This document shows, piece by piece, positions 1 to 64,000 of a stretch of DNA of 64,000 nt (its first letter is position 1; every line of letters begins with the position of its first letter). The notes under the pieces are model-generated. The model made no database searches. It was not told where the DNA came from and worked only from the letters and a program-made list of their open reading frames with translations. The position numbers and the translations under genes are program-made. This DNA comes from Dehalococcoidia bacterium. GTDB lineage: Bacteria > Chloroflexota > Dehalococcoidia > Bin125. The stretch covers positions 639,337-703,336 of the forward strand of contig CBDESM010000003.1 in assembly GCA_965242485.1 (NCBI GenBank). The letters run 5' to 3'.

Positions 1-2
1 CG

Positions 3-494
3 TTCGCCAAGCGGCGGATGCACGCGGAGGGCATCGATTTGGGCGGCGAGGCGTCGACGCACTACTACTTGGGCTTGGCCAACCCTCCGCACGTGACCGA
101 CGACGCGGTGCGCACGGCCTGCCTGCTCGCGCACCGAGCCGCGCTCCGCCATCTGCCCAGCGAGATCGCGGATATTCCGCGCTACCAAACGTCGCCCGAA
201 GTCAAAGTACCGTGCGAAGAGGGCCGCAAATCCCAAATAATGCAGGCTCTCAGCCGCGAGCTCGCGCGCAACCGCGACGTCAACACCATCGACGGCATCC
301 GCGCCCAACTCTCCGAAATCGAACCCGGCGCCTGGCTCTTGGTCCGTCCCTCCAACACGACCCCGAACCTGACCGTCACCTTCGAAGCCCGCACGATCGA
401 CGGCTTCAAGCAGGTCCGCGTGCTGGCGCACGACCTCATCAGGGCTCAAGGCTTGGGGGCAGCGGGCATCCGCGCTGCCGAGCCGCTCGCGTAA
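3..494 (+). CDS. phosphomannomutase/phosphoglucomutase family protein, C-terminal part (truncated by window edge)
   Basis: GGEASTHYY sugar-binding loop and WLLVRPSNTTP domain-4 motif; frame open to the left edge. Confidence 0.85.
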   Translation, partial: FAKRRMHAEGIDLGGEASTHYYLGLANPPHVTDDAVRTACLLAHRAALRHLPSEIADIPRYQTSPEVKVPCEEGRKSQIMQALSRELARNRDVNTIDGIRAQLSEIEPGAWLLVRPSNTTPNLTVTFEARTIDGFKQVRVLAHDLIRAQGLGAAGIRAAEPLA

Positions 495-507
495 TGCCCG
501 TTCGGGC

Positions 508-888
508 TCATCTGCCGAGCATGTCGCGCGCGACCGCCCGGACGTCGGACGGCGTTTCAGGATCCCGCAGAGCTCCCTCCTGAAAGCGGCGCAGCAGCGC
601 CGGCGAACACGGCGCATGCTGCCGGAGGGTTCCTTGCCGCTTTGCATCAACGAGCGGCCGGGCAGGCGTCAGCAGCGCGCGGCGATACGGCACGCAAGAC
701 GGTCGATTCACCCATGGATGATCATCGGGCTGGACGATGACGCACTTGCCCCTGCCGCAACGAGGGGAACGCCCGTGCGTGGTGAGGCTGACGAGCGCGA
801 AGAAGCCGTCGCGGGTTTCCCGGCTGATGAAGATGTGCAGGTGATTACCGAAATCGAAGCCGAGCAGCGTTTCGCCGGGTTCGATCAT
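508..888 (-). CDS. putative toxin of Panacea TA pair (PemK/MazF-like, copy 1)
   Basis: 126 aa; ATGA overlap with upstream Panacea gene; GNHL..TT..C..DDHPWV..SC.PY pattern; close paralog at 1546-1932. Confidence 0.6.
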   Translation of the reverse strand: MIEPGETLLGFDFGNHLHIFISRETRDGFFALVSLTTHGRSPRCGRGKCVIVQPDDHPWVNRPSCVPYRRALLTPARPLVDAKRQGTLRQHAPCSPALLRRFQEGALRDPETPSDVRAVARDMLGR

Positions 889-1469
889 CCTTCGCGCCGC
901 CGGGCGAACCGGTCAAGATGATCGAGCAGCGAGGCATGCGCTGCGGCCTCCTCCACCGCCCCCTCGATCTCCCGCTCCGACAGGCCGGCCGCGCGCATGA
1001 TGCGCACCGGATCAATCTCCTCCGCGCCGCCATCCGGCTCGCACCATTCGGGCAGCGAGCGCATGTAGTCGCAGATCTCCGCCTCATCCTTGGCGATGAA
1101 TTGATCGTGCAATTCATCAAGCAGATTGCAGTCGTACTCCGAAAGGCCATCGCAGTCGGCCCGGCCCGCCCAGCACACGGCGCGATCCACGGGGACGGAG
1201 ACGTAGTCGCGCCATACCGAGTCGGGCAAGGGCGCCGGGGCGTTGATCAGTGCCGACATTCGAACCGGCGCCGGTCCGCCGCTCGAAGCCATCCAGCGGT
1301 CGCCGGTGGTCGGGCATCCCGTCTCGATCAAGCCGCGGCGGTCCAGCAGGTAGAGCAGCGCGGCCAACTTGCCCTCCGGCATCGGTGCGCCGTGGCGGGC
1401 CAGCAAGCGCCCCGCGGCTTGCGCCGCTTTCCGCTCGTCGAAATTCAGGGCGAACGCCGCGCGCTTCAT
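885..1469 (-). CDS. Panacea domain (DUF4065/SocA-like) antitoxin, copy 1
   Basis: FDERKAAQAA..KL..LLYL.DR..G.P.TGD…GP.P…LPEW motif set. Confidence 0.8.
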   Translation of the reverse strand: MKRAAFALNFDERKAAQAAGRLLARHGAPMPEGKLAALLYLLDRRGLIETGCPTTGDRWMASSGGPAPVRMSALINAPAPLPDSVWRDYVSVPVDRAVCWAGRADCDGLSEYDCNLLDELHDQFIAKDEAEICDYMRSLPEWCEPDGGAEEIDPVRIMRAAGLSEREIEGAVEEAAAHASLLDHLDRFARRREG

Positions 1470-1545
1470 GCGCTGATCGTAGCGCCGTCCACCCGCTCCC
1501 CCAGCTCGAACTCCTGCGCCAGCAATCGCCAGCCGTCAGTGCGGC

Positions 1546-1932
1546 TCAGCGCGATTCGCCCAGCGTGTCGCGCACCGCCGCGCGCACCGGGTTCTGAATG
1601 CGGCGGAACTCGAGCGCGCCGTGTTGGATGCGCAGGAGCAGCTCGGGCGATGCGGGTTCCTGCGATTCGAGGGTTCCGCGCTGCTTGGCATCAGCCAGCG
1701 GTTTCGCGGGCGTCATGTCCGCACGCCGATAAGGGATGCATGAGTCGTGCCGCACCCAAGGGTGATCGTCGCGCGACACGATCACGCAGTCGCCGCGCCG
1801 GCAACGCGGCTCGCGGCCATGCGTGGTGAGGTTCGCGACGGCGATCAGGCCGTCGGTTTGTTCCCGGCTGATGACGATGAACAAGTGGTTGCCGAAGTCG
1901 AACCCCGTGAACGTCTCACCGGGTTCGATCAT
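1546..1932 (-). CDS. putative toxin of Panacea TA pair (PemK/MazF-like, copy 2)
   Basis: 128 aa paralog of 508-888 with the same MIEPGET start and ATGA overlap. Confidence 0.6.
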   Translation of the reverse strand: MIEPGETFTGFDFGNHLFIVISREQTDGLIAVANLTTHGREPRCRRGDCVIVSRDDHPWVRHDSCIPYRRADMTPAKPLADAKQRGTLESQEPASPELLLRIQHGALEFRRIQNPVRAAVRDTLGESR

Positions 1933-2513
1933 TCTCCGTACTTCGCCGCCTGCTCGCGCAGCTGCCGCCTGAACGCCAGCTCCGCGTCGAGCTGTTCCGC
2001 GACGGCGGCGATCGCGTCATCGGAGTGCCCCGCGATCTTCATGATCGCGGCCGGGTCGATCTCCGCCGGGCTTTCCGACGGACCGCACCGCTCCCATTCA
2101 GGAAGCTCCCGCGTGTATTCGGCCAGCTCCCGCTCGCTCATCCGGCCGAACTCCGCCGCCACTTCGTCCAGCAGATCGCAGTCGTAGTCGGACAGCCCGT
2201 CGCGGCACTCCTCGCCCGTGCTCCGAGCCGAATAGCCAACGGATGAAGTCACGTACTTCGACCATTCCGAGTCCGAAGATCCGCGGCGCATCAAATGCAG
2301 CGTGCCCTTGAGCGCCGGGCCCGTCGGCATCGAGACGAACCGGTCGCCCGTGATCGAATACCCGTCATCCGACAAGGATCGACGCTCGGCGAGGTACATC
2401 AGGCTGATCAGCTTGAGGCAGGGCAGCTCGCCGCCGGATGCGCGGAGCAGGCGCGACGCTGCCTGCGCCGCGCGACGCTCGTCGAACTCGAACCGGACAC
2501 GCACGGCTGTCAT
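1929..2513 (-). CDS. Panacea domain (DUF4065/SocA-like) antitoxin, copy 2
   Basis: LKLISLMYLAER..G.SITGDRFVSMPTGP…LPEW; paralog of 885-1469. Confidence 0.85.
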   Translation of the reverse strand: MTAVRVRFEFDERRAAQAASRLLRASGGELPCLKLISLMYLAERRSLSDDGYSITGDRFVSMPTGPALKGTLHLMRRGSSDSEWSKYVTSSVGYSARSTGEECRDGLSDYDCDLLDEVAAEFGRMSERELAEYTRELPEWERCGPSESPAEIDPAAIMKIAGHSDDAIAAVAEQLDAELAFRRQLREQAAKYGE

Positions 2514-2541
2514 GCAATCACGATACCGCTGCGCCGTCGGC

Positions 2542-3558
2542 TCAGACGGCGAGGGCGAACTCTTCCGCCAGCAGTTCGTAGGAGCGGATTCTCGCGGCGA
2601 AGTCGTGGGTGATCGTGAGTACGATGAATTCGTCTACGCCGTATTCGTCGGACATGGCTTCCAGGCGTTCGCGGACGCGTTTGGGGGAGCCGTGGATGCT
2701 GCGCTGCTGCATGTAGGCGATGTAGTCCAGCTCGGGCTGGGAATAATCGAAGTTGAGCGCTTCTTCGACGCTGGGGATGCCGCCGCGGGCGCCGCGGTTG
2801 CCTTGGATGCGCCAGCACCAGCGGCTCCAGCACAGGCGCTCCGCCTCCTCGTCGGTCGGGGCGACCGTGACCGATACGCCCAGGCTGGCCTGCGGCTCCG
2901 GCGCGGCCGGCGACGGCTGGAAGCGGTCGAGGTACTTGCGCACCACGCCCTCGCCGCCGTCGGGGCTGATGAAGTGCGCGAAGCAGAAGCGCCAGCCCAG
3001 CTCGGCCGCGACGTGGCCGCCGTAGTGCGAGGAGCCCAGCATCCACAAGTCGGGCATCGGCGCGTCGGGCGGCGATGCCCGCACCGCGCGGAACTCGTGA
3101 TCCGGCGGCAGGTCGTCCGCCAGCCAGCCGTACAGGTCCAGCACCTGCTCCGGGAAGCGGTCCACGCCGAGCGCGCCGGGGCCGTGCACGAGCGCCCGCG
3201 CCGTGCGCCCGTCGCTGCCCGGCGCGCGCCCGATGCCGAGGTCGATCCGGCCCGGGAACTGCGTCGTGATCGTGCGGAAGCTCTCGGCCACCTTCAGGCT
3301 CGAGTAGTGCGGCAGCATGATCCCGCCCGAGCCGACCCGCATCCGCCGCGTCCGCGCCGCCACCTGCGGGATCAGGATCTCCGGCGCGGCGCAGGCCAGC
3401 GAGCCCGCGTTGTGGTGCTCCGCCAGCCAGTAGCGCGTGAAGCCCAGCGCGTCGCAGCGCTCCGCCAGCTCGAACGACTCCGCGATCGCCTGCGCCGCCG
3501 TCCCGCCCGAACGGATCGGGATCTGGTCCAGCACGCCCAGCCGCAGCTCCTTCGCCAT
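2542..3558 (-). CDS. luciferase-like (LLM class) flavin-dependent oxidoreductase, YhbW-like
   Basis: RYWLAEHH, VGSGGIMLPHY, GRIDLGIGRAPG motifs. Confidence 0.9.
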   Translation of the reverse strand: MAKELRLGVLDQIPIRSGGTAAQAIAESFELAERCDALGFTRYWLAEHHNAGSLACAAPEILIPQVAARTRRMRVGSGGIMLPHYSSLKVAESFRTITTQFPGRIDLGIGRAPGSDGRTARALVHGPGALGVDRFPEQVLDLYGWLADDLPPDHEFRAVRASPPDAPMPDLWMLGSSHYGGHVAAELGWRFCFAHFISPDGGEGVVRKYLDRFQPSPAAPEPQASLGVSVTVAPTDEEAERLCWSRWCWRIQGNRGARGGIPSVEEALNFDYSQPELDYIAYMQQRSIHGSPKRVRERLEAMSDEYGVDEFIVLTITHDFAARIRSYELLAEEFALAV

Positions 3559-3653
3559 GCCGCACCGCCTCCGTTGGGCTCCGTCGGGATCGTACCGCTA
3601 TCCACCGCGTACCCTGTTGCGCAACCGCCGCGCCGCCGGAACGGACGATTGAC

Positions 3654-4952
3654 ATGGCCCTCGCTCCCGAATCCCCCGCACCGAACGGCGATTTCGCCGC
3701 GGCCGCCCGCGCCGCGCGCGAGGCGTGGCAGGACCGCCCGGCCGACGGCCTCGTCTCCGAAGCCGTCCGCTTCCTCACCGCCGGCACCGCCACCGACTGG
3801 GGACTCTCCGGCAAGCAGCCCACGACCGACAAGCCGCCGATCTCGCTCGGCGGCGGCATCCCCGACGCCGATACGCAGCCGCGCCAAGAACTGCTCGCCG
3901 CGGCCGGCCGCGTGCTCGACGAACCGGGCGACGCCGCGCTCGTCTACGGCGGCCCGCAGGGCTACGAGCCGCTGCGCGAGGAAGTCGGCAAATTCTTCGC
4001 CTCGCGCCACCCCTCGCGGCCCGGCGCGGACTGGTTCCTGATGACCAACGGCGCGGCCGGCGCGATTGAATCCGTCTGCGCGGCCGTGCTCGACCCGGGC
4101 GACGTCGTGCTCTCGGAAGCGCCGACCTTCGCCGGCTCGCTGCGCACGATCCGCGGGCGCCAGGCGCATGTCGTCGGCGTCGGGATGGACGAGGAGGGCA
4201 TCCGCCTCGACGAGCTGGAGTCGGCCCTGGCCGCCGCGCGCGATGAGGGGCGCGAGGTCAAGATGATCTACACGCAGCCCACCTTCCACAACCCGACCGG
4301 ACTGACGATGACCATCCAGCGCCGGCTCGACCTGCTCCAATTCGCCGCCGAAAACGGGCTCTTCATCCTCGAAGACCACGCCTACTCCGAGCTCTACTTC
4401 GACCAGCCGCCGCCGCCCACGCTGAGCGACCTCGCCGACGGCTGGGGCGTCTTCGGGATCGGCACCTTCTCCAAAGTCATCGCCACCGGACTCCGCGTCG
4501 GCTTCGTCCAGGCCCGCCCCGAATGGATCAACGCGCTCCTCCCCGCCCGCTTCGACATGGGCAACTCCCCGCTGCTCCACCGCATGCTGCACGAATACAT
4601 GGTCCGCGGCGGCTTCCCCGAACACGTCGAAAGAATGCGCGCCCTCTACGCCCGCAAGATGCAGACGCTCCAAGACGCACTGGCCCAGTTCGGCGAGCCC
4701 TACTTCGACGTCTCCCCGCCCACCGGCGGCTTCTTCCTCTGGCTCCGCCTGCACGAAGGCATCCAAGCCGACCAAGTCCGCGACCACGCTGCCGAAGACG
4801 GCCTCTTCTTCCCCTCTGGCCACCGCTTCTACCCCGGCGACGGCGAAGGCTCTCCCCAAACCCTAAGGCTCGCCTACTCTTGGCCAAGACAAGAAGTCCT
4901 AAAAGAGGCAGCCGAACGGCTGGGGAGCGCCTTCGATCGCACAGCGGGCTAG
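3654..4952 (+). CDS. PLP-dependent aminotransferase (class I/II, 2-aminoadipate transaminase/MocR-type)
   Basis: PTFHNPTG, EDHAY, GTFSKVIATGLRVG, PTGGFFLW motifs. Confidence 0.9.
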   Translation: MALAPESPAPNGDFAAAARAAREAWQDRPADGLVSEAVRFLTAGTATDWGLSGKQPTTDKPPISLGGGIPDADTQPRQELLAAAGRVLDEPGDAALVYGGPQGYEPLREEVGKFFASRHPSRPGADWFLMTNGAAGAIESVCAAVLDPGDVVLSEAPTFAGSLRTIRGRQAHVVGVGMDEEGIRLDELESALAAARDEGREVKMIYTQPTFHNPTGLTMTIQRRLDLLQFAAENGLFILEDHAYSELYFDQPPPPTLSDLADGWGVFGIGTFSKVIATGLRVGFVQARPEWINALLPARFDMGNSPLLHRMLHEYMVRGGFPEHVERMRALYARKMQTLQDALAQFGEPYFDVSPPTGGFFLWLRLHEGIQADQVRDHAAEDGLFFPSGHRFYPGDGEGSPQTLRLAYSWPRQEVLKEAAERLGSAFDRTAG

Positions 4953-4958
4953 GCGCGG

Positions 4959-4987
4959 TTGACCGAACTGCCGACGCGCCCTAGCAT
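4959..4987 (+). promoter_or_regulatory. sigma70-like promoter of the RCC1/Ig gene
   Basis: TTGACC-17 nt-TAGCAT, then a GGAGG RBS before ATG 5027. Confidence 0.55.
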
Positions 4988-5026
4988 TCGCACGCCCGTT
5001 CCGATCTAGCGCGACGGAGGATTGAG

Positions 5027-8000
5027 ATGCCCGCTCTGCACTTCCCCTCTTGGCTTTCGACACGCGGTATCGCCGTACTGGCGATCTGTGCCAGCGTCGC
5101 CCTTGCGCTACTCACCATTACTAGCTCAAGCGATGCACAAGTTCACGACTCAGATCGCGATCAGGTAGCCGTAGGTGGCAGCCATGTCTGTGCCATCAAC
5201 CTAAACGAAAAACCCCTCTGTTGGGGCGTAAACGATGCCGGTCAGGCAAGTCCTCCTGAAGGCACACGAAGTTCATATACCTCTGCAGATGCGGGGTCAA
5301 ATTGGACTTGCCTACGAACCGATGGCTACTTTTCATGTTTTGGTGGACGTTCGGATAAGAACATTTGGTACACGAGATATGCATGGTCTACACGCACCGG
5401 ATCAAATCACACCTGTCCGCGGTCAAGCCAGCGAAGATCTGAGGCCTACATCGTCCAGTGCGAGGGACACAATACTTATGGGCAAGCCGCTTGGGGCGAT
5501 GCGGCCTGGGGTGAAATTGACGACGGTCTGGGTTACTGGCGAGTAGGGGCGGATCATAATTGCCTGCTGGACGATTCGGGTGAAGTGTCCTGTTGGGGGC
5601 GCAACCACCTCGGGCAGACCGATGTACCAGATGCTCGCTTCCGCGAGATCGCTGCGGGCAGAAACCATAACTGTGGTGTAACCACAGATCGGGAAGTGCT
5701 GTGCTGGGGTGATAATTTCTTCGGGCAGACTGATGGGCCGCAGGGAAGCAACTACGTCAACGTCTGGAGCAAGTCGTCGGCTGATTTTAGCTGCGCCTCC
5801 ACGACGGAGCGGCGGCTCGTCTGCTGGGGTGACAACTCGGAGGGACAGCTGGATGTGCCGCCATCGTTGGTCGTGCCGCCTGGTACTGCCTTCCCGGATG
5901 GGCGGCCTCCGGCTGCGTCTGGGACTGGCAACCGCGTGGTGCCGGCGGGCGATGTCTCGAGCACGGCTGGGTCTTACACCGTCGGCGTGCCGGTGCCTGC
6001 TTCCGATCTTGTCGTCCCGACTCTTGCCGGGCGCGTGGTGGCGCGGATCATCGATTGGCCGGCGGCGGGCGAGCGCACTTGTTCCTATCGCATCGAGTTC
6101 GGCTTCCTGCCGGAAACCGCCTTCGCGAAAGGGACGGCAGCCGCCGCCATCGAGGCCAACGCGCATCTGCTGCCCGAGCTCCGCTATCTCGGCTGCAACA
6201 TCATTCTGCCGCGCGTCCGCACCGGCGACTCAGCTTGGCTGCGCAGCAGTCCCGTCATCTTCGAGCTCGACCCGTCTACCGATATCGACGACGGTTTCCT
6301 CGGCGGCGGCGAGGAATCGACGTTGGAAGGTCGGGTAATTGCACGTTGGAACAGCACATCCAATCGCGTCGAGTTCGGCTTCCTGCCGGCTTGGGCGCTC
6401 GATCGCTTCGGCACCGATGCGGCGGCGACACGATACGAACGGCTGCTGCCGCGCCAGCGCTACCTGACCCTGCGGCAGATCGACGCCCTCGAGCGCGACC
6501 GCTGGCTGCGCAGCAACCCGGCCGTCAACATCCCGATCTCCTACGCGCCGCCGTCGACGGAGGTCGACATCGCCATCTCGCAGGCGCAGGTTTCCGTCGT
6601 GCAGGGCGAGCCGTTCGCCGATGCCACGATCGCGACCGTGACCGGCACGCTGGCCAATGATCTCAACGCCTTCACCGTGACCGGCCTGCCGGCCGGCCTC
6701 TCGGTGCGGCTGCGCGACGCGGGCGAGAACACCCGCTTGGCCGTGCTCAGCGGCACGGTTCCGCGCGGTTCGGCCGCCGCGACTGCCCTGCTCACGCTCC
6801 GCGCCCTCGGCGTTGAAGGCGAAAGCGCAACGGGCACGGTCAGGCTGCAGATCTCGTCCGGCCCGCCGCAGCCGCAGCGCATTCACTGGAACGGTTATTC
6901 GCCGGCGAGCCAGGTCGTAGGCGGCCGCGTCCGCATCAGCCTGCCCGTGATCGAGCCGGGCCCGCGCTCGCCGCAGCTCCGCTACTCGGCCGAGCCAAGC
7001 AACGTCTGCACCGTCAACCCGGCCACCGGCGCGGTCACGCTGCTCTCCCGACCGGGCACCTGCACGATCACGGTGACCAGCGCGGCAGCCGAAAGCTTCG
7101 CCGCCGCGTCCGAGACCGCCACGGTCGTCGTAACTTCGCTGCCGCAGCAGACGCTGGTCTGGGACGGCTACGACCCGCCCGTCCAGCGGGTCGGCGGCTC
7201 GGTGCGGTTGATCCGCCCGATGGTGTCCCCCGGCCCGGATTCCCCGACGTTCCGTTACAGGTCCGATACGCCGGAGCACTGCCGGGTCACGGCGAGCTCG
7301 GGCGCGCTCACGCTGCTCTCGCATGTCGGTCCCTGCGTCGTCACCGTGACCAGCGCGGCCACCGCCGCCTACGCCGAAACGAGCGCCACGGCCGTGGTCC
7401 AGATCACCGACCTGCCCGCGCCGCGGATTACATGGGACGGCTACTCGCCGCTCGCGATCAAATTCGGCGATGCCGCGCCGAGATTGCGCCAGCCGAGCGC
7501 GACCAGCGAGGGCCGCAGCATCCGGCTCGTCTACCGCTATTCGGTGGGATCGGGTTCGGCCGCCGTCTGCGCCGTTAGCCCGTCCAGCGGCACGCTGACG
7601 ATCCGCGGAGTCGGCAACTGCACCATCACCGCGACCAGCGAACGCACGTCCGCCGTCGCGTCCAGTTCCGCGACGGCCTCAATCGTGGTCGAACGGGCCA
7701 ACCGCGACGCCGGCTGGAGTTGGAGCGGCTACGGGCGGGACGAGGGGCGCGTCGGCGAGACGCTGCAAGCCCGACCGCCCGCCAACGTGCCCAGCGGCGT
7801 CACCGTCGCCTACGCGAGCGAGGACGCGTCGATCTGCACGGTTGACGCCGGCACTGGCGCGGCCGCGCTGAAGACGGCCGGAATTTGCCGCGTGTCCGCG
7901 AGCTCCGCGGCGACCAACGCCTACGCCGCGAAATCCGTCTCCGTATCAATCGAGAGCCGCGCCAAGGATCAACCCGACTTGGCCTGGTTCGGCTACTCGC

Positions 8001-8248
8001 CCGAATCCGCCATCGTCAACGGCGAAGCGCCGCAGCTCGCCGAGCGCCCGTCCGAAGCCCGCGTCGGAGCGCTCAGCTTCAGCGCGGAGCCGCCGGAAGC
8101 ATGCACGGTGAATGCCGCCACAGGAGCGCTCGCGATTGTCGGCGCAGGTTCGTGCATAGTCACGATCACATCCGCCGCAACGGTTGATCTGGCAGCGGCG
8201 AACCGGGCCGTAACTCTGACATTCACCGAAGAGGCGAACGGGGAGTAA
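5027..8248 (+). CDS. secreted multidomain protein: RCC1-like repeats, duplicated unknown domain, Ig-like repeats
   Basis: signal peptide ending SSSDA-Q; repeated G..H.C…CWG.N..GQ units; five W.GY…C.V..TGA.T….G.C.IT repeats. Confidence 0.8.
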   Translation: MPALHFPSWLSTRGIAVLAICASVALALLTITSSSDAQVHDSDRDQVAVGGSHVCAINLNEKPLCWGVNDAGQASPPEGTRSSYTSADAGSNWTCLRTDGYFSCFGGRSDKNIWYTRYAWSTRTGSNHTCPRSSQRRSEAYIVQCEGHNTYGQAAWGDAAWGEIDDGLGYWRVGADHNCLLDDSGEVSCWGRNHLGQTDVPDARFREIAAGRNHNCGVTTDREVLCWGDNFFGQTDGPQGSNYVNVWSKSSADFSCASTTERRLVCWGDNSEGQLDVPPSLVVPPGTAFPDGRPPAASGTGNRVVPAGDVSSTAGSYTVGVPVPASDLVVPTLAGRVVARIIDWPAAGERTCSYRIEFGFLPETAFAKGTAAAAIEANAHLLPELRYLGCNIILPRVRTGDSAWLRSSPVIFELDPSTDIDDGFLGGGEESTLEGRVIARWNSTSNRVEFGFLPAWALDRFGTDAAATRYERLLPRQRYLTLRQIDALERDRWLRSNPAVNIPISYAPPSTEVDIAISQAQVSVVQGEPFADATIATVTGTLANDLNAFTVTGLPAGLSVRLRDAGENTRLAVLSGTVPRGSAAATALLTLRALGVEGESATGTVRLQISSGPPQPQRIHWNGYSPASQVVGGRVRISLPVIEPGPRSPQLRYSAEPSNVCTVNPATGAVTLLSRPGTCTITVTSAAAESFAAASETATVVVTSLPQQTLVWDGYDPPVQRVGGSVRLIRPMVSPGPDSPTFRYRSDTPEHCRVTASSGALTLLSHVGPCVVTVTSAATAAYAETSATAVVQITDLPAPRITWDGYSPLAIKFGDAAPRLRQPSATSEGRSIRLVYRYSVGSGSAAVCAVSPSSGTLTIRGVGNCTITATSERTSAVASSSATASIVVERANRDAGWSWSGYGRDEGRVGETLQARPPANVPSGVTVAYASEDASICTVDAGTGAAALKTAGICRVSASSAATNAYAAKSVSVSIESRAKDQPDLAWFGYSPESAIVNGEAPQLAERPSEARVGALSFSAEPPEACTVNAATGALAIVGAGSCIVTITSAATVDLAAANRAVTLTFTEEANGE

Positions 8249-8284
8249 CGGTACGCGACGAGATCTTCGCTACCGTTCGCGAGT

Positions 8285-9013
8285 ATGCCCGTCCGTAACC
8301 GGCGAACCTCCAGAGAACCCGAAAGCGGCTCCGTCCTGATAGACGGGCAAGAAGTTCCGTATGCGGTTCGGCGGTCGGCGCGGAGGAAGAAGACGTTGGA
8401 GTTGACTGTGCGGGATGGGGTGGTGGCTGTGGCGGCGCCTCGGCGGGTTTCGGGGCGGGATGTTCGGGAGTTCGTGTTGAGCAAGGCGGATTGGATTGCG
8501 GAGCGGCTGGCTCGGCCTGCGCCGCCTCGGTTGCGGGATCAGCTGCGGGAGGGCGGGGTGCTGCCTTGGTTGGGGGTTTCGCGCGCTGTCGTGATTGACC
8601 CGGCTGCTTCGGAGCCCGTGCTACTGACTTTGCTGGATATCCGCTTCAGGGCGGGCGACGGGGAAGAAATGGCGGCGGACTTCGAGCAGTGGGGACGGGC
8701 GCGGGCTGCGGAGCACATGCGCGAGCGGGTGGCGCATTGGGCGCCGGTGCTGGGGGTGCGGCCGGGGAAGATCACGATCCGGTCGCAGAAGCGTCGCTGG
8801 GGGTCGGCTTCGCGGTCGGGCAACTTGCAGTTCAACTGGCGGCTGATGCTGGTGCCGCAGCGGTTGATCGACTACGTCGTGGTGCACGAGCTGTCGCATC
8901 TGCGGCACCCGAACCACGGGGCGGATTTCTGGGCCTACCTCGACAGCCAGATGCCGGGCGCGAAGCGACTGCAACGCGAGCTGCACCAGCGCGGCCTCGA
9001 ACTGGAGTGGTGA
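8285..9013 (+). CDS. YgjP/DUF45 family zinc metallopeptidase-like protein
   Basis: RWGS, FNWRL, IDYVVVHELSHL.HPNH..FW motifs. Confidence 0.9.
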   Translation: MPVRNRRTSREPESGSVLIDGQEVPYAVRRSARRKKTLELTVRDGVVAVAAPRRVSGRDVREFVLSKADWIAERLARPAPPRLRDQLREGGVLPWLGVSRAVVIDPAASEPVLLTLLDIRFRAGDGEEMAADFEQWGRARAAEHMRERVAHWAPVLGVRPGKITIRSQKRRWGSASRSGNLQFNWRLMLVPQRLIDYVVVHELSHLRHPNHGADFWAYLDSQMPGAKRLQRELHQRGLELEW

Positions 9014-9031
9014 GCGCCGGCGGGGTGCTGG

Positions 9032-10225
9032 TCAGTCGGCGGCGGCTTCGGCCTGCGGCTCGCGCAGGAAGTCCGGCACCTCTTGGCCGGCGTCCTCGAA
9101 AGCTTTGGCGAGGACGTCCGCGCGGCTGAAGGAGACCGCGCCGCCGCCCGAGGCGACCCATTGCTGCGTCCCGCGCACCGAGTCGAGCTGCGACTGGAAG
9201 TGCGGCATCACGTGGCGGGCGAAGAGGTCGTAGGAGCGCATGATGCACTCGCGGTCGGCCCATTCGTGGGCGAGCATCATCAGCCCGCCGAAGCCGTCGG
9301 CGCTGTCCAGCAGGCTCTCGATCACCTCGATCGCGTCGTCGGGCGTGCCGATGATGGCCGCGCCGTTTTGGACCGCGCCTTCGGGCGTCTCGGCCGTGTT
9401 GGGCGCGGCCGCGCCGAGCGTGTCGCGGAAGTAGTCGATCTGCCAGGCGCGGTAGCCGTCGCGGCATTCGTCCATCGCGCGCTGCCGGTCGTCGGAGATG
9501 TACATCGGCATCACCAGCCGCCACTTGTTGCGGTCGACGACCTGCTCCGATTGCTCGGCGAACTGCTCGACTTCGGCCCACTGGCCGGCGAGGTTGCTGC
9601 GCCCGTCGGGCAGGTAGACGCCGATGCTGAGCAGGCCGATTCCGTACTTGCCGGCGATCTGCCTGCCCGCGGGCGAGACGGTGCTGGCGACGGCCATCTC
9701 GAAGTGCGGCTTGGTATAGGGCGAAAGCTGGAGGCGCGCGTCGACCAGCTGGAACCAGTCGGTCTCGCGGTTGACGGGGCCGTCGTAGCGCAGCAGCGCG
9801 GTGATCGCTTCGAGCGATTCGTCCATCCGCCGGCGCTGGGTGAGCGGGTCGATGCCCATCATCGCGGCGTCGGAGGAGAGCGCGCCGGGACCGACGCCGA
9901 GCATCGTCCGCCCGTAGGTCATGTGATCGAGCTGGACCATGCGGTCGGCGACGATCAGCGGGTGGTGGTAGGGCAGGCTGACCACGCCGGTGCCGAGCCG
10001 GATCTGCCGCGTGCGCTCGGCCGCGGCGGCGATGAAGACTTCCGGCGAGGCGATCAGCTCCCAACCGGCGGAGTGGTGCTCGCCGATCCAGGCTTCGTCG
10101 TAGCCGAGCCGGTCGAGGTGCTCGATCAGTTCGAGGTCGCGGTGCAGCGCCAGCGTCGGGTTGTCGCCGACGCGGTGGAACGGCGCCATGAAGATCCCGA
10201 AGTCCATTCGTCCCGGTCCGGCCAT
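9032..10225 (-). CDS. LLM class flavin-dependent monooxygenase (limonene monooxygenase-like)
   Basis: FGIFMAPFH, AWIGEHHSAGWE, LGTGVVSLPYH motifs. Confidence 0.9.
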   Translation of the reverse strand: MAGPGRMDFGIFMAPFHRVGDNPTLALHRDLELIEHLDRLGYDEAWIGEHHSAGWELIASPEVFIAAAAERTRQIRLGTGVVSLPYHHPLIVADRMVQLDHMTYGRTMLGVGPGALSSDAAMMGIDPLTQRRRMDESLEAITALLRYDGPVNRETDWFQLVDARLQLSPYTKPHFEMAVASTVSPAGRQIAGKYGIGLLSIGVYLPDGRSNLAGQWAEVEQFAEQSEQVVDRNKWRLVMPMYISDDRQRAMDECRDGYRAWQIDYFRDTLGAAAPNTAETPEGAVQNGAAIIGTPDDAIEVIESLLDSADGFGGLMMLAHEWADRECIMRSYDLFARHVMPHFQSQLDSVRGTQQWVASGGGAVSFSRADVLAKAFEDAGQEVPDFLREPQAEAAAD

Positions 10226-10297
10226 CTCGCGCCTCCGCTCTTGCCGCGACTCCTATAATCGCGCCCGCTGAGGGTACCCAATCGAGAGGAGCGCCCG

Positions 10298-11632
10298 ATG
10301 AGCCGCTTCAACCCCGCCATCGACTGGCGGTCCGACTACGCCGCCAAGCTCTGCTCGCCCGAGCAGGCGGCCGCGCAGTTCAAGTCGGGAGACCATCTCT
10401 GGATGCCGCCCGGCCACGCCTGCCTGCCGGTGCTGGAGGCGCTCGCCGCCCGCAAGGACGAGCTGGAGGGCGTCGAGGTGCGCGCCGTGATCGTGCCCGA
10501 CGCCGGCTGGTTCACGGAAGAGCACATGAAGGCCTTCCAGCTCGCGCCCCAGTTCGGCAGCCTCTTCGACCGCGACGCGGTCAACTCCGGCATCGCCGAT
10601 TACCACCCCTACTGGCTGGTCGGCGGCCACAAGGCCTGGCAGTCCGGGCGCGGCGAGGACGAGGCCTGGCCCGTCGACGTGCACATGATCCGCGTCTCGC
10701 CGCCCAACGAGCACGGCTACGTCTCGCTCGGCCCGTCGGTCTGGGATGGCGTCACCACGGCCAAGATCGCGCGCAAGGTGATCGCCGAAGTGAACGAGAA
10801 CGTGGTCCAGACCTTCGGCGACTCCTGGCTGCACGTCTCGGAGATCGACCATTTCGTGCCCGCCGATTCCCCGATCGTGGTCAACCTCGAGCACCCGCCG
10901 GCGAACGAGGTCGACAAGGGCATCGCCCACTACGTCTCCGAGCTGGTCAACGACGGCGACACGATCCAAGTCGGGGTCGGCTCGCATACCGGGGCGCTGC
11001 CGCGGCTCGGCGCGTTCGACGGCAAGGAGAATCTCTCGTACTTCGCCGAACTCACCGTGGAAGGCCTCGTACCGCTGGTCGAGCAGGGGGTGATCACCGG
11101 CAAGTACTCGCAGACCCATCCCGACAAATTCGTCGCGACGGTGCTGGGCAACACGCCGGAGGAGCACCAGACCGTCCACCGCAATCCGGCCTTCGAGGCG
11201 TACTCGCTGGAGCACCTGCTGGACCCGTGCGAGATCGCCAAGAACGAGAACATCGTGGCGATCAACGGCGCGCTCACGATCGACCTCAGCGGGCAGATCG
11301 GCGTCCACACCATCGGCCCGCGCGTCTACGCCGGCGTCGGCGGCCACCTCGCCTTCGCGCTCGGCGCGTTCCTCGCGCCCAAGGGCCGCTACGTCGCGGT
11401 GATCCCCTCGACCAGCCGCGACGGGGCGATCTCGACCATCCTGCCGCAGTTCGCCGAGGGCCAGATCGTCACGGTCCCGCGCGACATCGCGGACACGGTC
11501 GTGACGGAGCACGGCATCGCCAAATTGCTCGGCAAGACCGTCCGCCAGCGGGCCGAGGAACTGATCTCGGTCGCGCACCCCGACTTCCGCGGGGAGCTGC
11601 GCAAGGCCGCGCAGAAGCTCTTCTACCCGTAA
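10298..11632 (+). CDS. acetyl-CoA hydrolase/transferase family (4-hydroxybutyrate CoA-transferase-like)
   Basis: DGDTIQVGVG, GVGGH, VVTEHGIA.L.GK…RAEELI.VAHPDFR. Confidence 0.9.
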   Translation: MSRFNPAIDWRSDYAAKLCSPEQAAAQFKSGDHLWMPPGHACLPVLEALAARKDELEGVEVRAVIVPDAGWFTEEHMKAFQLAPQFGSLFDRDAVNSGIADYHPYWLVGGHKAWQSGRGEDEAWPVDVHMIRVSPPNEHGYVSLGPSVWDGVTTAKIARKVIAEVNENVVQTFGDSWLHVSEIDHFVPADSPIVVNLEHPPANEVDKGIAHYVSELVNDGDTIQVGVGSHTGALPRLGAFDGKENLSYFAELTVEGLVPLVEQGVITGKYSQTHPDKFVATVLGNTPEEHQTVHRNPAFEAYSLEHLLDPCEIAKNENIVAINGALTIDLSGQIGVHTIGPRVYAGVGGHLAFALGAFLAPKGRYVAVIPSTSRDGAISTILPQFAEGQIVTVPRDIADTVVTEHGIAKLLGKTVRQRAEELISVAHPDFRGELRKAAQKLFYP

Positions 11633-11642
11633 CCAGCCAGCG

Positions 11643-11966
11643 CTAGTAGTTGCCGGGGCCGGCGTCGAACCACAGCCGCCACCTCACGAGGTCCGTCCTG
11701 TCCGCCGTGCCCCCGGCCGATGAACAATCCCAGTAGCCGGTAAACTCGATCAGCTGCCCGGTCGTATTGCCGTAGTAGTCCGTGATCTCGCGGACGACGT
11801 TCGAGCCCGTCGCGATCTTGTGGCAACCCGCGTGCGGGGTTGTCACAGTCGAGGTCGACGAGGCGCTCTGCCCGCTCGCGACGGCCGTGAGCAGCATGAT
11901 CCCGGCAACGATCGCGACAAGTGCGACAATCGTTCCCGCCGCCCGAGTTCCCACTCGCGTTGTCAT
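11643..11966 (-). CDS. small exported hypothetical protein
   Basis: GAGGG RBS; hydrophobic N-terminus followed by a Ser/Thr-rich segment; two Cys. Confidence 0.55.
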   Translation of the reverse strand: MTTRVGTRAAGTIVALVAIVAGIMLLTAVASGQSASSTSTVTTPHAGCHKIATGSNVVREITDYYGNTTGQLIEFTGYWDCSSAGGTADRTDLVRWRLWFDAGPGNY

Positions 11967-12094
11967 CAGTCCCTCGATCTGAACACGCACATCCGGCATC
12001 GTGAGCAGTCTTGACCGCGCCCCGCTCGAATCTCGTCCGCTCGGGGAGCATCCAGTCTATGTCAACCCCCGTGCTCGGCGCAAGATCGGCGGCG

Positions 12095-13003
12095 CTAGGC
12101 GTGCTGTTCGACGAACTCGCCGATCTTGGCGATCGCCTCCCCGCCTTCGGGCAGCATCGGCGCGAAGGCGTGCCAGACGTGGAACATCTCGTCCCAGACC
12201 TCTTCGGTCACGTCGACGCCGGCCGCGCGTGCGCGCTCGGTGACGCGTCGCGTGTCGTCCAGCAGGACCTCGGCGTCGCCGACTTGGAGCAGCAGCGGGG
12301 GCAGGCCGGCGTAATCGGCGTAGAGGGGCGAAGCCAGCGGGTTCCGCGCGTCGGCGCCGCCCAAGTAGGCGCCGGCCATCTGCTCGATCATCGCGGAGTT
12401 GGTAATCAGCGGATCGGCCTCGGCGCGGGTCTGGATCGTCTCGCCGGTGATCGCGAGGTCGGTCCAGGCGGAGATGCCGATCGCCGCGTCGGGCATGTCG
12501 ACGCCGCGTTCTCGCGCCGCCAGCAGCGTGGCCAAGGTGAGGCCGCCGCCGGCCGAGTCGCCGGCGACGAAGGTCGAGACGGCCGGGGCCGGCCCGTTCG
12601 GGCCGTTCGCCTGCATGAATTGCAGGCCCGCGATCGCGTCGTCGACCGCGGCCGGGAAGGGGTGCTCGGGCGCGAGCCGGTAGTCGAGGTTAAGGATCGA
12701 GCAGCCGCCGGCCGCGGCGATGTCCTCGCAGAGCCGGCGGTGGGTCCTGGTCGAGCCGATCACGTAGCCGCCGCCGTGCACGTAGAGCAGGCGCCGGTCG
12801 GGGTCGGAACCGGAGACGGTGATCCACTCGCCGGGCACGCCGTTGGCGTCGACAGCGGTGATCGTCGCGGCCTCGGTCGGCGGGAAGGAGCGCTCTTCCA
12901 TCCCGGCCCGCATCTCTTCGATGCCGGGCGGCGGCCCGTCGCCTCCGAGCGCCGCGTTCTCGCGGAGCAGCTCCAAGACCTTGTCCAGCTCTGCAGATGC
13001 CAT
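12095..13003 (-). CDS. alpha/beta hydrolase, HSL-family esterase
   Basis: HGGG, GDSAGG nucleophile elbow, terminal HVW. Confidence 0.92.
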   Translation of the reverse strand: MASAELDKVLELLRENAALGGDGPPPGIEEMRAGMEERSFPPTEAATITAVDANGVPGEWITVSGSDPDRRLLYVHGGGYVIGSTRTHRRLCEDIAAAGGCSILNLDYRLAPEHPFPAAVDDAIAGLQFMQANGPNGPAPAVSTFVAGDSAGGGLTLATLLAARERGVDMPDAAIGISAWTDLAITGETIQTRAEADPLITNSAMIEQMAGAYLGGADARNPLASPLYADYAGLPPLLLQVGDAEVLLDDTRRVTERARAAGVDVTEEVWDEMFHVWHAFAPMLPEGGEAIAKIGEFVEQHA

Positions 13004-13174
13004 GTTGATCTCCGTCCCGTGCCGTTCGGCGGTTCACGCAGAGTAACGGCCGATACATTGTGCGGGCAGATGGCGGTTCCGGTGCCGCAGGTTCACGCGA
13101 TGGGGAGTACGATTGGCCCCGACGGCGCGCCCGCGATCCGCTACAGTGGGCAGCGCCGACGAGAGGTTGAGGCA

Positions 13175-13324
13175 ATGCCCGCCAAGAACATCCGCACCGC
13201 GCCCGTCAAGAGCACCCGGCCCGCCGGCGGCCGCTCCGCGCGCGAGCAGGACGACGCGCGCCGCCTCGCCGAGCGGGTGGTGAACCGGCGCATCGGCGCG
13301 CTCCGCGAGCTCGCCAAGCACTAG
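13175..13324 (+). CDS. small putative antitoxin upstream of Doc
   Basis: 49 aa with GAGG RBS, ending RRIGALRELAKH; directly upstream of the Fic/Doc gene. Confidence 0.6.
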   Translation: MPAKNIRTAPVKSTRPAGGRSAREQDDARRLAERVVNRRIGALRELAKH

Positions 13325-13353
13325 AGCGCGGCGGCCGCGGGCCGGGCCCGACC

Positions 13354-13893
13354 ATGGCGAACCTCCAATACCTCTCCGACCGCGAGGTCCAAGCACTGAT
13401 CGGCGTGATGGGCGATGTCTTCGAGGGCGCGCCCGCGTTCATGCTCCAAGGCAGCGCCGGCGCGGGCCGTCTCTCGAGCGCGTTGGCGCAGCCGCGCTGG
13501 CCGCACCACCGGACGCTCCAGCAGAAGGCGGCCGTGCTGCACTACCACCTCAACCGGGATCACCCGTTCATCGACGGCAACAAGCGCTTTGCCGTGGCCG
13601 CGATGGAGATGTTCGTCGAGCGCAACCGCGCGAGGATCTTCGCCACCGATGAGGAGCTCATCGACTTCAGCCTCCGAGTCGCGAGCGGCGAGATGAGCCG
13701 TGATGAATGCGCGTTCTACCTGCAACGCCGAATCCTGCGCCATGACTGGACGGGCGAGCAGATGGATCGCTGGTTCGAACGTCTGCCCGCGGCGGACTTG
13801 AACGCCATCGTCACCGCCGGAGAGTGGTTCTCGGAGCAAGATGACGCGCTGCCAGATCGCATCCACCGCGCCCTGACCGGCGCTGCGGCCTAG
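13354..13893 (+). CDS. Fic/Doc (death-on-curing) family toxin
   Basis: HPFIDGNKR motif; L.SAL..P and KAA motifs. Confidence 0.88.
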   Translation: MANLQYLSDREVQALIGVMGDVFEGAPAFMLQGSAGAGRLSSALAQPRWPHHRTLQQKAAVLHYHLNRDHPFIDGNKRFAVAAMEMFVERNRARIFATDEELIDFSLRVASGEMSRDECAFYLQRRILRHDWTGEQMDRWFERLPAADLNAIVTAGEWFSEQDDALPDRIHRALTGAAA

Positions 13894-14123
13894 ATGTCGA
13901 GCAGGCCGACGGTGCGGAGCAGCAGAATCGTCGCGGCGGCGAGGACGCCGACTACGGTCAGCGCCATCAGCAGGGGGTAGCTGGCTTCGGCTTGCTCGTC
14001 GCCGCGGTGCTCGCTGCCGCGGCCGATCCGCATCACGTCGCCTTGGCGGAACCAGAGGTAGGCGCCGGTCAGTGCGGCCGCGTAGCCCATCACGATCACG
14101 AGGATCTCGGTCCACTGCTCCAT
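13890..14123 (-). CDS. small two-TM membrane protein
   Basis: 77 aa with two hydrophobic stretches. Confidence 0.6.
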   Translation of the reverse strand: MEQWTEILVIVMGYAAALTGAYLWFRQGDVMRIGRGSEHRGDEQAEASYPLLMALTVVGVLAAATILLLRTVGLLDI

Positions 14124-14203
14124 TCCGCCACGCTATCAGCCCGCCGGGGCGCGCCTGCTTAGACTTGCGGCCAAGCGCTGCAGCATCTGGGAAAGGCCGC
14201 GCC

Positions 14204-14872
14204 ATGCCGCTCATGCTCGAAGTCCGCCACCGGGTCAAGCCGCTGACCAACTCCGCCTTCGATGCCTTCGTCGATTTCTACGCGGACGAGGTCTTCCCGC
14301 GCATGGCGGAGCACGGCATCGATCTCTTCGGCGCTTGGAAGGTCGGCGGCGGAGAGATGGGCTGGGATCTCTCGCTGCACCGCTACGAGTCGATGGCCGA
14401 CGCCGAGCAGCGGCTCGCTTCCCTGCGCAGGGACGGCGACCTCGCCAAGGCCATCGAGCGCCTGCGCGGCGAGGTCGAGATCGAGGAAAAGACCAAGTTC
14501 GCCCACGCCGTTTCCTACGCGACCGCCGAGCGGCTCGAAGCCGCGCTGGCCGAGCCGGACGAAGAGCGGCAGTACATGCTCGCCGTGCTGCAGACCGCCG
14601 CCGGCGGCGCGCTCCCGGCCATCGACGGCATCGCCGAGCTGGTCGAACAAGTCGAATCAGCCGGCGTCCTCCAGCTGGTGACCGCGTACGCGACGGCGAT
14701 CGGCAACACGGGCGAGATCACGGACCTCTGGATTCTCCCGCACGGCGCGCGTGGCATGCTCCGCTACCGGGCGGGCGCGGGGCTCGACCCCATCGTCGCG
14801 CCGCTGCGCCGGCATGCACCGGAGGAATCGGTGCTCTTCCTCAATCCGCTGCCCTATTCGAAGCTGAAGTAG
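14204..14872 (+). CDS. NIPSNAP-like (dimeric alpha-beta barrel) protein
   Basis: two repeats with G.W…GG…Y.S.A pattern; C-terminal LNPLPYSKL. Confidence 0.65.
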   Translation: MPLMLEVRHRVKPLTNSAFDAFVDFYADEVFPRMAEHGIDLFGAWKVGGGEMGWDLSLHRYESMADAEQRLASLRRDGDLAKAIERLRGEVEIEEKTKFAHAVSYATAERLEAALAEPDEERQYMLAVLQTAAGGALPAIDGIAELVEQVESAGVLQLVTAYATAIGNTGEITDLWILPHGARGMLRYRAGAGLDPIVAPLRRHAPEESVLFLNPLPYSKLK

Positions 14873-14887
14873 CGATCGGGCCGACGT

Positions 14888-16207
14888 TCAGATCACCATC
14901 CGGCGCACGATCTCGTAGGTCAGCTCGACGCCCATGTTGAGGTTCTCGACGGTGAGGAACTCGTCGTTGCCGTGGAAGCCGGCGGCCTCTTCGGGGCTGA
15001 GCAGGACGGGGATGAAGCCGTAGGCGGGGATGCCCTGCTGGCGCAGGAAGCGGTTGTCGGTGCCGCCGACGCAGGTGGTCGGCACCACCGTCGCGTCCTC
15101 GACCGCATCGGCGACGACGGACTCGATGGTGCGGTAGAGCTCGGTGTCCCAGTCGACCGCGACCGGTTCGTCCTGCCCCCAATCGGAGAACTCGACCGTG
15201 ATCCGGTCGTCGTCGATCACGCTGATCACCTGTTGGCGCCAGTCTTCGCGGTCCTGGCCGGGGATCAGGCGGCAGTCGATCGTCGCCTCGCTCTTGGCGG
15301 GGATCACGTTGGCCTTGATGCCCGAGTTGATCATCGTCACATTGAGCGTGTTGATGAACATCGCGTGCGTGCCGGGGTGATCCTTGACCAGCTCTTCGAG
15401 CTGCGCACCGTCGGCGATCTGCGGGATGTGGCCCTCCGCGGCGAGCCGGTCGAGCCAGACGCGCGTTTCGGGCGTGATCGTGACCGGGCGCTCCCAGGCG
15501 GCGAGCTTGGAGAGCGCGTTGACGAGATGCACGGCCGAGTTGTCGTAGTGCGGGCGGCTGCCGTGGCCGGGCGTGCCGATCGAGGTCAGCCGCAGCCAGC
15601 AGATGTCCTTCTCATTGGTGGCGACGCCGAAGATCGAGGCCTCCTTGCCCATCAGCTGAGTCGAACCGGAGCCGCCCTCGGAGAGTTCGAATTCGACATC
15701 GACCAAGTCGGGCCGGTTCTCGCAGAGCCACTGCATGCCCCAGACCGAGCCCGCTTCCTCGTCAGGCACGCCCGCGAAGACGAGGTCGCGCTTGAGCGAA
15801 ATCTCGCCCGCGTCGATCTGCCGCTTGAGCAGCAGCATCGTCATCAGGTGCATGATCCCGCAGCCCTTCATGTCGACTGCCCCGCGCCCGTATACGCGCC
15901 CGTCCTCGATCAGCCCCTCGAATGCCGGCTTGGTCCAGTAAGCCTCCTCGACCGGCACCACGTCCGTGTGGTTGCACAGCATCATCGCCCGCTTGGAGCC
16001 GTCCCCCCGCAGCCAGCCGAAGACGGCCTCCCGCTCGGGCTGAATCCCCACGTACTCGACCTCGATCCCAGCCCGCTCCAGAATCCCGCCCAACCAACGG
16101 GCAGCCGGAGCCTCGTTCCCCGGCGGATTGGACGTGTCAATCCGCAGATAAGAGACGAAGTGCTCCAACGCCTCAGCCCCCGCCGAGCCCCAGTCAATCT
16201 GCGCCAT
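14888..16207 (-). CDS. M20/M25/M40 family metallo-hydrolase
   Basis: DTSNPPGNE, HTDVVP, GRGAVDMKG, DEEAG, HG.DE motifs. Confidence 0.92.
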   Translation of the reverse strand: MAQIDWGSAGAEALEHFVSYLRIDTSNPPGNEAPAARWLGGILERAGIEVEYVGIQPEREAVFGWLRGDGSKRAMMLCNHTDVVPVEEAYWTKPAFEGLIEDGRVYGRGAVDMKGCGIMHLMTMLLLKRQIDAGEISLKRDLVFAGVPDEEAGSVWGMQWLCENRPDLVDVEFELSEGGSGSTQLMGKEASIFGVATNEKDICWLRLTSIGTPGHGSRPHYDNSAVHLVNALSKLAAWERPVTITPETRVWLDRLAAEGHIPQIADGAQLEELVKDHPGTHAMFINTLNVTMINSGIKANVIPAKSEATIDCRLIPGQDREDWRQQVISVIDDDRITVEFSDWGQDEPVAVDWDTELYRTIESVVADAVEDATVVPTTCVGGTDNRFLRQQGIPAYGFIPVLLSPEEAAGFHGNDEFLTVENLNMGVELTYEIVRRMVI

Positions 16208-16270
16208 GTCCAGCCTCCTTGTCCACGTGCTCACCCATCCTACGATCCCCACGCGCTATCATCTGGCAGC

Positions 16271-18886
16271 ATGCCCAACGACGATGTCCTCCACGATTTC
16301 CATCCGCTCGTCGCCGAGTGGTTCCGTAGCCGCTTTCCTAAAGGCCCGACTGATGCGCAGCAAGATGCGTGGCCCCACATCCGAGCTGGTCGCGACACAC
16401 TCGTAGCGGCACCGACGGGCAGCGGGAAAACGCTGACGGCCTTTCTAGCAGGGATTGATGTTTTGGTGCGCGAAGCCGAACGTGGCGATCTGAAACAGGA
16501 ATTGCGTATCTTATATATCTCGCCATTAAAAGCTTTAGCCAACGACATCCAACGTAATCTTGATGACCCTTTGTCCGAATTGGTGGTGCTCGCTCGTAAA
16601 CGAGGTGATCTAGTACCGGAGATCATCACTGCTGTTCGCACAGGAGATACAGAACAAGAAGATCGTGAGGAAATGCGATTAACGCCAGCGCATATCTTGA
16701 ATACGACACCCGAATCGCTGTCAGTGATGCTCACAGATCACCGAGATCGCGACCTTCTTCGCACCATTGATACGGTGATCGTTGATGAGATTCATGCCCT
16801 CGCGCGATCTAAGCGAGGCTCGCTCTTATCGCTCGCGCTGGCACGCCTAGACGCTGTGGCCCATAGTCGGCCACAGCGGATCGGGCTCTCCGCTACACAG
16901 AAGCCCATGGATGAGATCGGTGGCTTTCTATCGGGTGTTGGACCCGATGGACAACTCGTCCCTACGGTCCTTGTGGATCGCGGTCACGTTCGCAAGCGCG
17001 ACCTTGCTATTGAAATAAAAAGACGGCGTGCAAATTCGTTGATTCGGCAACATCGGCAGACTTTGGAGTTCGTGAATCAACGAAGTGGTGCCGAAGGTCG
17101 GGCAGCCGAGCTCAGTGACGCCATAGGAGAAGATAAAGTCGGTGTTCACCACGGTAGTCTAAGCAAAGAGCAGCGGGTGCCTGTTGAGAAACAGTTGCAG
17201 GGTGGCAATCTCAGGGTTGTCGCTGCGACGGCATCACTTGAGCTTGGGATCGATATCGGAGATATCGATCTCGTGATCCAACATAGATCGCCCGGTAACA
17301 TTGCCACTTTCCTTCAACGGGTTGGGCGGGCAGGCCATAGTCTCGGAAGCATCCCGAAGTGTCGACTTTTCCCGGGTGGACCTCGTCCGAATGATGACCT
17401 GATTGAATGTGCAGCGATCATGCTCGGCGTCAATGAGGAAGCACTTGAGTCGTTGACCCAGCCAGTAGCCCCACTTGATGTTCTTGCACAACAGATTGCC
17501 GCCGAAGTGTTGGCTCGACCCGCGACGCCCGATGAATTTTATCAGATCTTCCGACGAGCATATCCATATCGTGATCTCACCCGTGATGATTTCAATCGAG
17601 TGGTGCGTTATGCGCTATCCGGATTGGAATCGGATCAAGCATTTCCATTCGGGCGCACGCTGGAGCATGATAGACGATCTGGACTATTATATCCAAGTCC
17701 AATGGCAAAGAAAAGTGCGAAGCGCAACGTCGGGACGATTCCAGATGATGGCGAGTACGCAGTTATTGAAGGGGGGCACAGCTACGGAATGCGCCCTTCG
17801 CAGCCGGTAGGCGATCTTGATCCTGATTATGTGGGCATGCTCACTGCCATGGCGTCACAAGGAAATGGCCAGTTTCGGATGGCGAATAAGACATGGGAAC
17901 TTGAGCGAGTCGATCATGATGCACTCATCGTATGGGTTCGTCGCGTCTCAATCGAAGCCAAAATACCATGGTGGATGACTGAAGGTGGTGGGCGTAGCCG
18001 CATTGTGTCGCAAAATGTCAGCCGCCTTCGCCGACGTATCGTCGTGAAAGATTTAGGTTTCACTGCACTAACGGTATGGCTGGAGGAGCATTGCAACATC
18101 AAGGCTGTTGCGGCCCGTCACATGATCCAGTATGTAACGGCAAGCAATGATGCCTTGGGCATCGTGCCTTCAGATCGCAATATCGTAATTGAAAGAATCA
18201 CCGATTCACTGAAAGGTTCGGTTTCAGATGATCCCGACTCATTTGAATTTGAATCCAGAGATACGGTAGTATTTCATGCCCCTTTCGGTTCGCGCATCAC
18301 TCGAGCCTGGTCACTTGCAATCGCACAGCGTCTTCGCAAACTGACACCGGAAACGAGTGGCACTTTGTTCACGCAAGAAGGGTTCGCGTTCGCAAATCTC
18401 CCCGCAGGCGATGAGGTGCCGGTTAAGGCGTTTCGGGATCTAACGCCTTCAACTGTTGAATCTACGGTTTCGCAGGCAGTCGTCAACTCAGTGCTCTTCC
18501 ACCGTCGTTGGCGTTGGAGTGCCACGATCGCACAGGCGGTGCATCGGATTGGAGATTACGGGAAGATACCCGTGAGCCGACAACGGGCAACTGCCGAAGA
18601 GCTTCTTGACCTCCTTTATCCCGCCACGCGCCTCAACCGCGAGGTTCGTGCCTTTGATGAATGTCCGGACCACCCAATCCTCAACCAAGCGATCCACGAC
18701 TGCCTCTTTGACTCGCTTGACCTGCACGGCCTCCGTGCGGTCCTGCGACACATCGAAGAAGGACGCATCCGCGTCCACTATGTGGAGACCGAGAAACCGT
18801 CACCGATGGCGGAGAGCATGCTTGGAATGGCCAACGACGAGGATGAAGACCAAGAAGAGCAATCCGCTAATCTCCCGAACATATGA
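16271..18886 (+). CDS. divergent Lhr-like DEAH-box helicase (core only, ~871 aa)
   Basis: APTGSGKT, DEIH, SAT, SLELGIDIG, QRVGRAGH; lower GC than neighbours; start taken at ATG 16271 rather than 14972. Confidence 0.85.
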   Translation: MPNDDVLHDFHPLVAEWFRSRFPKGPTDAQQDAWPHIRAGRDTLVAAPTGSGKTLTAFLAGIDVLVREAERGDLKQELRILYISPLKALANDIQRNLDDPLSELVVLARKRGDLVPEIITAVRTGDTEQEDREEMRLTPAHILNTTPESLSVMLTDHRDRDLLRTIDTVIVDEIHALARSKRGSLLSLALARLDAVAHSRPQRIGLSATQKPMDEIGGFLSGVGPDGQLVPTVLVDRGHVRKRDLAIEIKRRRANSLIRQHRQTLEFVNQRSGAEGRAAELSDAIGEDKVGVHHGSLSKEQRVPVEKQLQGGNLRVVAATASLELGIDIGDIDLVIQHRSPGNIATFLQRVGRAGHSLGSIPKCRLFPGGPRPNDDLIECAAIMLGVNEEALESLTQPVAPLDVLAQQIAAEVLARPATPDEFYQIFRRAYPYRDLTRDDFNRVVRYALSGLESDQAFPFGRTLEHDRRSGLLYPSPMAKKSAKRNVGTIPDDGEYAVIEGGHSYGMRPSQPVGDLDPDYVGMLTAMASQGNGQFRMANKTWELERVDHDALIVWVRRVSIEAKIPWWMTEGGGRSRIVSQNVSRLRRRIVVKDLGFTALTVWLEEHCNIKAVAARHMIQYVTASNDALGIVPSDRNIVIERITDSLKGSVSDDPDSFEFESRDTVVFHAPFGSRITRAWSLAIAQRLRKLTPETSGTLFTQEGFAFANLPAGDEVPVKAFRDLTPSTVESTVSQAVVNSVLFHRRWRWSATIAQAVHRIGDYGKIPVSRQRATAEELLDLLYPATRLNREVRAFDECPDHPILNQAIHDCLFDSLDLHGLRAVLRHIEEGRIRVHYVETEKPSPMAESMLGMANDEDEDQEEQSANLPNI

Positions 18887-21800
18887 CCACTGCAACCACC
18901 ATTCCCGAGGTTGACGCGATGCCTGCTGGCGACGCGCTGGCGGCGTTTCATCCGTTGGTGCGGGATTGGTTCCGTTCGCGGTTTCGGACGGTGACTGATG
19001 CGCAGGGGGCGGGGTGGCCGGCGATCCGCTCGCGGGGGGATTGCCTGCTGGCAGCGCCGACGGGGTCGGGGAAAACGCTGGCGGCGTTTCTTTCGGGGAT
19101 CAATGGCCTGCTCGAGGAAGACGCCGACGGGGGGCTGCCGGATGAGCTGCGGATTCTCTACGTCTCGCCGTTGAAGGCGCTCTCGAACGACATCGAGCGG
19201 AACTTGCGGGAGCCGTTGGCGGAGCTGCGGGAGCTGGCGGAGGAGCGCGGGGAAGCGCCGCACCGCATCCGCGCGGCGCTGCGCACGGGGGACACGCCCG
19301 CGGCCGAGCGGCAGCGGATCGTCAAGCGGCCGCCGCACATCCTGATCACGACGCCGGAGTCGCTCTACCTGCTGCTGACGGCGGAGAAGTCGCGGGAGAT
19401 GCTGAAGACGGTCGAAACGGTGATCGTGGACGAGATCCACGCGGTGGTGCGCGACAAGCGCGGCTCGCACCTCGCGCTTTCGCTGGCGCGGCTGGACGAT
19501 CTGATCGAGACGGCCCGCGGCGAGCGGCCCGTGCGGATCGGGCTCTCGGCGACGCAGAAGCCGATGGACGAGATCGCCCGCTTCCTTACGGGCCTCGATG
19601 CGGAGCGCCGGCCGCTGCCCTGCAAGATCCTCGACCTCGGCCACCAGCGGCAGATCGAGCTGTGGCTGGAAACCACCGACGTGCCGCTCGAGGCGGTCGT
19701 TTCGCACGACCAGTGGGACGCGATCTACGGGCGCTTGGCCGAGCTGGCGGCGCAGCACCGGACGACGATCATCTTCGTCAACACGCGCGCCTTGGCCGAG
19801 CGGCTGGCGCACCGGATCAGCGAGCGGATCGGCAAGGAGCACGTGGCGGCGCACCACGGCTCGCTGGCCAAAGAGCGCCGGCACGCGATGGAGCAGCGGC
19901 TCAAGTCGGGCGATCTGCGCGCCGTCGTCGCCACCGCTTCGCTCGAACTCGGGATCGACGTCGGCTCGGTCGATCTCGTCTGCCAGGTCGGCTCGCCGCG
20001 CCGGATCGCGACCTTCCTCCAGCGCGTCGGGCGCTCCGGCCACGCGCTCGGGCGCGTGCCCAACGGCGCGCTCTTCCCGACCACGCTGGATGAACTGGTC
20101 GAGTGCGCCGCGATGGTCCGCGCCGTGCGCGACGGGCGGCTCGACCGCATCCGCCAGCCCGGCGCGCCGATCGAGGTGCTGGCGCAGCAGATCGTGGCCG
20201 AGATCGCGGCCCGTTCCGCCGATGATCCTTGGACCGAAGACGCGCTCTACGCGCGCTTCCGCCGCGCCACGCCCTATGCCGAGCTCGAGCGCGGCCGCTT
20301 CGACGAGACGGTCGAGATGCTGGCCGAAGGCGTGGGCGAGGGCGGCGGGCGCTCGCGGCCGCTGATCCACCGCGACCGCATCCACGGCCTGCTGCGGCCG
20401 CGGCGTTCCGCGCGCATCACCGCGCTGCTCAACGGCGGCGTGATCCCCGAAACCGGCGATTTCCGCGTGGTCAAGGAGCCGGAAGGCTCATTCGTGGGCA
20501 CGGTCAACGAGGATTTCGCGATCGAATCGCAGGCCGGCGACATCTTCCTGCTCGGCAGCACTTCCTGGCGGATCAAGCGGGTCGAGTCGAAGGGCGTCGT
20601 CCGCGTGATCGACGCGCAGGGAGCGCCGCCGACGATCCCGTTCTGGCTCGGCGAAGCGCCGGGGCGCAGTCCCGAGCTTTCCGAATCCGTCGGCCGCCTG
20701 CGCCGCGACGTGATCGCGCGGATCGACGACGCGGAGACCGCCTCGCGCGACCTCCAGCGCGAGTGCGGCATGTCGGCCTCGGCCGCGGCCCAGCTGATCG
20801 AGTACCTCGGCGCGGCGCACGACGCGCTCGGCATCATCCCGTCGGACCGGGACGTGCTGTTCGAGCGCTTCTTCGACGAGGCGGGCGGGCAGCAGCTGGT
20901 CGTCCACGCGCCCTTCGGCTCCGGCGTCAACCGCGCCTGGGGGCTGGCGCTGCGCAAGCGCTTCTGCGTGCGCTTCGACTTCGAGCTGCAGGCTGCGGCC
21001 AACGAGGAGGGGATCATCCTCTCGCTGGGGCCGTCGCAGTCGTTCCCGCTCGAGGAGGCGTTCGAGTACCTCAAGGCGGGCAACGCGGAACAGTCGCTGC
21101 GGCAGGCGGTGCTCTATGCGCCGTTTTGGAACACGCGCTGGCGCTGGGCGGCGACGCGGGCGCTGGCCGTGCCGCGGCGGCGCGGCGGCAGGGAAGTGCC
21201 GCCCAACTTGCAGCGGATGATCGCGGACGACCTGCTGGCTTCGGTCTTTCCGGCCCAAGTCGGCTGCCAGGAGAACCTCAGCGGGCCGCTGGAAGTGCCC
21301 GACCATCCGCTGATCGCGCAGACGATGGACGACTGCCTGCACGAGGCGGTCGACACCGACGGGCTGGTCGAGGTGCTGAAGCGGGTCGAGGCGGGCGAGA
21401 TCACGCTGCACGCGCGGGACACGGTGACGCCGTCGCCGCTGGCGCAGAGCATCATCAACGTCAATCCGTTCGGCTTCCTCGACGACGCGCCGCTGGAGGA
21501 GCGGCGGGCGCGCGCGGTGATGACCCGGCGCGGGCTGCCCGACAGCCAGCGCAAGCTGGCCCAGCTCGATCCCGACGCGATCGAGCGCGTGCGGGCCGAG
21601 GCCGCGCCGCCCGTGCGCGACACCGAGGAGCTGCATGATCTGCTCGCGAGCCAGGTGCTCGTAGCGGAACACGAGCTGCTCGAGCACCGCGAGCTGCTCG
21701 ACGCGCTGATCGCCGACGGCCGCGCGGCCCGCGCCCTCGCGGCGGACGGCCGCATCGCCTTCGCCACGGAAATGCTGCCGGCCGTCGAACTGCTGCTGCC

Positions 21801-23241
21801 CGGCGCGGAGATCGAGCCGCCGATCAGCCTGCCCGAAGGCGCTGCCGTACGCATCGCCGAGCGCGACGAGGCACGCCTGCGGCTGGTGCGCGGGCACTGC
21901 GAAATCTCCGGGCCGGTCTCGCCCGAGCAGCTGGCCGCGCGCTGCGGACTCGGCGCGGACGATCTCGAGTACGGGCTGCGGGCGCTGGAGGCGACGGGCG
22001 ACTTGATGCGCGGGCGCTACACGCCGGACTCGGCGGAGCCGGGCGCGCCGGAGGAGTACGTCGACCGGCGGCTGCTGGCGCGCATCCACCGCTACACGAT
22101 CGGGCGGCTGCGACGGGAGATCGAGCCGGTTTCGGCAGCCGACTACCTGCGCTTCCTGCTGCGCTGGCAGCATTTGGCGCCGGGCTCGCGGCTGCAGGGG
22201 AAGGCCGGGGTGCGCGCGGCGATCGCGCGGCTGGAGGGCTTCGAAGCGCCGGCGCGGGCTTGGGAGCACGAGCTGCTGGCGGCGCGGGTCGAGGACTACC
22301 GCGCGGCCTGGCTGGACGAATTGTGCCTCGCGGGCGAGGTCGCTTGGGCGCGGCTGACCCCGCGTCCGCCCAAGAACGGGCGCGGCGGCGTGCCGACCAA
22401 GGCGACGCCGATCACGCTGGCGCTGCGGCGCGACTTCCAAACGCTGCTGGCCGCGGTGCGGCGCGCACCGCCACCCAAGCCGGCGCGGGGACGCTCGGCT
22501 TCGCGCGACGAGCCCGACGCGATGGATGAGATCGCCGCATCCGGCGGCGCGGCGGCCGCGATTCTCGCCGCTCTGCGGGAGCGGGGCGCGCTCTTCTTCG
22601 ATGAGATCGTCGAGCAGTCGGGACGCCGCATCGCCACCGACGTTGAGAACGGGCTGCGCGAGCTGGTCGCGGCGGGTCTGGCGCGGGCGGACGGGTTCCA
22701 AGGGCTGCGGCAGCTGATCCGCCCGGCCTCGGCGGCGCGGCGCAGGCGGCGGCCGCGCTACGGGGGCGGCGGCGCGTTCATCGGCGAGGGCCCGGCCGGG
22801 CGCTGGTCGGCGCTGCCCGCGGAGATCGCGCCGGCGGAGGATTACATCGAGGCCGACGAGCACGCGGAGCGGATCGCGAACATCCTGCTCCAGCGCTACG
22901 GCGTCCTCAGCCGCGAGCTGCTCACCCGCGAGTCGCTGGCGCTGCCCTGGCGCGAAATCCTCCGCGCCCTGCGCCGAATGGAAGCCAGCGGCGAAATCCG
23001 CGGCGGCCGCTTCATCCAAGGCCTGATCGGCGAGCAGTTCGCCCTCCCCGAAGCCATCGACCAAATGCGCAGCCTCCGCCGAGCAAAAAAAGAAGACGAG
23101 CGAGTAGAGGTCCCCGCAGCAGACCCAGCCAACCTGGTAGGCGTCCTAGTCCCCGGCAAGAAGGTCCCCGCAAGGGCAGGCGCGAAGATCACATTCAAAA
23201 ACGGCGTGGCCAACGAGGATGCTCCGGGGGCGCTAGAATGA
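18883..23241 (+). CDS. lhr: Lhr family ATP-dependent helicase, full length
   Basis: helicase motifs plus DEAD_assoc and C-terminal winged-helix region (EIRGGRF..G..GEQFA, AADPANL). Confidence 0.92.
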   Translation: MTTATTIPEVDAMPAGDALAAFHPLVRDWFRSRFRTVTDAQGAGWPAIRSRGDCLLAAPTGSGKTLAAFLSGINGLLEEDADGGLPDELRILYVSPLKALSNDIERNLREPLAELRELAEERGEAPHRIRAALRTGDTPAAERQRIVKRPPHILITTPESLYLLLTAEKSREMLKTVETVIVDEIHAVVRDKRGSHLALSLARLDDLIETARGERPVRIGLSATQKPMDEIARFLTGLDAERRPLPCKILDLGHQRQIELWLETTDVPLEAVVSHDQWDAIYGRLAELAAQHRTTIIFVNTRALAERLAHRISERIGKEHVAAHHGSLAKERRHAMEQRLKSGDLRAVVATASLELGIDVGSVDLVCQVGSPRRIATFLQRVGRSGHALGRVPNGALFPTTLDELVECAAMVRAVRDGRLDRIRQPGAPIEVLAQQIVAEIAARSADDPWTEDALYARFRRATPYAELERGRFDETVEMLAEGVGEGGGRSRPLIHRDRIHGLLRPRRSARITALLNGGVIPETGDFRVVKEPEGSFVGTVNEDFAIESQAGDIFLLGSTSWRIKRVESKGVVRVIDAQGAPPTIPFWLGEAPGRSPELSESVGRLRRDVIARIDDAETASRDLQRECGMSASAAAQLIEYLGAAHDALGIIPSDRDVLFERFFDEAGGQQLVVHAPFGSGVNRAWGLALRKRFCVRFDFELQAAANEEGIILSLGPSQSFPLEEAFEYLKAGNAEQSLRQAVLYAPFWNTRWRWAATRALAVPRRRGGREVPPNLQRMIADDLLASVFPAQVGCQENLSGPLEVPDHPLIAQTMDDCLHEAVDTDGLVEVLKRVEAGEITLHARDTVTPSPLAQSIINVNPFGFLDDAPLEERRARAVMTRRGLPDSQRKLAQLDPDAIERVRAEAAPPVRDTEELHDLLASQVLVAEHELLEHRELLDALIADGRAARALAADGRIAFATEMLPAVELLLPGAEIEPPISLPEGAAVRIAERDEARLRLVRGHCEISGPVSPEQLAARCGLGADDLEYGLRALEATGDLMRGRYTPDSAEPGAPEEYVDRRLLARIHRYTIGRLRREIEPVSAADYLRFLLRWQHLAPGSRLQGKAGVRAAIARLEGFEAPARAWEHELLAARVEDYRAAWLDELCLAGEVAWARLTPRPPKNGRGGVPTKATPITLALRRDFQTLLAAVRRAPPPKPARGRSASRDEPDAMDEIAASGGAAAAILAALRERGALFFDEIVEQSGRRIATDVENGLRELVAAGLARADGFQGLRQLIRPASAARRRRRPRYGGGGAFIGEGPAGRWSALPAEIAPAEDYIEADEHAERIANILLQRYGVLSRELLTRESLALPWREILRALRRMEASGEIRGGRFIQGLIGEQFALPEAIDQMRSLRRAKKEDERVEVPAADPANLVGVLVPGKKVPARAGAKITFKNGVANEDAPGALE

Positions 23242-23261
23242 TGGAGGACGGGAGGGAAGAC

Positions 23262-23426
23262 ATGGCCAAGGGCAGGAAGCGGATCACGGATGAGGAATTC
23301 GAGCGGATGAAGGAAATGTGGGCCAACGAGAAGAGCTACGCGGACATGACGTGGGAAGAGATCGAGGAGCACTTCCGCGAGCTGGGGCTGCCGCCGCCGG
23401 CACCGCTGCGCAAGGTGGCGTTCTAG
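23262..23426 (+). CDS. small protein S1 of the S/M module family
   Basis: 54 aa, GGAGG RBS, upstream TAGAAT; RITDEEFERMKEMWANEKSYADMTWEEIEEHFRELGLPPP. Confidence 0.8.
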   Translation: MAKGRKRITDEEFERMKEMWANEKSYADMTWEEIEEHFRELGLPPPAPLRKVAF

Positions 23427-23435
23427 CGCGACGCG

Positions 23436-23945
23436 TTAGTCGAACAGGGTCGACAACACCGTCGCCACGGCGAGTACTGCATCCGCGAACGCGCTGATCT
23501 GGGCGGCGCGGGCCCAGCGACGGGTGCTATCGACGACTCCTTCGTTGACGTCATAAGCGATGATCATCTGCTCGACGGCCCAATTCCGGGCGGCTTTCGA
23601 TCCGGCGTCTCGCTTGATCTGGCGCACTTGCCGCGCGGTCGGGCCGCGGTGGCCGAGATTCTTGCCGATGGCGACCGTCGTGCAGCCGACGCTGAAGAGG
23701 AAGACGAGCAGCGTCGCGACGGCTAGGGCGAGCTGATAGTCGCGCGGCTCCTGGGAGATCAGGACGAAGGCGATGGCGGAAAAGCCGACGATGACCGAGA
23801 TCAGCGCCGCGGTGACGGGCAGGCGCGCCAAGAGGCCTTGGAAGCGGGCCGTCTGATCTTCCTGCTGGTTTTCGGCGAAGCGGAGATCTAGATCGTCGTC
23901 CTCATCTTCGTACTCTTCCTCCGGGACATCGGCTTCGGGGGGCAT
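23436..23945 (-). CDS. 3-TM membrane protein M1 of the S/M module family
   Basis: 169 aa; acidic N-terminus, three hydrophobic helices; four paralogs in the window. Confidence 0.8.
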   Translation of the reverse strand: MPPEADVPEEEYEDEDDDLDLRFAENQQEDQTARFQGLLARLPVTAALISVIVGFSAIAFVLISQEPRDYQLALAVATLLVFLFSVGCTTVAIGKNLGHRGPTARQVRQIKRDAGSKAARNWAVEQMIIAYDVNEGVVDSTRRWARAAQISAFADAVLAVATVLSTLFD

Positions 23946-24008
23946 TCGGGGACTCTAAACCGGGCGGAGGGCGACGGGGCTAGAATGGAGATGGACGGGA
24001 GGGCGCAT

Positions 24009-24179
24009 ATGGCAGAGAAGCGGATCGGGCGGATCACGGATGAGGAGTTCGAGCGGATCAAGGAGGAGTGGGCGAAGCCGCGCAAGAGCTACGCGGACAT
24101 GACCTGGGAAGAGATCGAGGAGCACTTCCGCGAGCTGGGGCTGCCGCCGCCGGCACCGCTGCGCAAGGTGGCGCTCTAG
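24009..24179 (+). CDS. small protein S2 (orphan)
   Basis: paralog of S1 with RBS and TAGAAT. Confidence 0.8.
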   Translation: MAEKRIGRITDEEFERIKEEWAKPRKSYADMTWEEIEEHFRELGLPPPAPLRKVAL

Positions 24180-24249
24180 GGCAGCGCGCCGGTTCGGTGT
24201 CGCCGGGGCTGCTCCGGCAGCGCTAGAATGATGGGACGGGAGGGAAGGC

Positions 24250-24417
24250 ATGGCTAAGCGCAGGAGGCGGATCACGGACGAGGAGTTCGATCGGATGAAG
24301 GAGGAGTGGGCGAAGCCGCGCAAGAGCTACGCGGAGATGACGTGGGAAGAGATCGAGGAGCACTTCCGCGAGCTGGGGCTGCCGCCGCCGGAGCCGCCGC
24401 GGAAGGTCTACTTTTAG
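24250..24417 (+). CDS. small protein S3 (not in ORF track)
   Basis: read manually: MAKRRRRITDEEFDRMKEEWAKPRKSYAEMTWEEIEEHFRELGLPPPEPPRKVYF. Confidence 0.8.
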   Translation: MAKRRRRITDEEFDRMKEEWAKPRKSYAEMTWEEIEEHFRELGLPPPEPPRKVYF

Positions 24418-24426
24418 ACCTTCCGG

Positions 24427-24936
24427 CTAGGCGAACAGCACCGACATCACCGTCGCCACCGCGAGCATTGCGTCGACGAGCGCGCTGATCTGCGCCGCCC
24501 GGGCCCAGCGCCTGGTGCTGGCAATCGCCAGTTCGTTGATCTCAAAGTCAATGTCCATCTGCTTGATGACCCAACTGCGGGCGACGCTGCGCCCGTCGCT
24601 CCTTTCGAGATCCAGGACCCGCATCGGCGATGGGCCGCTTTGCCGCAGGTTTCCTTGGAGGGCGACAGTGGTGCAGCTCACGCTGATGAGGAAGACGATC
24701 AGCGTGGCCGCCCCCAAGGCCAGCTGGTGGGGGGCGGGATCCTGAGTCAGCAGAGCGAAGGCGATCGCTGAAAATCCGACGATGACCGAGATCAACGCCG
24801 CGGTGACGGGCAGGCGGGCGAGCAGGCTTTGGAAGCGCGCTGATTGATCATCCTGCCGGCGCTCCGACATGCGGAGGGCCAGCTCGCCGTCGGCATCGTC
24901 CTGCTCTTCCTCCGGGACATCGGCGTCTGGGGGCAT
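24427..24936 (-). CDS. 3-TM membrane protein M2
   Basis: 169 aa paralog of M1. Confidence 0.8.
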   Translation of the reverse strand: MPPDADVPEEEQDDADGELALRMSERRQDDQSARFQSLLARLPVTAALISVIVGFSAIAFALLTQDPAPHQLALGAATLIVFLISVSCTTVALQGNLRQSGPSPMRVLDLERSDGRSVARSWVIKQMDIDFEINELAIASTRRWARAAQISALVDAMLAVATVMSVLFA

Positions 24937-24989
24937 TCGGGGACTTTAGACCCGACGGGGCTAGAATGGAGATGGACGTGAGGGAAAAC

Positions 24990-25154
24990 ATGGCTAAGCG
25001 CAGAAAGCGGATCACGGACGAGGAATTCGAGCGGATGAAGGAAATGTGGGCGAACGAGAAGAGCTACGCGGACATGACGTGGGAGGAGATCGAGGAGCAC
25101 TTCCGCGAGCTGGGGCTGCCGCCGCCGGAGCCGCTGGAGAAGGTGGCGTTCTAG
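24990..25154 (+). CDS. small protein S4 (orphan)
   Basis: near-identical to S1 (MKEMWANEKSY). Confidence 0.8.
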   Translation: MAKRRKRITDEEFERMKEMWANEKSYADMTWEEIEEHFRELGLPPPEPLEKVAF

Positions 25155-25224
25155 CGCGATGCGCTAGTCGGTGCTGACGGGGGTGCTCCGGCGGCGCTAG
25201 AATGATGGGGACGGGAGGGAAGTC

Positions 25225-25386
25225 ATGGCTCGGAAGCGGATCACGGACGAGGAATTCGATCGGATGAAGGAGGAGTGGGCGAAGCCGCGCAAGAGCTACG
25301 CGGACATGACTTGGGAAGAGGTCGAGGAGCGGTTCCGCGAGCTGGGGCTGCCGCCGCCGGAGCCGCCCGAGAAGGTCGCGATCTAG
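25225..25386 (+). CDS. small protein S5 (not in ORF track)
   Basis: read manually: MARKRITDEEFDRMKEEWAKPRKSYADMTWEEVEERFRELGLPPPEPPEKVAI. Confidence 0.8.
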   Translation: MARKRITDEEFDRMKEEWAKPRKSYADMTWEEVEERFRELGLPPPEPPEKVAI

Positions 25387-25395
25387 GCCTTCCGG

Positions 25396-25905
25396 CTAGG
25401 TGAACAACACCGACATCACCGTCGCGACTGCGAGCACCGCATCGATGAAGGCGCTGATCTGCGCCGCCCGGGCCCAGCGACTGGTGCTGGCAATGATCGG
25501 CTTGTTGTTTTCATAGTCAAAGGTCATCTGCTCGATCACCCATGCGCGGGCGACGCTCGGGCCGGCGCTCCTCTCGAGGTTCAGCACTCGCAGCGGGGAT
25601 GGGCCGCGGTAGGTCAGATTCTTCTGCAAGGCGACGGTGGTGCAGCCCACGCTGATGAGGAAGACGATCAGCGTGGCTGCCCCCAAGGATATCTGGTGCG
25701 AGCCGGGATCCTGCGCCAGCAGGGCGAAGGCGATCGCTGAGAAACCGACGATGACGGAGATCAGGGCGGCGGTGATCGGCAGGCGCGCTAAGAGGCCTTG
25801 GAAACGCGCCGTCTGGTCGTCTTCGCGGCGTTCGGCCATGCGGAGGGCCAGCTCGCCGTCGGCGTCCTCCTGCTCTTCCTCCGGGGCGTCGGTTTCGGGG
25901 GGCAT
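25396..25905 (-). CDS. 3-TM membrane protein M3
   Basis: 169 aa paralog of M1/M2. Confidence 0.8.
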   Translation of the reverse strand: MPPETDAPEEEQEDADGELALRMAERREDDQTARFQGLLARLPITAALISVIVGFSAIAFALLAQDPGSHQISLGAATLIVFLISVGCTTVALQKNLTYRGPSPLRVLNLERSAGPSVARAWVIEQMTFDYENNKPIIASTSRWARAAQISAFIDAVLAVATVMSVLFT

Positions 25906-25929
25906 TCGGGGACTCTAGGATACGGGAAT

Positions 25930-25965
25930 CAGAGAGCCCCCGCCTTGCCGGGCGGGGGCTCTCTG
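25930..25965 (-). terminator. hairpin terminator downstream of the large surface-protein gene
   Basis: perfect 15-bp inverted repeat CAGAGAGCCCCCGCC-ttgccg-GGCGGGGGCTCTCTG. Confidence 0.75.
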
Positions 25966-25991
25966 GGTGGGCCGCTCTTGGCGACGCTGGG

Positions 25992-28900
25992 TTACTGGCT
26001 GGCGGCGAACCAGAGGTAGTCGCCTTCGATGATGGTGAAGTTGGCGGCGCTGCCGGGGAGCTCGGCGCCTTCGGGGCCGGTGGCGTATTGGATCCAGCGG
26101 CGGCCGTTGTGCAGCCAGAGCACGTCGGCGCCCTCGACCAGCGCCAGCGCTTGCGAGGCGCTGCCGGCCGTCTCGCCGCGCCAGCTCGAGATCACGCCCA
26201 GCGCCGGCATCCCGTCGGCGCTCTGGAACTCGATCGGGCCGCCGTAGGCCTCGTCGGGCAGCGCCGCCGTCCGCGTGTCCAGCACGACCCCGCCCGACGT
26301 CGCGTCCGTCGTCAGCGAGTCGCCGCTGCCCGAAACCGCGCTCACGCTCAGCACTCCGCGGCCCCGCGCGATCACGGTCAGGTTCGCCGACACCATCCCG
26401 TTCTTCGTCTTCGCCGAAGCGACCCCGTCGCTGTCCTCGTTCGGCTTCGAGATCAGCACCACGTCGCTCGTCGTCGCGACCACGCCGCGCGCGTCCAGCC
26501 GCACTTCCGTGCCGTCGGCCACGGGGATGCCGTTCGAGTCCAGCACCGCGATCGTGACCGGCCAGTTGCCGCCCACGCCGGGCAGCTCGCCCAGCTCGAC
26601 GTTGATCGTCTTCGCCTTGCCGGCCAGCGTGACCGGCACGTCGAGGTCCGCGATCCCGCTGCCGCTCACCTTGGCGATGTAGTCGCCCGAAGCCAGCGGC
26701 GCGGCGGCCGACTGGTTGATGTTGATCACCAGGCTGCAGTTGGTCCGCTCCGGGTTCGCGCAGTCGATCGTCGCCACGTAGGCGCTGCTGGGCACGGCCG
26801 CGCCGGCCGCGCTCTTCAGCTCCGCCTTCGCGTTGCGCGGCATCGCCGCCGCGTTGCCCGCCGCATCGCTCGCGCCGATCTTGATCGTCGCCGTGTCGCG
26901 GTCGTCCTTCGCGTCGCCCGAATCCGGCGTGTCGAACGAAAGCAGCCGCGGCTCATCGCCGCTCACCGCGATGCTCGACGCGGTCCCGCTGATCACCAGC
27001 TCCAGCGGCTCGGCCGAGTAGGTGCTCCCGTCGTTCCCGATCACCGTCGCCACGATCCGCGTGTTGCCGGCCGTAGTCGGCGCTTTGAACCTGAGCGGAA
27101 TCGCGCCGATCACGCCGGGGGTCGCGCCCGCGGCCACCCGCAGGCTGTCCGCCGCGGTGCCGCCGTCGGTCATGCTGGTGAAGGAGACCGTGCAGGTCGG
27201 CGCGAAGCTGCCGGGGCAGTAGTCGCCCCTGCCTTCTTCGTCTCCGCCGTCGATCTGGCCGCCGCCGATCACGCTGATCGTGATCGCCGAGAGCGCCGTG
27301 ATCTGCGAGGGCGCGTTCTCCGCGTTGCGAATCGAGAGCACCACGGCCTTGGCCTCGGGGTCGCCCACGCGGATCGTCCCGGTCGGCACGACCCCGCCGA
27401 CGGGCGCGCGGCTCAGCGTCACCGTCTCGATCTGCTTGACCGCGCCGACCCGCAGCCGCGCCTGGCCGAACGCCATCACGCCCTGGTACTGCATCGTGCC
27501 CGTCGGCAGCTCGTAGAACGCCGGCACGCTGCCCTCCGGCACCGAAGCGGTCGGGTCATCCGCCGTCAAGCGCCAGACCGGCACGTTGCCGGTCACCACG
27601 ATGTCATCGTCGCCCGCATCCGCGTCGACCCGCACCTTCGGCGCGCCGCCGTCCTCGTTGGTCATGTAGCAGCTGACCAGGCCCGCGTCGTCGGCCGAGC
27701 CGGTCGCGCCCCGGCGGTCGACGCAGTTGATGTGGTTGTAGCCCTCTTCGCTGAGCGACAGGCGCTTGCCGCCGTTCTCGTCCCAGACCGCGGGGCCGTT
27801 GAGCACCAGGTAGCCGTCGCCGAAGCCCTGCTCGCGCAGGTCGATCCCGCCGCTGCCCAGCGTCGCGTCGAGCCCCTCGTAGGCGGTCGCGTACCAGAAG
27901 CCGCTGACCGAGCCGTGGAAGCGCTGCGTCGCCTCGTCCTGCGCGTGGTAGCCCACCGCCACCTGCGCCACCTGCGACGCGCCCAGCCGCCCGTCCGCGT
28001 CGTCCGGCAGCCAAGCGATCACCCGCGCCGAGCCCTCGCCGTTCCCGCTCGGAGCCTTGGCCACGTACTCGGGAATCGGGTTGTTGACGAAGGTGCCGTC
28101 CTTGATCCGGCCGCTGAGCGTGATGTCTTCCGGGTTCTCGGTGTCATGCACGACCCGCAGGATCATGGGCGTCATGTGCATGAGATCCCACCCGTAGCCC
28201 GTCTCCAATGTGCGGCCGCGGAGCATGGCTTGCATCAACGTGCCCAGCCGGTCTTCCGGATCGGCGCCATCGGGATCGTTGAGGTGGCAGTCCGTCCCCT
28301 CGTCGGTCGTGCCGTCGTCGCTGCACTCCCAGTCCGTGTAGAGCAGACGCACCGTGCCCTTGCCCTTGACGTTCAGGGTGATCCTGTCAGCGTTCGACGC
28401 GCTGCCGCCGGTTTGGAAGTCGGAAAGGCGGACGGTGGTCATGTACTCGCCGTCGATGGCGCTCGCGGGGAGGCTGGTCTCCCGCATGAGGCCGATCCGC
28501 AGCGCCAAGTCGCCGCTGCTCCCGTAGGCGCCGATCCGGCCTTGCGGGCCCGCCTCATTCACATCGGGGGTGTCAGCATCGTTGTCCCGTCTCTTGCTGA
28601 AGGCATTGGCCGGGTTCGGCGATGCGAATTGGTACTGGCCGCTGGCGACTTCGGTTTCGCCCTTCATGTAGCGGACGTAGACGATGCCGTCGGTGGCCCA
28701 AGCGGAAGAGGGCGGGGTGCGGATCTCGCCGGCGAGGTAGTTGACGAACGGACCGACCGTCCCGTCGTAGTTGCCGCTGGTGTCGCCGAAGGATTTCTTG
28801 TTGTAGGTGCAGATGCCGAGTTGGTCGTTGCCGCTGCGCCAAGCGTCGACGAAGGGGCTCTCCACGCCGGCCCCGACGGGCGGACTCGAGACCGGGCAGA

Positions 28901-29912
28901 GATCGGGATGGAAGACGATGCCCGCGTTGTTCAGGCGATCGGAGCTCTTGATCTCGACTTCGACGGTGTCGAAATCGCTGTAGGGAACCTTGACCGGGTT
29001 GCCGTCGGCGTCGTTGCCATTGCTCAGGATCGAGCCCATGAGCAGGGCGCGCCCGAGTTCGGGGTTGTCGGTGCAATCGTCAACGGAGGTGTCCTCGCTG
29101 GTGCAGGGCGCGAGGCCGTCGTCAGTGTCCTTCATCCGGTAGACGCTGACCTCGCGGTAGTCGGGGCTGACGAAGCGGAGCGCGTGCTCCGTCCGCGTGC
29201 CTTCGCCGTTGGCCTTGGCGATGGCCGAGACGTAGAAGTTGTCGAGGTCGGGCGGGAGCACGAGCTTGAAGACGCCGCCATGGCCCGCCGTGTCGGCGTT
29301 CCCGGCACTGGCATGGTCGGGGTCACCGAGGAACCGTGCTTTGCCACCAGGACCGACTCCGTTGCCGGCGCCGCAAGGGAGGCCGAAGTTGCCCATGCCG
29401 CCTCCCCAGCGGTCGGGGCAGAGGAAGTCCACGAAATCGCCATCGTCGTCCTCCGCCTGGAGGCCGTATTCGTGCATAGCGCCGCCATAGCCGTCGCCGC
29501 CGGGGGGGATGCGGTGGTCGCCGCCACTGATGATGTCGGGGGTGCTCGCGTCGGGGTCGTCGTAGCGGAAGCCCACGACGATGAAGTCGATGCTGCCGGA
29601 GGATTGGTGGTAGGGCACGTTCAGGACCGAGGCGGCGGGGACGGCGCCCGCGGTCACTGCCGCGCTGGTGACCCAGACCTTGATGTAGATGTCATCGTCT
29701 TCGTCGTAGGCGAACCTGCCGTTGACGGCCTGGATGGGCGCGCCCGCGCCGGAGTTCGCGCCGGGGTCCCAGCGGACGATGTGCGGATACAGCGAGGGCG
29801 TCTGTGCGTCCGCGCGGGGGATGACGGCGAGGGCCGCGGCGGCGAGCAGCGCGGCCAACGCGGCGAGCAGGAACAAGCGGCGGTTCAGGAAGAGGGCAGA
29901 GACGGGCAGCAC
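25992..29912 (-). CDS. large secreted/surface (S-layer-like) protein, ~1306 aa
   Basis: GAGGAG RBS before GTG 29912; signal peptide RRLFLLAALAALLAAAALAVIPRADA-Q; Gly/Asp/Thr-rich; Ig-like C-terminal region; C-terminal W..NG..W..Y…G..LPGS..F.I..GD.LW motif. Confidence 0.75.
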   Translation of the reverse strand: MLPVSALFLNRRLFLLAALAALLAAAALAVIPRADAQTPSLYPHIVRWDPGANSGAGAPIQAVNGRFAYDEDDDIYIKVWVTSAAVTAGAVPAASVLNVPYHQSSGSIDFIVVGFRYDDPDASTPDIISGGDHRIPPGGDGYGGAMHEYGLQAEDDDGDFVDFLCPDRWGGGMGNFGLPCGAGNGVGPGGKARFLGDPDHASAGNADTAGHGGVFKLVLPPDLDNFYVSAIAKANGEGTRTEHALRFVSPDYREVSVYRMKDTDDGLAPCTSEDTSVDDCTDNPELGRALLMGSILSNGNDADGNPVKVPYSDFDTVEVEIKSSDRLNNAGIVFHPDLCPVSSPPVGAGVESPFVDAWRSGNDQLGICTYNKKSFGDTSGNYDGTVGPFVNYLAGEIRTPPSSAWATDGIVYVRYMKGETEVASGQYQFASPNPANAFSKRRDNDADTPDVNEAGPQGRIGAYGSSGDLALRIGLMRETSLPASAIDGEYMTTVRLSDFQTGGSASNADRITLNVKGKGTVRLLYTDWECSDDGTTDEGTDCHLNDPDGADPEDRLGTLMQAMLRGRTLETGYGWDLMHMTPMILRVVHDTENPEDITLSGRIKDGTFVNNPIPEYVAKAPSGNGEGSARVIAWLPDDADGRLGASQVAQVAVGYHAQDEATQRFHGSVSGFWYATAYEGLDATLGSGGIDLREQGFGDGYLVLNGPAVWDENGGKRLSLSEEGYNHINCVDRRGATGSADDAGLVSCYMTNEDGGAPKVRVDADAGDDDIVVTGNVPVWRLTADDPTASVPEGSVPAFYELPTGTMQYQGVMAFGQARLRVGAVKQIETVTLSRAPVGGVVPTGTIRVGDPEAKAVVLSIRNAENAPSQITALSAITISVIGGGQIDGGDEEGRGDYCPGSFAPTCTVSFTSMTDGGTAADSLRVAAGATPGVIGAIPLRFKAPTTAGNTRIVATVIGNDGSTYSAEPLELVISGTASSIAVSGDEPRLLSFDTPDSGDAKDDRDTATIKIGASDAAGNAAAMPRNAKAELKSAAGAAVPSSAYVATIDCANPERTNCSLVININQSAAAPLASGDYIAKVSGSGIADLDVPVTLAGKAKTINVELGELPGVGGNWPVTIAVLDSNGIPVADGTEVRLDARGVVATTSDVVLISKPNEDSDGVASAKTKNGMVSANLTVIARGRGVLSVSAVSGSGDSLTTDATSGGVVLDTRTAALPDEAYGGPIEFQSADGMPALGVISSWRGETAGSASQALALVEGADVLWLHNGRRWIQYATGPEGAELPGSAANFTIIEGDYLWFAASQ

Positions 29913-30118
29913 GGCGACTCCTCTACTCGCGCCGCCGCAAGCGCAGCCAGCGCATAGACACGCCCCCCACCATACAACACCCCCACCCCAAGCGCCCCCC
30001 GCCCCGCCAGATTTACACCCCCCTAACACACCGCCCTCCCTACCCCCCCGCCAAGATAGCCACCGCCGCAATCACCGCCGCCGCCCCGCCAAATGCGGGC
30101 TCCCGATCGCGGGGAGCG

Positions 30119-30451
30119 CTATTCGGCCTCGGCCTCGTCGCCCGGCGGCAGGGCCGCGCGGGCATCGACGGAGAGGATTTCGATGACGAGCTGGTTGAGG
30201 AAGCGGTAGACGATCACGAGCCGATCCCAGACCATGACGTGCTCGTAGCGGTGATAGGGCGGCATGTTGGAGGCATCGAAAACGGTGGGGTTGTCCGTCG
30301 TCGGGTCCTGCAGGAGCGCGTTGAGCGCTTCAACCCAGCTGAGGCGGTCCTGCGTGGCGAGGCGGTTGATGTCGGAGCCGGGAAGATCGGGATGCACGGC
30401 CTCCGAGTACTTGACGTCGTATCCGCTCGGGCCGGGCGGTTCGGCGGCCAC
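30119..30451 (-). CDS. putative RelE/ParE-like toxin of Panacea pair
   Basis: GTG overlaps the Panacea TAG; 110 aa with YDVKYS…L.QDP…LVIVYRF…VIEILSV layout. Confidence 0.55.
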   Translation of the reverse strand: MAAEPPGPSGYDVKYSEAVHPDLPGSDINRLATQDRLSWVEALNALLQDPTTDNPTVFDASNMPPYHRYEHVMVWDRLVIVYRFLNQLVIEILSVDARAALPPGDEAEAE

Positions 30452-31005
30452 TAGAAAGTGACGGGGCTGGTGGGCTGTCCGCGGCGGCGGGCGACGCGCT
30501 GCTGCAGTTCCACGTCGTTTTCGAGCATCGCGCGGACGGCATCCTTGTCGACGGGGGGCGGGATGGCGCGTTGGCCGAGCAGCTCTCCGTTGAAGAATTC
30601 GTAGATGGCGCGACGGGAGATTTCGCCGCCGCGCTCGTCGCGCCGCCAGACATCGTGCCAAGGCCGCTCCATGTGGGTCTGGTTGCGGAGGTTCCAAGAG
30701 GTCATCCAGCCCAAGCGGGCGTAGATCATCTCGAGGACTTCGATGCGCCACTGCTCGAGTTCGGGCTTTTCGCCCGTCGCGGGGATGGAGATGCGGCCGT
30801 GTTCCTTGTACTGGTGGTAGACGGCGGGGACGACGGGGCCGTGTTCCCAGGCTTCGATGCGGTCGTCGAAGATCGGCTTCTGCCAGAGCGCGAGCGAGTA
30901 GCCCTGCGCGTAGTAGCAGAGCTTCTGGAGCTTGAGGTGGTCGATCCGGTCGCCGGCATCGGCGGCCATGTGGACGATGCGTGCTGCGATGGCGGTCGCG
31001 TCCAT
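30451..31005 (-). CDS. Panacea domain (DUF4065, GepA/SocA-like) antitoxin
   Basis: LKLQKLCYYAQG, IEAWEHGPVVPAVY, LRNQTH.E.PW. Confidence 0.92.
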   Translation of the reverse strand: MDATAIAARIVHMAADAGDRIDHLKLQKLCYYAQGYSLALWQKPIFDDRIEAWEHGPVVPAVYHQYKEHGRISIPATGEKPELEQWRIEVLEMIYARLGWMTSWNLRNQTHMERPWHDVWRRDERGGEISRRAIYEFFNGELLGQRAIPPPVDKDAVRAMLENDVELQQRVARRRGQPTSPVTF

Positions 31006-31103
31006 GGCGGTCTCCCTACGGAATGCAGGAATCCAGTGTAGCGGGAGCGCGCCCGCCCGCCGGCCGACTCCGCAAGCGCTAAGATCAGCAGCAGGAGGCC
31101 GCC

Positions 31104-31331
31104 ATGCTGAACTGGCTCAAGAGCATAAAGAAGCTCTGGGAACTGGACCCGCCCCCCGAACGCTGGGACCTCTCCTCCCTCAGCGAAGAAGAAATCGCCC
31201 GCTACAAGGCCCTCCTAGCCGACCGCAAGTCCTACGCCCACATGACCTGGGACGAGTTCCGCGAGTACATCCGAGAGCAGGGCCTGCCGCCGCCGCCGCC
31301 GTTCGGAAAGCGCAGCCTGCTGACCTACTAG
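31104..31331 (+). CDS. small protein S6 (long subtype, orphan)
   Basis: 75 aa; GGAGG RBS; KSYAHMTWDEFREYIREQGLPPPP homologous to S1-S5. Confidence 0.8.
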   Translation: MLNWLKSIKKLWELDPPPERWDLSSLSEEEIARYKALLADRKSYAHMTWDEFREYIREQGLPPPPPFGKRSLLTY

Positions 31332-31400
31332 GACAAGATCGCCGCGATGATCGTGGCAAGGGCAGGCTCAGGGCGCTAAGATCGGCTGCAGGAGGCCGCG

Positions 31401-31631
31401 ATGCTGCTGAACTGGCTCAAGAGCGTGAAGAAGCTCTGGGAACTGGATCCCCCGCCGGAGCGCTGGGACCTCTCCTCCCTCAGCGACGAAGAGATCGCCC
31501 GCTACAAGGCGCTGCTGGCCGACTGGAAGGCCTACGAGCACATGGACTGGGACGAGTTCCGCGAGTACATCCGAGAACAGGGACTGCCGCCCCCGCCGCC
31601 GTTCGGAAAGCGCCCCCTGCTGACCTATTAG
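31401..31631 (+). CDS. small protein S7 (long subtype)
   Basis: tandem duplicate of S6; stop overlaps the M4 stop. Confidence 0.8.
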   Translation: MLLNWLKSVKKLWELDPPPERWDLSSLSDEEIARYKALLADWKAYEHMDWDEFREYIREQGLPPPPPFGKRPLLTY

Positions 31632-32113
31632 GACAAGATCGCCGCGATGATCGTGGCCGGGGCGATGACGGCGTTGGCGGCGGTGGCCGCGACGGAGACC
31701 CGGAGCCAGCGCTCCGCGCGGGCGATCCGGGGTTCGTTGGCGGCGTAGAGATTGAGCATCACGTCGGTTGCGAGGGCGATGGCGGCCGCTTCGCCGAACC
31801 GCCGCTCCACCGCGCGGATGGCATGCGGCCTCGCGTCGGGCGTCGAGAGGCTCCCGCTGAGCGCGGCGAACGAGCTGGTGATTCCAATGGCGAAGATGAC
31901 GAGGATGATGATGCTGAGCGCTTGGATCGCGGCGCCCGGCTCGCGCACCCAAGCCGCGAGGGCGAGGGCGAAGAGGCCGATGACGATGGAGTTGGCGCTG
32001 ATCGAGACGCCGATCCGGGCGCGAATCTCGCGGACGCGCTCATTCTGATGTTCAGTGAGCCAGAGGGTCGACTCATAGGAGAAGCGTCCGCCGTCTTGGT
32101 CGTCGTCAGGCAT
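31628..32113 (-). CDS. 3-TM membrane protein M4 (divergent)
   Basis: 161 aa; NSIVIGLFA, NEP…RW motifs shared with M5 and M1-3. Confidence 0.78.
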   Translation of the reverse strand: MPDDDQDGGRFSYESTLWLTEHQNERVREIRARIGVSISANSIVIGLFALALAAWVREPGAAIQALSIIILVIFAIGITSSFAALSGSLSTPDARPHAIRAVERRFGEAAAIALATDVMLNLYAANEPRIARAERWLRVSVAATAANAVIAPATIIAAILS

Positions 32114-32185
32114 CGCGGGCAGTGTAGAGGGCGGGCGGCTGGGAGGATTCAGATCGCCTAGAATGGGCGACGAGGGGGGTGCAAG

Positions 32186-32353
32186 ATGGCCCGGAAGGAA
32201 CGGCGGATCACGCCAGAGGAGTTCGACCGCCTGAAGGCGAAGTGGAGCAAGCCGAGGAAGAATTTCGCGGAGATGACGGACGAAGAGCTGGAGGAGTGCT
32301 ACCGCGAGCTGGGCCTGCCGCCGCCCGGCAAGCTGTTCGAAGTGCGCTGGTAG
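32186..32353 (+). CDS. small protein S8 (not in ORF track)
   Basis: read manually: MARKERRITPEEFDRLKAKWSKPRKNFAEMTDEELEECYRELGLPPPGKLFEVRW; upstream TAGAAT. Confidence 0.78.
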   Translation: MARKERRITPEEFDRLKAKWSKPRKNFAEMTDEELEECYRELGLPPPGKLFEVRW

Positions 32354-32366
32354 AAGGCGCGGGGGA

Positions 32367-32870
32367 TCAAGCGAATAGGACGACGAGGACCGTCGCCACG
32401 GCGAAGGCGGCGTCGGCGGCTGCGAAGAGCTGCGCGGCGCGGGACCAGCGCTCCATGGCCACGATCACCGGCTCGTTGATAGAGAAGGCGCGGCCCATTT
32501 CCCCGGCCGCCCATCTGCGCGCAAGCGCTTCGCCGGCGTCCCGTTCGATTTCGATCACCTCTTTCACCGTCGGACCGCGCTGCGAACGGGTCATTTGCAG
32601 GGCGGCCGTGGTGCAGCCGACGCTGGCCAGGAAGATGATCAGTGCGGTGGCGGCGAGGGCGAGTTCCGGCGGCGACGGGTCGCGTGCGAGGAGCGCGAAG
32701 GCGATGGCGAAGAGGCCGATGATGACGGAGTTGAGGGCGGCGGTGACGGCAAGGCGGGCATGGATGGCGCGGAAGCGGTCGGATTGGTCGTCAAGCTGCC
32801 ATTTGGCAAGATCGTAGGCGAGGCCGCCCCCGGGTTCTTCTTCGTCGTCCAACGGCTCAGGTTCCGGCAT
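32367..32870 (-). CDS. 3-TM membrane protein M5
   Basis: 167 aa; DDQS.RF..ARL.VTAAL, SVGCTT, RW.RAAQ motifs. Confidence 0.8.
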   Translation of the reverse strand: MPEPEPLDDEEEPGGGLAYDLAKWQLDDQSDRFRAIHARLAVTAALNSVIIGLFAIAFALLARDPSPPELALAATALIIFLASVGCTTAALQMTRSQRGPTVKEVIEIERDAGEALARRWAAGEMGRAFSINEPVIVAMERWSRAAQLFAAADAAFAVATVLVVLFA

Positions 32871-32907
32871 TCGCGTAGTCTAAGAGCAGTTGCGGCGCCG
32901 CCGGAGG

Positions 32908-33552
32908 TCAGCCGCCCGCGATGCGCCAGATGCGGGCGAAGTCGAGGATTAGGCCGGGCATCTCGGGATCGCAGGCGACTTCGTCGGGCCGGTGAAGGAC
33001 CTGCTGTTCCTCGCCGTCGCGGTAGATGTGGAAATTGTGGTTGACCGGATCGACGAGCAGCCCGAGCAGGACGCCATGAGTGGTCCAGCCGACCATCTTC
33101 TCCTGCTGCCCGCTGAGCGAATCGTTGCGCGAGCGGACCTCAATCACGAACTCCGGCGCGATCGGCCAGTAGGTCGGCCGGGGGCCCCGCATGGGCGGGA
33201 GCGTCGCGCGGCGCTGCGGGCTGATCCAGCTGACGTCCGGGATGCGCGCCTCCCAACCCGGCGGCCAGTAGCCGCCGTCCTTGCCGCGCGTGCCGATGTC
33301 GTACAGGGACACGGCCCAGTTGCCGGCTTGTCGGCTCAATTCAGAGGTGATGTAGGGGATTTCGTCCTCCGATGCGCCGCTGATGATGAGCTCCCCTCGA
33401 CAGGTCTCGACCCAGATGCCCTCGCAGCCCTCGCCGAGCCCGGCAAGGTAATCGTCCGTAATCGCGCAGTCCGGCCGCACCCGCACGGGGCGGTGCAGGG
33501 CGAGGACCGCATCAATAGCGTCCGAAACGGGGTCAGCAACGGCGGTGGTCAT
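32908..33552 (-). CDS. Uma2/DUF820 family putative restriction endonuclease
   Basis: PDVSW, APEFVIEVRS.ND, KM..W..GV.LG.LVDP. Confidence 0.88.
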   Translation of the reverse strand: MTTAVADPVSDAIDAVLALHRPVRVRPDCAITDDYLAGLGEGCEGIWVETCRGELIISGASEDEIPYITSELSRQAGNWAVSLYDIGTRGKDGGYWPPGWEARIPDVSWISPQRRATLPPMRGPRPTYWPIAPEFVIEVRSRNDSLSGQQEKMVGWTTHGVLLGLLVDPVNHNFHIYRDGEEQQVLHRPDEVACDPEMPGLILDFARIWRIAGG

Positions 33553-33663
33553 GGCGGTATCCCTGCGGATGCGAGGATCAGTCTAGCGAACCAGCGCAGG
33601 GTGATCCGCAGCCGTTAAGTATTGAGGCAAGTATTGAAGCGGAAGGCGGCGCGTTCAGTACGG

Positions 33664-34797
33664 CTAGCGTCGCTGGCTGGATATCCAGCGGCGGGTTGCG
33701 CGTTCGGCGGCGGCGGGGATGAGTTCGGGGGAGCGGGACATCGCTTCGGTTGCGGACATGCCGGGCGGGGCAGCGGACTCGGCTGCTTCAAGGCCCGGAA
33801 GGGATGAGGTGTCGCCCGCGATGGAGCCGGCGACGACGAGGCAGGGGGCGGCGGCGCGTTGGCAGAGCCGGGCGACGCCGGCCGTTGTTTTGCCGAAGGC
33901 GCTTTGGAAGTCTAGGCGGCCTTCACCGGTGATGACGAGGCCGGCGCGGGCGATGCGGTCCTCCAGTCCGACGGCAACGGCTACGGCATTGAAGCCGGAG
34001 ACCAGCTCGGCGCCGCAGAAGGCGTGCAGCGCGGCCGCCAAGCCGCCGGCCGCGCCGCCGCCGGGTAGCTCCGCGATGCGGAGGCCGAGGTCGCGCTCGA
34101 CGATGCCGGCGTAGTTGGCGAGGGCATCGTCGAGCTCGGCGACGCATCGCGGATCCGCGCCCTTCTGGGGGCCGTAGACCGCGCTCGCCCCCTCGGGGCC
34201 GAGCAGAGGGTTCTGGACGTCGCAGAGGACACTGATCGCGGCACCGGTGAGGCGGGGGTCTAGGCCCGATGCGTCGATTCGGGACAGGCGGGCCAGGGCT
34301 GCGCCGCCGGGCGGGAGCGGCGCGCCGCGATCATCGGTGAAGCGAGCGCCGAGCGCGGCGGCCATGCCCGCGCCGCCATCGTTGGTGGCGCTGCCGCCGA
34401 CGCCGATCAGGATGCGGGCCGCGCCGGCTTCGAGGGCGTGCCAGAGCAATTGGCCGACGCCGAAGGTGGAGGCGCGGCGCGGGTCGAGCTGGTCTTCGCG
34501 CAGCAGCGCCAGCCCGGCGGCGGCGGCCATCTCGATCACGGCGGTGCGGCCGTCGCCGATGCGGCCCCAGCGCGCATCGACGGGCGCGCCCAGCGGCCCC
34601 TCGACCCGCGCCGTCGAGAGCCTCCCGCCGGCGGCCTTCACGATCGCGTCGACCGTGCCCGGACCGCCGTCGGCCAGCGGCGCGAGGTCGATCTCCGCGT
34701 CCGGCAGCGCGCGACGGACGCCCTCGGCGATCAGCTCGGCCGCCTCGACCGCGGCCAGGCTGCCCTTGAACTCCTGCGGCGCGATCAGGACGCGCAC
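33664..34797 (-). CDS. glxK: glycerate kinase
   Basis: APQEFKGSL, ADGGPGT, GGSATNDGG, TGEGRLD.QS..GK. Confidence 0.92.
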   Translation of the reverse strand: MRVLIAPQEFKGSLAAVEAAELIAEGVRRALPDAEIDLAPLADGGPGTVDAIVKAAGGRLSTARVEGPLGAPVDARWGRIGDGRTAVIEMAAAAGLALLREDQLDPRRASTFGVGQLLWHALEAGAARILIGVGGSATNDGGAGMAAALGARFTDDRGAPLPPGGAALARLSRIDASGLDPRLTGAAISVLCDVQNPLLGPEGASAVYGPQKGADPRCVAELDDALANYAGIVERDLGLRIAELPGGGAAGGLAAALHAFCGAELVSGFNAVAVAVGLEDRIARAGLVITGEGRLDFQSAFGKTTAGVARLCQRAAAPCLVVAGSIAGDTSSLPGLEAAESAAPPGMSATEAMSRSPELIPAAAERATRRWISSQRR

Positions 34798-34819
34798 GGC
34801 GCATCAACCACTGGCCGGA

Positions 34820-34999
34820 TCAGCCGCTGGCCAAGCGGACGACGGCGAGGGCGATGATGAAGCCGGCCCAGAGCAGGCCGGCCAGCTGGAGTTTGCCGAT
34901 CGTCGAGCGCACGCCGCCGAGCTGGATGCGCCCGGTCAGCCACAGCCAAGTGCCGACCGCGAGCAGCAGCGCGAGCGCGATCCAGACGACGAGCGGCAT
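34820..34999 (-). CDS. small two-TM membrane protein (59 aa, not in ORF track)
   Basis: MPLVVWIALALLLAVGTWLWLTG…LLWAGFIIALAVVRLASG with GGGGAG RBS. Confidence 0.6.
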   Translation of the reverse strand: MPLVVWIALALLLAVGTWLWLTGRIQLGGVRSTIGKLQLAGLLWAGFIIALAVVRLASG

Positions 35000-35062
35000 C
35001 GCGCGGCTCCCCTTCAGCCGCCCGACGCAGGGCTTGGCTCGGGGCTCGGCGCCGTGCTCGGT

Positions 35063-35293
35063 TCAGGGCCTGCGGCGCGCCCGCCACGCGCGGCGGCGCT
35101 TACGGACCGCGGGGCGCGTGCCGTAGCCGCAGATGACGCAGGCGCAGAGCCGGCCCACGCAAGACATCGGCCCGTCGCAGACCGGGCAGCGGCGATCAGC
35201 CAAGCCGGCCGGCGCGCGCTCATCGGCGGCGGGCCGGGGAGCGGCGATCTGCAGCGGCAGCTGCACGGGTCGTCGGAGCATCGGAGTCGGCAT
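35063..35293 (-). CDS. small zinc-ribbon protein, probably LexA-regulated
   Basis: CPVC…C…C.C..CGY followed by a basic tail; GAGGTG RBS; SOS-box promoter upstream. Confidence 0.55.
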   Translation of the reverse strand: MPTPMLRRPVQLPLQIAAPRPAADERAPAGLADRRCPVCDGPMSCVGRLCACVICGYGTRPAVRKRRRAWRARRRP

Positions 35294-35337
35294 CTCGCAC
35301 CTCGCAGTCCGCCGCGGGCGGCGCATCGTTCGAGGCG

Positions 35338-35366
35338 ATATTAGAACTCGTGTTCCGATAGGTCAA
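35338..35366 (-). promoter_or_regulatory. sigma70 promoter with LexA (SOS) box in the spacer
   Basis: minus strand TTGACC-17 nt-TAATAT; GAAC-TCGT-GTTC at 35344-35355. Confidence 0.7.
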
Positions 35367-35377
35367 GCGTGCTATCC

Positions 35378-35500
35378 CTACTCCGGCCGGTCGATCCAGT
35401 CGACCATTTCGTTCATCCGCTCACGCAGCGCGGAGTAGCGCTCGCTGTCGAACGCGACGAGCACGAGGATGAACAGGATCGCGAGCCCGATTTCCGCCAT
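35378..35500 (-). CDS. 40-aa single-TM protein (not in ORF track)
   Basis: MAEIGLAILFILVLVAFDSERYSALRERMNEMVDWIDRPE with AGGAGG RBS. Confidence 0.55.
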   Translation of the reverse strand: MAEIGLAILFILVLVAFDSERYSALRERMNEMVDWIDRPE

Positions 35501-35538
35501 CGCGGGCCTCCTTCCGGGTACGGGACTATGGTAGCCCC

Positions 35539-36815
35539 GTGAGCGCGAGCAGGACGGGCCCGGTCGTGGCGGCGCTGACGCTGGGCTGCAAGCTGAACCA
35601 AGCCGAAACGCAGCAGGCGGCGCGCCGGCTGGAGGCGGCCGGCTGCACCGTCGTCGACCGCCCCGCGCGCGCAGACGCCTTCCTGATCAACAGCTGCACC
35701 GTGACCCGGACCGCCGACCGCAAGGCCCGCCGCCTGATCCGCCTCGCCGGCCGGCTCTCGCCCGGCGCGCCCGTGGTCGTCACCGGCTGCTACGCCGAAC
35801 GCGACGGCGCGCGGCTGCAGGACGAGCTCGGCGCGATCGTCGTCGGCAACCGCGGCAAGAGCGAGGCCGCAGCCGCCGTGCTGCGCGCGCTGCGCGGCGC
35901 CGAGCCCCGCCCGGACGCGGCCGCGGTTCCCGGCGGCCGCACCCGCGCCTTCCTCAAGATCCAGGAAGGCTGCGACGACGTCTGCGCCTTCTGCATCGTG
36001 CCCTACGTGCGCGGCCGCGAGCGCGCCGTCCCGATCCCCGAAGTGGTCGCCGCCGCCCGCGAGCGCGAGGCCGAAGGCGTCCGCGAGATCGTGCTCACCG
36101 GCACCCAGCCCGGCGCCTACGGCCGCGACCGCGGCGACGGCTCCGATGCCGCCGCCCTGATCCAGGCGCTGCTGGCCGGAACGGGCATCCCGCGCATCCG
36201 CTATTCCTCGATCCAGCCGCAGGACGCCTCGCCCGAGCTGCTCGCCTGCTGGGAGGATCCGCGCCTCTGCCGCCACTTCCATTTGGCGCTGCAGAGCGGC
36301 TCCGACGACGTGCTGCGCCGCATGCGCCGGCGCTATGACTCGCAAGGCTTCCTCGACGCGGTCGCCCGCATCCGCGCCGCCGCGCCCGGCGCCGCGATCA
36401 CGACCGACGCGATCGCCGGCTTCCCCGGCGAAACGGCCGAGGACTTCGAGCGCACGCTCCGGATCGTGCGTGAAGCCGAATTCGCCGATATCCACGCCTT
36501 CCCCTACTCGACGAGGCCGGGCACTTCCGGCGCGCGGCTGGACGACGACGTGCCGCCGCCGATCAAGCGGGAGCGGGTCGCGCGGTTGATCGCCGAGGGC
36601 GCGGAACAAACGCGGCGGTTCCGCGAACAACGCATCGGACAAGTCGAGACGGTGCTCTTCGAGCGCCTCGCAGGAGGCGCCGCCCGCGGCCTGACCGACA
36701 CCTACATCCCCGTCCGCGCCCGGCGGCGGCCCGGCGACGCGGATCTGGTCAACGAGATCGCCCCCGTCCGCATCACCGGCATCGACGAGGGCGTCCTGAT
36801 CGGCGAGGCCGCGAG

Positions 36816-36819
<4 letters not shown>
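35539..36819 (+). CDS. mtaB: tRNA methylthiotransferase, MtaB-like radical SAM
   Basis: TLGCKLN, NSCTVT, CDDVCAFC, GFPGET. Confidence 0.8.
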
Positions 36820-37430
<611 letters not shown>

Positions 37431-37435
37431 GCCGC

Positions 37436-37732
37436 GTGGCCGCCTTCGCCTGCGTGCTCGAAGTCGAGCTCCTGATCCATGACGCCGCCGGCCTCAAGGA
37501 CAAGCGCCGCGTCGTCCGCCGCGCCCTCGACCGCGTCCGCGCCAAGTTCAACGCCGCCGCCGCCGAAGTCGGCGACCTCGGCGACGCCTCGCGCGCCTCC
37601 CTGGCCTTCGCCGTCCTCTCCAATTCCGAAGCACACGCGCACCAGCAAGCCCGGCGCATCGCCGACTTCCTCGAAGCGCTCCCGCTCGACGCCGAGATCG
37701 GCGAGATCTCGACCGAGACGATCCTGCTCTAA
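37436..37732 (+). CDS. DUF503 family protein
   Basis: LKDKRRVV…KFN..AEV motif. Confidence 0.85.
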   Translation: MAAFACVLEVELLIHDAAGLKDKRRVVRRALDRVRAKFNAAAAEVGDLGDASRASLAFAVLSNSEAHAHQQARRIADFLEALPLDAEIGEISTETILL

Positions 37733-37736
37733 CGCC

Positions 37737-37851
37737 CTGCTCTCACAGGTTGAATTCAACCTCGTTCGAGCTGCAGAGTCGCGTTCTACCGCTGTTCCGA
37801 AGAGCTGTAACGCCTTGGTCTCAAGGGGTTGAATTCAACCTGTGAGAGCAG
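37737..37851. mobile_element. MITE-like element (115 bp)
   Basis: perfect 25-bp terminal inverted repeats CTGCTCTCACAGGTTGAATTCAACC; no ORF. Confidence 0.65.
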
Positions 37852-37875
37852 CGTGAGACCCCGTCCCGCCGATGT

Positions 37876-39291
37876 TCAGGCACCCTCGGTCGTCCAGTAG
37901 GCGTTCGGATCGTGGCGGCTCATGGCGACATGGCGGACCGCTTCGCGCTGTTCCAGGAGCGCGAGCGCCCGCAGGACGGTGGGCCGGGCCGAACCGGTCA
38001 GCTGCACCAGCTCCCCCGTCCGCAGCCGCCCGGCTTCATCGAGGTGCTCGACGATCTTGAGCGCCAGCGGCGGCAGCCCTTGCTCCTGCTTCCGCCCGCC
38101 CACCTGCGCCCGCAGGATCACCCGCACCGCGCCCTCCAGATAACGGATGTCCGGCGGCTCGCGCCCGCTCGACACCATCACCTCGTACATCCGCCGCAGC
38201 CCCTCGCCCCGCTCCTCCCCGTAGGACATCTCCGCCAGCACCCGCGCGATCCGCGGATTCCGCGCCATCCGCACGACGTCGCGCAGATCATTCTTCGGCC
38301 GCCCGGCCGCGAAGCTGCCTGGATTCGACACTTCGACGCGGTCGTCGAAGATCTCGAAGCGGATGTGATCGCCGAAATTCGAGTAGGCGCGGTGGACGAC
38401 CGCGTTGACCAGGGCCTCGCGCCAGACGTCCTCGGGAATGATCGGCGACCACTCGAATTTGCCGTCGCGGCCGAGCGCCCGCCGTTCCGGCATCACGTCG
38501 GCGATCTGCTTCGTCGCTTCGTCGAGCTGCCGCGGCAGCGTCCCCTCGAACCGCGCGTCCGAGTGCGTGTTCTGCTCCGCTCCGAAGCGGCGCTCCGTCC
38601 CGATGTAGTGGATCACCCGGACATGCGCCGCCGGATAGGCATGCTGCGGCGCCGCGCCGAACAGCAGCTGCGCCGCGACGAACTGCGAGCCACTCGGGTC
38701 GCAGAGGCTGCGGGCCTGCAGCATCCGTTCCGCGCCGCTGATCCCGAGCGCCTGCGCGAACTCCGAGCAGCGCTCCCGGTTGAGCGCCGTATCGCCGAAC
38801 CGGCCCGCCGGCGTCGCCTCGAACGCCACCTCCCCGCGCTCGTAGAGCAGCGACGTGCGCTCCGCGAAGGTCAGCAGCCGATCCACGTCCGCGACCCGCA
38901 GGTACATGTCGTCCGGCGTCCGCACGAGCGGCCGGTTTGATGGAGGCACCGAGATCACGCACAGGCGGTCCGGTTTGCCCGTATCCGTGATGCAGGGCAG
39001 CAATGCCGACTCGTAATGCATCCGCGGCATCGTCTGTTCGATCCCCGCCCGATCCCACCCGGGATGCGCTTCGGGGAACTCGTCAATGCCTTCGCAGCGG
39101 CCCCCGTGCAGCCCGATCGCGACGATCCCGCCCTCCGCATTGGCCATCGCGACCAGCGTCTTCGCCAACCCGCGCGAATCGATCCGCGCGCTCTTGCGGT
39201 CGAACCACTGGTCTTCAGGCTGCGACAGCAGCGTCGCCGTCAGCTCGGCCGGCGTCAGCATCCGCAATTGCTCGATCGGGGGAACCGGCAT
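37876..39291 (-). CDS. AlbA_2 (Schlafen-like) + HATPase_c_4 + C-terminal wHTH protein
   Basis: EDQWFDRKS, AMANAEGG..G, REALVNAVVHRAY, FDDRVEVSNPG, RNP.IA, GEG..RM. Confidence 0.88.
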   Translation of the reverse strand: MPVPPIEQLRMLTPAELTATLLSQPEDQWFDRKSARIDSRGLAKTLVAMANAEGGIVAIGLHGGRCEGIDEFPEAHPGWDRAGIEQTMPRMHYESALLPCITDTGKPDRLCVISVPPSNRPLVRTPDDMYLRVADVDRLLTFAERTSLLYERGEVAFEATPAGRFGDTALNRERCSEFAQALGISGAERMLQARSLCDPSGSQFVAAQLLFGAAPQHAYPAAHVRVIHYIGTERRFGAEQNTHSDARFEGTLPRQLDEATKQIADVMPERRALGRDGKFEWSPIIPEDVWREALVNAVVHRAYSNFGDHIRFEIFDDRVEVSNPGSFAAGRPKNDLRDVVRMARNPRIARVLAEMSYGEERGEGLRRMYEVMVSSGREPPDIRYLEGAVRVILRAQVGGRKQEQGLPPLALKIVEHLDEAGRLRTGELVQLTGSARPTVLRALALLEQREAVRHVAMSRHDPNAYWTTEGA

Positions 39292-39299
39292 CAGACTTC

Positions 39300-39340
39300 C
39301 ACTCTAGTCTAGTCTCACAATATGAGACTAGACTAGAGTG
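39300..39340. promoter_or_regulatory. long palindrome over the AlbA_2 gene promoter (candidate operator)
   Basis: perfect 18-bp arms CACTCTAGTCTAGTCTCA-caata-TGAGACTAGACTAGAGTG. Confidence 0.6.
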
Positions 39341-39613
39341 CACGACCCGGCAATAGGCCCATGGCCACCCCTCAAAGGCCACTGTATCGCACTCTCATAT
39401 TGTTAGACTAGAGCCTATTGCTGCTTGGAGGAGAGTATCGGAGACGAGGGCACGGCGGGCGAAGGAGAGGAAGACAGTATCGAGATTGTCGTAGCGGGTG
39501 GCAGCAGCGGCGCAATCCGCACGTTACGGCGCTTGGGCCAGTTCCATCGGGCGATCCTCACCGCCCTGTCTCCGTCCCCGCCTTGGCCGCCACCGCGCAC
39601 AGAGCGACGGGCC

Positions 39614-40099
39614 CTAATCAATCTCGGAAAAGACCGCGCGCGCAGCCTCCTCATCAAAAACGGCGAGTACGCCGGCGCAATCATTCACGGTCTGGTTCAC
39701 ACGGCGTCGAGGGATGTCCTTCACTGGTGGATGAGCCCACAGATTCCGCGCTTGATAGATGGCCCGGATCATTCGCGTTTTGTCCTCAGAGGCGAGCTCG
39801 CCGAAGATCGGGCGCCGATTGTCTACCGCGCCGAGGAAGATTGGGATGTCTAGCAGCTCTTGACGCAGCTCGTCGTCGCTCAGTTGGCGCCTGCCGTCCA
39901 TCCGCTCGGAGAGCAATCTCTGCTCGCTCGCTTCGAGTTCCTGCCGATTGTTCTCCGGCAGGGCCTCCTTGAGTTTCTCCAGCCAATCATCGTCATACCG
40001 CTCCTTCCAGCCTTCCGCGATGTGCTGGCGCATCGCGCTCCGATAGATGTTCAGAACGCGCGTCAAGCGCTCGTGTTGGGGGAATTCCATCGCTGGCAT
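39614..40099 (-). CDS. Swt1-like HEPN domain protein
   Basis: helical protein with LLD…F and RNLWAH (Rx4H) motif. Confidence 0.7.
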   Translation of the reverse strand: MPAMEFPQHERLTRVLNIYRSAMRQHIAEGWKERYDDDWLEKLKEALPENNRQELEASEQRLLSERMDGRRQLSDDELRQELLDIPIFLGAVDNRRPIFGELASEDKTRMIRAIYQARNLWAHPPVKDIPRRRVNQTVNDCAGVLAVFDEEAARAVFSEID

Positions 40100-40325
40100 G
40101 TTTCGCCCGCCTTCGTGAAGAGATATGGGCTGCTGACGCTAACGCCCTGGACCCGGCTTTTCCAGCCGATCCGCTGACTTCAGCGCCTGCTTATGCCAAG
40201 TGGCGCGTCAGAGATGAAGACGAGATGCGTGACAGGGAAAGCAGCGCGATGGGCGGGTCGTCGCATCCAGCAGCGGAACAGCAGGGACGCGCTCGTACGT
40301 GGGAAAGTTCTAGCGCCGCGCTGGC

Positions 40326-41630
40326 TCAAGCAGATGGAATCGGCGATGCCCAGAGGTCGTGGCCCAATGCGGCCTCGATTTGCACTTGGACCAGCTCGCC
40401 CGGGTCCGCTGTTCCGTTTGCGAAGATCAGGCCGTCTACTTCCGGGGCTTCGCGGTAGCTGCGGCCCGCGATGATCGGCTCGCCGTCCTCGTCTCTTTGC
40501 CCTGGTTCGGATTCGACCAGCAGTTCCAGCCGGCGGCCGACTTGCCTTTCGTTGATCTCGGCCGAAATCACCGCGAGTTCGCCCATCAGTCGGCCATATC
40601 GTTCCTGTTTCACTTCTTCCGGCACTTGATCGGGCATCTCGGCGGCGGGGGTGCCTGTCTGCGGCGAGAACGTGAACGCGCCTGCGCGGTCGAAGCGCGT
40701 CTCGCGGACGAATTCCAGCAGCTGCTCGAATTCCGCCTCCGTCTCGCCGGGAAAGCCGACCAGGAACGTCGTGCGCAGCGCGATATCCGGCATCGCCTCC
40801 CGCAGCCGCTCCAGCGTCCGCGCCACCATCTGCGCATTGTGCGGGCGCTTCATCCGCCGCAGCACCGACTCCGCGCCGTGCTGCAGCGGGATGTCCAAGT
40901 AGTTGCATACCTGCGGCACCGACGCCATCACCTCGATCAGGGCCGGCGTGACCGCGCCCGGGTAGGCGTACATCAACCGCAGCCAGCGCGCTCCGCTCTC
41001 CGCCGCCAGCCGTTCCAGCAGCCGCGCCAAGCCGTCGCGTTCGCCCCGCTCGACCGCGAACGAGGTGCTGTCCTGCGCCACCAGCACCAGCTCCTTCGCG
41101 CCGCGTTCCACCAGCTCGCGCCCCTCGGCGACCAGATCGTCCGCGCCGCCGCTGCGGAACAAACGGCCCTTGATGCCCGGAATGTTGCAGAACGTGCAGG
41201 GCCGCGCGCAGCCATCCGAGATTTTCAAGTAGGCCGAGGCCTGCATCGGCTGCGCCGGCCCGCCTGCGGGGATGTCCCGCTCGGCCTCCGCGCCCGCCGC
41301 CGGAGCGCGCGCGGCGATGGCGTCCCATGCTTCGATCCCGAGCACGTCGTCGACGCCGACGATGCCGCCCGCCCTGCCTGGTTCCAGCTCCGACCAGCAG
41401 CCGGTCACGATCAAGCGCTGGCCGTCCTCTTTCTGCTCGGCCAAAGCCCGCGCGACGGCTGCTGATTCGGCCTTTGCGTCATCGATGAAGCCGCAAGTGT
41501 TGAGGATCAGCAGATCAGCCGCCTCGCGCTCGGCCGGCACCGCTCCGCCGGACGCTAAGCGGCGCGCGATCCGGGCCGAATCGGTCGTATTCTTCGGGCA
41601 GCCCAGCGTCACGATGTGGTACGTGCTCAT
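40326..41630 (-). CDS. rimO: ribosomal protein S12 methylthiotransferase
   Basis: TLGCPKN, NTCGFI, CARPCTFC.IP, RLMYAYP, APEVDG. Confidence 0.93.
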   Translation of the reverse strand: MSTYHIVTLGCPKNTTDSARIARRLASGGAVPAEREAADLLILNTCGFIDDAKAESAAVARALAEQKEDGQRLIVTGCWSELEPGRAGGIVGVDDVLGIEAWDAIAARAPAAGAEAERDIPAGGPAQPMQASAYLKISDGCARPCTFCNIPGIKGRLFRSGGADDLVAEGRELVERGAKELVLVAQDSTSFAVERGERDGLARLLERLAAESGARWLRLMYAYPGAVTPALIEVMASVPQVCNYLDIPLQHGAESVLRRMKRPHNAQMVARTLERLREAMPDIALRTTFLVGFPGETEAEFEQLLEFVRETRFDRAGAFTFSPQTGTPAAEMPDQVPEEVKQERYGRLMGELAVISAEINERQVGRRLELLVESEPGQRDEDGEPIIAGRSYREAPEVDGLIFANGTADPGELVQVQIEAALGHDLWASPIPSA

Positions 41631-42442
41631 GGCGAATCCTCGTCTTCCGCTTCCGCCTCCGCCGCTTCAGATCCGCCGCGCGGGCCGGAGCTGACCACGA
41701 TCAGCAGCGAGTCGCCCGCTTCCAGCTGCGAGCCCGCCGGCGGCGATTGCTCGATCACGGTCGACGCCGGTGCCGCATCGGCCACCTCGATCACCAAGTA
41801 CGGCACTCCGCTCACGCGGGCGTAGGCCAGCGCCGCGATGCGCGGCACCCCGCTCAGATCGGGCACCGGCGCCGTATCCACCTCTACTTGGCCGGAGCCG
41901 GGCGCGGGCACGCGCGGTTCCGCCAGCCCCGCCACTTCGCGCTGCGCCGGCGGGGCCTCCTCGGCATCGCCCGACCTGAGCAGCACGAATGCCGCTCCGG
42001 CCACGATCGCGGCGACGACGAGTGCCGCGAGCCACGCTCCCAGGCTCGATCCGCTCGCCAGCTCCGCGCGCTGCCCGCCGCCCTGCGGCCTCCCGCCCGG
42101 GGTCGGCCCCGGCTCGGACGCCAGCCCCGCTCCCGGCGCGGTCGGCTCGATCGGCGCCTGCTCGAGCAGAACGGCCGGGTCCATGCCGAGATAGTCCGCG
42201 TACGACGAGATGAAGCCGCGCGTGAACGGGGCCGCCGGCAGGGCATCCCATTCCTCCGCCTCGATCGCCTCCAAGTACGGCATCGGAATCCGCGTCGCCT
42301 GGTGCGCCTGCCGCAGCGAGCGGCCGCGGCGGATCCGCTCTTCCTTCATCAGCAAGCCGGGCCCCGGCCGCGGCAGGGCGGCCGATTCCGTGTCCGGCAG
42401 CCCCGGCTCGTCCGGCGCGGAGGGCGCGGGTCCCTCGCTCAC
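41627..42442 (-). CDS. RodZ-like HTH membrane protein with PASTA-like domain
   Basis: ATRI…YLEAIE…LP…FTRGF..YA.YLG; one TM; VPDL.G…VIEQSP. Confidence 0.75.
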   Translation of the reverse strand: MSEGPAPSAPDEPGLPDTESAALPRPGPGLLMKEERIRRGRSLRQAHQATRIPMPYLEAIEAEEWDALPAAPFTRGFISSYADYLGMDPAVLLEQAPIEPTAPGAGLASEPGPTPGGRPQGGGQRAELASGSSLGAWLAALVVAAIVAGAAFVLLRSGDAEEAPPAQREVAGLAEPRVPAPGSGQVEVDTAPVPDLSGVPRIAALAYARVSGVPYLVIEVADAAPASTVIEQSPPAGSQLEAGDSLLIVVSSGPRGGSEAAEAEAEDEDSP

Positions 42443-43461
42443 ATCGTCACCATGGTCTTCAGCGCCGATGGATCGTCCCGCACGGAATAGGCCCGATCCG
42501 CCTCGGCCAAGTCGAATGCATGCGTCACGATCTTTCCCAGCGAGCCCAGCGACGGGAGCAGCGCGGCGGTGCGGCGGAACTGGTCCGGCGTCGCGTTCTG
42601 GGTACCCGTCAGGGTCACCTCGTCGTAGTGCAGCGCGTTCACGTCGATCGTCGCCGTCGAGCCCTTCACGAAGCCCGCGAAGAGGTTCACCGCGCCCTGC
42701 CGCGCCGCCAGCGCCAGCGCCGATTCGGTCAGCCCCTCGAGTCCGACCGACACGATCACCATGTCCGCGCCCGCGCCCCGCGTCGCCTCGGCGACCGCAT
42801 CCGCCGCTTCCTCCGGCTCGACCGCGGCATCCGCGCCGGCCTCGAGCGCCGCCTCCCGCCGCGAAGCGACCGGCTCCGCGGCGATCACGGCTCCCGCTCC
42901 CAGCGCGCGCGCCAGCACGACGTGGATCAGGCCCATCGGCCCCGCCCCCAGCACGGCGACCGAGCAGCCCGCCCGGAAGCGGCACGACTCCAGCGAATTC
43001 AGCGTGCACGCGGTCGGCTCGGTCAGCGACGCGAGCCGGACGTCCGCCCCCGCCGCCAGCCGCACCGCGTGCCCCTGCGCCACGATCGGCGCCGGCAGCA
43101 GCACCTGTTCCGCCATCCCGCCCGAAAGGTCGTAGCCCAGCGTGCGCCGCTCGACGCAGCGGTTGCGCAGCCCGCGACGGCAGAACAAGCAGCCGCCGCA
43201 GGAAATGATCGGATACACCGCGACCCGGTCGCCGACCGCCAAGCCGTCCACGCCCTCGCCGATGGCCGAGATGGCGCCGGCGAACTCGTGTCCCGGCGCG
43301 ATCCCCGGCTCCGCGTGCTTCTCGCCGCGGAACACCCGCAAGTCCGACGCGCAGACCGATGCTGCGGCCACATCCAGCACGGCCTCCCCCGGCCCCGGCC
43401 GCGGCGAATCCAGCTCGCCCACCCGAATCGCGCCCGGCCCATCGAAAATCAGCGCCCGCAT
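42439..43461 (-). CDS. zinc-dependent alcohol dehydrogenase (MDR family)
   Basis: C.SD, GHEF.G, CGGCLFC…C, GAGPMG. Confidence 0.92.
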   Translation of the reverse strand: MRALIFDGPGAIRVGELDSPRPGPGEAVLDVAAASVCASDLRVFRGEKHAEPGIAPGHEFAGAISAIGEGVDGLAVGDRVAVYPIISCGGCLFCRRGLRNRCVERRTLGYDLSGGMAEQVLLPAPIVAQGHAVRLAAGADVRLASLTEPTACTLNSLESCRFRAGCSVAVLGAGPMGLIHVVLARALGAGAVIAAEPVASRREAALEAGADAAVEPEEAADAVAEATRGAGADMVIVSVGLEGLTESALALAARQGAVNLFAGFVKGSTATIDVNALHYDEVTLTGTQNATPDQFRRTAALLPSLGSLGKIVTHAFDLAEADRAYSVRDDPSALKTMVTM

Positions 43462-43477
43462 CAGCACCCCAATCGAC

Positions 43478-43804
43478 TCAATCGTAGAACAGCCCGCCAG
43501 CAGCGCTTAGCGGCCCAAGTCGTACTCGGACAAAAAAGTGATCGACGCAGACGACCTCGATCACGCCGCCCTCCCGCATCCGATGGATTCGGCGCGAACT
43601 CGTCGAATGCGGCGGCGTAGTCGCCTTCCGCATACGGTCCGAGCTCGCTGATGTCGGCCGTGAAACGCGGATCCCGCGGATTTGCGAGAAGCTCGGCTTC
43701 GCAAGCGAGATAGGAAACGGTAGCTGCATCGCTCAAACGCTCGAACTGGCGGCTGCCCGCCCGGTTCTGATGACCGTGAATCCGGTGCTCCCGGTCCCGC
43801 TCAC
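43478..43804 (-). pseudogene. frameshifted RelE-like toxin, paralog of 30119-30451
   Basis: GTG overlaps the Panacea stop; segments GFTVIRTGRAA / RQFERLSD…ELLANP…GPY…FDEFA / IHRM…VIEVVCVD are interrupted by two frameshifts. Confidence 0.55.
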
Positions 43805-44340
43805 GCCCACCGGCGCTTGCGGCCGGCGGCTTCGGGGCGGCGGCCGGTGACCGCCTCGATCACCTCCGGGCGTTGAAGCAACTCGAACGCGCGGTCCCAG
43901 TCCGGCCGGGAGCTGTCATCTGCCTCGTCCTCGGACGGCGACTGCAAGATGGAGCGGGCGATCTCCCCGGCCGTGATCTCGCTGCCGGAGCGGCACTCGC
44001 CGAGGCCCGTCCGCCACGGAACATCGCGGACGCGCAGCGCCTCGCGCAGCGCCCCGGCCTGGAGAATGCGCGGCAGCTCAACCGGGTCGACCGGCGGCGT
44101 CAGATCACCATCGCTGAATTCGGCGTCGAGAGCGGGAAAGACGGGGCCGGCATCAGTCGCGATGGCCGGCTCGATGAAGAGCGGCACCCCGCGCTTCACG
44201 TGATACAGCCCCTGCGCGTAGCAGCAGATTTCGTGCAGCCGCCTCAAGCTGATCGCGATCCCGTCACTGGCGGCCGCGTGCAGCACCCACCGCGCCCCGT
44301 CGACGACCAGAATCTGATGCGGCGGCTCTCCAGCGGGCAT
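43801..44340 (-). CDS. degenerate Panacea (DUF4065) antitoxin
   Basis: LRRLHEICCYAQG, PLF.E..A…GPVFP, PW resemble 30451-31005. Confidence 0.65.
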   Translation of the reverse strand: MPAGEPPHQILVVDGARWVLHAAASDGIAISLRRLHEICCYAQGLYHVKRGVPLFIEPAIATDAGPVFPALDAEFSDGDLTPPVDPVELPRILQAGALREALRVRDVPWRTGLGECRSGSEITAGEIARSILQSPSEDEADDSSRPDWDRAFELLQRPEVIEAVTGRRPEAAGRKRRWA

Positions 44341-44394
44341 GGCGAACCCTCCCGGCGCCCGGTTTCTGCCGCGAGGCGGAAGCCGTCGTCGGGA

Positions 44395-44727
44395 TCAGCC
44401 GGCGATCACGGCCTCGGGGCGGCGGGTGCGGGGGCGCTGTTCGCGCTCGGGGGTCCGCACGGCGTGGTAGTGGCGCAGCAGCCGGCTCTTGCGGCGGGCG
44501 GCCGTGTTCGCGTGCAGCACGCCCTTCTGCGCGGCACGGTCCAGCGCGCTCACCGCGCTGCGGATCGCCGCATCCGCCTCGTCCCACGAATCCGAGCCGC
44601 CCGCGTCGTCGATCGCCTCGAGCGCGGCGCGGACGGAGTGCCGCGCGACCGTGCGCACCGGCTTGTTCCGCATCCGCCGCCGCTGCGACGCCCGCAGGTA
44701 TTTTTCCGCTGCTGCCTTGTTCGGCAT
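44395..44727 (-). CDS. rpsT: 30S ribosomal protein S20
   Basis: MPNKAAAEK…RN, LDRAAQKGVLHANTAARRKSRL. Confidence 0.93.
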   Translation of the reverse strand: MPNKAAAEKYLRASQRRRMRNKPVRTVARHSVRAALEAIDDAGGSDSWDEADAAIRSAVSALDRAAQKGVLHANTAARRKSRLLRHYHAVRTPEREQRPRTRRPEAVIAG

Positions 44728-44824
44728 CCCGTCCTCCAATGCCAGTCGGCGTGCCGCGGTTATCGTATCTGCGGGCGGGGGTGTCCGCAAACGTGCGCGA
44801 TCAGAACTTGATCACGGGAGCGGG

Positions 44825-46444
44825 ATGAGCGCCGCGCCGGACCAGCCCGCAGGCGCCGGACTGCGCAGCCGCGTCTTCGGCGCGCGCCACGGCATCTTCG
44901 GCGCGGCGCTGCTGCTCGCGCTCGCCTTCCTCGGCAGCCGCCTGCTCGGCGCCGCCCGCGCCATCGTCATCGCCGACCAGTACGGCGCTTCGGTCGAGCT
45001 CGACGCCTTCTGGGTGGCGATGCGCCTGCCCGACATCGTCTTCCAGCTGCTCGCCGGCGCCACCCTCGCCTCCGCCTTCATCCCCGTCTACGCCCGCGTG
45101 CTCGGCCAGCGCGGCGAGCGCGCCGCTTGGCGGCTGGCCAGCGTCGTGCTCAACTGGGTCATGATCGGCACCATCGCCCTCGCCGCCGTCGTCTTCCTCG
45201 CCGCCGATTGGATCGTGCCCGCGCTCGCCCCCGGCCTCGGCGAAGAGAGCGGCATCCAGGAGCAGGCCCGCCGTGATGCCGTCTTCCTGACCCGCGTGCT
45301 GCTCGCCTCGCCGATACTCTTCGCCGCCTCCGGGATGGTCACCGGGATGCTCCACGCCCGCCGCCATTTCCTGCTGCCGGGGCTCTCGCCGATGTTGTAC
45401 AACTTGGCGATCATCTTGGCGGCGCTGCTCGTGCCCGAACGTTTCGGCGTCGACGCGCTCGCGATCGGCACCGTCGCCGGCAGCGGATTGCACCTGCTCA
45501 TACAACTGCCCGCGCTGGTCGCCGCCCGGGCGAGGCTGCGTCCGCAGCTCAGCATCAGCGATCCTGATTCGCGTGAAGTGCTGCGGTTGATGATCCCCCG
45601 CATGATCGGGCTCGGCGCGGCGCAAATTAACCTGACCATCCTCACTTTCTTCGGCTCCCTAGTCGGCGATGCTTCGATATCGGCGCTCAATTTCGCCTGG
45701 TTGCTGCTGATGCTGCCGGTCGGCCTGCTCGGGATTTCGCTGGCGACTGCAATTTTTCCGACTTTGGCCGAGCGCGCGGAATCGGGCGGCGATGCGGCCG
45801 TCGCGGAACTGGTCACCCGCGCGTTGCGCTTCATATTGTTCCTCAGCGTGCCCGCGACCGTCGGCATGGTGCTGCTGCGGGACTCGATCGTCGCGACGTT
45901 ATTGCAGCGCGGCGCGTTCGATGCGGCCGCGGCCGAACTGGTCTCCGACGCGCTGCTCTTCTACGGCATCGGGTTGTTCGCCCATACCGCCATCGAGATC
46001 CTCTCGCGCGGCTTCTACGCCTTGGGCGATACGCGCACGCCGGTCGCGCTCGCGGTCATGTCGATGCTGGTCAACCTGATCCTCGCCGCCGCTCTAGTCG
46101 ATCGGTTCGAGCTGCGCGGGCTCGCGCTCGCCCTCTCCGCCGCGACCATCGCCGAAGCCGTGATCCTCGCCGCGCTGCTGCATGGGCGCTTGGACGGCCG
46201 CCTCTTCAACCGCGCCACCCTCGGCTCGACGCTGCGCACCCTGATCGCCTCCGCCGTGATGGGCCAGACCCTCTTCCTCGGCCTCGCCGGCCTCTCCGAA
46301 CTCGGCATCGCCGCCGACTCCTGGATCACCCTCGCCGCCGGCACCGGCGGCGGCTTGGCCGTCTACCTCCTCCTCTCCGCCATCCTCGGCCACCCCGAGC
46401 TCAACGCCGCGCTCCAGCGCGTCCGCGCCCGCACAGCGAAATGA
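44825..46444 (+). CDS. murJ: lipid II flippase MurJ/MviN
   Basis: SRLLG..R, DAF..A.RLPD, AFIPV, LQRGAF, RGFYA.GDTRTP. Confidence 0.9.
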   Translation: MSAAPDQPAGAGLRSRVFGARHGIFGAALLLALAFLGSRLLGAARAIVIADQYGASVELDAFWVAMRLPDIVFQLLAGATLASAFIPVYARVLGQRGERAAWRLASVVLNWVMIGTIALAAVVFLAADWIVPALAPGLGEESGIQEQARRDAVFLTRVLLASPILFAASGMVTGMLHARRHFLLPGLSPMLYNLAIILAALLVPERFGVDALAIGTVAGSGLHLLIQLPALVAARARLRPQLSISDPDSREVLRLMIPRMIGLGAAQINLTILTFFGSLVGDASISALNFAWLLLMLPVGLLGISLATAIFPTLAERAESGGDAAVAELVTRALRFILFLSVPATVGMVLLRDSIVATLLQRGAFDAAAAELVSDALLFYGIGLFAHTAIEILSRGFYALGDTRTPVALAVMSMLVNLILAAALVDRFELRGLALALSAATIAEAVILAALLHGRLDGRLFNRATLGSTLRTLIASAVMGQTLFLGLAGLSELGIAADSWITLAAGTGGGLAVYLLLSAILGHPELNAALQRVRARTAK

Positions 46445-46489
46445 TTTGATGCAGCATGACATTCGTCCAGCCTTGGACGCTCCAGGGAG

Positions 46490-46720
46490 ATGGCCATGAT
46501 CCGACGAATAGCCCATTCATACCGCAGCGTGCGCACAGCACATCCCACATGGGTGGATTGTGCGTGGGGAATCCCGATCTATGGCGGCACCTTGGTGTTT
46601 CAGTGGCTTGTGCTCGGCATCGAGCTCGACCGATGGACCGCCTACTTGGCACCCCTCGCATGCTCCATCGTCTATGTGTCAATAGGACGAAGCCTCCGTC
46701 AAGATCAGAGACCGAAGTGA
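46490..46720 (+). CDS. small two-TM hypothetical protein in a low-GC insert
   Basis: AGGGAG RBS; two hydrophobic segments. Confidence 0.45.
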   Translation: MAMIRRIAHSYRSVRTAHPTWVDCAWGIPIYGGTLVFQWLVLGIELDRWTAYLAPLACSIVYVSIGRSLRQDQRPK

Positions 46721-46792
46721 CTGCATCCCTAAATTATATATTTGATCAACGCCACGGCGGAATCGCATTCGCCGGCTCGATCGCGCAGGCCG

Positions 46793-47278
46793 ATGGTCCC
46801 AGCGCCAAATTTCGCCGAACGCATGAAGAACTTCGAGTCGCTGTGGCGCTCGCTCAGCGAACAGGCACAGACCGACTTCACCGATCCAGCCCGTGAAGCA
46901 GTTTCGTCCGTTGTCGGGAGCTTCGTCGCAGGTGCCATCAGCCCTGTTTTGGGTGAAGAAGCCCAAAGGGCTGGCATTGGCGCAATGCTCGCGACAAGAT
47001 CCGCGCTCATCGTGACCAACTCAGATCGGGCGATCGCTGAGAGCATCGTGACGCTGCCTGTGCTGGCATACGAGGCCGCCGCAGTCGACAGCGAGATTCG
47101 CCACATCCAAGCGGAGTGGAAGATCAACGCCGTGCGCAGCGTGGCGCGAGCCGTCCGCAATGCAGCCGTCGGAGCGGCGGAGGCGGTCGTCGAGACGGTT
47201 GATCGGGAGATGTGGAGCGGGCGGGGGCGCGTGATGCGCAACTGCGTCCGCGCGATGTTCAGCAGCCGCGGCTGCTGA
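46793..47278 (+). CDS. hypothetical protein in a low-GC insert
   Basis: open, Ala-rich helical frame; start uncertain. Confidence 0.4.
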   Translation: MVPAPNFAERMKNFESLWRSLSEQAQTDFTDPAREAVSSVVGSFVAGAISPVLGEEAQRAGIGAMLATRSALIVTNSDRAIAESIVTLPVLAYEAAAVDSEIRHIQAEWKINAVRSVARAVRNAAVGAAEAVVETVDREMWSGRGRVMRNCVRAMFSSRGC

Positions 47279-47423
47279 GCTCCCGAGGCGCCGTGCTCCC
47301 GGCGCACGGGGCATCCGCCGGGAGCGCACCCATCTCTTTTCCTCAACGACCTTCGGATTCCCGGCCGGGCGCTGGTAGAGTGGCGGGACAGGGCGCTGGG
47401 ATGCGCCGGGGAGAGGCCACTCG

Positions 47424-47903
47424 ATGCAGGACCGTTCCATCGTCTGCCGCGATTGCGGCAACGACTTCATCTTCACTTCGGGCGAGCAGGAGTTCTACGC
47501 CTCCAAGGGCTTGCAGAACGACCCCGTGCGCTGCCCGGACTGCCGCTCGGCGCGGAAGGCGACCCGCACCACGCTGGAGGACGACTCCGGCTACATCCGC
47601 TACGCCGGCGCGGCCTCGTTCGGCGGCCGCATCCCCAAGCAGATGCACCCGGCCGCCTGCGCGCTCTGCGGCGACATGATCGAAGTGCCCTTCCTGCCGC
47701 GCGGCGACCGCCCCGTCTTCTGCTCGGCGGTCAAGCGGCTGATGACGCTGGGCTACATGATCGACGAGGTGCAGGCGCGCTGGGGCCAGCGGCCCTGCCA
47801 GGTTGAGGGCATCCACCAGGACCTGCGCCGCGGCCTGATCTCGCCCAAGCCCGGCGCCGAGCTGCAGGAAGCCGGCGACCGCGGCCCGCGCCCGCCCCGC
47901 TAG
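47424..47903 (+). CDS. zinc-ribbon / CxxC-x17-CxxC domain protein with aberrant C-terminus
   Basis: CRDCG.DF.FT.GEQEFY..KGL.N.P.RC..CR; second ribbon ends CSAV instead of CxxC. Confidence 0.75.
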   Translation: MQDRSIVCRDCGNDFIFTSGEQEFYASKGLQNDPVRCPDCRSARKATRTTLEDDSGYIRYAGAASFGGRIPKQMHPAACALCGDMIEVPFLPRGDRPVFCSAVKRLMTLGYMIDEVQARWGQRPCQVEGIHQDLRRGLISPKPGAELQEAGDRGPRPPR

Positions 47904-47943
47904 TACTACCGCGCGCCGCAACGCCGCGCCGGGGGACCTCCGC

Positions 47944-51249
<3,306 letters not shown>

Positions 51250-51262
51250 GCGCCCGTCCCGC

Positions 51263-52198
51263 TCAGTGGTGCTTGCGGAACACCCGCGGCCAGTGCGCCG
51301 CCACCTCCGCCCCGATCAGCATCGCCAGCGAACTCAGGAAGACGAAGAAGATCAGCGCGATCAGCGCCCCCAGCGTCCCGTACACCGCGTCGTACGAGGC
51401 GAAGTTGCGCAGGTAGATCGCGAAGCTGTTCTTGATGATCTCGAACAGCAGCGTCGCCAGCAGCGCGCCGGGCAGCGCGTCGCGCGGGCGCACGTTGATG
51501 CTGGGCACCATCACGTACACGACCATGAAGGTGATGAACGGCAGCACCGCCGGCAGGACCACGATCAGCACGTCGATCATGACGTGCGTGCTCTGGCCGA
51601 GGAAGCCGAGTTCGCCGGCGACGTCCACGCTCACGTGGCGCAGCAGCTGCAGCAGCAGCGTCAGCCCCACCGAAGTGACGATCAGCGCGCCCACCCCCGC
51701 GACCAGCAGCACGTCGATCGCCTTGCCGCGGATGAAGGGCCGGCGGAACGACAGTTCCCAGACCTGATCCAGCGCGTAGCGCAGCGAGGCCATCATCCCC
51801 GTCGCGCTCCAGATCAGGCCCACCACCGCCACCAGCCCCACTGCCGAGCGGCCCTGCGCGATCGGCTCGATCACCTCCTCCAGCTGCTCCCGCCCCGCCC
51901 CGAACGAGACCGGCAGCAGCTCCAGCAGCGACGCGATCGTCCGCTCCCGCAGCGATTCGTCGGTCAGCACCACCCCCGCGATCGAGACCACCAAAATCGC
52001 CAAGGGGAACATCGAGAACAGCACGTAGTAGGCGATCGAAGCCGCCAGCTGCGTGCAGTGATCGTCCGAGATGCCCTTGAGCACCCGCCGCACCAGCACG
52101 ACGAAGTCGTGCTCCCACCAGACCAGCAGCCGCCAAGCGCGGTTGATCCGGTTGCGCGGATGCAGATCCCGGAGGCGGTCGGCCAGCCCTGCCAGCAT
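51263..52198 (-). CDS. YihY/virulence factor BrkB family membrane protein
   Basis: AA.IAYY..FS.FP, Y..VYG.LG, GAE motifs. Confidence 0.9.
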   Translation of the reverse strand: MLAGLADRLRDLHPRNRINRAWRLLVWWEHDFVVLVRRVLKGISDDHCTQLAASIAYYVLFSMFPLAILVVSIAGVVLTDESLRERTIASLLELLPVSFGAGREQLEEVIEPIAQGRSAVGLVAVVGLIWSATGMMASLRYALDQVWELSFRRPFIRGKAIDVLLVAGVGALIVTSVGLTLLLQLLRHVSVDVAGELGFLGQSTHVMIDVLIVVLPAVLPFITFMVVYVMVPSINVRPRDALPGALLATLLFEIIKNSFAIYLRNFASYDAVYGTLGALIALIFFVFLSSLAMLIGAEVAAHWPRVFRKHH

Positions 52199-52230
52199 CG
52201 GCCCATTATCGGGCAGATCGGCGCTTCGCC

Positions 52231-53403
52231 GTGACCGCCGGCCCGACTCGGCGCCCGACCCGCCGAGTGGTCGTCAAGTTCGGCACCAGCCTGCTCACCG
52301 CCGGCGGCGACAACCTCGATCCCGCCGCGATGGACGACCTCGTCCGCCAGATCGCCGAGGTGCGGCGGGGCGGGGCGCAGATCGCCGTGGTCACCAGCGG
52401 CGCGGTCGCGGCCGGGCGCGCGCGCGTCGGCGGCGGCGCCAAGATCCGCTCGATCGCCGCCCGCCAAGCGCTCGCCGCCATCGGCCAGGCGCATCTCGTC
52501 GAGCGCTACGACACGCTCCTCCGCCGGCGCGGGCTCACCGCCGCCCAAGCCCTGATCACCCGCGCCGACCTGACCGAGCGCCGCGGCTACCTCAACGTCC
52601 GCAACACCCTCCTCCGCCTGCTCGAATTCGGCGTCGTCCCGATCATCAACGAGAACGACGTCGTCGCCGATGAGGAGCTGCGCGGCGGCGCATTCGGCGA
52701 AAACGACGGCCTCGCCGCCCTCACCGCCAACCTGATCGACGCCGACCTGCTGATCCTGCTCAGCGACGTCGACGGCCTCTTCGACCGCGACCCGCGCCGC
52801 CACCCCGCGGCCCGCCTGATCGCCGAGATCGCCGATTTCCCCGCCGCGCTGGCGGCCGCGGACGAAGCCGCGGACAGGGTCGCCGCCTTCCGCGGGCGCG
52901 GCAGCATGCGCGCCAAGGTCGAGGCCGCCCGACGCGCCGCGGAAGCCGGCTGCGAGGCCGTGATCGCCAATGGGCGCCTGCCCGACGCGATCATCCGCAT
53001 CGCCCGCGGCGAGCGCCCCGGCACCTCCGTGCCCGCGTTGCGCAGCCACGTCGAGAGCCGCAAGCGCTGGCTGCTCTCCGGCGTCGCCCAGAACGGCGCC
53101 CTGCATCTGGACGACGGCGCGGTCCGCGCCCTGACCCGGCAGGGCCGCTCGCTGCTCCCCGCCGGCGTCACCTCCGCCGCCGGCGTCTTCGAGCGCGGCG
53201 ACGCCGTCGTCCTCGCCGCGGCCGGCGGCGAACAGATCGGCGTCGGCATCAGCAACTACTCAGCCGCCGAGGTCGAGCGCATCCGCGGGCGCAAATCGTC
53301 CGAGATCGAGGCCGTGCTCGGCTACTACTACGGTGCTGAAATCGTGCACCGTAACAACCTCGCGCTGACCGCGGGCCCCGATGCGAACCCGGGCCCGCTC
53401 TGA
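52231..53403 (+). CDS. proB: glutamate 5-kinase with PUA domain
   Basis: VVKFGTS, VTSGAV, PIINEND, FGEND, HRNNL. Confidence 0.95.
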   Translation: MTAGPTRRPTRRVVVKFGTSLLTAGGDNLDPAAMDDLVRQIAEVRRGGAQIAVVTSGAVAAGRARVGGGAKIRSIAARQALAAIGQAHLVERYDTLLRRRGLTAAQALITRADLTERRGYLNVRNTLLRLLEFGVVPIINENDVVADEELRGGAFGENDGLAALTANLIDADLLILLSDVDGLFDRDPRRHPAARLIAEIADFPAALAAADEAADRVAAFRGRGSMRAKVEAARRAAEAGCEAVIANGRLPDAIIRIARGERPGTSVPALRSHVESRKRWLLSGVAQNGALHLDDGAVRALTRQGRSLLPAGVTSAAGVFERGDAVVLAAAGGEQIGVGISNYSAAEVERIRGRKSSEIEAVLGYYYGAEIVHRNNLALTAGPDANPGPL

Positions 53404-53450
53404 CCCTGCGGCTTGGCCCTGCGGCTTGGCCCTGCGGCTTGGCCCTGCGG
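53404..53450 (+). repeat. 13-bp tandem repeat (3.6 copies)
   Basis: (CCCTGCGGCTTGG)x3 + CCCTGCGG. Confidence 0.9.
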
Positions 53451-53464
53451 TACGATCCCGTCCG

Positions 53465-54343
53465 ATGCCGGAACTGACCGACTACCCCGCCTCGCACGTC
53501 TACTTCTCGCAGCGCCTGCGGCTGCACTACGTCGATTGGGGCAACCCCGAAGCGCCTCCGCTCGTGCTGGTCCACGGCGGGCGCGACCACTGCCGCTCCT
53601 GGGACTGGCTGGCGCTGCGCCTGCGCGACCGCTTCCACATCATCGCGCCCGACCTGCGCGGACACGGCGACTCGCAGTGGGTGATCGGCTCCCGCTACGC
53701 GATGATCGACTACGTCTACGACCTCGCCCAGCTCGTCCGCCAGAAGCAGCTCGAACCGGTCGCGCTGCTCGGCCACTCGCTCGGCGGGCGGATCGTGCTC
53801 GAATACGCCGGCATCTTCCCCGACCGCGTCGCCAGGCTGATCGCGATCGAGGGCCTCGCCCCGCCCAAGTCCGAATCTGGCCCGCGCGCCGAAACGCCGG
53901 CCCACGAGCGGATGCAGGACTGGATCGACGAGACCTACGGCTACGCCGGCCGCCAGCCGCGCCGCTACCCGACGCTCGAAGACGCCGTCGCCCGCATGCA
54001 GCAGGCCAACCCCCGCCTCAGCGCCGAGCAGGCCCGCCACCTCACCATCCACGGCGCGAACCAAGAGGAGGACGGCGCTTGGACCTGGAAGTTCGACAAC
54101 TACGCCCGCGGCTCCTCGCCCTATCCCTTCAATGAAGCCGACGCCGGCGAAATCTGGAGCCGGGCGCGGATGCCGATGCTGCTCGTCAACGGCCTCGAAA
54201 GCGCCGGCGACCCCAACAAGGGCGGCCGCGCCGCCGCCTTCCCGCAAGCCGAAAAAATCGGCATCGCCGACGCCGGCCACTGGGTCCACCACGACCAGCT
54301 CGACGAGTTCGCCGCCCACGTCGAACGGTTCCTCGACCGATGA
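53465..54343 (+). CDS. alpha/beta hydrolase
   Basis: LVHGG, DLRGHGDS, GHSLGG, AGHWVHHD. Confidence 0.92.
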   Translation: MPELTDYPASHVYFSQRLRLHYVDWGNPEAPPLVLVHGGRDHCRSWDWLALRLRDRFHIIAPDLRGHGDSQWVIGSRYAMIDYVYDLAQLVRQKQLEPVALLGHSLGGRIVLEYAGIFPDRVARLIAIEGLAPPKSESGPRAETPAHERMQDWIDETYGYAGRQPRRYPTLEDAVARMQQANPRLSAEQARHLTIHGANQEEDGAWTWKFDNYARGSSPYPFNEADAGEIWSRARMPMLLVNGLESAGDPNKGGRAAAFPQAEKIGIADAGHWVHHDQLDEFAAHVERFLDR

Positions 54344-55413
54344 CCGCCCCAAAATTCTCGTGGTTCGTCCCCATCGACGGCGACGGCCATCGCATCGGCA
54401 CCCTGCGCGCCGAACGCGAGCCCACCGCCGAGTACCTCCAATCCGTCGTGGATGCGGCAGAAGAGGCCGGCTACCACTCGCTGCTGATCCCCACCCGCTT
54501 CAGCAACGGCCTCTTCGAGGAATCCGCGCCGCTGGCCGAGACATGGACGACGGCGACGGCACTGCTCGCCCGCTCCAAGCGCATCCGCCTGCTGATCGCC
54601 GTCCGCCCCAGCTCCATCGCCCCCGCCCTCTTCGCCCAGCAGGCCGCGACCCTGCACGAACTTTCCGGCGGCCGCATCGACATCAACATCGTCCCCGGCG
54701 GTATCCAAGGCGACAACGAACGCATCGGCGCAACCCTCGACCACGACGACCGCTACGCCCACGCCCGCGATTTCATCGACGCCGTCAACAAACTCTGGAC
54801 CGCCGACGGCCCGATCAACTACGACGGCACCGGCTTCCGCCTCCGCAACGCCATGGCCAATCCATCCCCCGAACCAAGACCTCAGTGGTACTTGGGCGGC
54901 GCATCCGATGCCGCCCTCAAACTAGCCGCCGAACAAGGCGACGTCCTCCTCTGCTGGATCCAACCCAAAGACAAGATGCAAGCTCTCCTAGCCCGAGCCC
55001 GAGCCGCATATAAGGCAGCAGGCCGAGAACCAAGATTCGGCCTCCGCACCCACCTAGTAGTCCGCAACACCGAACAAGAAGCTTGGCAAGCCGCCCAAGA
55101 CCTCATAGCCGAAGCCGACCCCAAAGTCCTAGCCCAACGCGCCGCCCAAGTCAAAGGCACCAAAATGGTAGGCACCGCCGCCCAATCCCTCCGCGCCGAA
55201 GACGACCGCCTAGGCGAACGCCTCTGGAACGGCATCTCCCGAGTAAGAGTAAACCTAGGCACCGCCATAGTAGGCACCCCAAACCAAGCCGCCGAAGAAC
55301 TCTCGGCTTATCGCGAAATAGGCTTCGAAGATTTCATTCTCAGCGCCTACCCCCACCGCGAAGGCGCTGAGCAGATCGCCGAACAGGTCCTCCCTCTAGT
55401 AGCTCAACCCTAA
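54340..55413 (+). CDS. LLM class monooxygenase, SsuD-like
   Basis: WF.P..GD, LIAVRP, SGGRI.IN, YLGGAS, IVGTP. Confidence 0.85.
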   Translation: MTAPKFSWFVPIDGDGHRIGTLRAEREPTAEYLQSVVDAAEEAGYHSLLIPTRFSNGLFEESAPLAETWTTATALLARSKRIRLLIAVRPSSIAPALFAQQAATLHELSGGRIDINIVPGGIQGDNERIGATLDHDDRYAHARDFIDAVNKLWTADGPINYDGTGFRLRNAMANPSPEPRPQWYLGGASDAALKLAAEQGDVLLCWIQPKDKMQALLARARAAYKAAGREPRFGLRTHLVVRNTEQEAWQAAQDLIAEADPKVLAQRAAQVKGTKMVGTAAQSLRAEDDRLGERLWNGISRVRVNLGTAIVGTPNQAAEELSAYREIGFEDFILSAYPHREGAEQIAEQVLPLVAQP

Positions 55414-55613
55414 CGTTCCATCGCATCCCGTTCTGCGTCGCGGACCATGAGTGCCACCACCAAGGTCCAGAAAGATGTTGCATGACTCCCATCGTTTGCG
55501 CGGGACTCTTTTGCTTCGTTTCCGGTTTCTCGTCACAACTAGCGAACCTTTCATCCATCAGCGCTGACGGTACGTGCTCGGTGATTGATGCGCTTGATGC
55601 GCACGGGAATCCA

Positions 55614-56816
55614 TTATCTGATCCACCACCGGCGCGTTCCCAGCCGCCGGCCGCGGACGGACTGCTCACCTGCCTCCTCCGCCTCCTCTGCGTCAATGGA
55701 TACGACCAGTTTCCCTTGCTCAATCTTGACGAGATCCTCCTGATCCAGCTTCAATATATCGAGTGCGATTTCCAACATCATCGGCTGCAATTTTCTATTG
55801 AAGTACGCGGCCCCGAGAATTCCCGATATCGTCCCCAAAGCGCTGCCGACCAATGGCCCGCCGGCCGGCACGATTGCGCCCGCGGCTGCACCGCCCGCAG
55901 CACCAGCCCAAGACATCACCGAGGCAATGCCGAACCGCGACATCAAGCTCAAGGTGCCCACTACTGCGATCTTGTTCTTTGATGTCCGATCCGCATCGGT
56001 CAGCTTGCGCTCGTTCCGTACGAGATCGGCAATGATCTGAATCCCGAGCGTGACCATGGACAGATGCGGCATTGCAGCGCTCAACCGATCCGGGACATCT
56101 ATCCCCAGATTGCCGCAAAGCGCGTCCAAGCCGGACCGGGTCTTCTGGGTCAACTCCTCGCTCGGGCCGAGATCAGTCAGACGATCGGCAAAATTTCGAG
56201 ATGTCTGAGCCACGCGGTCATACACCTCGGTGCTGACCAAGAACTCAACGCCCGGGGCCTGCTGCATCGCCTCCTTCACGTCCGTCGCGTAGTCGGCTGC
56301 GCCCGTCTTCACCTGCCACAAGATCGACCGGCCGTCGGCCGTATTCCCGCTGATGTCCCAGACTGCTTGAGTCGGGTTCGCCGCGATCTCTACATCTTTG
56401 TATCCAAGCTCAGTCAGCATTTCTGCCGCCTCGAGCTCGGCCGCCTTCCCTTTCAGGGCACTTACGAACCCGGTCTCCGCGCCGTCGCCGCGCATCCGTA
56501 TCTCCGCCCAATGCTTCGCCAGTGATCCCTCATAGTTCCCGAACGCCAGCTCATGCGCCCGCTCCAACCGTTCGCGAAGGGCGTCGTTCACGTTGATCTC
56601 GGGGAAGAACGCCGCCAGCCCGGTCGTCCAGTCCACCGCGCCTTGCCATGCGTCCCGAACGCGACTGCCAGATCGGTCCGCCGCCGAATCTTCCGGGCTT
56701 CCCTCTTGCGAAGAGCGCAGCCTCTGCAACCGATCGTTCACGCGACCGCGCAGCCCTGAAACTCCATCCTGTTTTGCTTGCGACGCACGATCACGCCTCG
56801 TCCACCGAATCCGCAT
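55614..56816 (-). CDS. hypothetical protein with possible PD-(D/E)xK-like motif and glycine-zipper membrane segment
   Basis: KG..AE…WDI…QVK; GAAGGAAAGAIVPAGGPLVGSALG; GGAGG RBS; lower GC. Confidence 0.6.
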   Translation of the reverse strand: MRIRWTRRDRASQAKQDGVSGLRGRVNDRLQRLRSSQEGSPEDSAADRSGSRVRDAWQGAVDWTTGLAAFFPEINVNDALRERLERAHELAFGNYEGSLAKHWAEIRMRGDGAETGFVSALKGKAAELEAAEMLTELGYKDVEIAANPTQAVWDISGNTADGRSILWQVKTGAADYATDVKEAMQQAPGVEFLVSTEVYDRVAQTSRNFADRLTDLGPSEELTQKTRSGLDALCGNLGIDVPDRLSAAMPHLSMVTLGIQIIADLVRNERKLTDADRTSKNKIAVVGTLSLMSRFGIASVMSWAGAAGGAAAGAIVPAGGPLVGSALGTISGILGAAYFNRKLQPMMLEIALDILKLDQEDLVKIEQGKLVVSIDAEEAEEAGEQSVRGRRLGTRRWWIR

Positions 56817-57232
56817 GTCCCTTCCTCCCAACACTCCGAAGCCGGCGTCGGCTCACTGGTTCCGTGCGTTCCGCAACTCCGCGCTTGCCAAGCTAGCCGA
56901 TCACGAAAATCGCCTCAACATCGACCTGGCCGGCAGCAGCCCTACGCGACGCAGACATCCCGCTACGGGAAGATCAGCGCACCAGCCCCGCTCTCACGAG
57001 CCAAACGGGGAACAGATTGTGCCCTGTCATGTCATCGACCGCGCGTTCTATATCGTCGCCGTTCGCAAGAGCATCCCCAGCCTGTACGATTGCGGAGGGT
57101 GTCGCAAGACGGGTTCTACATGCCTCTTTCGACATCCGATGGAATTATTGATGATGTTCATTAGATGGGTCTTTCTGCCGGCTGTACGGGGCAAGGGTGC
57201 GAGTTGGGAGCGGAGGGCGCTAGATTGGGGGC

Positions 57233-58441
57233 ATGGGGTGGGCTGTTCATCGGTCGGGGGGGTTGACGCATTTGGATGCGGGGCGGGCGTTTGCGGGGTA
57301 TACGTTGATGTGTCCGGCGGGGGGCGGGGGGGCGGTGCTGCTGGATTTGCGGGGGCGGGCGGTGCATCGCTGGCGGGCGCCGGAGGGGGCGGGGTTCTTC
57401 AACGTGGAGCTGCTGGAGAACGGGAATCTGCTGGGGTTGTGCGCGCCGCCGGCGACGCTGGCCGGGCCGGGGGAGGCGATGCAGACGCAGGAGGCGATGC
57501 TGCGGACGGAGGCGCCGGAGCCGCCGGAGCTGTTCCGGCGCTTGGGAGGGGGCGGGCATTTGCTGGTCGAGCTGGATTGGGAGGGGGAGGAGGTTTGGCG
57601 GTTCGAGGGCGAGGCGCTGCACCACGATTTCGCGCGGCTGGAGGACGGGCGGACGCTGGCGCTGGAGTGGGTGGAGATTCCGGAGGAGGTGGAGCGGACG
57701 GTGCGCGGGGGGACGCGCTGGCGGCGGCAGCCGATGCCGCGGCGGATGATCGGCGACGACATCGTGGCGATTTCGGCGGAGGGGGAGATCGCGGAGCGGA
57801 TCGAGCTGTGGCGGCTGCTGGATCCGGGCAAGGCGCGGATTTGCCCGCTGGAGCGGCGCTGGGAGTGGACGCATTGCAATTCGCTGGACGTGCTGCCGGA
57901 CGGGGGGATCATTTTTTCGGCGCGGAACGCGAGCACGGTGGGGATCGTGGATCCGGGCGCGGAGGGCGCGGAGGCGTCGCTGCGCTGGCAGTGGGGCTGG
58001 CCGGAGATTTCGCACCAGCATCATGCGACGGCGCTGGAGGACGGGCGCATCCTGCTGTACGACAACGGGATGCACCGGCTGCAGGATCTGCCGTTTTCGC
58101 GGGTGCTGGAGGTGGATCCGGAGACGGAGGAGCTGGGCTGGACGTACCAGGGGGAGCCGCGCGAGCAGTTCTTCAGCGCGCACATTTCGGGGGCGGCGCG
58201 GCTGCCGAACGCGAACACGCTGATCACGGAGGGGGCGTCGGGCCGCATTTTCGAGGTGACGCGGCAGGGCGAGGTGGTCTGGGAGTGGGTGAGCCCGTTC
58301 CAGACGGTGGCGCTGGGGAGGCGTGCGAGCTGGGTGTTCCGGTCTTGGCGCTACGGGGAGGATCATCCGGCGCTGGCGGGGCGTGATTTGGATCCGGGCC
58401 GGCTGGCGGCGTTCAACCGCTTGCACGGGCTGGACGAGTAG
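57233..58441 (+). CDS. arylsulfotransferase (ASST) family protein
   Basis: HHDF, WTHCNS, HQHH, YDNG, RLPN.NTLITE motifs. Confidence 0.85.
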   Translation: MGWAVHRSGGLTHLDAGRAFAGYTLMCPAGGGGAVLLDLRGRAVHRWRAPEGAGFFNVELLENGNLLGLCAPPATLAGPGEAMQTQEAMLRTEAPEPPELFRRLGGGGHLLVELDWEGEEVWRFEGEALHHDFARLEDGRTLALEWVEIPEEVERTVRGGTRWRRQPMPRRMIGDDIVAISAEGEIAERIELWRLLDPGKARICPLERRWEWTHCNSLDVLPDGGIIFSARNASTVGIVDPGAEGAEASLRWQWGWPEISHQHHATALEDGRILLYDNGMHRLQDLPFSRVLEVDPETEELGWTYQGEPREQFFSAHISGAARLPNANTLITEGASGRIFEVTRQGEVVWEWVSPFQTVALGRRASWVFRSWRYGEDHPALAGRDLDPGRLAAFNRLHGLDE

Positions 58442-58482
58442 TTTTCCAAGGCGGCCGGGCGGCGGGGCGCTTCGGCGCGGTC

Positions 58483-59076
58483 TTAGCCGCCGGGGCGCTG
58501 GATTTGCAGGCGGCGGGTGGCGACGAGGAGGTCGTGGGTTTTGCCGTCGGCGTCGATGACGTAGTCCCAGAGGACGGCTTCGCGCTGGAAGCCGAGGCGG
58601 CGGAAGACGTTTTGGGCGGCGCTCTGGTCGAGCACCATGCGGGCGGTGAGTAGCTGGAGTTCGAGCAGCTGTGCGATGGCGTAGATTTCTTCGGCGATGA
58701 TGCGGCCGAGGCCGAGGCCGCGGGCGTCGGGCGAGAGCAGGAGGCGGATTTCGCCGAGGTGGCGGGTCCAGTCGGCGGCGTTGTAGTGGAGGTCGCCTTC
58801 GCCGAGCAGCTTGTCGCCGTCGAAGCCGAGCACGGTGTAGGTTTCGGCGGATTCGATCTCGGCGACCCATTCGTCGACGGCGTGTTCTTGGGTGATGTCG
58901 CGGCGGAGGAAGATGAGGTCGTCGGCGGGGAGGCTGCGGGCGAAGGCGAGGAGCAGGTCCTTGTCGCCGGGCTGCATGAGGCGGAGGGAGATCTTGTGGC
59001 CGTCGCGGAGCGAGGCGGAGCGGGGGTAGCGCACGCCGATGCGCTGTTCGGCGTCGGCTGGTGTGGCTTGGGCCAT
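58483..59076 (-). CDS. GNAT family N-acetyltransferase
   Basis: RGLGLG motif; F..LGF..E. Confidence 0.85.
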   Translation of the reverse strand: MAQATPADAEQRIGVRYPRSASLRDGHKISLRLMQPGDKDLLLAFARSLPADDLIFLRRDITQEHAVDEWVAEIESAETYTVLGFDGDKLLGEGDLHYNAADWTRHLGEIRLLLSPDARGLGLGRIIAEEIYAIAQLLELQLLTARMVLDQSAAQNVFRRLGFQREAVLWDYVIDADGKTHDLLVATRRLQIQRPGG

Positions 59077-59248
59077 GGTGGATCGCTTTCACTGCCGCGA
59101 CGGTTCCGCGCGGGTATCAGTATCAGGCAACGGAGGTATGCGCGATAGGGCGCGGGGGCAGGCTAGCGGGCGCGGAGCGGGGGCGGGGGTACGCTTGCCG
59201 TGCGGGCGCGCCGCCGGGCCGGGCGCGGCGCGCGGGAGCCGAGTGCGG

Positions 59249-60646
59249 ATGCAGCAGTCGCGCGGCATCTTCTACGGCTGGTGGATCCTGCTGGCAGCGG
59301 TCGTGTGCATGACGATCGCGAGCGGGGTGACGTTCTGGGCGGTGGGCATCTACGTGGTGCCGTTGGAGGAGGAGTTCGGCTGGAGCCGCTGGTCGATCCA
59401 GTTCGGGGTGGCGATCGGGCTGCTGATGGCGGGGCTGGCGGCGCCGATCACGGGCAAGACGATCCAGCGCTTCGGGGCGCGGCGCTGCATTGCGCTGGGG
59501 ACGCTGGTGACGTTCGCCTCGTTCGCGCTGCTGGCACAGGCGGAGACGCTGTGGCAGTGGTTCCTGTACCAGGGGATCAACAACATCATGCGCGGGTTCA
59601 TGTTCTACGTGCCGTTCCAAGTGATCATTTCGACTTGGTTCGACAAGAAGCGCGGGCGCGCGGTGGGCATTCTGGCGATCGGCTTCTCGCTGGGCGGGCT
59701 GATCGTGCCGGTGATGCAGTGGATCGTGGACAATGTCGGCTGGCAGGAGTCGTTCTTCTTCGCGGGGGGAATCATTACGGCGTTCTTCCTGCCGGTGAGC
59801 CTGCTGCTGCTGCGCAATCATCCGCAGGACAAGGGGCTGGAGATCGACGGGGAGCCGCGGCCGGCGGGAGGGCCGGCGGGGACGCGGACGTTTCCGGGTC
59901 TGACGGTCGGGCAGGCGGTGCGGACGCCGAATTTCTGGGCGATCGCGTTCGCCTTCATGTTCTTCTTCTTCGGGATGTTCGGCTGGATGTCGAACGGGTT
60001 CAACGTGTACGAGAGCTACGAGATTTCGCGGCCGACGGCGTCGCTGCTGTTCATGGCCGGGTCGATCGGCGGGGTGATCAGCCGGCCCGCGTTCGGCTAT
60101 TTGGCGGAGCGGATCCCGAGCATCGAGCTGGCTTCGATCGTGCTGGCGATGTTCATGGCTGGCGGGATGATCGCGCTGCTGCTGACGGGCGGTTCGTTCG
60201 TCGGGATCGGGATTTTCATTTGCTGCTGGTTCATCGGTTCGGCGGGAGGGCCGGTGCTGGAGCCGCTGATTTTGCCGCGGGTGTTCGGGCTGCGGCATTT
60301 CGCGGCGATCATGGGGACGATGTTCATGGTTGAGACGGTGGGGCAGTTCGCCGCGCCGCAGATCGGCGGGCTGATTTACGACTGGATCGGGACGTACGAC
60401 CCGTTGCTGCTGATGTTCACGGGCAGCTTGGGACTCTCGATGATTTTCTTCGTGGCCGCTTGGAAGCTGCCCAATCCGCGGATTCCGCCGCTCGCGCCGG
60501 AGCCGGCCGCGCTGCCGCGGCTGGCGTTCGCGCAGTCGAACGGGACCGGGCCGGCAGTCGGCGGGGCGATGTCCGGCGGGGCGGGAGCTGCGCCGCTGAT
60601 CGCGCGGGTTTCGGAGCAGCGGGCGGGGCGGGCGGCCGGCGGCTAG
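59249..60646 (+). CDS. MFS transporter
   Basis: FYGWW start, about 12 TM segments, WF.KKRG.A.G. Confidence 0.9.
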   Translation: MQQSRGIFYGWWILLAAVVCMTIASGVTFWAVGIYVVPLEEEFGWSRWSIQFGVAIGLLMAGLAAPITGKTIQRFGARRCIALGTLVTFASFALLAQAETLWQWFLYQGINNIMRGFMFYVPFQVIISTWFDKKRGRAVGILAIGFSLGGLIVPVMQWIVDNVGWQESFFFAGGIITAFFLPVSLLLLRNHPQDKGLEIDGEPRPAGGPAGTRTFPGLTVGQAVRTPNFWAIAFAFMFFFFGMFGWMSNGFNVYESYEISRPTASLLFMAGSIGGVISRPAFGYLAERIPSIELASIVLAMFMAGGMIALLLTGGSFVGIGIFICCWFIGSAGGPVLEPLILPRVFGLRHFAAIMGTMFMVETVGQFAAPQIGGLIYDWIGTYDPLLLMFTGSLGLSMIFFVAAWKLPNPRIPPLAPEPAALPRLAFAQSNGTGPAVGGAMSGGAGAAPLIARVSEQRAGRAAGG

Positions 60647-60969
60647 AAGATGCCGAGCTCGAATTTGGCCTCGTCGGAGGCCATTTCGCGCGGGTCCCAG
60701 GGCGGGCTGAAGACGAGCTCGGTCTCGACCTCGTCGACGCCGTCGACCGCGGAGGCGGCCTGCTCGATCTGGGCCTTGAGCATCGGGCCGACGGGACAGG
60801 CGGGCGAGGTGAGGGTGAACTGGACCTTGACCGAGTGCTCGCCGGGCGCGTCGATGCCGTAGATCAGGCCGAGGTCGACGACGTTGATGCCGATCTCGGG
60901 GTCGAAGACGGTCTTGAGCATGTCGAGGACGCGTTCTTCGAGCGGTGCTGGGGCGGTTTCTGCGGTCAT
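60643..60969 (-). CDS. DUF59 metal-sulfur cluster assembly factor (SufT/PaaD-like)
   Basis: DPEIGINVVDLGL.Y, TLTSPACP, PPW. Confidence 0.92.
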   Translation of the reverse strand: MTAETAPAPLEERVLDMLKTVFDPEIGINVVDLGLIYGIDAPGEHSVKVQFTLTSPACPVGPMLKAQIEQAASAVDGVDEVETELVFSPPWDPREMASDEAKFELGIF

Positions 60970-60979
60970 GCCGGGCTCC

Positions 60980-61486
60980 TTACGAGCTGAGGATGCGGGT
61001 GGGGATGTCGGTGTCGTCGTCGATGGTCGCGCCGTCGGCTTGGGCGAGGGCCTGGTCGAGCACCTTCCAGGCGAGCAGGCCGCACTTGATGCGGACGGGG
61101 AAGCGGGCGACGCCGGAGAGCGCTTCGAGGTCGCCGAGGTCGACGGCGTCGAGATCGTAGTCCTCGTCGGTGAGCATCTGCTGGACCGCGCCGGAAAGCT
61201 GGCGGGCGTCGGCGATGCTGCGGCCCTCGGCGGCCTCGGTCAGCATCGAGGCGCTGCTTTGGGAGATGGAGCAGCCGGCGCCGTCGAAGCGGATGCCGGC
61301 GAGCGCGCCGTCGGCGAAGGCGACGGAGAGCTTGATTTCGTCGCCGCAGGAGGGATTGAAGCCCTCGACGGCGATGCCGGAGGCGGAGTCAACGCCGCGG
61401 TTGCGGGGGCGGCGGTAGTGATCGAGGATCACGTCGCGGTAGAGCTCGTCGAGCTGGACGGGGTTGGCGGCTTCGCGGCTGCTCAT
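60980..61486 (-). CDS. sufU: SUF system NifU-family protein SufU
   Basis: ILDHY..PRN, NPSCGD, GCSISQSSAS, RIKC.LL.W. Confidence 0.92.
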   Translation of the reverse strand: MSSREAANPVQLDELYRDVILDHYRRPRNRGVDSASGIAVEGFNPSCGDEIKLSVAFADGALAGIRFDGAGCSISQSSASMLTEAAEGRSIADARQLSGAVQQMLTDEDYDLDAVDLGDLEALSGVARFPVRIKCGLLAWKVLDQALAQADGATIDDDTDIPTRILSS

Positions 61487-61490
61487 ACGG

Positions 61491-62738
61491 TCACCCCGAG
61501 CCGGGCAGGCCGAAGCGGGCGCCGGCGTCGCGCAGGCCGTCGACCAGCGCGTCGATTTCGTCGCGGCGGTTGTAGAGGTAGAAGGAGGCGCGGGCGGTGG
61601 CGGGGACGCCGAGCGCGCGCATGAGCGGCTGGGCGCAGTGGTGGCCAGCGCGGATGGCGATGCCGTGCGCGTCGAGGATCGTGGCGACGTCGTGGGAGTG
61701 GATGTCGGCGTAGTTGAAGGCGACGACCGCGCCGCGGCGGGCGGGGTCTCCGGGCCCGTAGATTTCGAGGCCTTCGAGCCGGGAGAGGCGATCCATCGCG
61801 TAGGCGACGAGCTGATGGTCGTGGTCGCGGACGCGGTCCATGCCGACCGCTTCGAGGTAGTCGATGGCCGCGCCGAAGGCGATCACGTCGGCGATGTTGG
61901 GCGTGCCGGCCTCGAACTTGTGGGGCAGTGCGGCCCAGGTTGATTCTTCGCGGTTGACGACGCTGATCATTTCGCCGCCGCCGAGGAAGGGGTCGAGGTC
62001 GCCGAGCAGCTCGCGGCGGCCCCAGAGCACGCCGACGCCAGTGGGGCCGAGCATTTTGTGGGAGGAGAAGGCGGCGAAGTCGACGCCGAGCTCGGAGACG
62101 TCGACGGGCATCTGGGGGACGCTCTGGGCGGCGTCGACGATCATGCGCGCGCCGACGGAGCGGGCCATTTCGGCGATTTCGGCGACGGGGGCGATCGCGC
62201 CGAGCACGTTGGACATGTGGGCGACGGAGACGATGCGGGCGTTGGCGCCGATGGCGTTGCGGGCGGAATCGAGGTCGAGTTCGCCGTCGGGGCCGAGCTC
62301 GATGAAGCGGAGCTTCGCGCCGGCGCGCTGGGCGGCGAGCTGCCAGGGCACGAGGTTGGAGTGGTGCTCGAGCGCGGAGAGGACGATCTCGTCGCCTTCG
62401 CGCAGGCGCGCGCCGAGCGTGTAGGCGAGCAGGTTGAGCGACTCGGTGGTGTTGCGGGTGAAGACGATCTCGCGGCGGTCGGCGGCGCCGATGAAGGCGG
62501 CGGCGCGCTTGCGGACGTCCTCGTAGGCGGCGGTGGCCTCTTCGGCGAGCGTGTGCAGGCCGCGGTGGATGTTGGCGTTGGTGTTCGAGTAATAATCGAC
62601 CAGCGCGTCGATGACGGCTCGGGGCTTCTGGGTGGTGGCGGCGTTGTCGAGGTAGACGAGGGGGCGTCCGCGGATTTCGCGCGAGAGGATCGGGAAGTCC
62701 GCCCGCAGCGCTTCGAGGGCCGGCCGCGCGGCGGTCAT
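61491..62738 (-). CDS. sufS: SufS cysteine desulfurase
   Basis: YLDNAATTQKP, EHHSN, SSHKMLGPTG, RAGHHCA. Confidence 0.95.
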   Translation of the reverse strand: MTAARPALEALRADFPILSREIRGRPLVYLDNAATTQKPRAVIDALVDYYSNTNANIHRGLHTLAEEATAAYEDVRKRAAAFIGAADRREIVFTRNTTESLNLLAYTLGARLREGDEIVLSALEHHSNLVPWQLAAQRAGAKLRFIELGPDGELDLDSARNAIGANARIVSVAHMSNVLGAIAPVAEIAEMARSVGARMIVDAAQSVPQMPVDVSELGVDFAAFSSHKMLGPTGVGVLWGRRELLGDLDPFLGGGEMISVVNREESTWAALPHKFEAGTPNIADVIAFGAAIDYLEAVGMDRVRDHDHQLVAYAMDRLSRLEGLEIYGPGDPARRGAVVAFNYADIHSHDVATILDAHGIAIRAGHHCAQPLMRALGVPATARASFYLYNRRDEIDALVDGLRDAGARFGLPGSG

Positions 62739-63052
62739 GGCCCGTCCGCGTCCACGCGGATTTCGCCGTCGGCGACTTCGACCGGGTAGCAGTCGACCTT
62801 GCCGATGGCGGGCAGGGTCTTGGCCTCGCCGGTGGCGACGTCGAAGAGCGCGCCGTGGCGGGGGCATTCGATGCGGTCGCCGACGAGTTCGCCCTCGCCG
62901 AGCGGGCCGTCGTCGTGGGTGCAGCGGTTTTCGATGGCATAGACGGCGCCGCCGTCGACGCGGCAGAGGGCGATGCTGCGGCCGTCGATCTCGACGACGC
63001 GGGCCGAACCTTCGGGGAGCTCGTCGATGCGGGCGACGGCGCGGGCGGTCAT
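62735..63052 (-). CDS. Rieske [2Fe-2S] ferredoxin
   Basis: CTH…CPRHG motifs. Confidence 0.92.
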   Translation of the reverse strand: MTARAVARIDELPEGSARVVEIDGRSIALCRVDGGAVYAIENRCTHDDGPLGEGELVGDRIECPRHGALFDVATGEAKTLPAIGKVDCYPVEVADGEIRVDADGP

Positions 63053-64000
63053 GCGGTGGCTCCGGCGGGCTCGCGGGCGGCCGCGTCGGCGTGCTTGATG
63101 TGGAGTTCGGCCTCGATCAGGTCCTCGACGGCGTCGCGGAGGTGTCCGTCGGCGATGCCGTCGGCGATCTCGGCGAGGAAGCCGCGCACGATCAGGCGCT
63201 CGGCCTCGTCGGGCGGGATGCCGCGGGCTTGGAGGTAGAAGAGCTGCTCGGGGCTGACCGGGCCGACGGCGGCAGCGTGGGAGCACTTGACGTCGTCGGC
63301 TTCGATTTCGAGCACGGGGATCGGATCGGCGCCGGCGCCCTCGTCGAGCAGGAGGTTGCGCATGGTCTGGTAGGCGCCGGTCTGCTGGCCTTCGGGTTCG
63401 ATCCGGATGACGCCGTATTGGACGGCGTGGGAGTCGTCTTCGAGGACGCCGCGGATGAGCAGGTCGCTGGTGGCGCCGGCGCCGGCGTGGTGCTGGCGGG
63501 TGACGTGCTCGACGTGCTGGTCGCGGGTGCCGACGAAGAGGCCGCGGATGTCGGCGTGGCCGCCGCGCTCGGCGAGGCGGACGTCGATCCGCTGCTTGTC
63601 GAGGTCGCCGCCGAAGGAAGCGGTGGTGTAGCGCAGGCGGGCGTCGCGGCCGATGTCGGCGCGGGCGGTGGTCAGCGAAGCGGCGCCTCTGCGCCAGTTC
63701 TGGACGGCGGCGAAGTGGAGGTCCGCCCCTTCTTCCGCGATCAATTCGAGCGACAGGTGGATCAGCCCGCCGCGGCCCTCCTGCGGGCCGGGCGTGGCGG
63801 CTCCGGCCTCGACGAGGGAGAGCCTGCTGTTGCGATCGGCGACGACCAGCGCGTAAGTCCAGGCATCGGATTTGGCGGCCGCTTCGGAGACCAGGTGGTG
63901 CAGCGAGTCCTGCAGGTGCGCGCCGGGCGGCGCGTAGCAGAACATGCCCTGGGTCCAGAGCGCGCGGCCGAAGGCTTCGAAGCGGTCGCGCGGGCGGGGG
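63049..64000 (-). CDS. sufD: Fe-S cluster assembly protein SufD (partial, truncated by window edge)
   Basis: P.LEI.ADDVKCSH, LFYL..RG; position in the suf operon. Confidence 0.85.
   Translation of the reverse strand, partial: PRPRDRFEAFGRALWTQGMFCYAPPGAHLQDSLHHLVSEAAAKSDAWTYALVVADRNSRLSLVEAGAATPGPQEGRGGLIHLSLELIAEEGADLHFAAVQNWRRGAASLTTARADIGRDARLRYTTASFGGDLDKQRIDVRLAERGGHADIRGLFVGTRDQHVEHVTRQHHAGAGATSDLLIRGVLEDDSHAVQYGVIRIEPEGQQTGAYQTMRNLLLDEGAGADPIPVLEIEADDVKCSHAAAVGPVSPEQLFYLQARGIPPDEAERLIVRGFLAEIADGIADGHLRDAVEDLIEAELHIKHADAAAREPAGATA

What the first reader, a model, noticed from the sequence alone, without database searches (positions are those of the whole stretch)
180..64000. Strand skew flips from C/A-rich to G/T-rich at almost every accessory slot, independent of gene orientation
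Seen by eye on the + strand: backbone genes left of each insert lose G and are C/A-rich, e.g. 54960-55410 uses CTA/GTA/GCA/CGA/CAA codons, also ~180-420, 4400-4920, 16000-16260, 22950-23200, 29950-30090, 37450-37730, 43300-43500 and 46200-46440. Genes to the right lose C and are G/T-rich, e.g. ~2560-2800, 8350-8620, 18940-19260, 25960-26100, 33660-33900, 44400-44500 and 57230 onward. Around the 55.4-57.2 kb slot the bias spans several genes of both orientations (ASST +, GNAT -, MFS +, suf -), so it is not simply a coding-strand effect. The polarity matches a replication origin. Inference: these are recurrent recombination or repair hotspots whose outward synthesis or ssDNA exposure leaves a strand-specific mutational footprint in the flanking homology arms.
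Basis: partly seen in the sequence, partly recalled or inferred. Interest (0 to 1): 0.8.

Follow-up and report, generated by a model that had tools for sequence, protein, structure and literature searches.

The report
Sawtooth strand skew stepping at variable loci
In this uncultivated sponge-associated Chloroflexota bacterium, the balance of G versus C between the two DNA strands runs along the chromosome as a sawtooth, jumping sharply at long-lived variable gene slots and drifting back in between, which points to an unusual way of copying or repairing the chromosome.

Summary
However, only 1 of 6 slots in the window (55.4-57.1 kb) flips the sign of the skew across whole genes: G-versus-C skew at fourfold-degenerate codon sites (GC4 skew) goes from -0.75 to +0.75, on genes of both strands.

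Genome-wide, per-gene GC4 skew reaches +-0.9. It follows position (R2 0.73), not gene strand (R2 0.10). It forms a sawtooth in which sharp minus-to-plus steps outnumber sharp plus-to-minus steps.

Upward steps are enriched at:
- low-GC islands: 83-86% of 108, z 8-13;
- slots that vary against a congener, G001;
- synteny breakpoints.

All of this recurs in G001, so it is not an assembly artefact.

Steps belong to slots occupied in both species, not to recent inserts.

Best reading (0.5): a fork-direction or long-tract-synthesis landscape with many fixed switch sites at hotspots, like mammalian skew N-domains. Whether forks leave or meet at the steps is unresolved, because 63-65% of genes point toward them.

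The parts
35539..55413 (.). Left domain. The + strand is C- and A-rich at synonymous sites. Backbone genes on both strands include IleRS, glutamate 5-kinase and an LLM-type monooxygenase.
   Evidence: Per-gene GC4 skew on the + strand runs from -0.01 to -0.75 for 18 of 19 genes (one at +0.02). Orthologs in G001 show the same signs. Families.
54960..55413 (+). Near-edge spike: the last ~450 bases of the LLM monooxygenase gene, almost free of G and T at third codon positions.
   Evidence: GC skew -0.24, AT skew +0.38, GC 0.60. The gene's GC4 skew is -0.75 and its AT4 skew +0.54. Third-base strings; many A-ending codons are shared with G001.
55395..57138 (.). Variable slot: 1.74 kb here, 8.66 kb of unrelated DNA in G001. 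It holds one 406-aa ORF on the - strand (55614-56834) with no family match.
   Evidence: Homology to G001 ends at 55394 and resumes at 57139. No Pfam, PADLOC or NCBIfam match. GC 0.59-0.63.
57139..64000 (.). Right domain. The + strand is G- and T-rich. It holds ASST (+), GNAT (-), MFS (+) and suf genes (-), and continues about 20 kb beyond the window.
   Evidence: GC4 skew +0.57 to +0.82 for all 8 genes on either strand. 1-kb GC skew is +0.18 to +0.335. G001 orthologs are +0.65 to +0.90. The skew decays to negative by about +20 kb.
34798..35538 (.). Sharp downward step between divergent genes (glycerate kinase on - strand, next gene on + strand). It is one of the 9 strongest downward steps of the contig.
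   Evidence: J=-0.67. GC4 goes from +0.47 to -0.30. Also present in G001, +0.30 to -0.21.
16208..18990 (+). Low-GC slot (GC 0.52) with an Lhr-core helicase paralog of the DpdJ/BrxHI type.
   Evidence: Pfam domains DEAD, Helicase_C, WH_Lhr and DEAD_assoc. PADLOC DpdJ at 544 bits. Flanking genes +0.11 and +0.15. Edge GC skews -0.32 and +0.26.
39292..40325 (-). Lineage-specific insert with a Swt1-like HEPN gene (39614-40099). It is absent from G001 and shows only a small step.
   Evidence: Pfam PF18731. G001 has 129 bases between the flanking orthologs. Flanks -0.36 and -0.16.
4953..6034 (.). Low-GC stretch with RCC1 repeats, inside a region that is a synteny break against G001 (window about 1.5-8.6 kb). 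Skew rises across the break.
   Evidence: Pfam RCC1_2. Block ends. GC4 is -0.45 and -0.12 to the left, +0.58 and +0.25 at 8.6-10.2 kb.
23242..25991 (.). Slot with three tandem 169-aa genes and small ORFs, at a synteny break against G001. No step in the flanking large genes.
   Evidence: Gene list and GC4 values, +0.15 left and +0.07 right. Block ends.
46445..47423 (.). Small variable spacer (980 bases here, 828 in G001). No step.
   Evidence: -0.33 left, -0.27 right.

Best explanation
The window samples a genome-wide landscape of strand-specific mutation pressure.

Proposed mechanism. Long-tract DNA synthesis, most likely ordinary replication forks, has a preferred direction at each place. That direction switches abruptly at many fixed sites and changes gradually between them. 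My preferred version is that the sharp minus-to-plus steps are preferred start sites from which synthesis proceeds outward both ways. The strand running 5' to 3' away from the site spends more time single-stranded and loses C and A by deamination, becoming G/T-rich. Forks from neighbouring sites meet at variable places, so the skew declines smoothly to the next step.

Relation to variable loci. The switch sites coincide with old insertion hotspots and rearrangement breakpoints. The site attracts variable DNA; the insert does not make the step.

Shown here: the sawtooth itself, its independence of gene strand, its excess of sharp upward steps, its link to shared variable slots and breakpoints, its effect on codon positions 1 and 2, and its recurrence in a congener.

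Inferred, not shown: that replication is the process, the direction of forks, and the chemistry.

Of my 0.5 for a fork or long-tract landscape, I put about 0.3 on forks leaving the steps and 0.2 on forks meeting there with inverted skew polarity.
For: 1. Position, not gene strand, sets the skew. GC4 skew = -0.083 x orientation + 0.96 x neighbour-domain, R2 0.73; orientation alone gives R2 0.10. G001 gives R2 0.75.

2. Amplitude is far above other lineages. Per-gene sd is 0.44-0.49 with values to +-0.9. In 41 high-GC loci of other species the within-locus sd of coding-strand GC4 skew is mostly 0.07-0.15.

3. Sharp steps are mostly upward. Distinct steps of at least 0.7: 9 up and 3 down in G000, 12 up and 2 down in G001. 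At least 1.0: 4 up and 0 down in each.

4. Conserved gene adjacencies drift down (mean -0.027, n=1406). Variable slots (+0.10, n=188) and synteny breaks (+0.096, n=185) step up; Mann-Whitney p 5e-10 and 2e-8. This recurs in G001. It survives orientation correction and restriction to tandem-oriented flanks: +0.081 (n=100) and +0.089 (n=96) against -0.025 (n=1098).

5. Up peaks of at least 0.5 lie at variable or break loci in 25 of 30 cases, against 8 of 21 down peaks (p 0.0013). In G001 the counts are 36 of 43 against 10 of 20 (p 0.013).

6. Low-GC islands: 83-86% of 108 step upward in G000 and 78-83% of 87-88 in G001.

7. Step sizes at collinear boundaries correlate between the species, r 0.65. 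The window's step is at the same slot in both.

8. Near strong steps the skew holds a plateau and then declines about linearly. For example, right of 2.011 Mb the 10-kb bins read 0.93, 0.90, 0.86, 0.81, 0.68 ... 0.59 (one search shows it going negative by 2.17 Mb).

9. The G-poor strand is A-rich and codon positions 1+2 shift with the domain (coefficient +0.074 and +0.083). Both point to mutation pressure rather than codon choice.

10. Precedent: polyploid cyanobacteria with irregular GC skew replicate from multiple origins without needing DnaA (abstract of PMC7198777).
Against: - Genes point the wrong way for origins. 63% of genes are on the + strand where the + strand is C-rich and 35% where it is G-rich; in G001 the figures are 58% and 42%. 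Strand calls were checked with codon positions 1-2 only.
- The ribosomal-protein operon (L2 at 448.8 kb, +) is on the C-rich strand.
- dnaA (957 kb) and rpoB (859 kb) sit at gradual plus-to-minus crossings.
- Cumulative gene orientation peaks at about 1.95 Mb, next to the strongest step.
- Evidence the other way is thin. The one rRNA operon (1.623 Mb, +) lies on the G-rich strand. tRNA genes split 27 to 15, but by my count of clusters in that listing about 15 to 14 loci.
- No cluster of canonical DnaA boxes exists anywhere: at most 2 per 600 bases in either genome.
- The association with slots is statistical. Only 63-64% of slots step upward and the mean step is about +0.1.
- Ortholog skew correlates only r 0.50-0.54 between the congeners, even deep inside synteny blocks.
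- An extra spike in the last 300-500 bases next to islands is not predicted by fork direction alone.
- No direct replication data were available.
Confidence: 0.5

Rival explanations
1. Variable slots are recurrent recombination or repair hotspots. Outward repair synthesis, such as break-induced or recombination-dependent synthesis, or single-strand exposure in the homology arms, deaminates one strand on each side. This builds a mirror-image skew that is not tied to normal replication.
For: Upward steps are enriched at variable slots and synteny breaks in both genomes. An extra sharp component sits within 300-500 bases of island edges, with G-poor, A-rich composition on the strand reading toward the island. 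This looks like a short-tract process. By my own reasoning, not a tool result, the polarity fits 3'-end extension outward from the slot, or 3' tails of an incoming linear fragment.
Against: Recent lineage-specific inserts carry no step. Domains reach 20 to over 150 kb with a plateau, far longer than usual repair tracts. Simple resection at a break inside the slot predicts the opposite polarity (reasoning). Strong steps also occur at tight gene junctions with no slot, for example gaps of 24, 54 and -4 bases.
Confidence: 0.2
2. The skew blocks are relics of many inversions and translocations of a genome that once had an ordinary two-arm skew. Steps simply mark rearrangement joints.
For: Gene order is very fluid: 161 collinear blocks, 83 of them with at least 5 genes, between two congeners. 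Steps are enriched at synteny breaks. Some published complete genomes have cumulative-skew inversions within a single replichore, which the authors discuss partly as possible misassemblies (passage of PMC7111523).
Against: Inversions create equal numbers of sharp up and down joints, but breaks show steps above +0.5 in 8-13% and below -0.5 in 1-3%. The largest steps lie inside conserved blocks at collinear slots. Conserved runs show a steady downward drift, which relics do not predict.
Confidence: 0.05
3. The skew reflects transcription or codon choice. Coding strands prefer C-ending codons, and slots lie between convergent genes, so the + strand looks C-rich on the left and G-rich on the right.
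For: Coding strands are C-rich on average (-0.15), as in many other high-GC loci. Slots and breaks are enriched for convergent pairs, 30-32% against 10% at tight junctions.
Against: Orientation explains R2 0.10 against 0.73 with position. Genes of opposite strands share the same + strand skew. The effect persists in tandem-oriented flanks and at 5' ends.
Confidence: 0.03
4. This applies to the near-edge spike only. The C-rich, G-poor strand reading into islands, or equivalently the G/T-rich strand reading out, is either selected as a transcription insulator (Rho-type loading or hairpin terminators) or produced by outward read-through from the island.
For: The spike is confined to 300-500 bases. 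All 7 terminator-like hairpins in 54.0-58.5 kb lie on the - strand inside the LLM gene's last 1.1 kb, against 3.4 +- 1.7 expected.
Against: No promoter-like site was found in the slot: 0 found against 0.6 expected. It cannot explain the 20-150 kb domains. The Rho link is recalled knowledge, not tested here.
Confidence: 0.1

Closest known systems
Replication-linked strand asymmetry of bacterial chromosomes (leading strand rich in G and, less so, T)
   Same: The same two-letter pattern is seen, G/T-rich against C/A-rich. It is strongest at synonymous sites, is seen on genes of both strands, and spills into codon positions 1-2. The rule itself comes from the abstract start of PMC3174206 in the listing.
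   Different: There are dozens of sign changes instead of two. The shape is a sawtooth instead of a square wave. Amplitude reaches +-0.9 at fourfold sites. dnaA is not at an upward switch. Most genes lie on the C-rich strand.
Skew N-domains of mammalian genomes (upward skew jumps at replication origins, linear decline between them)
   Same: Sharp upward jumps with gradual declines. Evolutionary breakpoints concentrate at the jumps. For mammals this is from recall plus the titles and abstract starts of PMC2764438, PMC3320577 and PMC2722678 in the listing.
   Different: This is a bacterium of 2.8 Mb, with domains of 20-200 kb and far higher amplitude. Genes here point toward the jumps, whereas in N-domains (recalled) they tend to point away. 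No replication timing or fork data exist for this organism.
Multi-origin, DnaA-independent replication in polyploid cyanobacteria with irregular GC skew
   Same: Bacteria with irregular skew and several initiation sites (abstract of PMC7198777). No DnaA-box cluster was found here.
   Different: Here the skew is very strong and ordered, with discrete steps. dnaA is present. Ploidy and replication mode are unknown.
Genomic islands anchored near GC-skew switch sites (Du et al. 2011)
   Same: A statistical link between acquired islands and skew switch sites (abstract of PMC3148964).
   Different: That survey, read only as an abstract, concerns switch sites across 1088 genomes in general. Here there are many switch sites per genome and only the upward kind is enriched. 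Recent inserts carry no step.
Skew gradients in vertebrate mitochondrial DNA set by time spent single-stranded
   Same: Extreme skew at fourfold sites, G/T against C/A, with a gradient along the molecule. This is recalled, plus the abstract start of PMC4182315 in the listing.
   Different: That is a small organelle genome with one asymmetric replication mode. Here the pattern repeats many times and mirrors on both sides of each step.

Membership tests
Ordinary single-origin bacterial replichore skew | Two switch points only, roughly opposite each other | tested here: not met
   30 upward and 21 downward distinct steps of at least 0.5 in contig C3. 20-kb GC skew changes sign dozens of times.
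Ordinary single-origin bacterial replichore skew | dnaA or a DnaA-box cluster at the minus-to-plus switch | tested here: not met
   dnaA at C3 956.6-957.1 kb lies at a gradual plus-to-minus crossing. At most 2 boxes (consensus, up to 1 mismatch) per 600 bases anywhere. The box consensus is recalled and may not fit this phylum.
Ordinary single-origin bacterial replichore skew | Most genes on the G-rich (leading) strand | tested here: not met
   35-37% on the G-rich strand in strong domains of G000, 42% in G001.
N-domain-type sawtooth (fixed initiation sites, dispersed termination) | Upward jumps sharper and larger than downward ones | tested here: met
   Steps of at least 0.8: 6 up and 1 down (G000), 9 up and 1 down (G001). 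At least 1.0: 4 up and 0 down in each.
N-domain-type sawtooth (fixed initiation sites, dispersed termination) | Gradual, roughly linear decline between jumps | tested here: inconclusive
   Conserved adjacencies drift by -0.027 per 4-gene step. There is a plateau then decline near the strongest steps, but profiles are noisy and were not fitted.
N-domain-type sawtooth (fixed initiation sites, dispersed termination) | Jumps coincide with mapped replication initiation | not testable with these tools
No replication data exist for this uncultivated organism.
Rearrangement scars | Equal numbers of sharp up and down joints at breakpoints | tested here: not met
   At 185 breaks, steps above +0.5 occur in 8-13% and below -0.5 in 1-3%. 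In G001 the figures are 11-15% and 2-3%.
Coding-strand (transcription or codon) skew | Sign follows gene strand | tested here: not met
   The orientation coefficient is -0.083 and R2 is 0.10 alone. Eight adjacent genes on both strands share +0.57 to +0.82.
   For slots filled in one species only (n=68), the step with the insert minus the step without has mean -0.004, p 0.88.
   GC4 skew is -0.41 and +0.30 within 250 bases of islands, falling to about -0.1 and +0.1 beyond 1 kb. Controlled for gene ends.

The most novel reading that the evidence does not exclude
This sponge-associated Chloroflexota genus copies its chromosome as dozens of small replication domains. The fork-switch sites are fixed, heritable and sit at defence-island hotspots and rearrangement breakpoints. 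This would be a bacterial counterpart of eukaryotic N-domains. It leaves an unusually strong strand asymmetry (GC4 skew to +-0.9), with most genes facing the switch sites.
Probability: 0.3. Interest if true: 0.9.

Novelty: new variant of a known kind. Interest (0 to 1): 0.72.

Why it matters
Strand skew is the standard way to find bacterial origins and to check assemblies, and here it gives dozens of 'origins'. If the steps mark real fork switches, this lineage would have many discrete replication domains readable from sequence alone. Their borders would double as hotspots for gene gain and rearrangement, which links replication programme and genome plasticity in a bacterium. If instead the process is repair-linked, it would be a new strand-specific mutational footprint around integration hotspots. 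Either way the skew rewrites codon usage, from nearly all G-ending to nearly all C-ending, and shifts protein composition gene by gene. This matters for codon-based expression or growth predictions and for horizontal-transfer detection in such genomes.

Tried and rejected
- Assembly artefact: rejected, because the same step and domains occur in the separately assembled congener G001.
- DnaA boxes: no cluster in either genome. The consensus is recalled.
- Missing repair genes as a cause: UDG (3 matches), MutS domains I and V, MutL, RNase H and RecG wedge are all present in G000 and in 4 relatives. No loss explains the skew.
- Highly expressed genes as a compass for fork direction: they give conflicting answers.
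- Gene-caller bias toward the C-rich strand: rejected with a test using codon positions 1-2 only, where under 0.5% of genes were doubtful in every skew class.
- Repeats at the steps: the large repeats are giant-gene copies elsewhere. A paralog search of step-adjacent genes found only large families, with no element shared by the steps.
- Rfam: no match in the window.
- Promoter scan of the slot: none found.
The family view therefore rests on small loci. G008 and G006 show a gentler rise at the same locus. G006 has no insert and no sharp step. G007 shows none.
- Polarising substitutions: not done, since there is no close outgroup and synonymous sites are near saturation at 85% protein identity.
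- Earlier notes of this scan: none on skew.
- Literature searches: I found no paper describing such a sawtooth in a bacterium. Supplements were not seen.

Full report
WHAT THE WINDOW IS

The window is C3:639337-703336 of a 2.77-Mb, 69% GC assembly in three contigs. The best named relatives of its isoleucyl-tRNA synthetase are Chloroflexota and Dehalococcoidia metagenome genomes at 52-60% identity.

No gene finder was on hand, so I called genes with a codon log-odds model. It gave 2377 genes covering 87% of the assembly. I checked strand assignment with a test that uses only codon positions 1 and 2. Fewer than 0.5% of genes were doubtful in every skew class.

CHECKING THE OBSERVATION

They were chosen by eye, however, and only 5 of the 16 fall outside the genome's central 95% range for 250-base windows.

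For whole genes I used G-versus-C skew at fourfold-degenerate sites, expressed on the + strand (GC4 skew). By this measure only one of six slots flips the sign. The LLM gene ending at 55413 has -0.75 and the ASST gene starting at 57335 has +0.75. The eight genes to the right, on both strands, have +0.57 to +0.82. Nearly all genes from 35.5 to 55.4 kb are negative. The other slots show small upward steps or none. So 'almost every slot flips' is overstated, while 'independent of gene orientation' is right.

THE GENOME-WIDE PATTERN

Per-gene GC4 skew ranges to +-0.9 with an sd of 0.44. In 41 high-GC loci from other species, the within-locus sd of coding-strand GC4 skew is mostly 0.07-0.15.

A regression gives -0.083 x orientation + 0.96 x neighbour-domain with R2 0.73. 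Orientation alone gives R2 0.10.

Along the contig the skew is a sawtooth. Distinct upward steps outnumber downward ones more and more as the threshold rises:
- at least 0.7: 9 up and 3 down;
- at least 0.8: 6 up and 1 down;
- at least 1.0: 4 up and 0 down.

The window's step (J=1.20) ties for the largest.

The G-poor strand is A-rich, and codon positions 1+2 shift with the domain. Both point to mutation pressure rather than codon selection.

Low-GC islands, defined without reference to skew (GC below 0.60 over at least 700 bases; 109 in C3), show right-minus-left GC skew above zero in 83-86% of 108 usable cases. This holds for flanks from 300 bases to 10 kb, with z of 7.7-12.7 against random placement. 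Left-negative with right-positive occurs in 26-41%, against 2-5% for the reverse.

At fourfold sites the effect has two parts:
- a spike within about 500 bases of the island (-0.41 and -0.25 on the left, +0.30 and +0.23 on the right);
- a plateau of about +-0.1 out to 20 kb.

Both 3' and 5' ends next to islands are shifted the same way, by -0.36 and -0.22 over the last 300 bases.

INDEPENDENT DEFINITION OF VARIABLE LOCI

I fetched the complete contig of a congener, G001 (IleRS 87% identical). I called 2404 genes in it and paired 2030 reciprocal best hits with median identity 85%. Gene order is very fluid: 161 collinear blocks, 83 of them with at least five genes.

Steps by boundary class, measured with 4 genes on each side:

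| Boundary class | n | Mean step | Notes |
|---|---|---|---|
| Collinear in both, under 400 bases apart | 1406 | -0.027 | |
| Collinear, at least 1 kb of unshared DNA in either genome | 188 | +0.10 | 64% positive; 10% above +0.5, 3% below -0.5 |
| Synteny breaks | 185 | +0.096 | |

The Mann-Whitney p values against the first class are 5e-10 (variable slots) and 2e-8 (synteny breaks).

The same holds when computed on G001. It also holds after removing the orientation term, and within tandem-oriented flanks only. Distinct upward peaks of at least 0.5 lie at variable or break loci in 25 of 30 cases, against 8 of 21 downward peaks. In G001 the counts are 36 of 43 against 10 of 20. The background under the same generous 1.5-kb rule is 0.50.

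G001 also repeats the island test (78-83% of 87-88, z 7.5-10.3), the up/down asymmetry and the regression.

THE WINDOW'S MAIN SLOT

Homology between the two species ends at window base 55394 and resumes at 57139. The slot holds 1.74 kb here and 8.66 kb of unrelated DNA in G001. Yet the flanking orthologs have the same skews in both: -0.75 | +0.76 here and -0.73 | +0.85 in G001. The decay to the right is also shared.

In other genera of the family the same neighbourhood shows a gentler rise in G008 and G006. G006 has no insert and no sharp step. G007 shows no rise.

SITE OR INSERT?

Step sizes at collinear boundaries correlate between the species, r 0.65. Broken down by occupancy:
- slots of at least 1 kb in both species step up by +0.16 and +0.19 (n=67);
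- slots filled in only one species show about 0 to +0.06;
- the genome with the insert does not differ from the one without (n=68, p 0.88).

So the step belongs to old, shared hotspots, not to the inserted DNA.

At the same time the landscape evolves. Ortholog coding-strand skew correlates only r 0.50 overall and 0.54 within blocks, regardless of distance to block ends.

MECHANISM

Random inversions of a two-arm skew cannot give an excess of sharp upward steps or a steady downward drift in conserved runs. Transcription or codon choice cannot give shared skew on opposite-strand neighbours. The pattern is formally that of a fork-direction landscape: abrupt switches at fixed sites and gradual change between them, as in mammalian N-domains (listing and recall). 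Multi-origin replication in bacteria has a precedent in polyploid cyanobacteria (abstract). Near the strongest steps the skew holds a plateau for tens of kb and then falls, which fits this better than short repair tracts.

Under the usual rule (leading strand G/T-rich; listing), the steps are places that forks leave.

The difficulty is orientation. Evidence that genes face the steps:
- 63-65% of genes (58% in G001) lie on the C-rich strand, so they point toward the steps.
- The ribosomal-protein operon does too.
- dnaA and rpoB sit at gradual downward crossings.
- Cumulative gene orientation peaks beside the strongest step.

Evidence the other way is thin. The single rRNA operon lies on the G-rich strand. 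tRNA genes split 27 to 15, but about evenly when counted as clusters.

So there are two readings. Either forks leave the steps and most genes are head-on, or forks meet at the steps and the polarity of the skew is inverted in this lineage. The first has a parallel in budding-yeast origins lying between convergent genes, which I recall but did not look up. I cannot decide between them from sequence.

The near-edge spike needs an additional short-range process. Candidates are abortive outward synthesis, outward transcription, or selection for termination signals. On the last point, 7 terminator-like hairpins, all on the - strand, lie inside the end of the LLM gene, against 3.4 +- 1.7 expected.

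OTHER CHECKS

No DnaA-box cluster was found. UDG, MutS, MutL, RNase H and RecG are all present. Island genes in the window are orphans or defence-like: a DpdJ/BrxHI-type Lhr core, a Swt1-like HEPN and a Schlafen-type protein. This agrees with earlier unchecked notes of this scan on other parts of the genome.

Read mapping and a wider family survey could not be done, and substitutions were not polarised.

VERDICT

Its link to variable loci is statistical and concerns old hotspots. The mechanism remains open between a many-site replication landscape (my preference) and a hotspot-centred repair process.

Noticed in passing
window 16331-18886 (+) and 18991-23241 (+): A low-GC (0.52) Lhr-core helicase paralog sits directly upstream of the resident high-GC full-length Lhr gene with the same domain order. 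Its best PADLOC match is DpdJ at 544 bits, and it also matches BrxHI.
   Followed up: partly
window 23238-25905: Three tandem copies of a two-gene unit: a 62-64 aa ORF on + strand and a 169-aa ORF on - strand. No convincing family was found; the only hit is a weak holin-like match (E 0.006, below cut-off).
   Followed up: partly
window 25992-29912 (-) and 5027-8248 (+): Two large ORFs (1306 aa and 1073 aa). The first has no Pfam, PADLOC or NCBIfam match. The second has only RCC1 repeats at its low-GC N-terminus.
   Followed up: partly
G000 C3 612714-630922, 816112-824267, 1695044-1713243, 2234222-2247342 and C2 121666-128057: Copies of giant genes (one ORF of 4736 aa), 6-18 kb long and 88-96% identical. 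Contig C2 ends in one copy, and the start of C2 overlaps the end of C3 at 98% identity, so the assembly breaks at these repeats.
   Followed up: no
G000 C3 2056372-2059053 (+); G001 C1 2-250 (-): The MutS domain V match in G000 is split in two by about 29 residues within one 988-aa frame. In G001 only domain I was found, at the very start of the contig. Whether mismatch repair is intact in this genus was not resolved.
   Followed up: partly
loci L004 (Dehalococcoidia MAG) and L080 (Caldilineaceae MAG): Among 41 high-GC loci of other species, these two have unusually high gene-to-gene variation of GC4 skew (sd 0.30; maxima 0.53 and 0.67). They might share the phenomenon.
   Followed up: no
window 54257-55307, - strand: Seven terminator-like hairpins with T runs, all on the strand antisense to the LLM gene. 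This is a by-product or a use of its G/T-rich antisense strand.
   Followed up: no
window 37876-39291 (-): A Schlafen AlbA_2 plus HATPase_c_4 protein with a C-terminal HTH. It matches a PADLOC model labelled pAgo (72 bits), is conserved in G001, and lies next to the HEPN insert.
   Followed up: no

Follow-up and report, generated by a model that had tools for sequence, protein, structure and literature searches.

The window, by which we mean the whole 64-kb stretch of DNA analysed, carries eight genes for a small soluble protein (S) on the forward strand and five genes for a membrane protein (M) on the reverse strand. The order in array 1 is S1><M1, S2, S3><M2, S4, S5><M3, and in array 2 it is S6, S7><M4, S8><M5. 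These 13 genes, their positions and their order were all as the original prediction had them. Array 1 begins with S1 (23262-23426; 54 aa), which is convergent with M1 (23436-23945; 169 aa). S2 (24009-24179; 56 aa, longest ORF from 23985) is the distal S of the following unit, in which S3 (24250-24417; 55 aa) faces M2 (24427-24936; 169 aa). S4 (24990-25154; 54 aa, longest ORF from 24966) holds the same distal position ahead of S5 (25225-25386; 53 aa) and its convergent M3 (25396-25905; 169 aa). In array 2, the distal gene S6 (31104-31331; 75 aa) encodes a long form of S with an N-terminal extension rich in W, L and K. It is followed by S7 (31401-31631; 76 aa) and the convergent M4 (31628-32113; 161 aa), the most divergent M copy with 24% identity to M1, and then by S8 (32186-32353; 55 aa) facing M5 (32367-32870; 167 aa).

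The arrays thus consist of three S,S><M and two S><M units. S2, S4 and S6 had been called orphans, but each lies directly upstream of another S. All five M genes have a convergent S, with stop-to-stop distances of 9, 9, 9, -4 (overlap) and 13 nt in the order of the pairs. A terminator-like hairpin was sought between the S and M stops and found in none of the five pairs, bearing out the predicted hairpin-free, tail-to-tail arrangement with stops overlapping or at most 13 nt apart. Divergent neighbours are separated, start to start, by 63 nt (M1/S2), 53 nt (M2/S4) and 72 nt (M4/S8). Array 1 is built of direct-repeat units of 991 and 969 nt with 70-93% DNA identity.

Expression signals differ between the two genes. 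Every S is preceded by a conserved, good -10 box and a Shine-Dalgarno sequence. The longest ORF of S1 runs from 23238, but a TAGAAT box resembling a -10 element (23234-23239) and, after it, the Shine-Dalgarno sequence GGGAGGG favour the short start. In all M genes a -10-like box comes only 6-7 nt ahead of the ATG and a Shine-Dalgarno sequence is missing, pointing to an M mRNA that is leaderless and presumably weaker than that of S.

S1 to S8 are all soluble. When aligned (A2), they share 15 invariant columns, G-L-P-P-P among them, and identities to S1 range from 39 to 89%. Judged from its sequence, S is a genuine coding gene under purifying selection as a protein; dN/dS values of close S pairs are 0.15-0.5. 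The S paralogues are closer to each other (81-89% identity) than the M paralogues are (62-64%). A search of 5.8 billion database proteins found 56 relatives of S, which also speaks for a real protein. In agreement with the original prediction the family was not recognised. The helical body of S is confined to the host genus, whereas the motif alone recurs in other genera. Between genera, S keeps nothing but this short linear motif, [L/V/I/F/K]-P-P-(P)-G/x-x-x-hydrophobic-x-hydrophobic. Its codons vary from locus to locus, arguing for selection at the protein level. Several genera have the motif 36-60 or more residues before the stop codon or repeated, with two or three copies in a single ORF. 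The structural model of S was of poor quality (pLDDT 66).

M1 to M5 each contain three hydrophobic segments (KD19 ≥1.6). In their alignment (A1) they have in common an acidic N-terminus, DQ..RF...ARL, RGP and RW.RAAQ, with 24-64% identity to M1. Alignment and hydropathy thereby confirmed that the motifs previously noticed in S and M, and the three hydrophobic M segments, are real. On dN/dS (0.24-0.35 for M1-M3), the M genes are coding as well. The AlphaFold2 model of M1 (pLDDT 94.3, pTM 0.81) places helices at residues 10-63, 69-94, 104-114 and 116-167.

No Pfam family matched M above threshold. PF18967, the PycTM family (gathering threshold 27.2 bits), gave no match in the five M proteins, in 18 M-family members (A3) or in 10 representatives, nor in a six-frame search of the host's own genome. 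We then compared profiles. An alignment of 142 M-family sequences (A4) matched one of 11 PF18967 proteins, each over Pfam's cut-off (A5), over 155 columns in hhalign (Prob 95.8%, E 7.8e-9), while two reversed and ten block-shuffled controls reached Prob 0.4-15.9% and a best E of 1.6e-3. The PADLOC PycTM model PDLC02363 matched 8 of the 18 M-family members (best E 2.3e-7) and the CBASS '2TM effector' model PDLC00711 matched six (best 2.8e-7); M5 itself gave weak PycTM matches (E 0.018 and 0.024). In the ESM Atlas clusters nearest to M (score 0.93), 33% and 11% of members carry PF18967. M is credibly a membrane protein of the effector type, and profile comparison shows it to be homologous over its full length to PycTM, the effector of Pycsar. 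The homology is remote, since Pfam's PycTM model misses M, and the function of M may have changed. M was previously not recognised either; it belongs to a large unannotated family (1688 cluster representatives) related to PF18967.

Two other assignments of M were rejected. Holin-X (PF07332) reached 17.1 against 28.4 bits (E 0.0057) in 3 of the 18 members, and there is no phage context. SLATT_4 (NCBIfam NF033632) scored at best 17.2 against a cut-off of 55 bits (E 0.0035), in two of the 18.

M resembles PycTM in size (about 160-200 aa) and in the order of its parts, which runs from an N-terminal helix through two TM helices and a helical stretch in the cytoplasm to a last, hydrophobic helix. 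Unlike in Pycsar, an adjacent pyrimidine (class III-type) cyclase is missing. No nucleotide cyclase gene adjoins M, and the two PF00211 genes of the host genome are distant (C3:1.18 and 1.66 Mb). Conversely, the convergent proline-motif ORF found at M was present at none of 11 PF18967 loci. With the SLATT and CBASS '2TM' effectors M shares the make-up of a predicted pore-forming or membrane-disrupting helical protein, an N-terminal helix followed by two TM helices, but it lacks their neighbouring CD-NTase, SMODS or reverse-transcriptase partner.

We examined the neighbourhoods of M homologues for a convergent ORF of up to 145 aa whose stop lies between -60 and +120 nt relative to that of M and which contains [LVIFKH]PP[PR]?G. 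Such an ORF was found at 18 of 33 other homologues from the same taxonomic family, and the count rose to 20 when LPPP was accepted as well; two more of the 33 have the motif in longer ORFs. Among 1622 long ORFs of the host's own genome, taken as control genes, nine have such a convergent ORF with the strict motif and 11 (~0.7%) one with the loose motif. Stops in other genera are mostly 6-35 nt apart. The predicted two-gene system is therefore upheld: M and the small convergent ORF form a conserved module whose linkage recurs across genera far over background. M homologues commonly lacking S had been named as evidence against it, and here the survey was divided. Against the 20 same-family homologues with an S-like ORF stand all 11 homologues from other families of the phylum, none of which has one, and at least seven of the 33 (L047, L050, L052, L055, L049, L011 and L058) with no recognisable S-like ORF. 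Because M homologues occur without S, M is probably not constitutively toxic. Co-folding of M1 with S1 scored 0.32 (runs 0.34, 0.09 and 0.32) against 0.00 for the best of three controls, a weak support for the pair. Of 80 solved complexes 58 reach the mark, as do 2 of 110 mismatched pairs; at 0.60 or below, only seven of the 80 and both passing mismatches do. The runs share at least 92% of their contacts, with a partner pLDDT of at least 64.

Copy numbers are unequal outside the window too. A second locus in the same genome has three tandem S genes to one M (S,S,S><M). In addition, one S has stayed intact (E 7e-24) next to an M that has lost its 5' part and retains no more than profile positions 118-168. 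These loci strengthen the asymmetry between S and M noted originally, and from gene counts the excess of S would fit a protector role for it.

The distribution of M is accessory. It is present in 12 of 41 related genomes and in 12 of 401 genomes of the phylum; even among close relatives it is patchy (11 of 24 same-family genomes). A sister species lacks array 1, and there an HSDR_N-domain gene follows Lhr instead. Neighbours of the arrays in the window are Lhr, a 1359-aa protein without a Pfam match, a Panacea protein, Uma2 and a glycerate kinase. Array 2 is flanked by the SocA_Panacea gene (30451-31005), whose presumed partner (30119-30451) has no Pfam or PHROG match, and by Uma2 (32908-33552), both as predicted. 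The defence context inferred from them holds for array 2 only. M copies outside the window sit not in defence islands but among CoA-transferase, thiolase-like, SDR and MFS-like genes, and the syntenic, presumably ancestral copies lie near SDR, thiolase-like, CoA-transferase III and M20 peptidase genes. Searches of plasmids, phages and viral contigs gave no match to M.

None of the PADLOC system models covers the S-M pair, and we compared it with other two-gene systems. Convergent type I toxin-antitoxin genes with overlapping 3' ends are known from Bacillus and Clostridioides. Like these, the S-M pair has a membrane protein gene facing a convergent partner with no room for a terminator. The geometry is compatible with type I, but we rejected this assignment: S is a conserved protein under purifying selection rather than a non-coding RNA, and M, with about 165 aa and three hydrophobic helices, is not a peptide of <60 aa. 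A type II operon was rejected as well, the genes being convergent in all five window pairs and in other genera. Type II PANGU is described as combining a small nucleoid-associated protein and a TM effector in a bicistronic operon, the small protein activating the effector (bioRxiv 10.64898/2026.04.06.716658). S-M shares this two-gene logic of a small soluble protein and a membrane effector, but the families are unrelated, the S-M genes are convergent and S has no DNA-binding signature.

Our preferred explanation, which we hold tentatively and would give not quite an even chance, is that M is a PycTM-like membrane effector restrained by S through its proline motif, with convergent transcription as an aid. 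M would begin with a cytoplasmic N-terminal helix, cross the membrane with two TM helices, continue in a helical segment on the cytoplasmic side and close with a third hydrophobic helix. Its nucleotide-cyclase partner would have been lost or never present, and in the Dehalococcoidia-related family M would instead have become coupled to the small cytoplasmic S. We infer that the S motif binds the cytoplasmic part of M and holds it inactive, as an antitoxin- or immunity-like restraint. When the supply of S is lost, for example by a translation block or by proteolysis in stress or infection, M would be freed and damage the membrane, and the pair may in this way serve in phage defence. Head-on transcription of S and M without a terminator between the stops would probably add control at the RNA level, as would the good signals of S beside a probably leaderless and weaker M mRNA. 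The convergent order, unlike that of classical protein-antitoxin operons, speaks against this explanation. So do the M homologues without S, the remoteness of the PycTM homology, the metabolic genes around the copies outside the window, the lack of M on plasmids, phages and viral contigs and, on the structural side, the weakness of the co-fold support and the poor S model.

The direction of regulation could also be the reverse. PycTM effectors are gated by cyclic nucleotides, and M might be closed by default and open when S, as a sensor or activating ligand, binds through its proline motif once triggered, for instance by a phage protein or a conformational change, so that a peptide would replace the nucleotide messenger. 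The M genes that stand alone (11 of 11 in other families, at least seven of 33 in the same family) suggest a need for activation, no cyclase adjoins any M, and the small-protein sensor of type II PANGU binds and activates its membrane effector; the weak co-fold support is neutral on direction. We nevertheless consider activation by S unlikely, since an activator in excess copies (8 S to 5 M, and 3 S to 1 M) with stronger signals than its effector would be risky, and an intact S beside a dead M is more easily explained as protection against paralogous M proteins. More speculatively, a PycTM-type effector may have come to take a genetically encoded peptide as its input in place of a cyclic nucleotide, with LPPP(G) of S as the gating ligand. 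Given the polyproline motif and the head-on transcription without a terminator, the supply of S could then report translation and transcription status, and the module would fire on shutdown of host protein synthesis by infection or stress; we regard this as quite unlikely.

Alternatively, the pair may not be a conflict system at all. M could be an accessory membrane protein, acting for example in envelope or stress physiology, with S as its regulator or assembly factor and the arrays as ordinary paralogue expansions. Such a role is consistent with the syntenic copies among metabolic genes, the large unannotated family of 1688 representatives, the lack of M on plasmids, phages and viral contigs and the position of the pair outside every PADLOC system model. 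It is made improbable by the homology of M to the PycTM and CBASS-2TM effector families, the patchy distribution (11 of 24 same-family genomes), the fast divergence of paralogues and their variable copy number, the variable site of array 1, occupied by an HSDR_N-domain gene in the sister species, and the place of array 2 between a Panacea-domain gene and Uma2. Control might finally reside in RNA, as in type I systems, if antisense transcription, reaching from S into the M 3' end and from M into that of S, silenced M by interference or duplex formation and the peptide were secondary. PPP and PPG are known ribosome-stalling motifs, and in a variant of this idea polyproline would make translation of S dependent on EF-P, its translation status setting antisense read-through. 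The short distance between stops (-4 to 13 nt in the window pairs, in other genera mostly 6-35 nt), the missing intergenic hairpin and a promoter-like box for each gene would all suit RNA control. Yet purifying selection acts on the S protein, and its motif is kept at the amino-acid level with differing codons; in several genera the motif is 36-60 or more residues away from the stop or is repeated within the ORF. M at 161-169 aa moreover far exceeds type I toxins, and together these points render RNA control very unlikely as the main mechanism.

In nucleotide-signalling immune systems, PycTM, SLATT and 2TM effectors are known to do the killing. Our results indicate that a large, unannotated sister family of PycTM-like effectors appears to be cyclase-free, and that in one Chloroflexota lineage a tiny protein with a proline motif is tightly linked to M, the two genes converging in an unusual arrangement. 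From the sequences, the S-M pair looks like an undescribed toxin/effector-plus-regulator module, although its significance is curtailed because S occurs in so narrow a range of taxa. The pair also illustrates that a module may have as its conserved partner a small ORF of 35-80 aa, of a kind often missed by gene callers. Should S restrain or gate M, the pair would exemplify a new control mode for PycTM/SLATT/2TM-type membrane effectors and a new bacterial interaction between a small protein and its target through a short linear motif, and it would offer a handle on the stand-alone PycTM-like genes. Were the peptide in fact the gating ligand, S-M would represent a branch of the Pycsar/CBASS effector superfamily that is gated by a protein and senses translation.

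The ORF listing recovered the whole gene set named in the original prediction: eight small ORFs on the forward strand, encoding the soluble proteins S1–S8 (S1–S5 at 23.2–25.4 kb, S6–S8 at 31.1–32.4 kb), and five ORFs of 161–169 aa on the reverse strand, encoding the membrane proteins M1–M5. As had been stated, each M gene is tail-to-tail with an S gene (stop gaps of 9 nt at M1–M3 and 13 nt at M5; at M4 the genes overlap by 4 nt), and the terminator scan was empty between S and M of every pair, in line with the claimed absence of hairpins. The motifs proposed for the two families were also borne out: 15 columns of the S alignment, G-L-P-P-P among them, are invariant, and the M copies share an acidic N-terminus, DQ..RF..ARL, RGP and RW.RAAQ. 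By hydropathy, each of the five M proteins has three hydrophobic segments and S has none. The S genes described as orphans (S2, S4 and S6) exist, but each is located directly upstream of another S gene; the repeat unit is therefore two S genes facing one M (three times) or one S facing one M (twice). The first array is built of direct-repeat units of 991 and 969 nt that are only 70–93% identical and are old duplications. An assembly artefact was ruled out for the arrays, as DNA identity among the copies is only 61–93%. Nei-Gojobori dN/dS ratios were 0.15–0.5 for close S pairs and 0.24–0.35 for M1–M3, and we conclude that both genes are protein-coding and under purifying selection.

The two gene types differ in their expression signals as read from the sequence. 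Every S gene is preceded by CTAGAAT or CTAAGAT ~20 nt before a GGGAGG/GGAGG Shine-Dalgarno sequence and ATG, and the position of these elements assigns S1, S2 and S4 to the shorter MAK/MAE start codons. Upstream of every M gene we found TA[GAC]A[GC]T, ending 6–7 nt before ATG, and no Shine-Dalgarno sequence. Box position and missing Shine-Dalgarno sequence predict leaderless M mRNAs. Where an M gene is followed by an S gene, the promoters stand back to back with start codons 53–72 nt apart.

The original prediction had recognized neither protein family. For S this holds in every library searched: Pfam, PHROGs, PADLOC and NCBIfam gave nothing above noise (SHOCT-like matches had E values of 0.02–0.2 over 11 residues), and S7 had no usable match in the ESM Atlas. 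S relatives numbered 56 among 5.8 billion proteins, and of 41 related genomes just two, those of the same genus, had a match to the S profile. AlphaFold2 modelled S1 with low confidence (pLDDT 66) as a pair of short helices with a disordered proline tail. That S genes are chance ORFs of GC-rich DNA was rejected on four grounds: the dN/dS ratios, the promoter-like boxes with their Shine-Dalgarno sequences, the existence of 56 homologues, and the control rate of the motif survey. A scan of metagenome contigs with the S alignment returned a single locus, L060, which was spurious: the match is out of frame, antisense to a 454-aa ORF and without an M gene nearby.

For M, in contrast, a relationship to PycTM (Pfam PF18967), the transmembrane effector of Pycsar anti-phage systems, emerged from profile comparison. 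Pfam itself gave nothing consistent, no family matching more than 3 of 18 M-family members; among 10 distant representatives, eight had no match and two had sub-threshold matches. The family is large (1688 cluster representatives at E≤1e-3 and 407 at E≤1e-10 among 1.84 billion, using an 18-sequence profile), and the 54 close relatives returned by a word-indexed search all lack names and Pfam domains. PADLOC models for PycTM matched 8 of the 18 members (best E 2.3e-7) and the model for the CBASS '2TM effector' matched 6 (best E 2.8e-7); these matches run from the N-terminal helix through TM1–TM2, and one spans the whole model. NCBIfam SLATT_4 matched weakly (E 0.0035). We then aligned the M-family profile by hhalign with 11 proteins of the same phylum above the PF18967 cut-off and obtained a probability of 95.8% (E 7.8e-9) over 155 columns, essentially end to end. 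Twelve controls, in which either alignment was reversed or the template was shuffled in 20-column blocks, remained far below this score (probability 0.4–15.9%, best E 1.6e-3), and the match is therefore no effect of composition. Independently of this comparison, M1 falls in the ESM Atlas beside clusters where PF18967 occurs in 33% and 11% of the proteins.

AlphaFold2 modelled M1 with high confidence (pLDDT 94.3; helices at 10–63, 69–94, 104–114 and 116–167). A Foldseek search of the PDB with this model gave no match at E≤1e-3 and 521 generic helical bundles at E≤10; a PDB sequence search with M gave four matches, none meaningful (E 0.52–0.98). A holin identity was rejected, as the Pfam match is sub-threshold and a phage context is absent. 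Taken together, the profile comparisons indicate that M is distantly related to PycTM effectors over its full length but falls beyond the limits of the Pfam family. No M gene adjoins a cyclase, and the two class III cyclase genes of the genome are far away. Two genuine PF18967 genes of the phylum adjoin ORFs of ~320–330 aa (at 2131–3099 of locus L033 and 116–1111 of locus L035) that by appearance alone look like helix-turn-helix regulators, not cyclases; some PycTM-family genes may stand outside any Pycsar pair.

Of 41 related genomes, 12 contained M homologues, and all 12 belong to the taxonomic family of the source genome (4 of 26 genera); in a sample of the phylum the count was 12 of 401 genomes. 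We surveyed all 33 same-family M matches outside the window for a convergent ORF of ≤145 aa with its stop −60 to +120 nt from that of M. The strict motif [LVIFKH]PP[PR]?G was carried by such an ORF at 18 of the 33 loci, and at 20 when LPPP was also admitted; among long ORFs of the genome that contains the window, with the two arrays excluded, the background rate was 9/1622 (strict) and 11/1622 (loose). Two further loci have the motif in ORFs longer than 145 aa. Eleven loci remained without a hit: at four of them inspection by eye revealed variant motifs (YPLPRDE, GWPPPEKE, KLPPASKPE and GVPPMRLEV), at the other seven none. The motif consists of [L/V/I/F/K]PP(P)G and, after it, hydrophobic residues at alternating positions; its codons differ between loci, and it lies 12–14 residues from the C-terminus or deeper within a longer protein. 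What other genera share with S is thus this short linear motif. At three loci in other genera (L048, 930–1535; L056, 1071–1502; L059, 938–1363) M converges with one ORF in which units of ~60–80 aa stand in tandem, two or three per ORF; each unit contains ELPPGKLDVIYIGG(I/F)PP.W or a variant, and together they resemble fused S units. A partner ORF of this kind was found at 0 of the 11 PF18967 loci. The expectation that M would rarely occur without S failed in part: the partner ORF was absent at all 11 M homologues in other families of the phylum and, within the family, at the seven loci that show no motif.

The excess of S over M that had been noted in the arrays extends to further copies in the same genome. 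On contig C3, three tandem S genes face one M at 2.60 Mb; an intact S (E 7e-24) at 0.55 Mb faces an M remnant that retains only profile positions 118–168 in any frame; and at 2.20 Mb an SDR gene is followed by S and a convergent M, syntenic with a locus in other genera. The ORFs of other genera that combine two or three motif units belong here as well. These loci indicate that extra or multivalent S is recurrent and arose independently.

The suggested defence-like context was found only in part: the second array is flanked by the genes for a SocA_Panacea protein and for Uma2, but other copies are located among metabolic genes. The SocA_Panacea gene (30451–31005) is directly followed by a 110-aa ORF on the reverse strand (30119–30451; no Pfam or PHROG match), presumably its toxin partner. 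Between the arrays, a reverse-strand ORF of 1359 aa (25992–30071; no Pfam match at E≤1e-3) combines a hydrophobic stretch at its N-terminus with a long body rich in Gly, Asp and Thr, and its product may be secreted or exposed at the surface; the next gene downstream on this strand, after 86 nt, is M3. The first array directly follows Lhr. In the sister species G001 this site is taken by a gene of 377 aa (L061, 2421–3554) that encodes a type I restriction HSDR_N domain (E 3.5e-8), so that the site downstream of Lhr is variable. The full-length Lhr (1452 aa, forward strand, 18883–23241) has extra winged-helix domains, and its start is overlapped by the end of an Lhr-core helicase gene (871 aa, forward strand, 16271–18886) in a low-GC stretch (52–58% versus ~69% elsewhere); this copy may have been acquired horizontally. 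Lower GC (0.59–0.65 versus 0.67–0.75 in the surroundings) also occurs at 5001–6000, 39001–41000 and 55001–57000. GC skew switches sharply at ~57000, from about −0.20 (54–57 kb) to +0.33 (57–58 kb), and stays positive to the window end, which could reflect a coding-strand change or a replication landmark. Searches of plasmids and phages (tblastn with an M homologue) gave no match, and an M1 scan of viral contigs no relative. An M5 scan of genome contigs, a collection that may omit near relatives, gave none, and the G007 protein, used as a query in the same way, retrieved nothing beyond its own record.

Co-folding of M1 with S1 scored 0.32 (runs 0.34, 0.09 and 0.32), graded as weak support; the best of three controls scored 0.00. 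Contacts agreed by at least 92% between runs, with a partner pLDDT of at least 64. Of 80 solved complexes, 58 reached the mark used, against 2 of 110 mismatched pairs; with a score of at most 0.60, only 7 of those 80 complexes reached it, as did both passing mismatches.

We tentatively favour a toxin/effector-plus-restraint module, in which the small cytoplasmic S would hold the PycTM-like membrane effector M inactive through its proline motif, and convergent transcription and unequal expression signals would add control at the RNA level. The excess of S, the orphan S next to a dead M, and the higher conservation of S suggest a protecting role. The first two observations speak for the toxin and antitoxin or immunity reading of the original prediction, but the many M-family genes without S speak against its simple form and suggest that M is more likely gated than constitutively toxic. 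These M genes would suit S as an activating ligand or sensor of M, which we consider unlikely given the excess of S and its persistence beside the M remnant. A role of the pair outside conflict appears similarly doubtful, and control of M mainly by an antisense mechanism seems more improbable still.

A convergent proline-motif partner of a PycTM-like protein is absent from PADLOC, and the available portions of the literature on SLATT/2TM proteins, PycTM/Pycsar effectors and convergent toxin–antitoxin systems describe no pair of a PycTM-like and a small proline-motif protein. The narrow taxonomic range of S bounds the reach of the M–S finding; M itself, judged by its profile matches, belongs to a known effector superfamily, in which it forms a new branch that carries no annotation.
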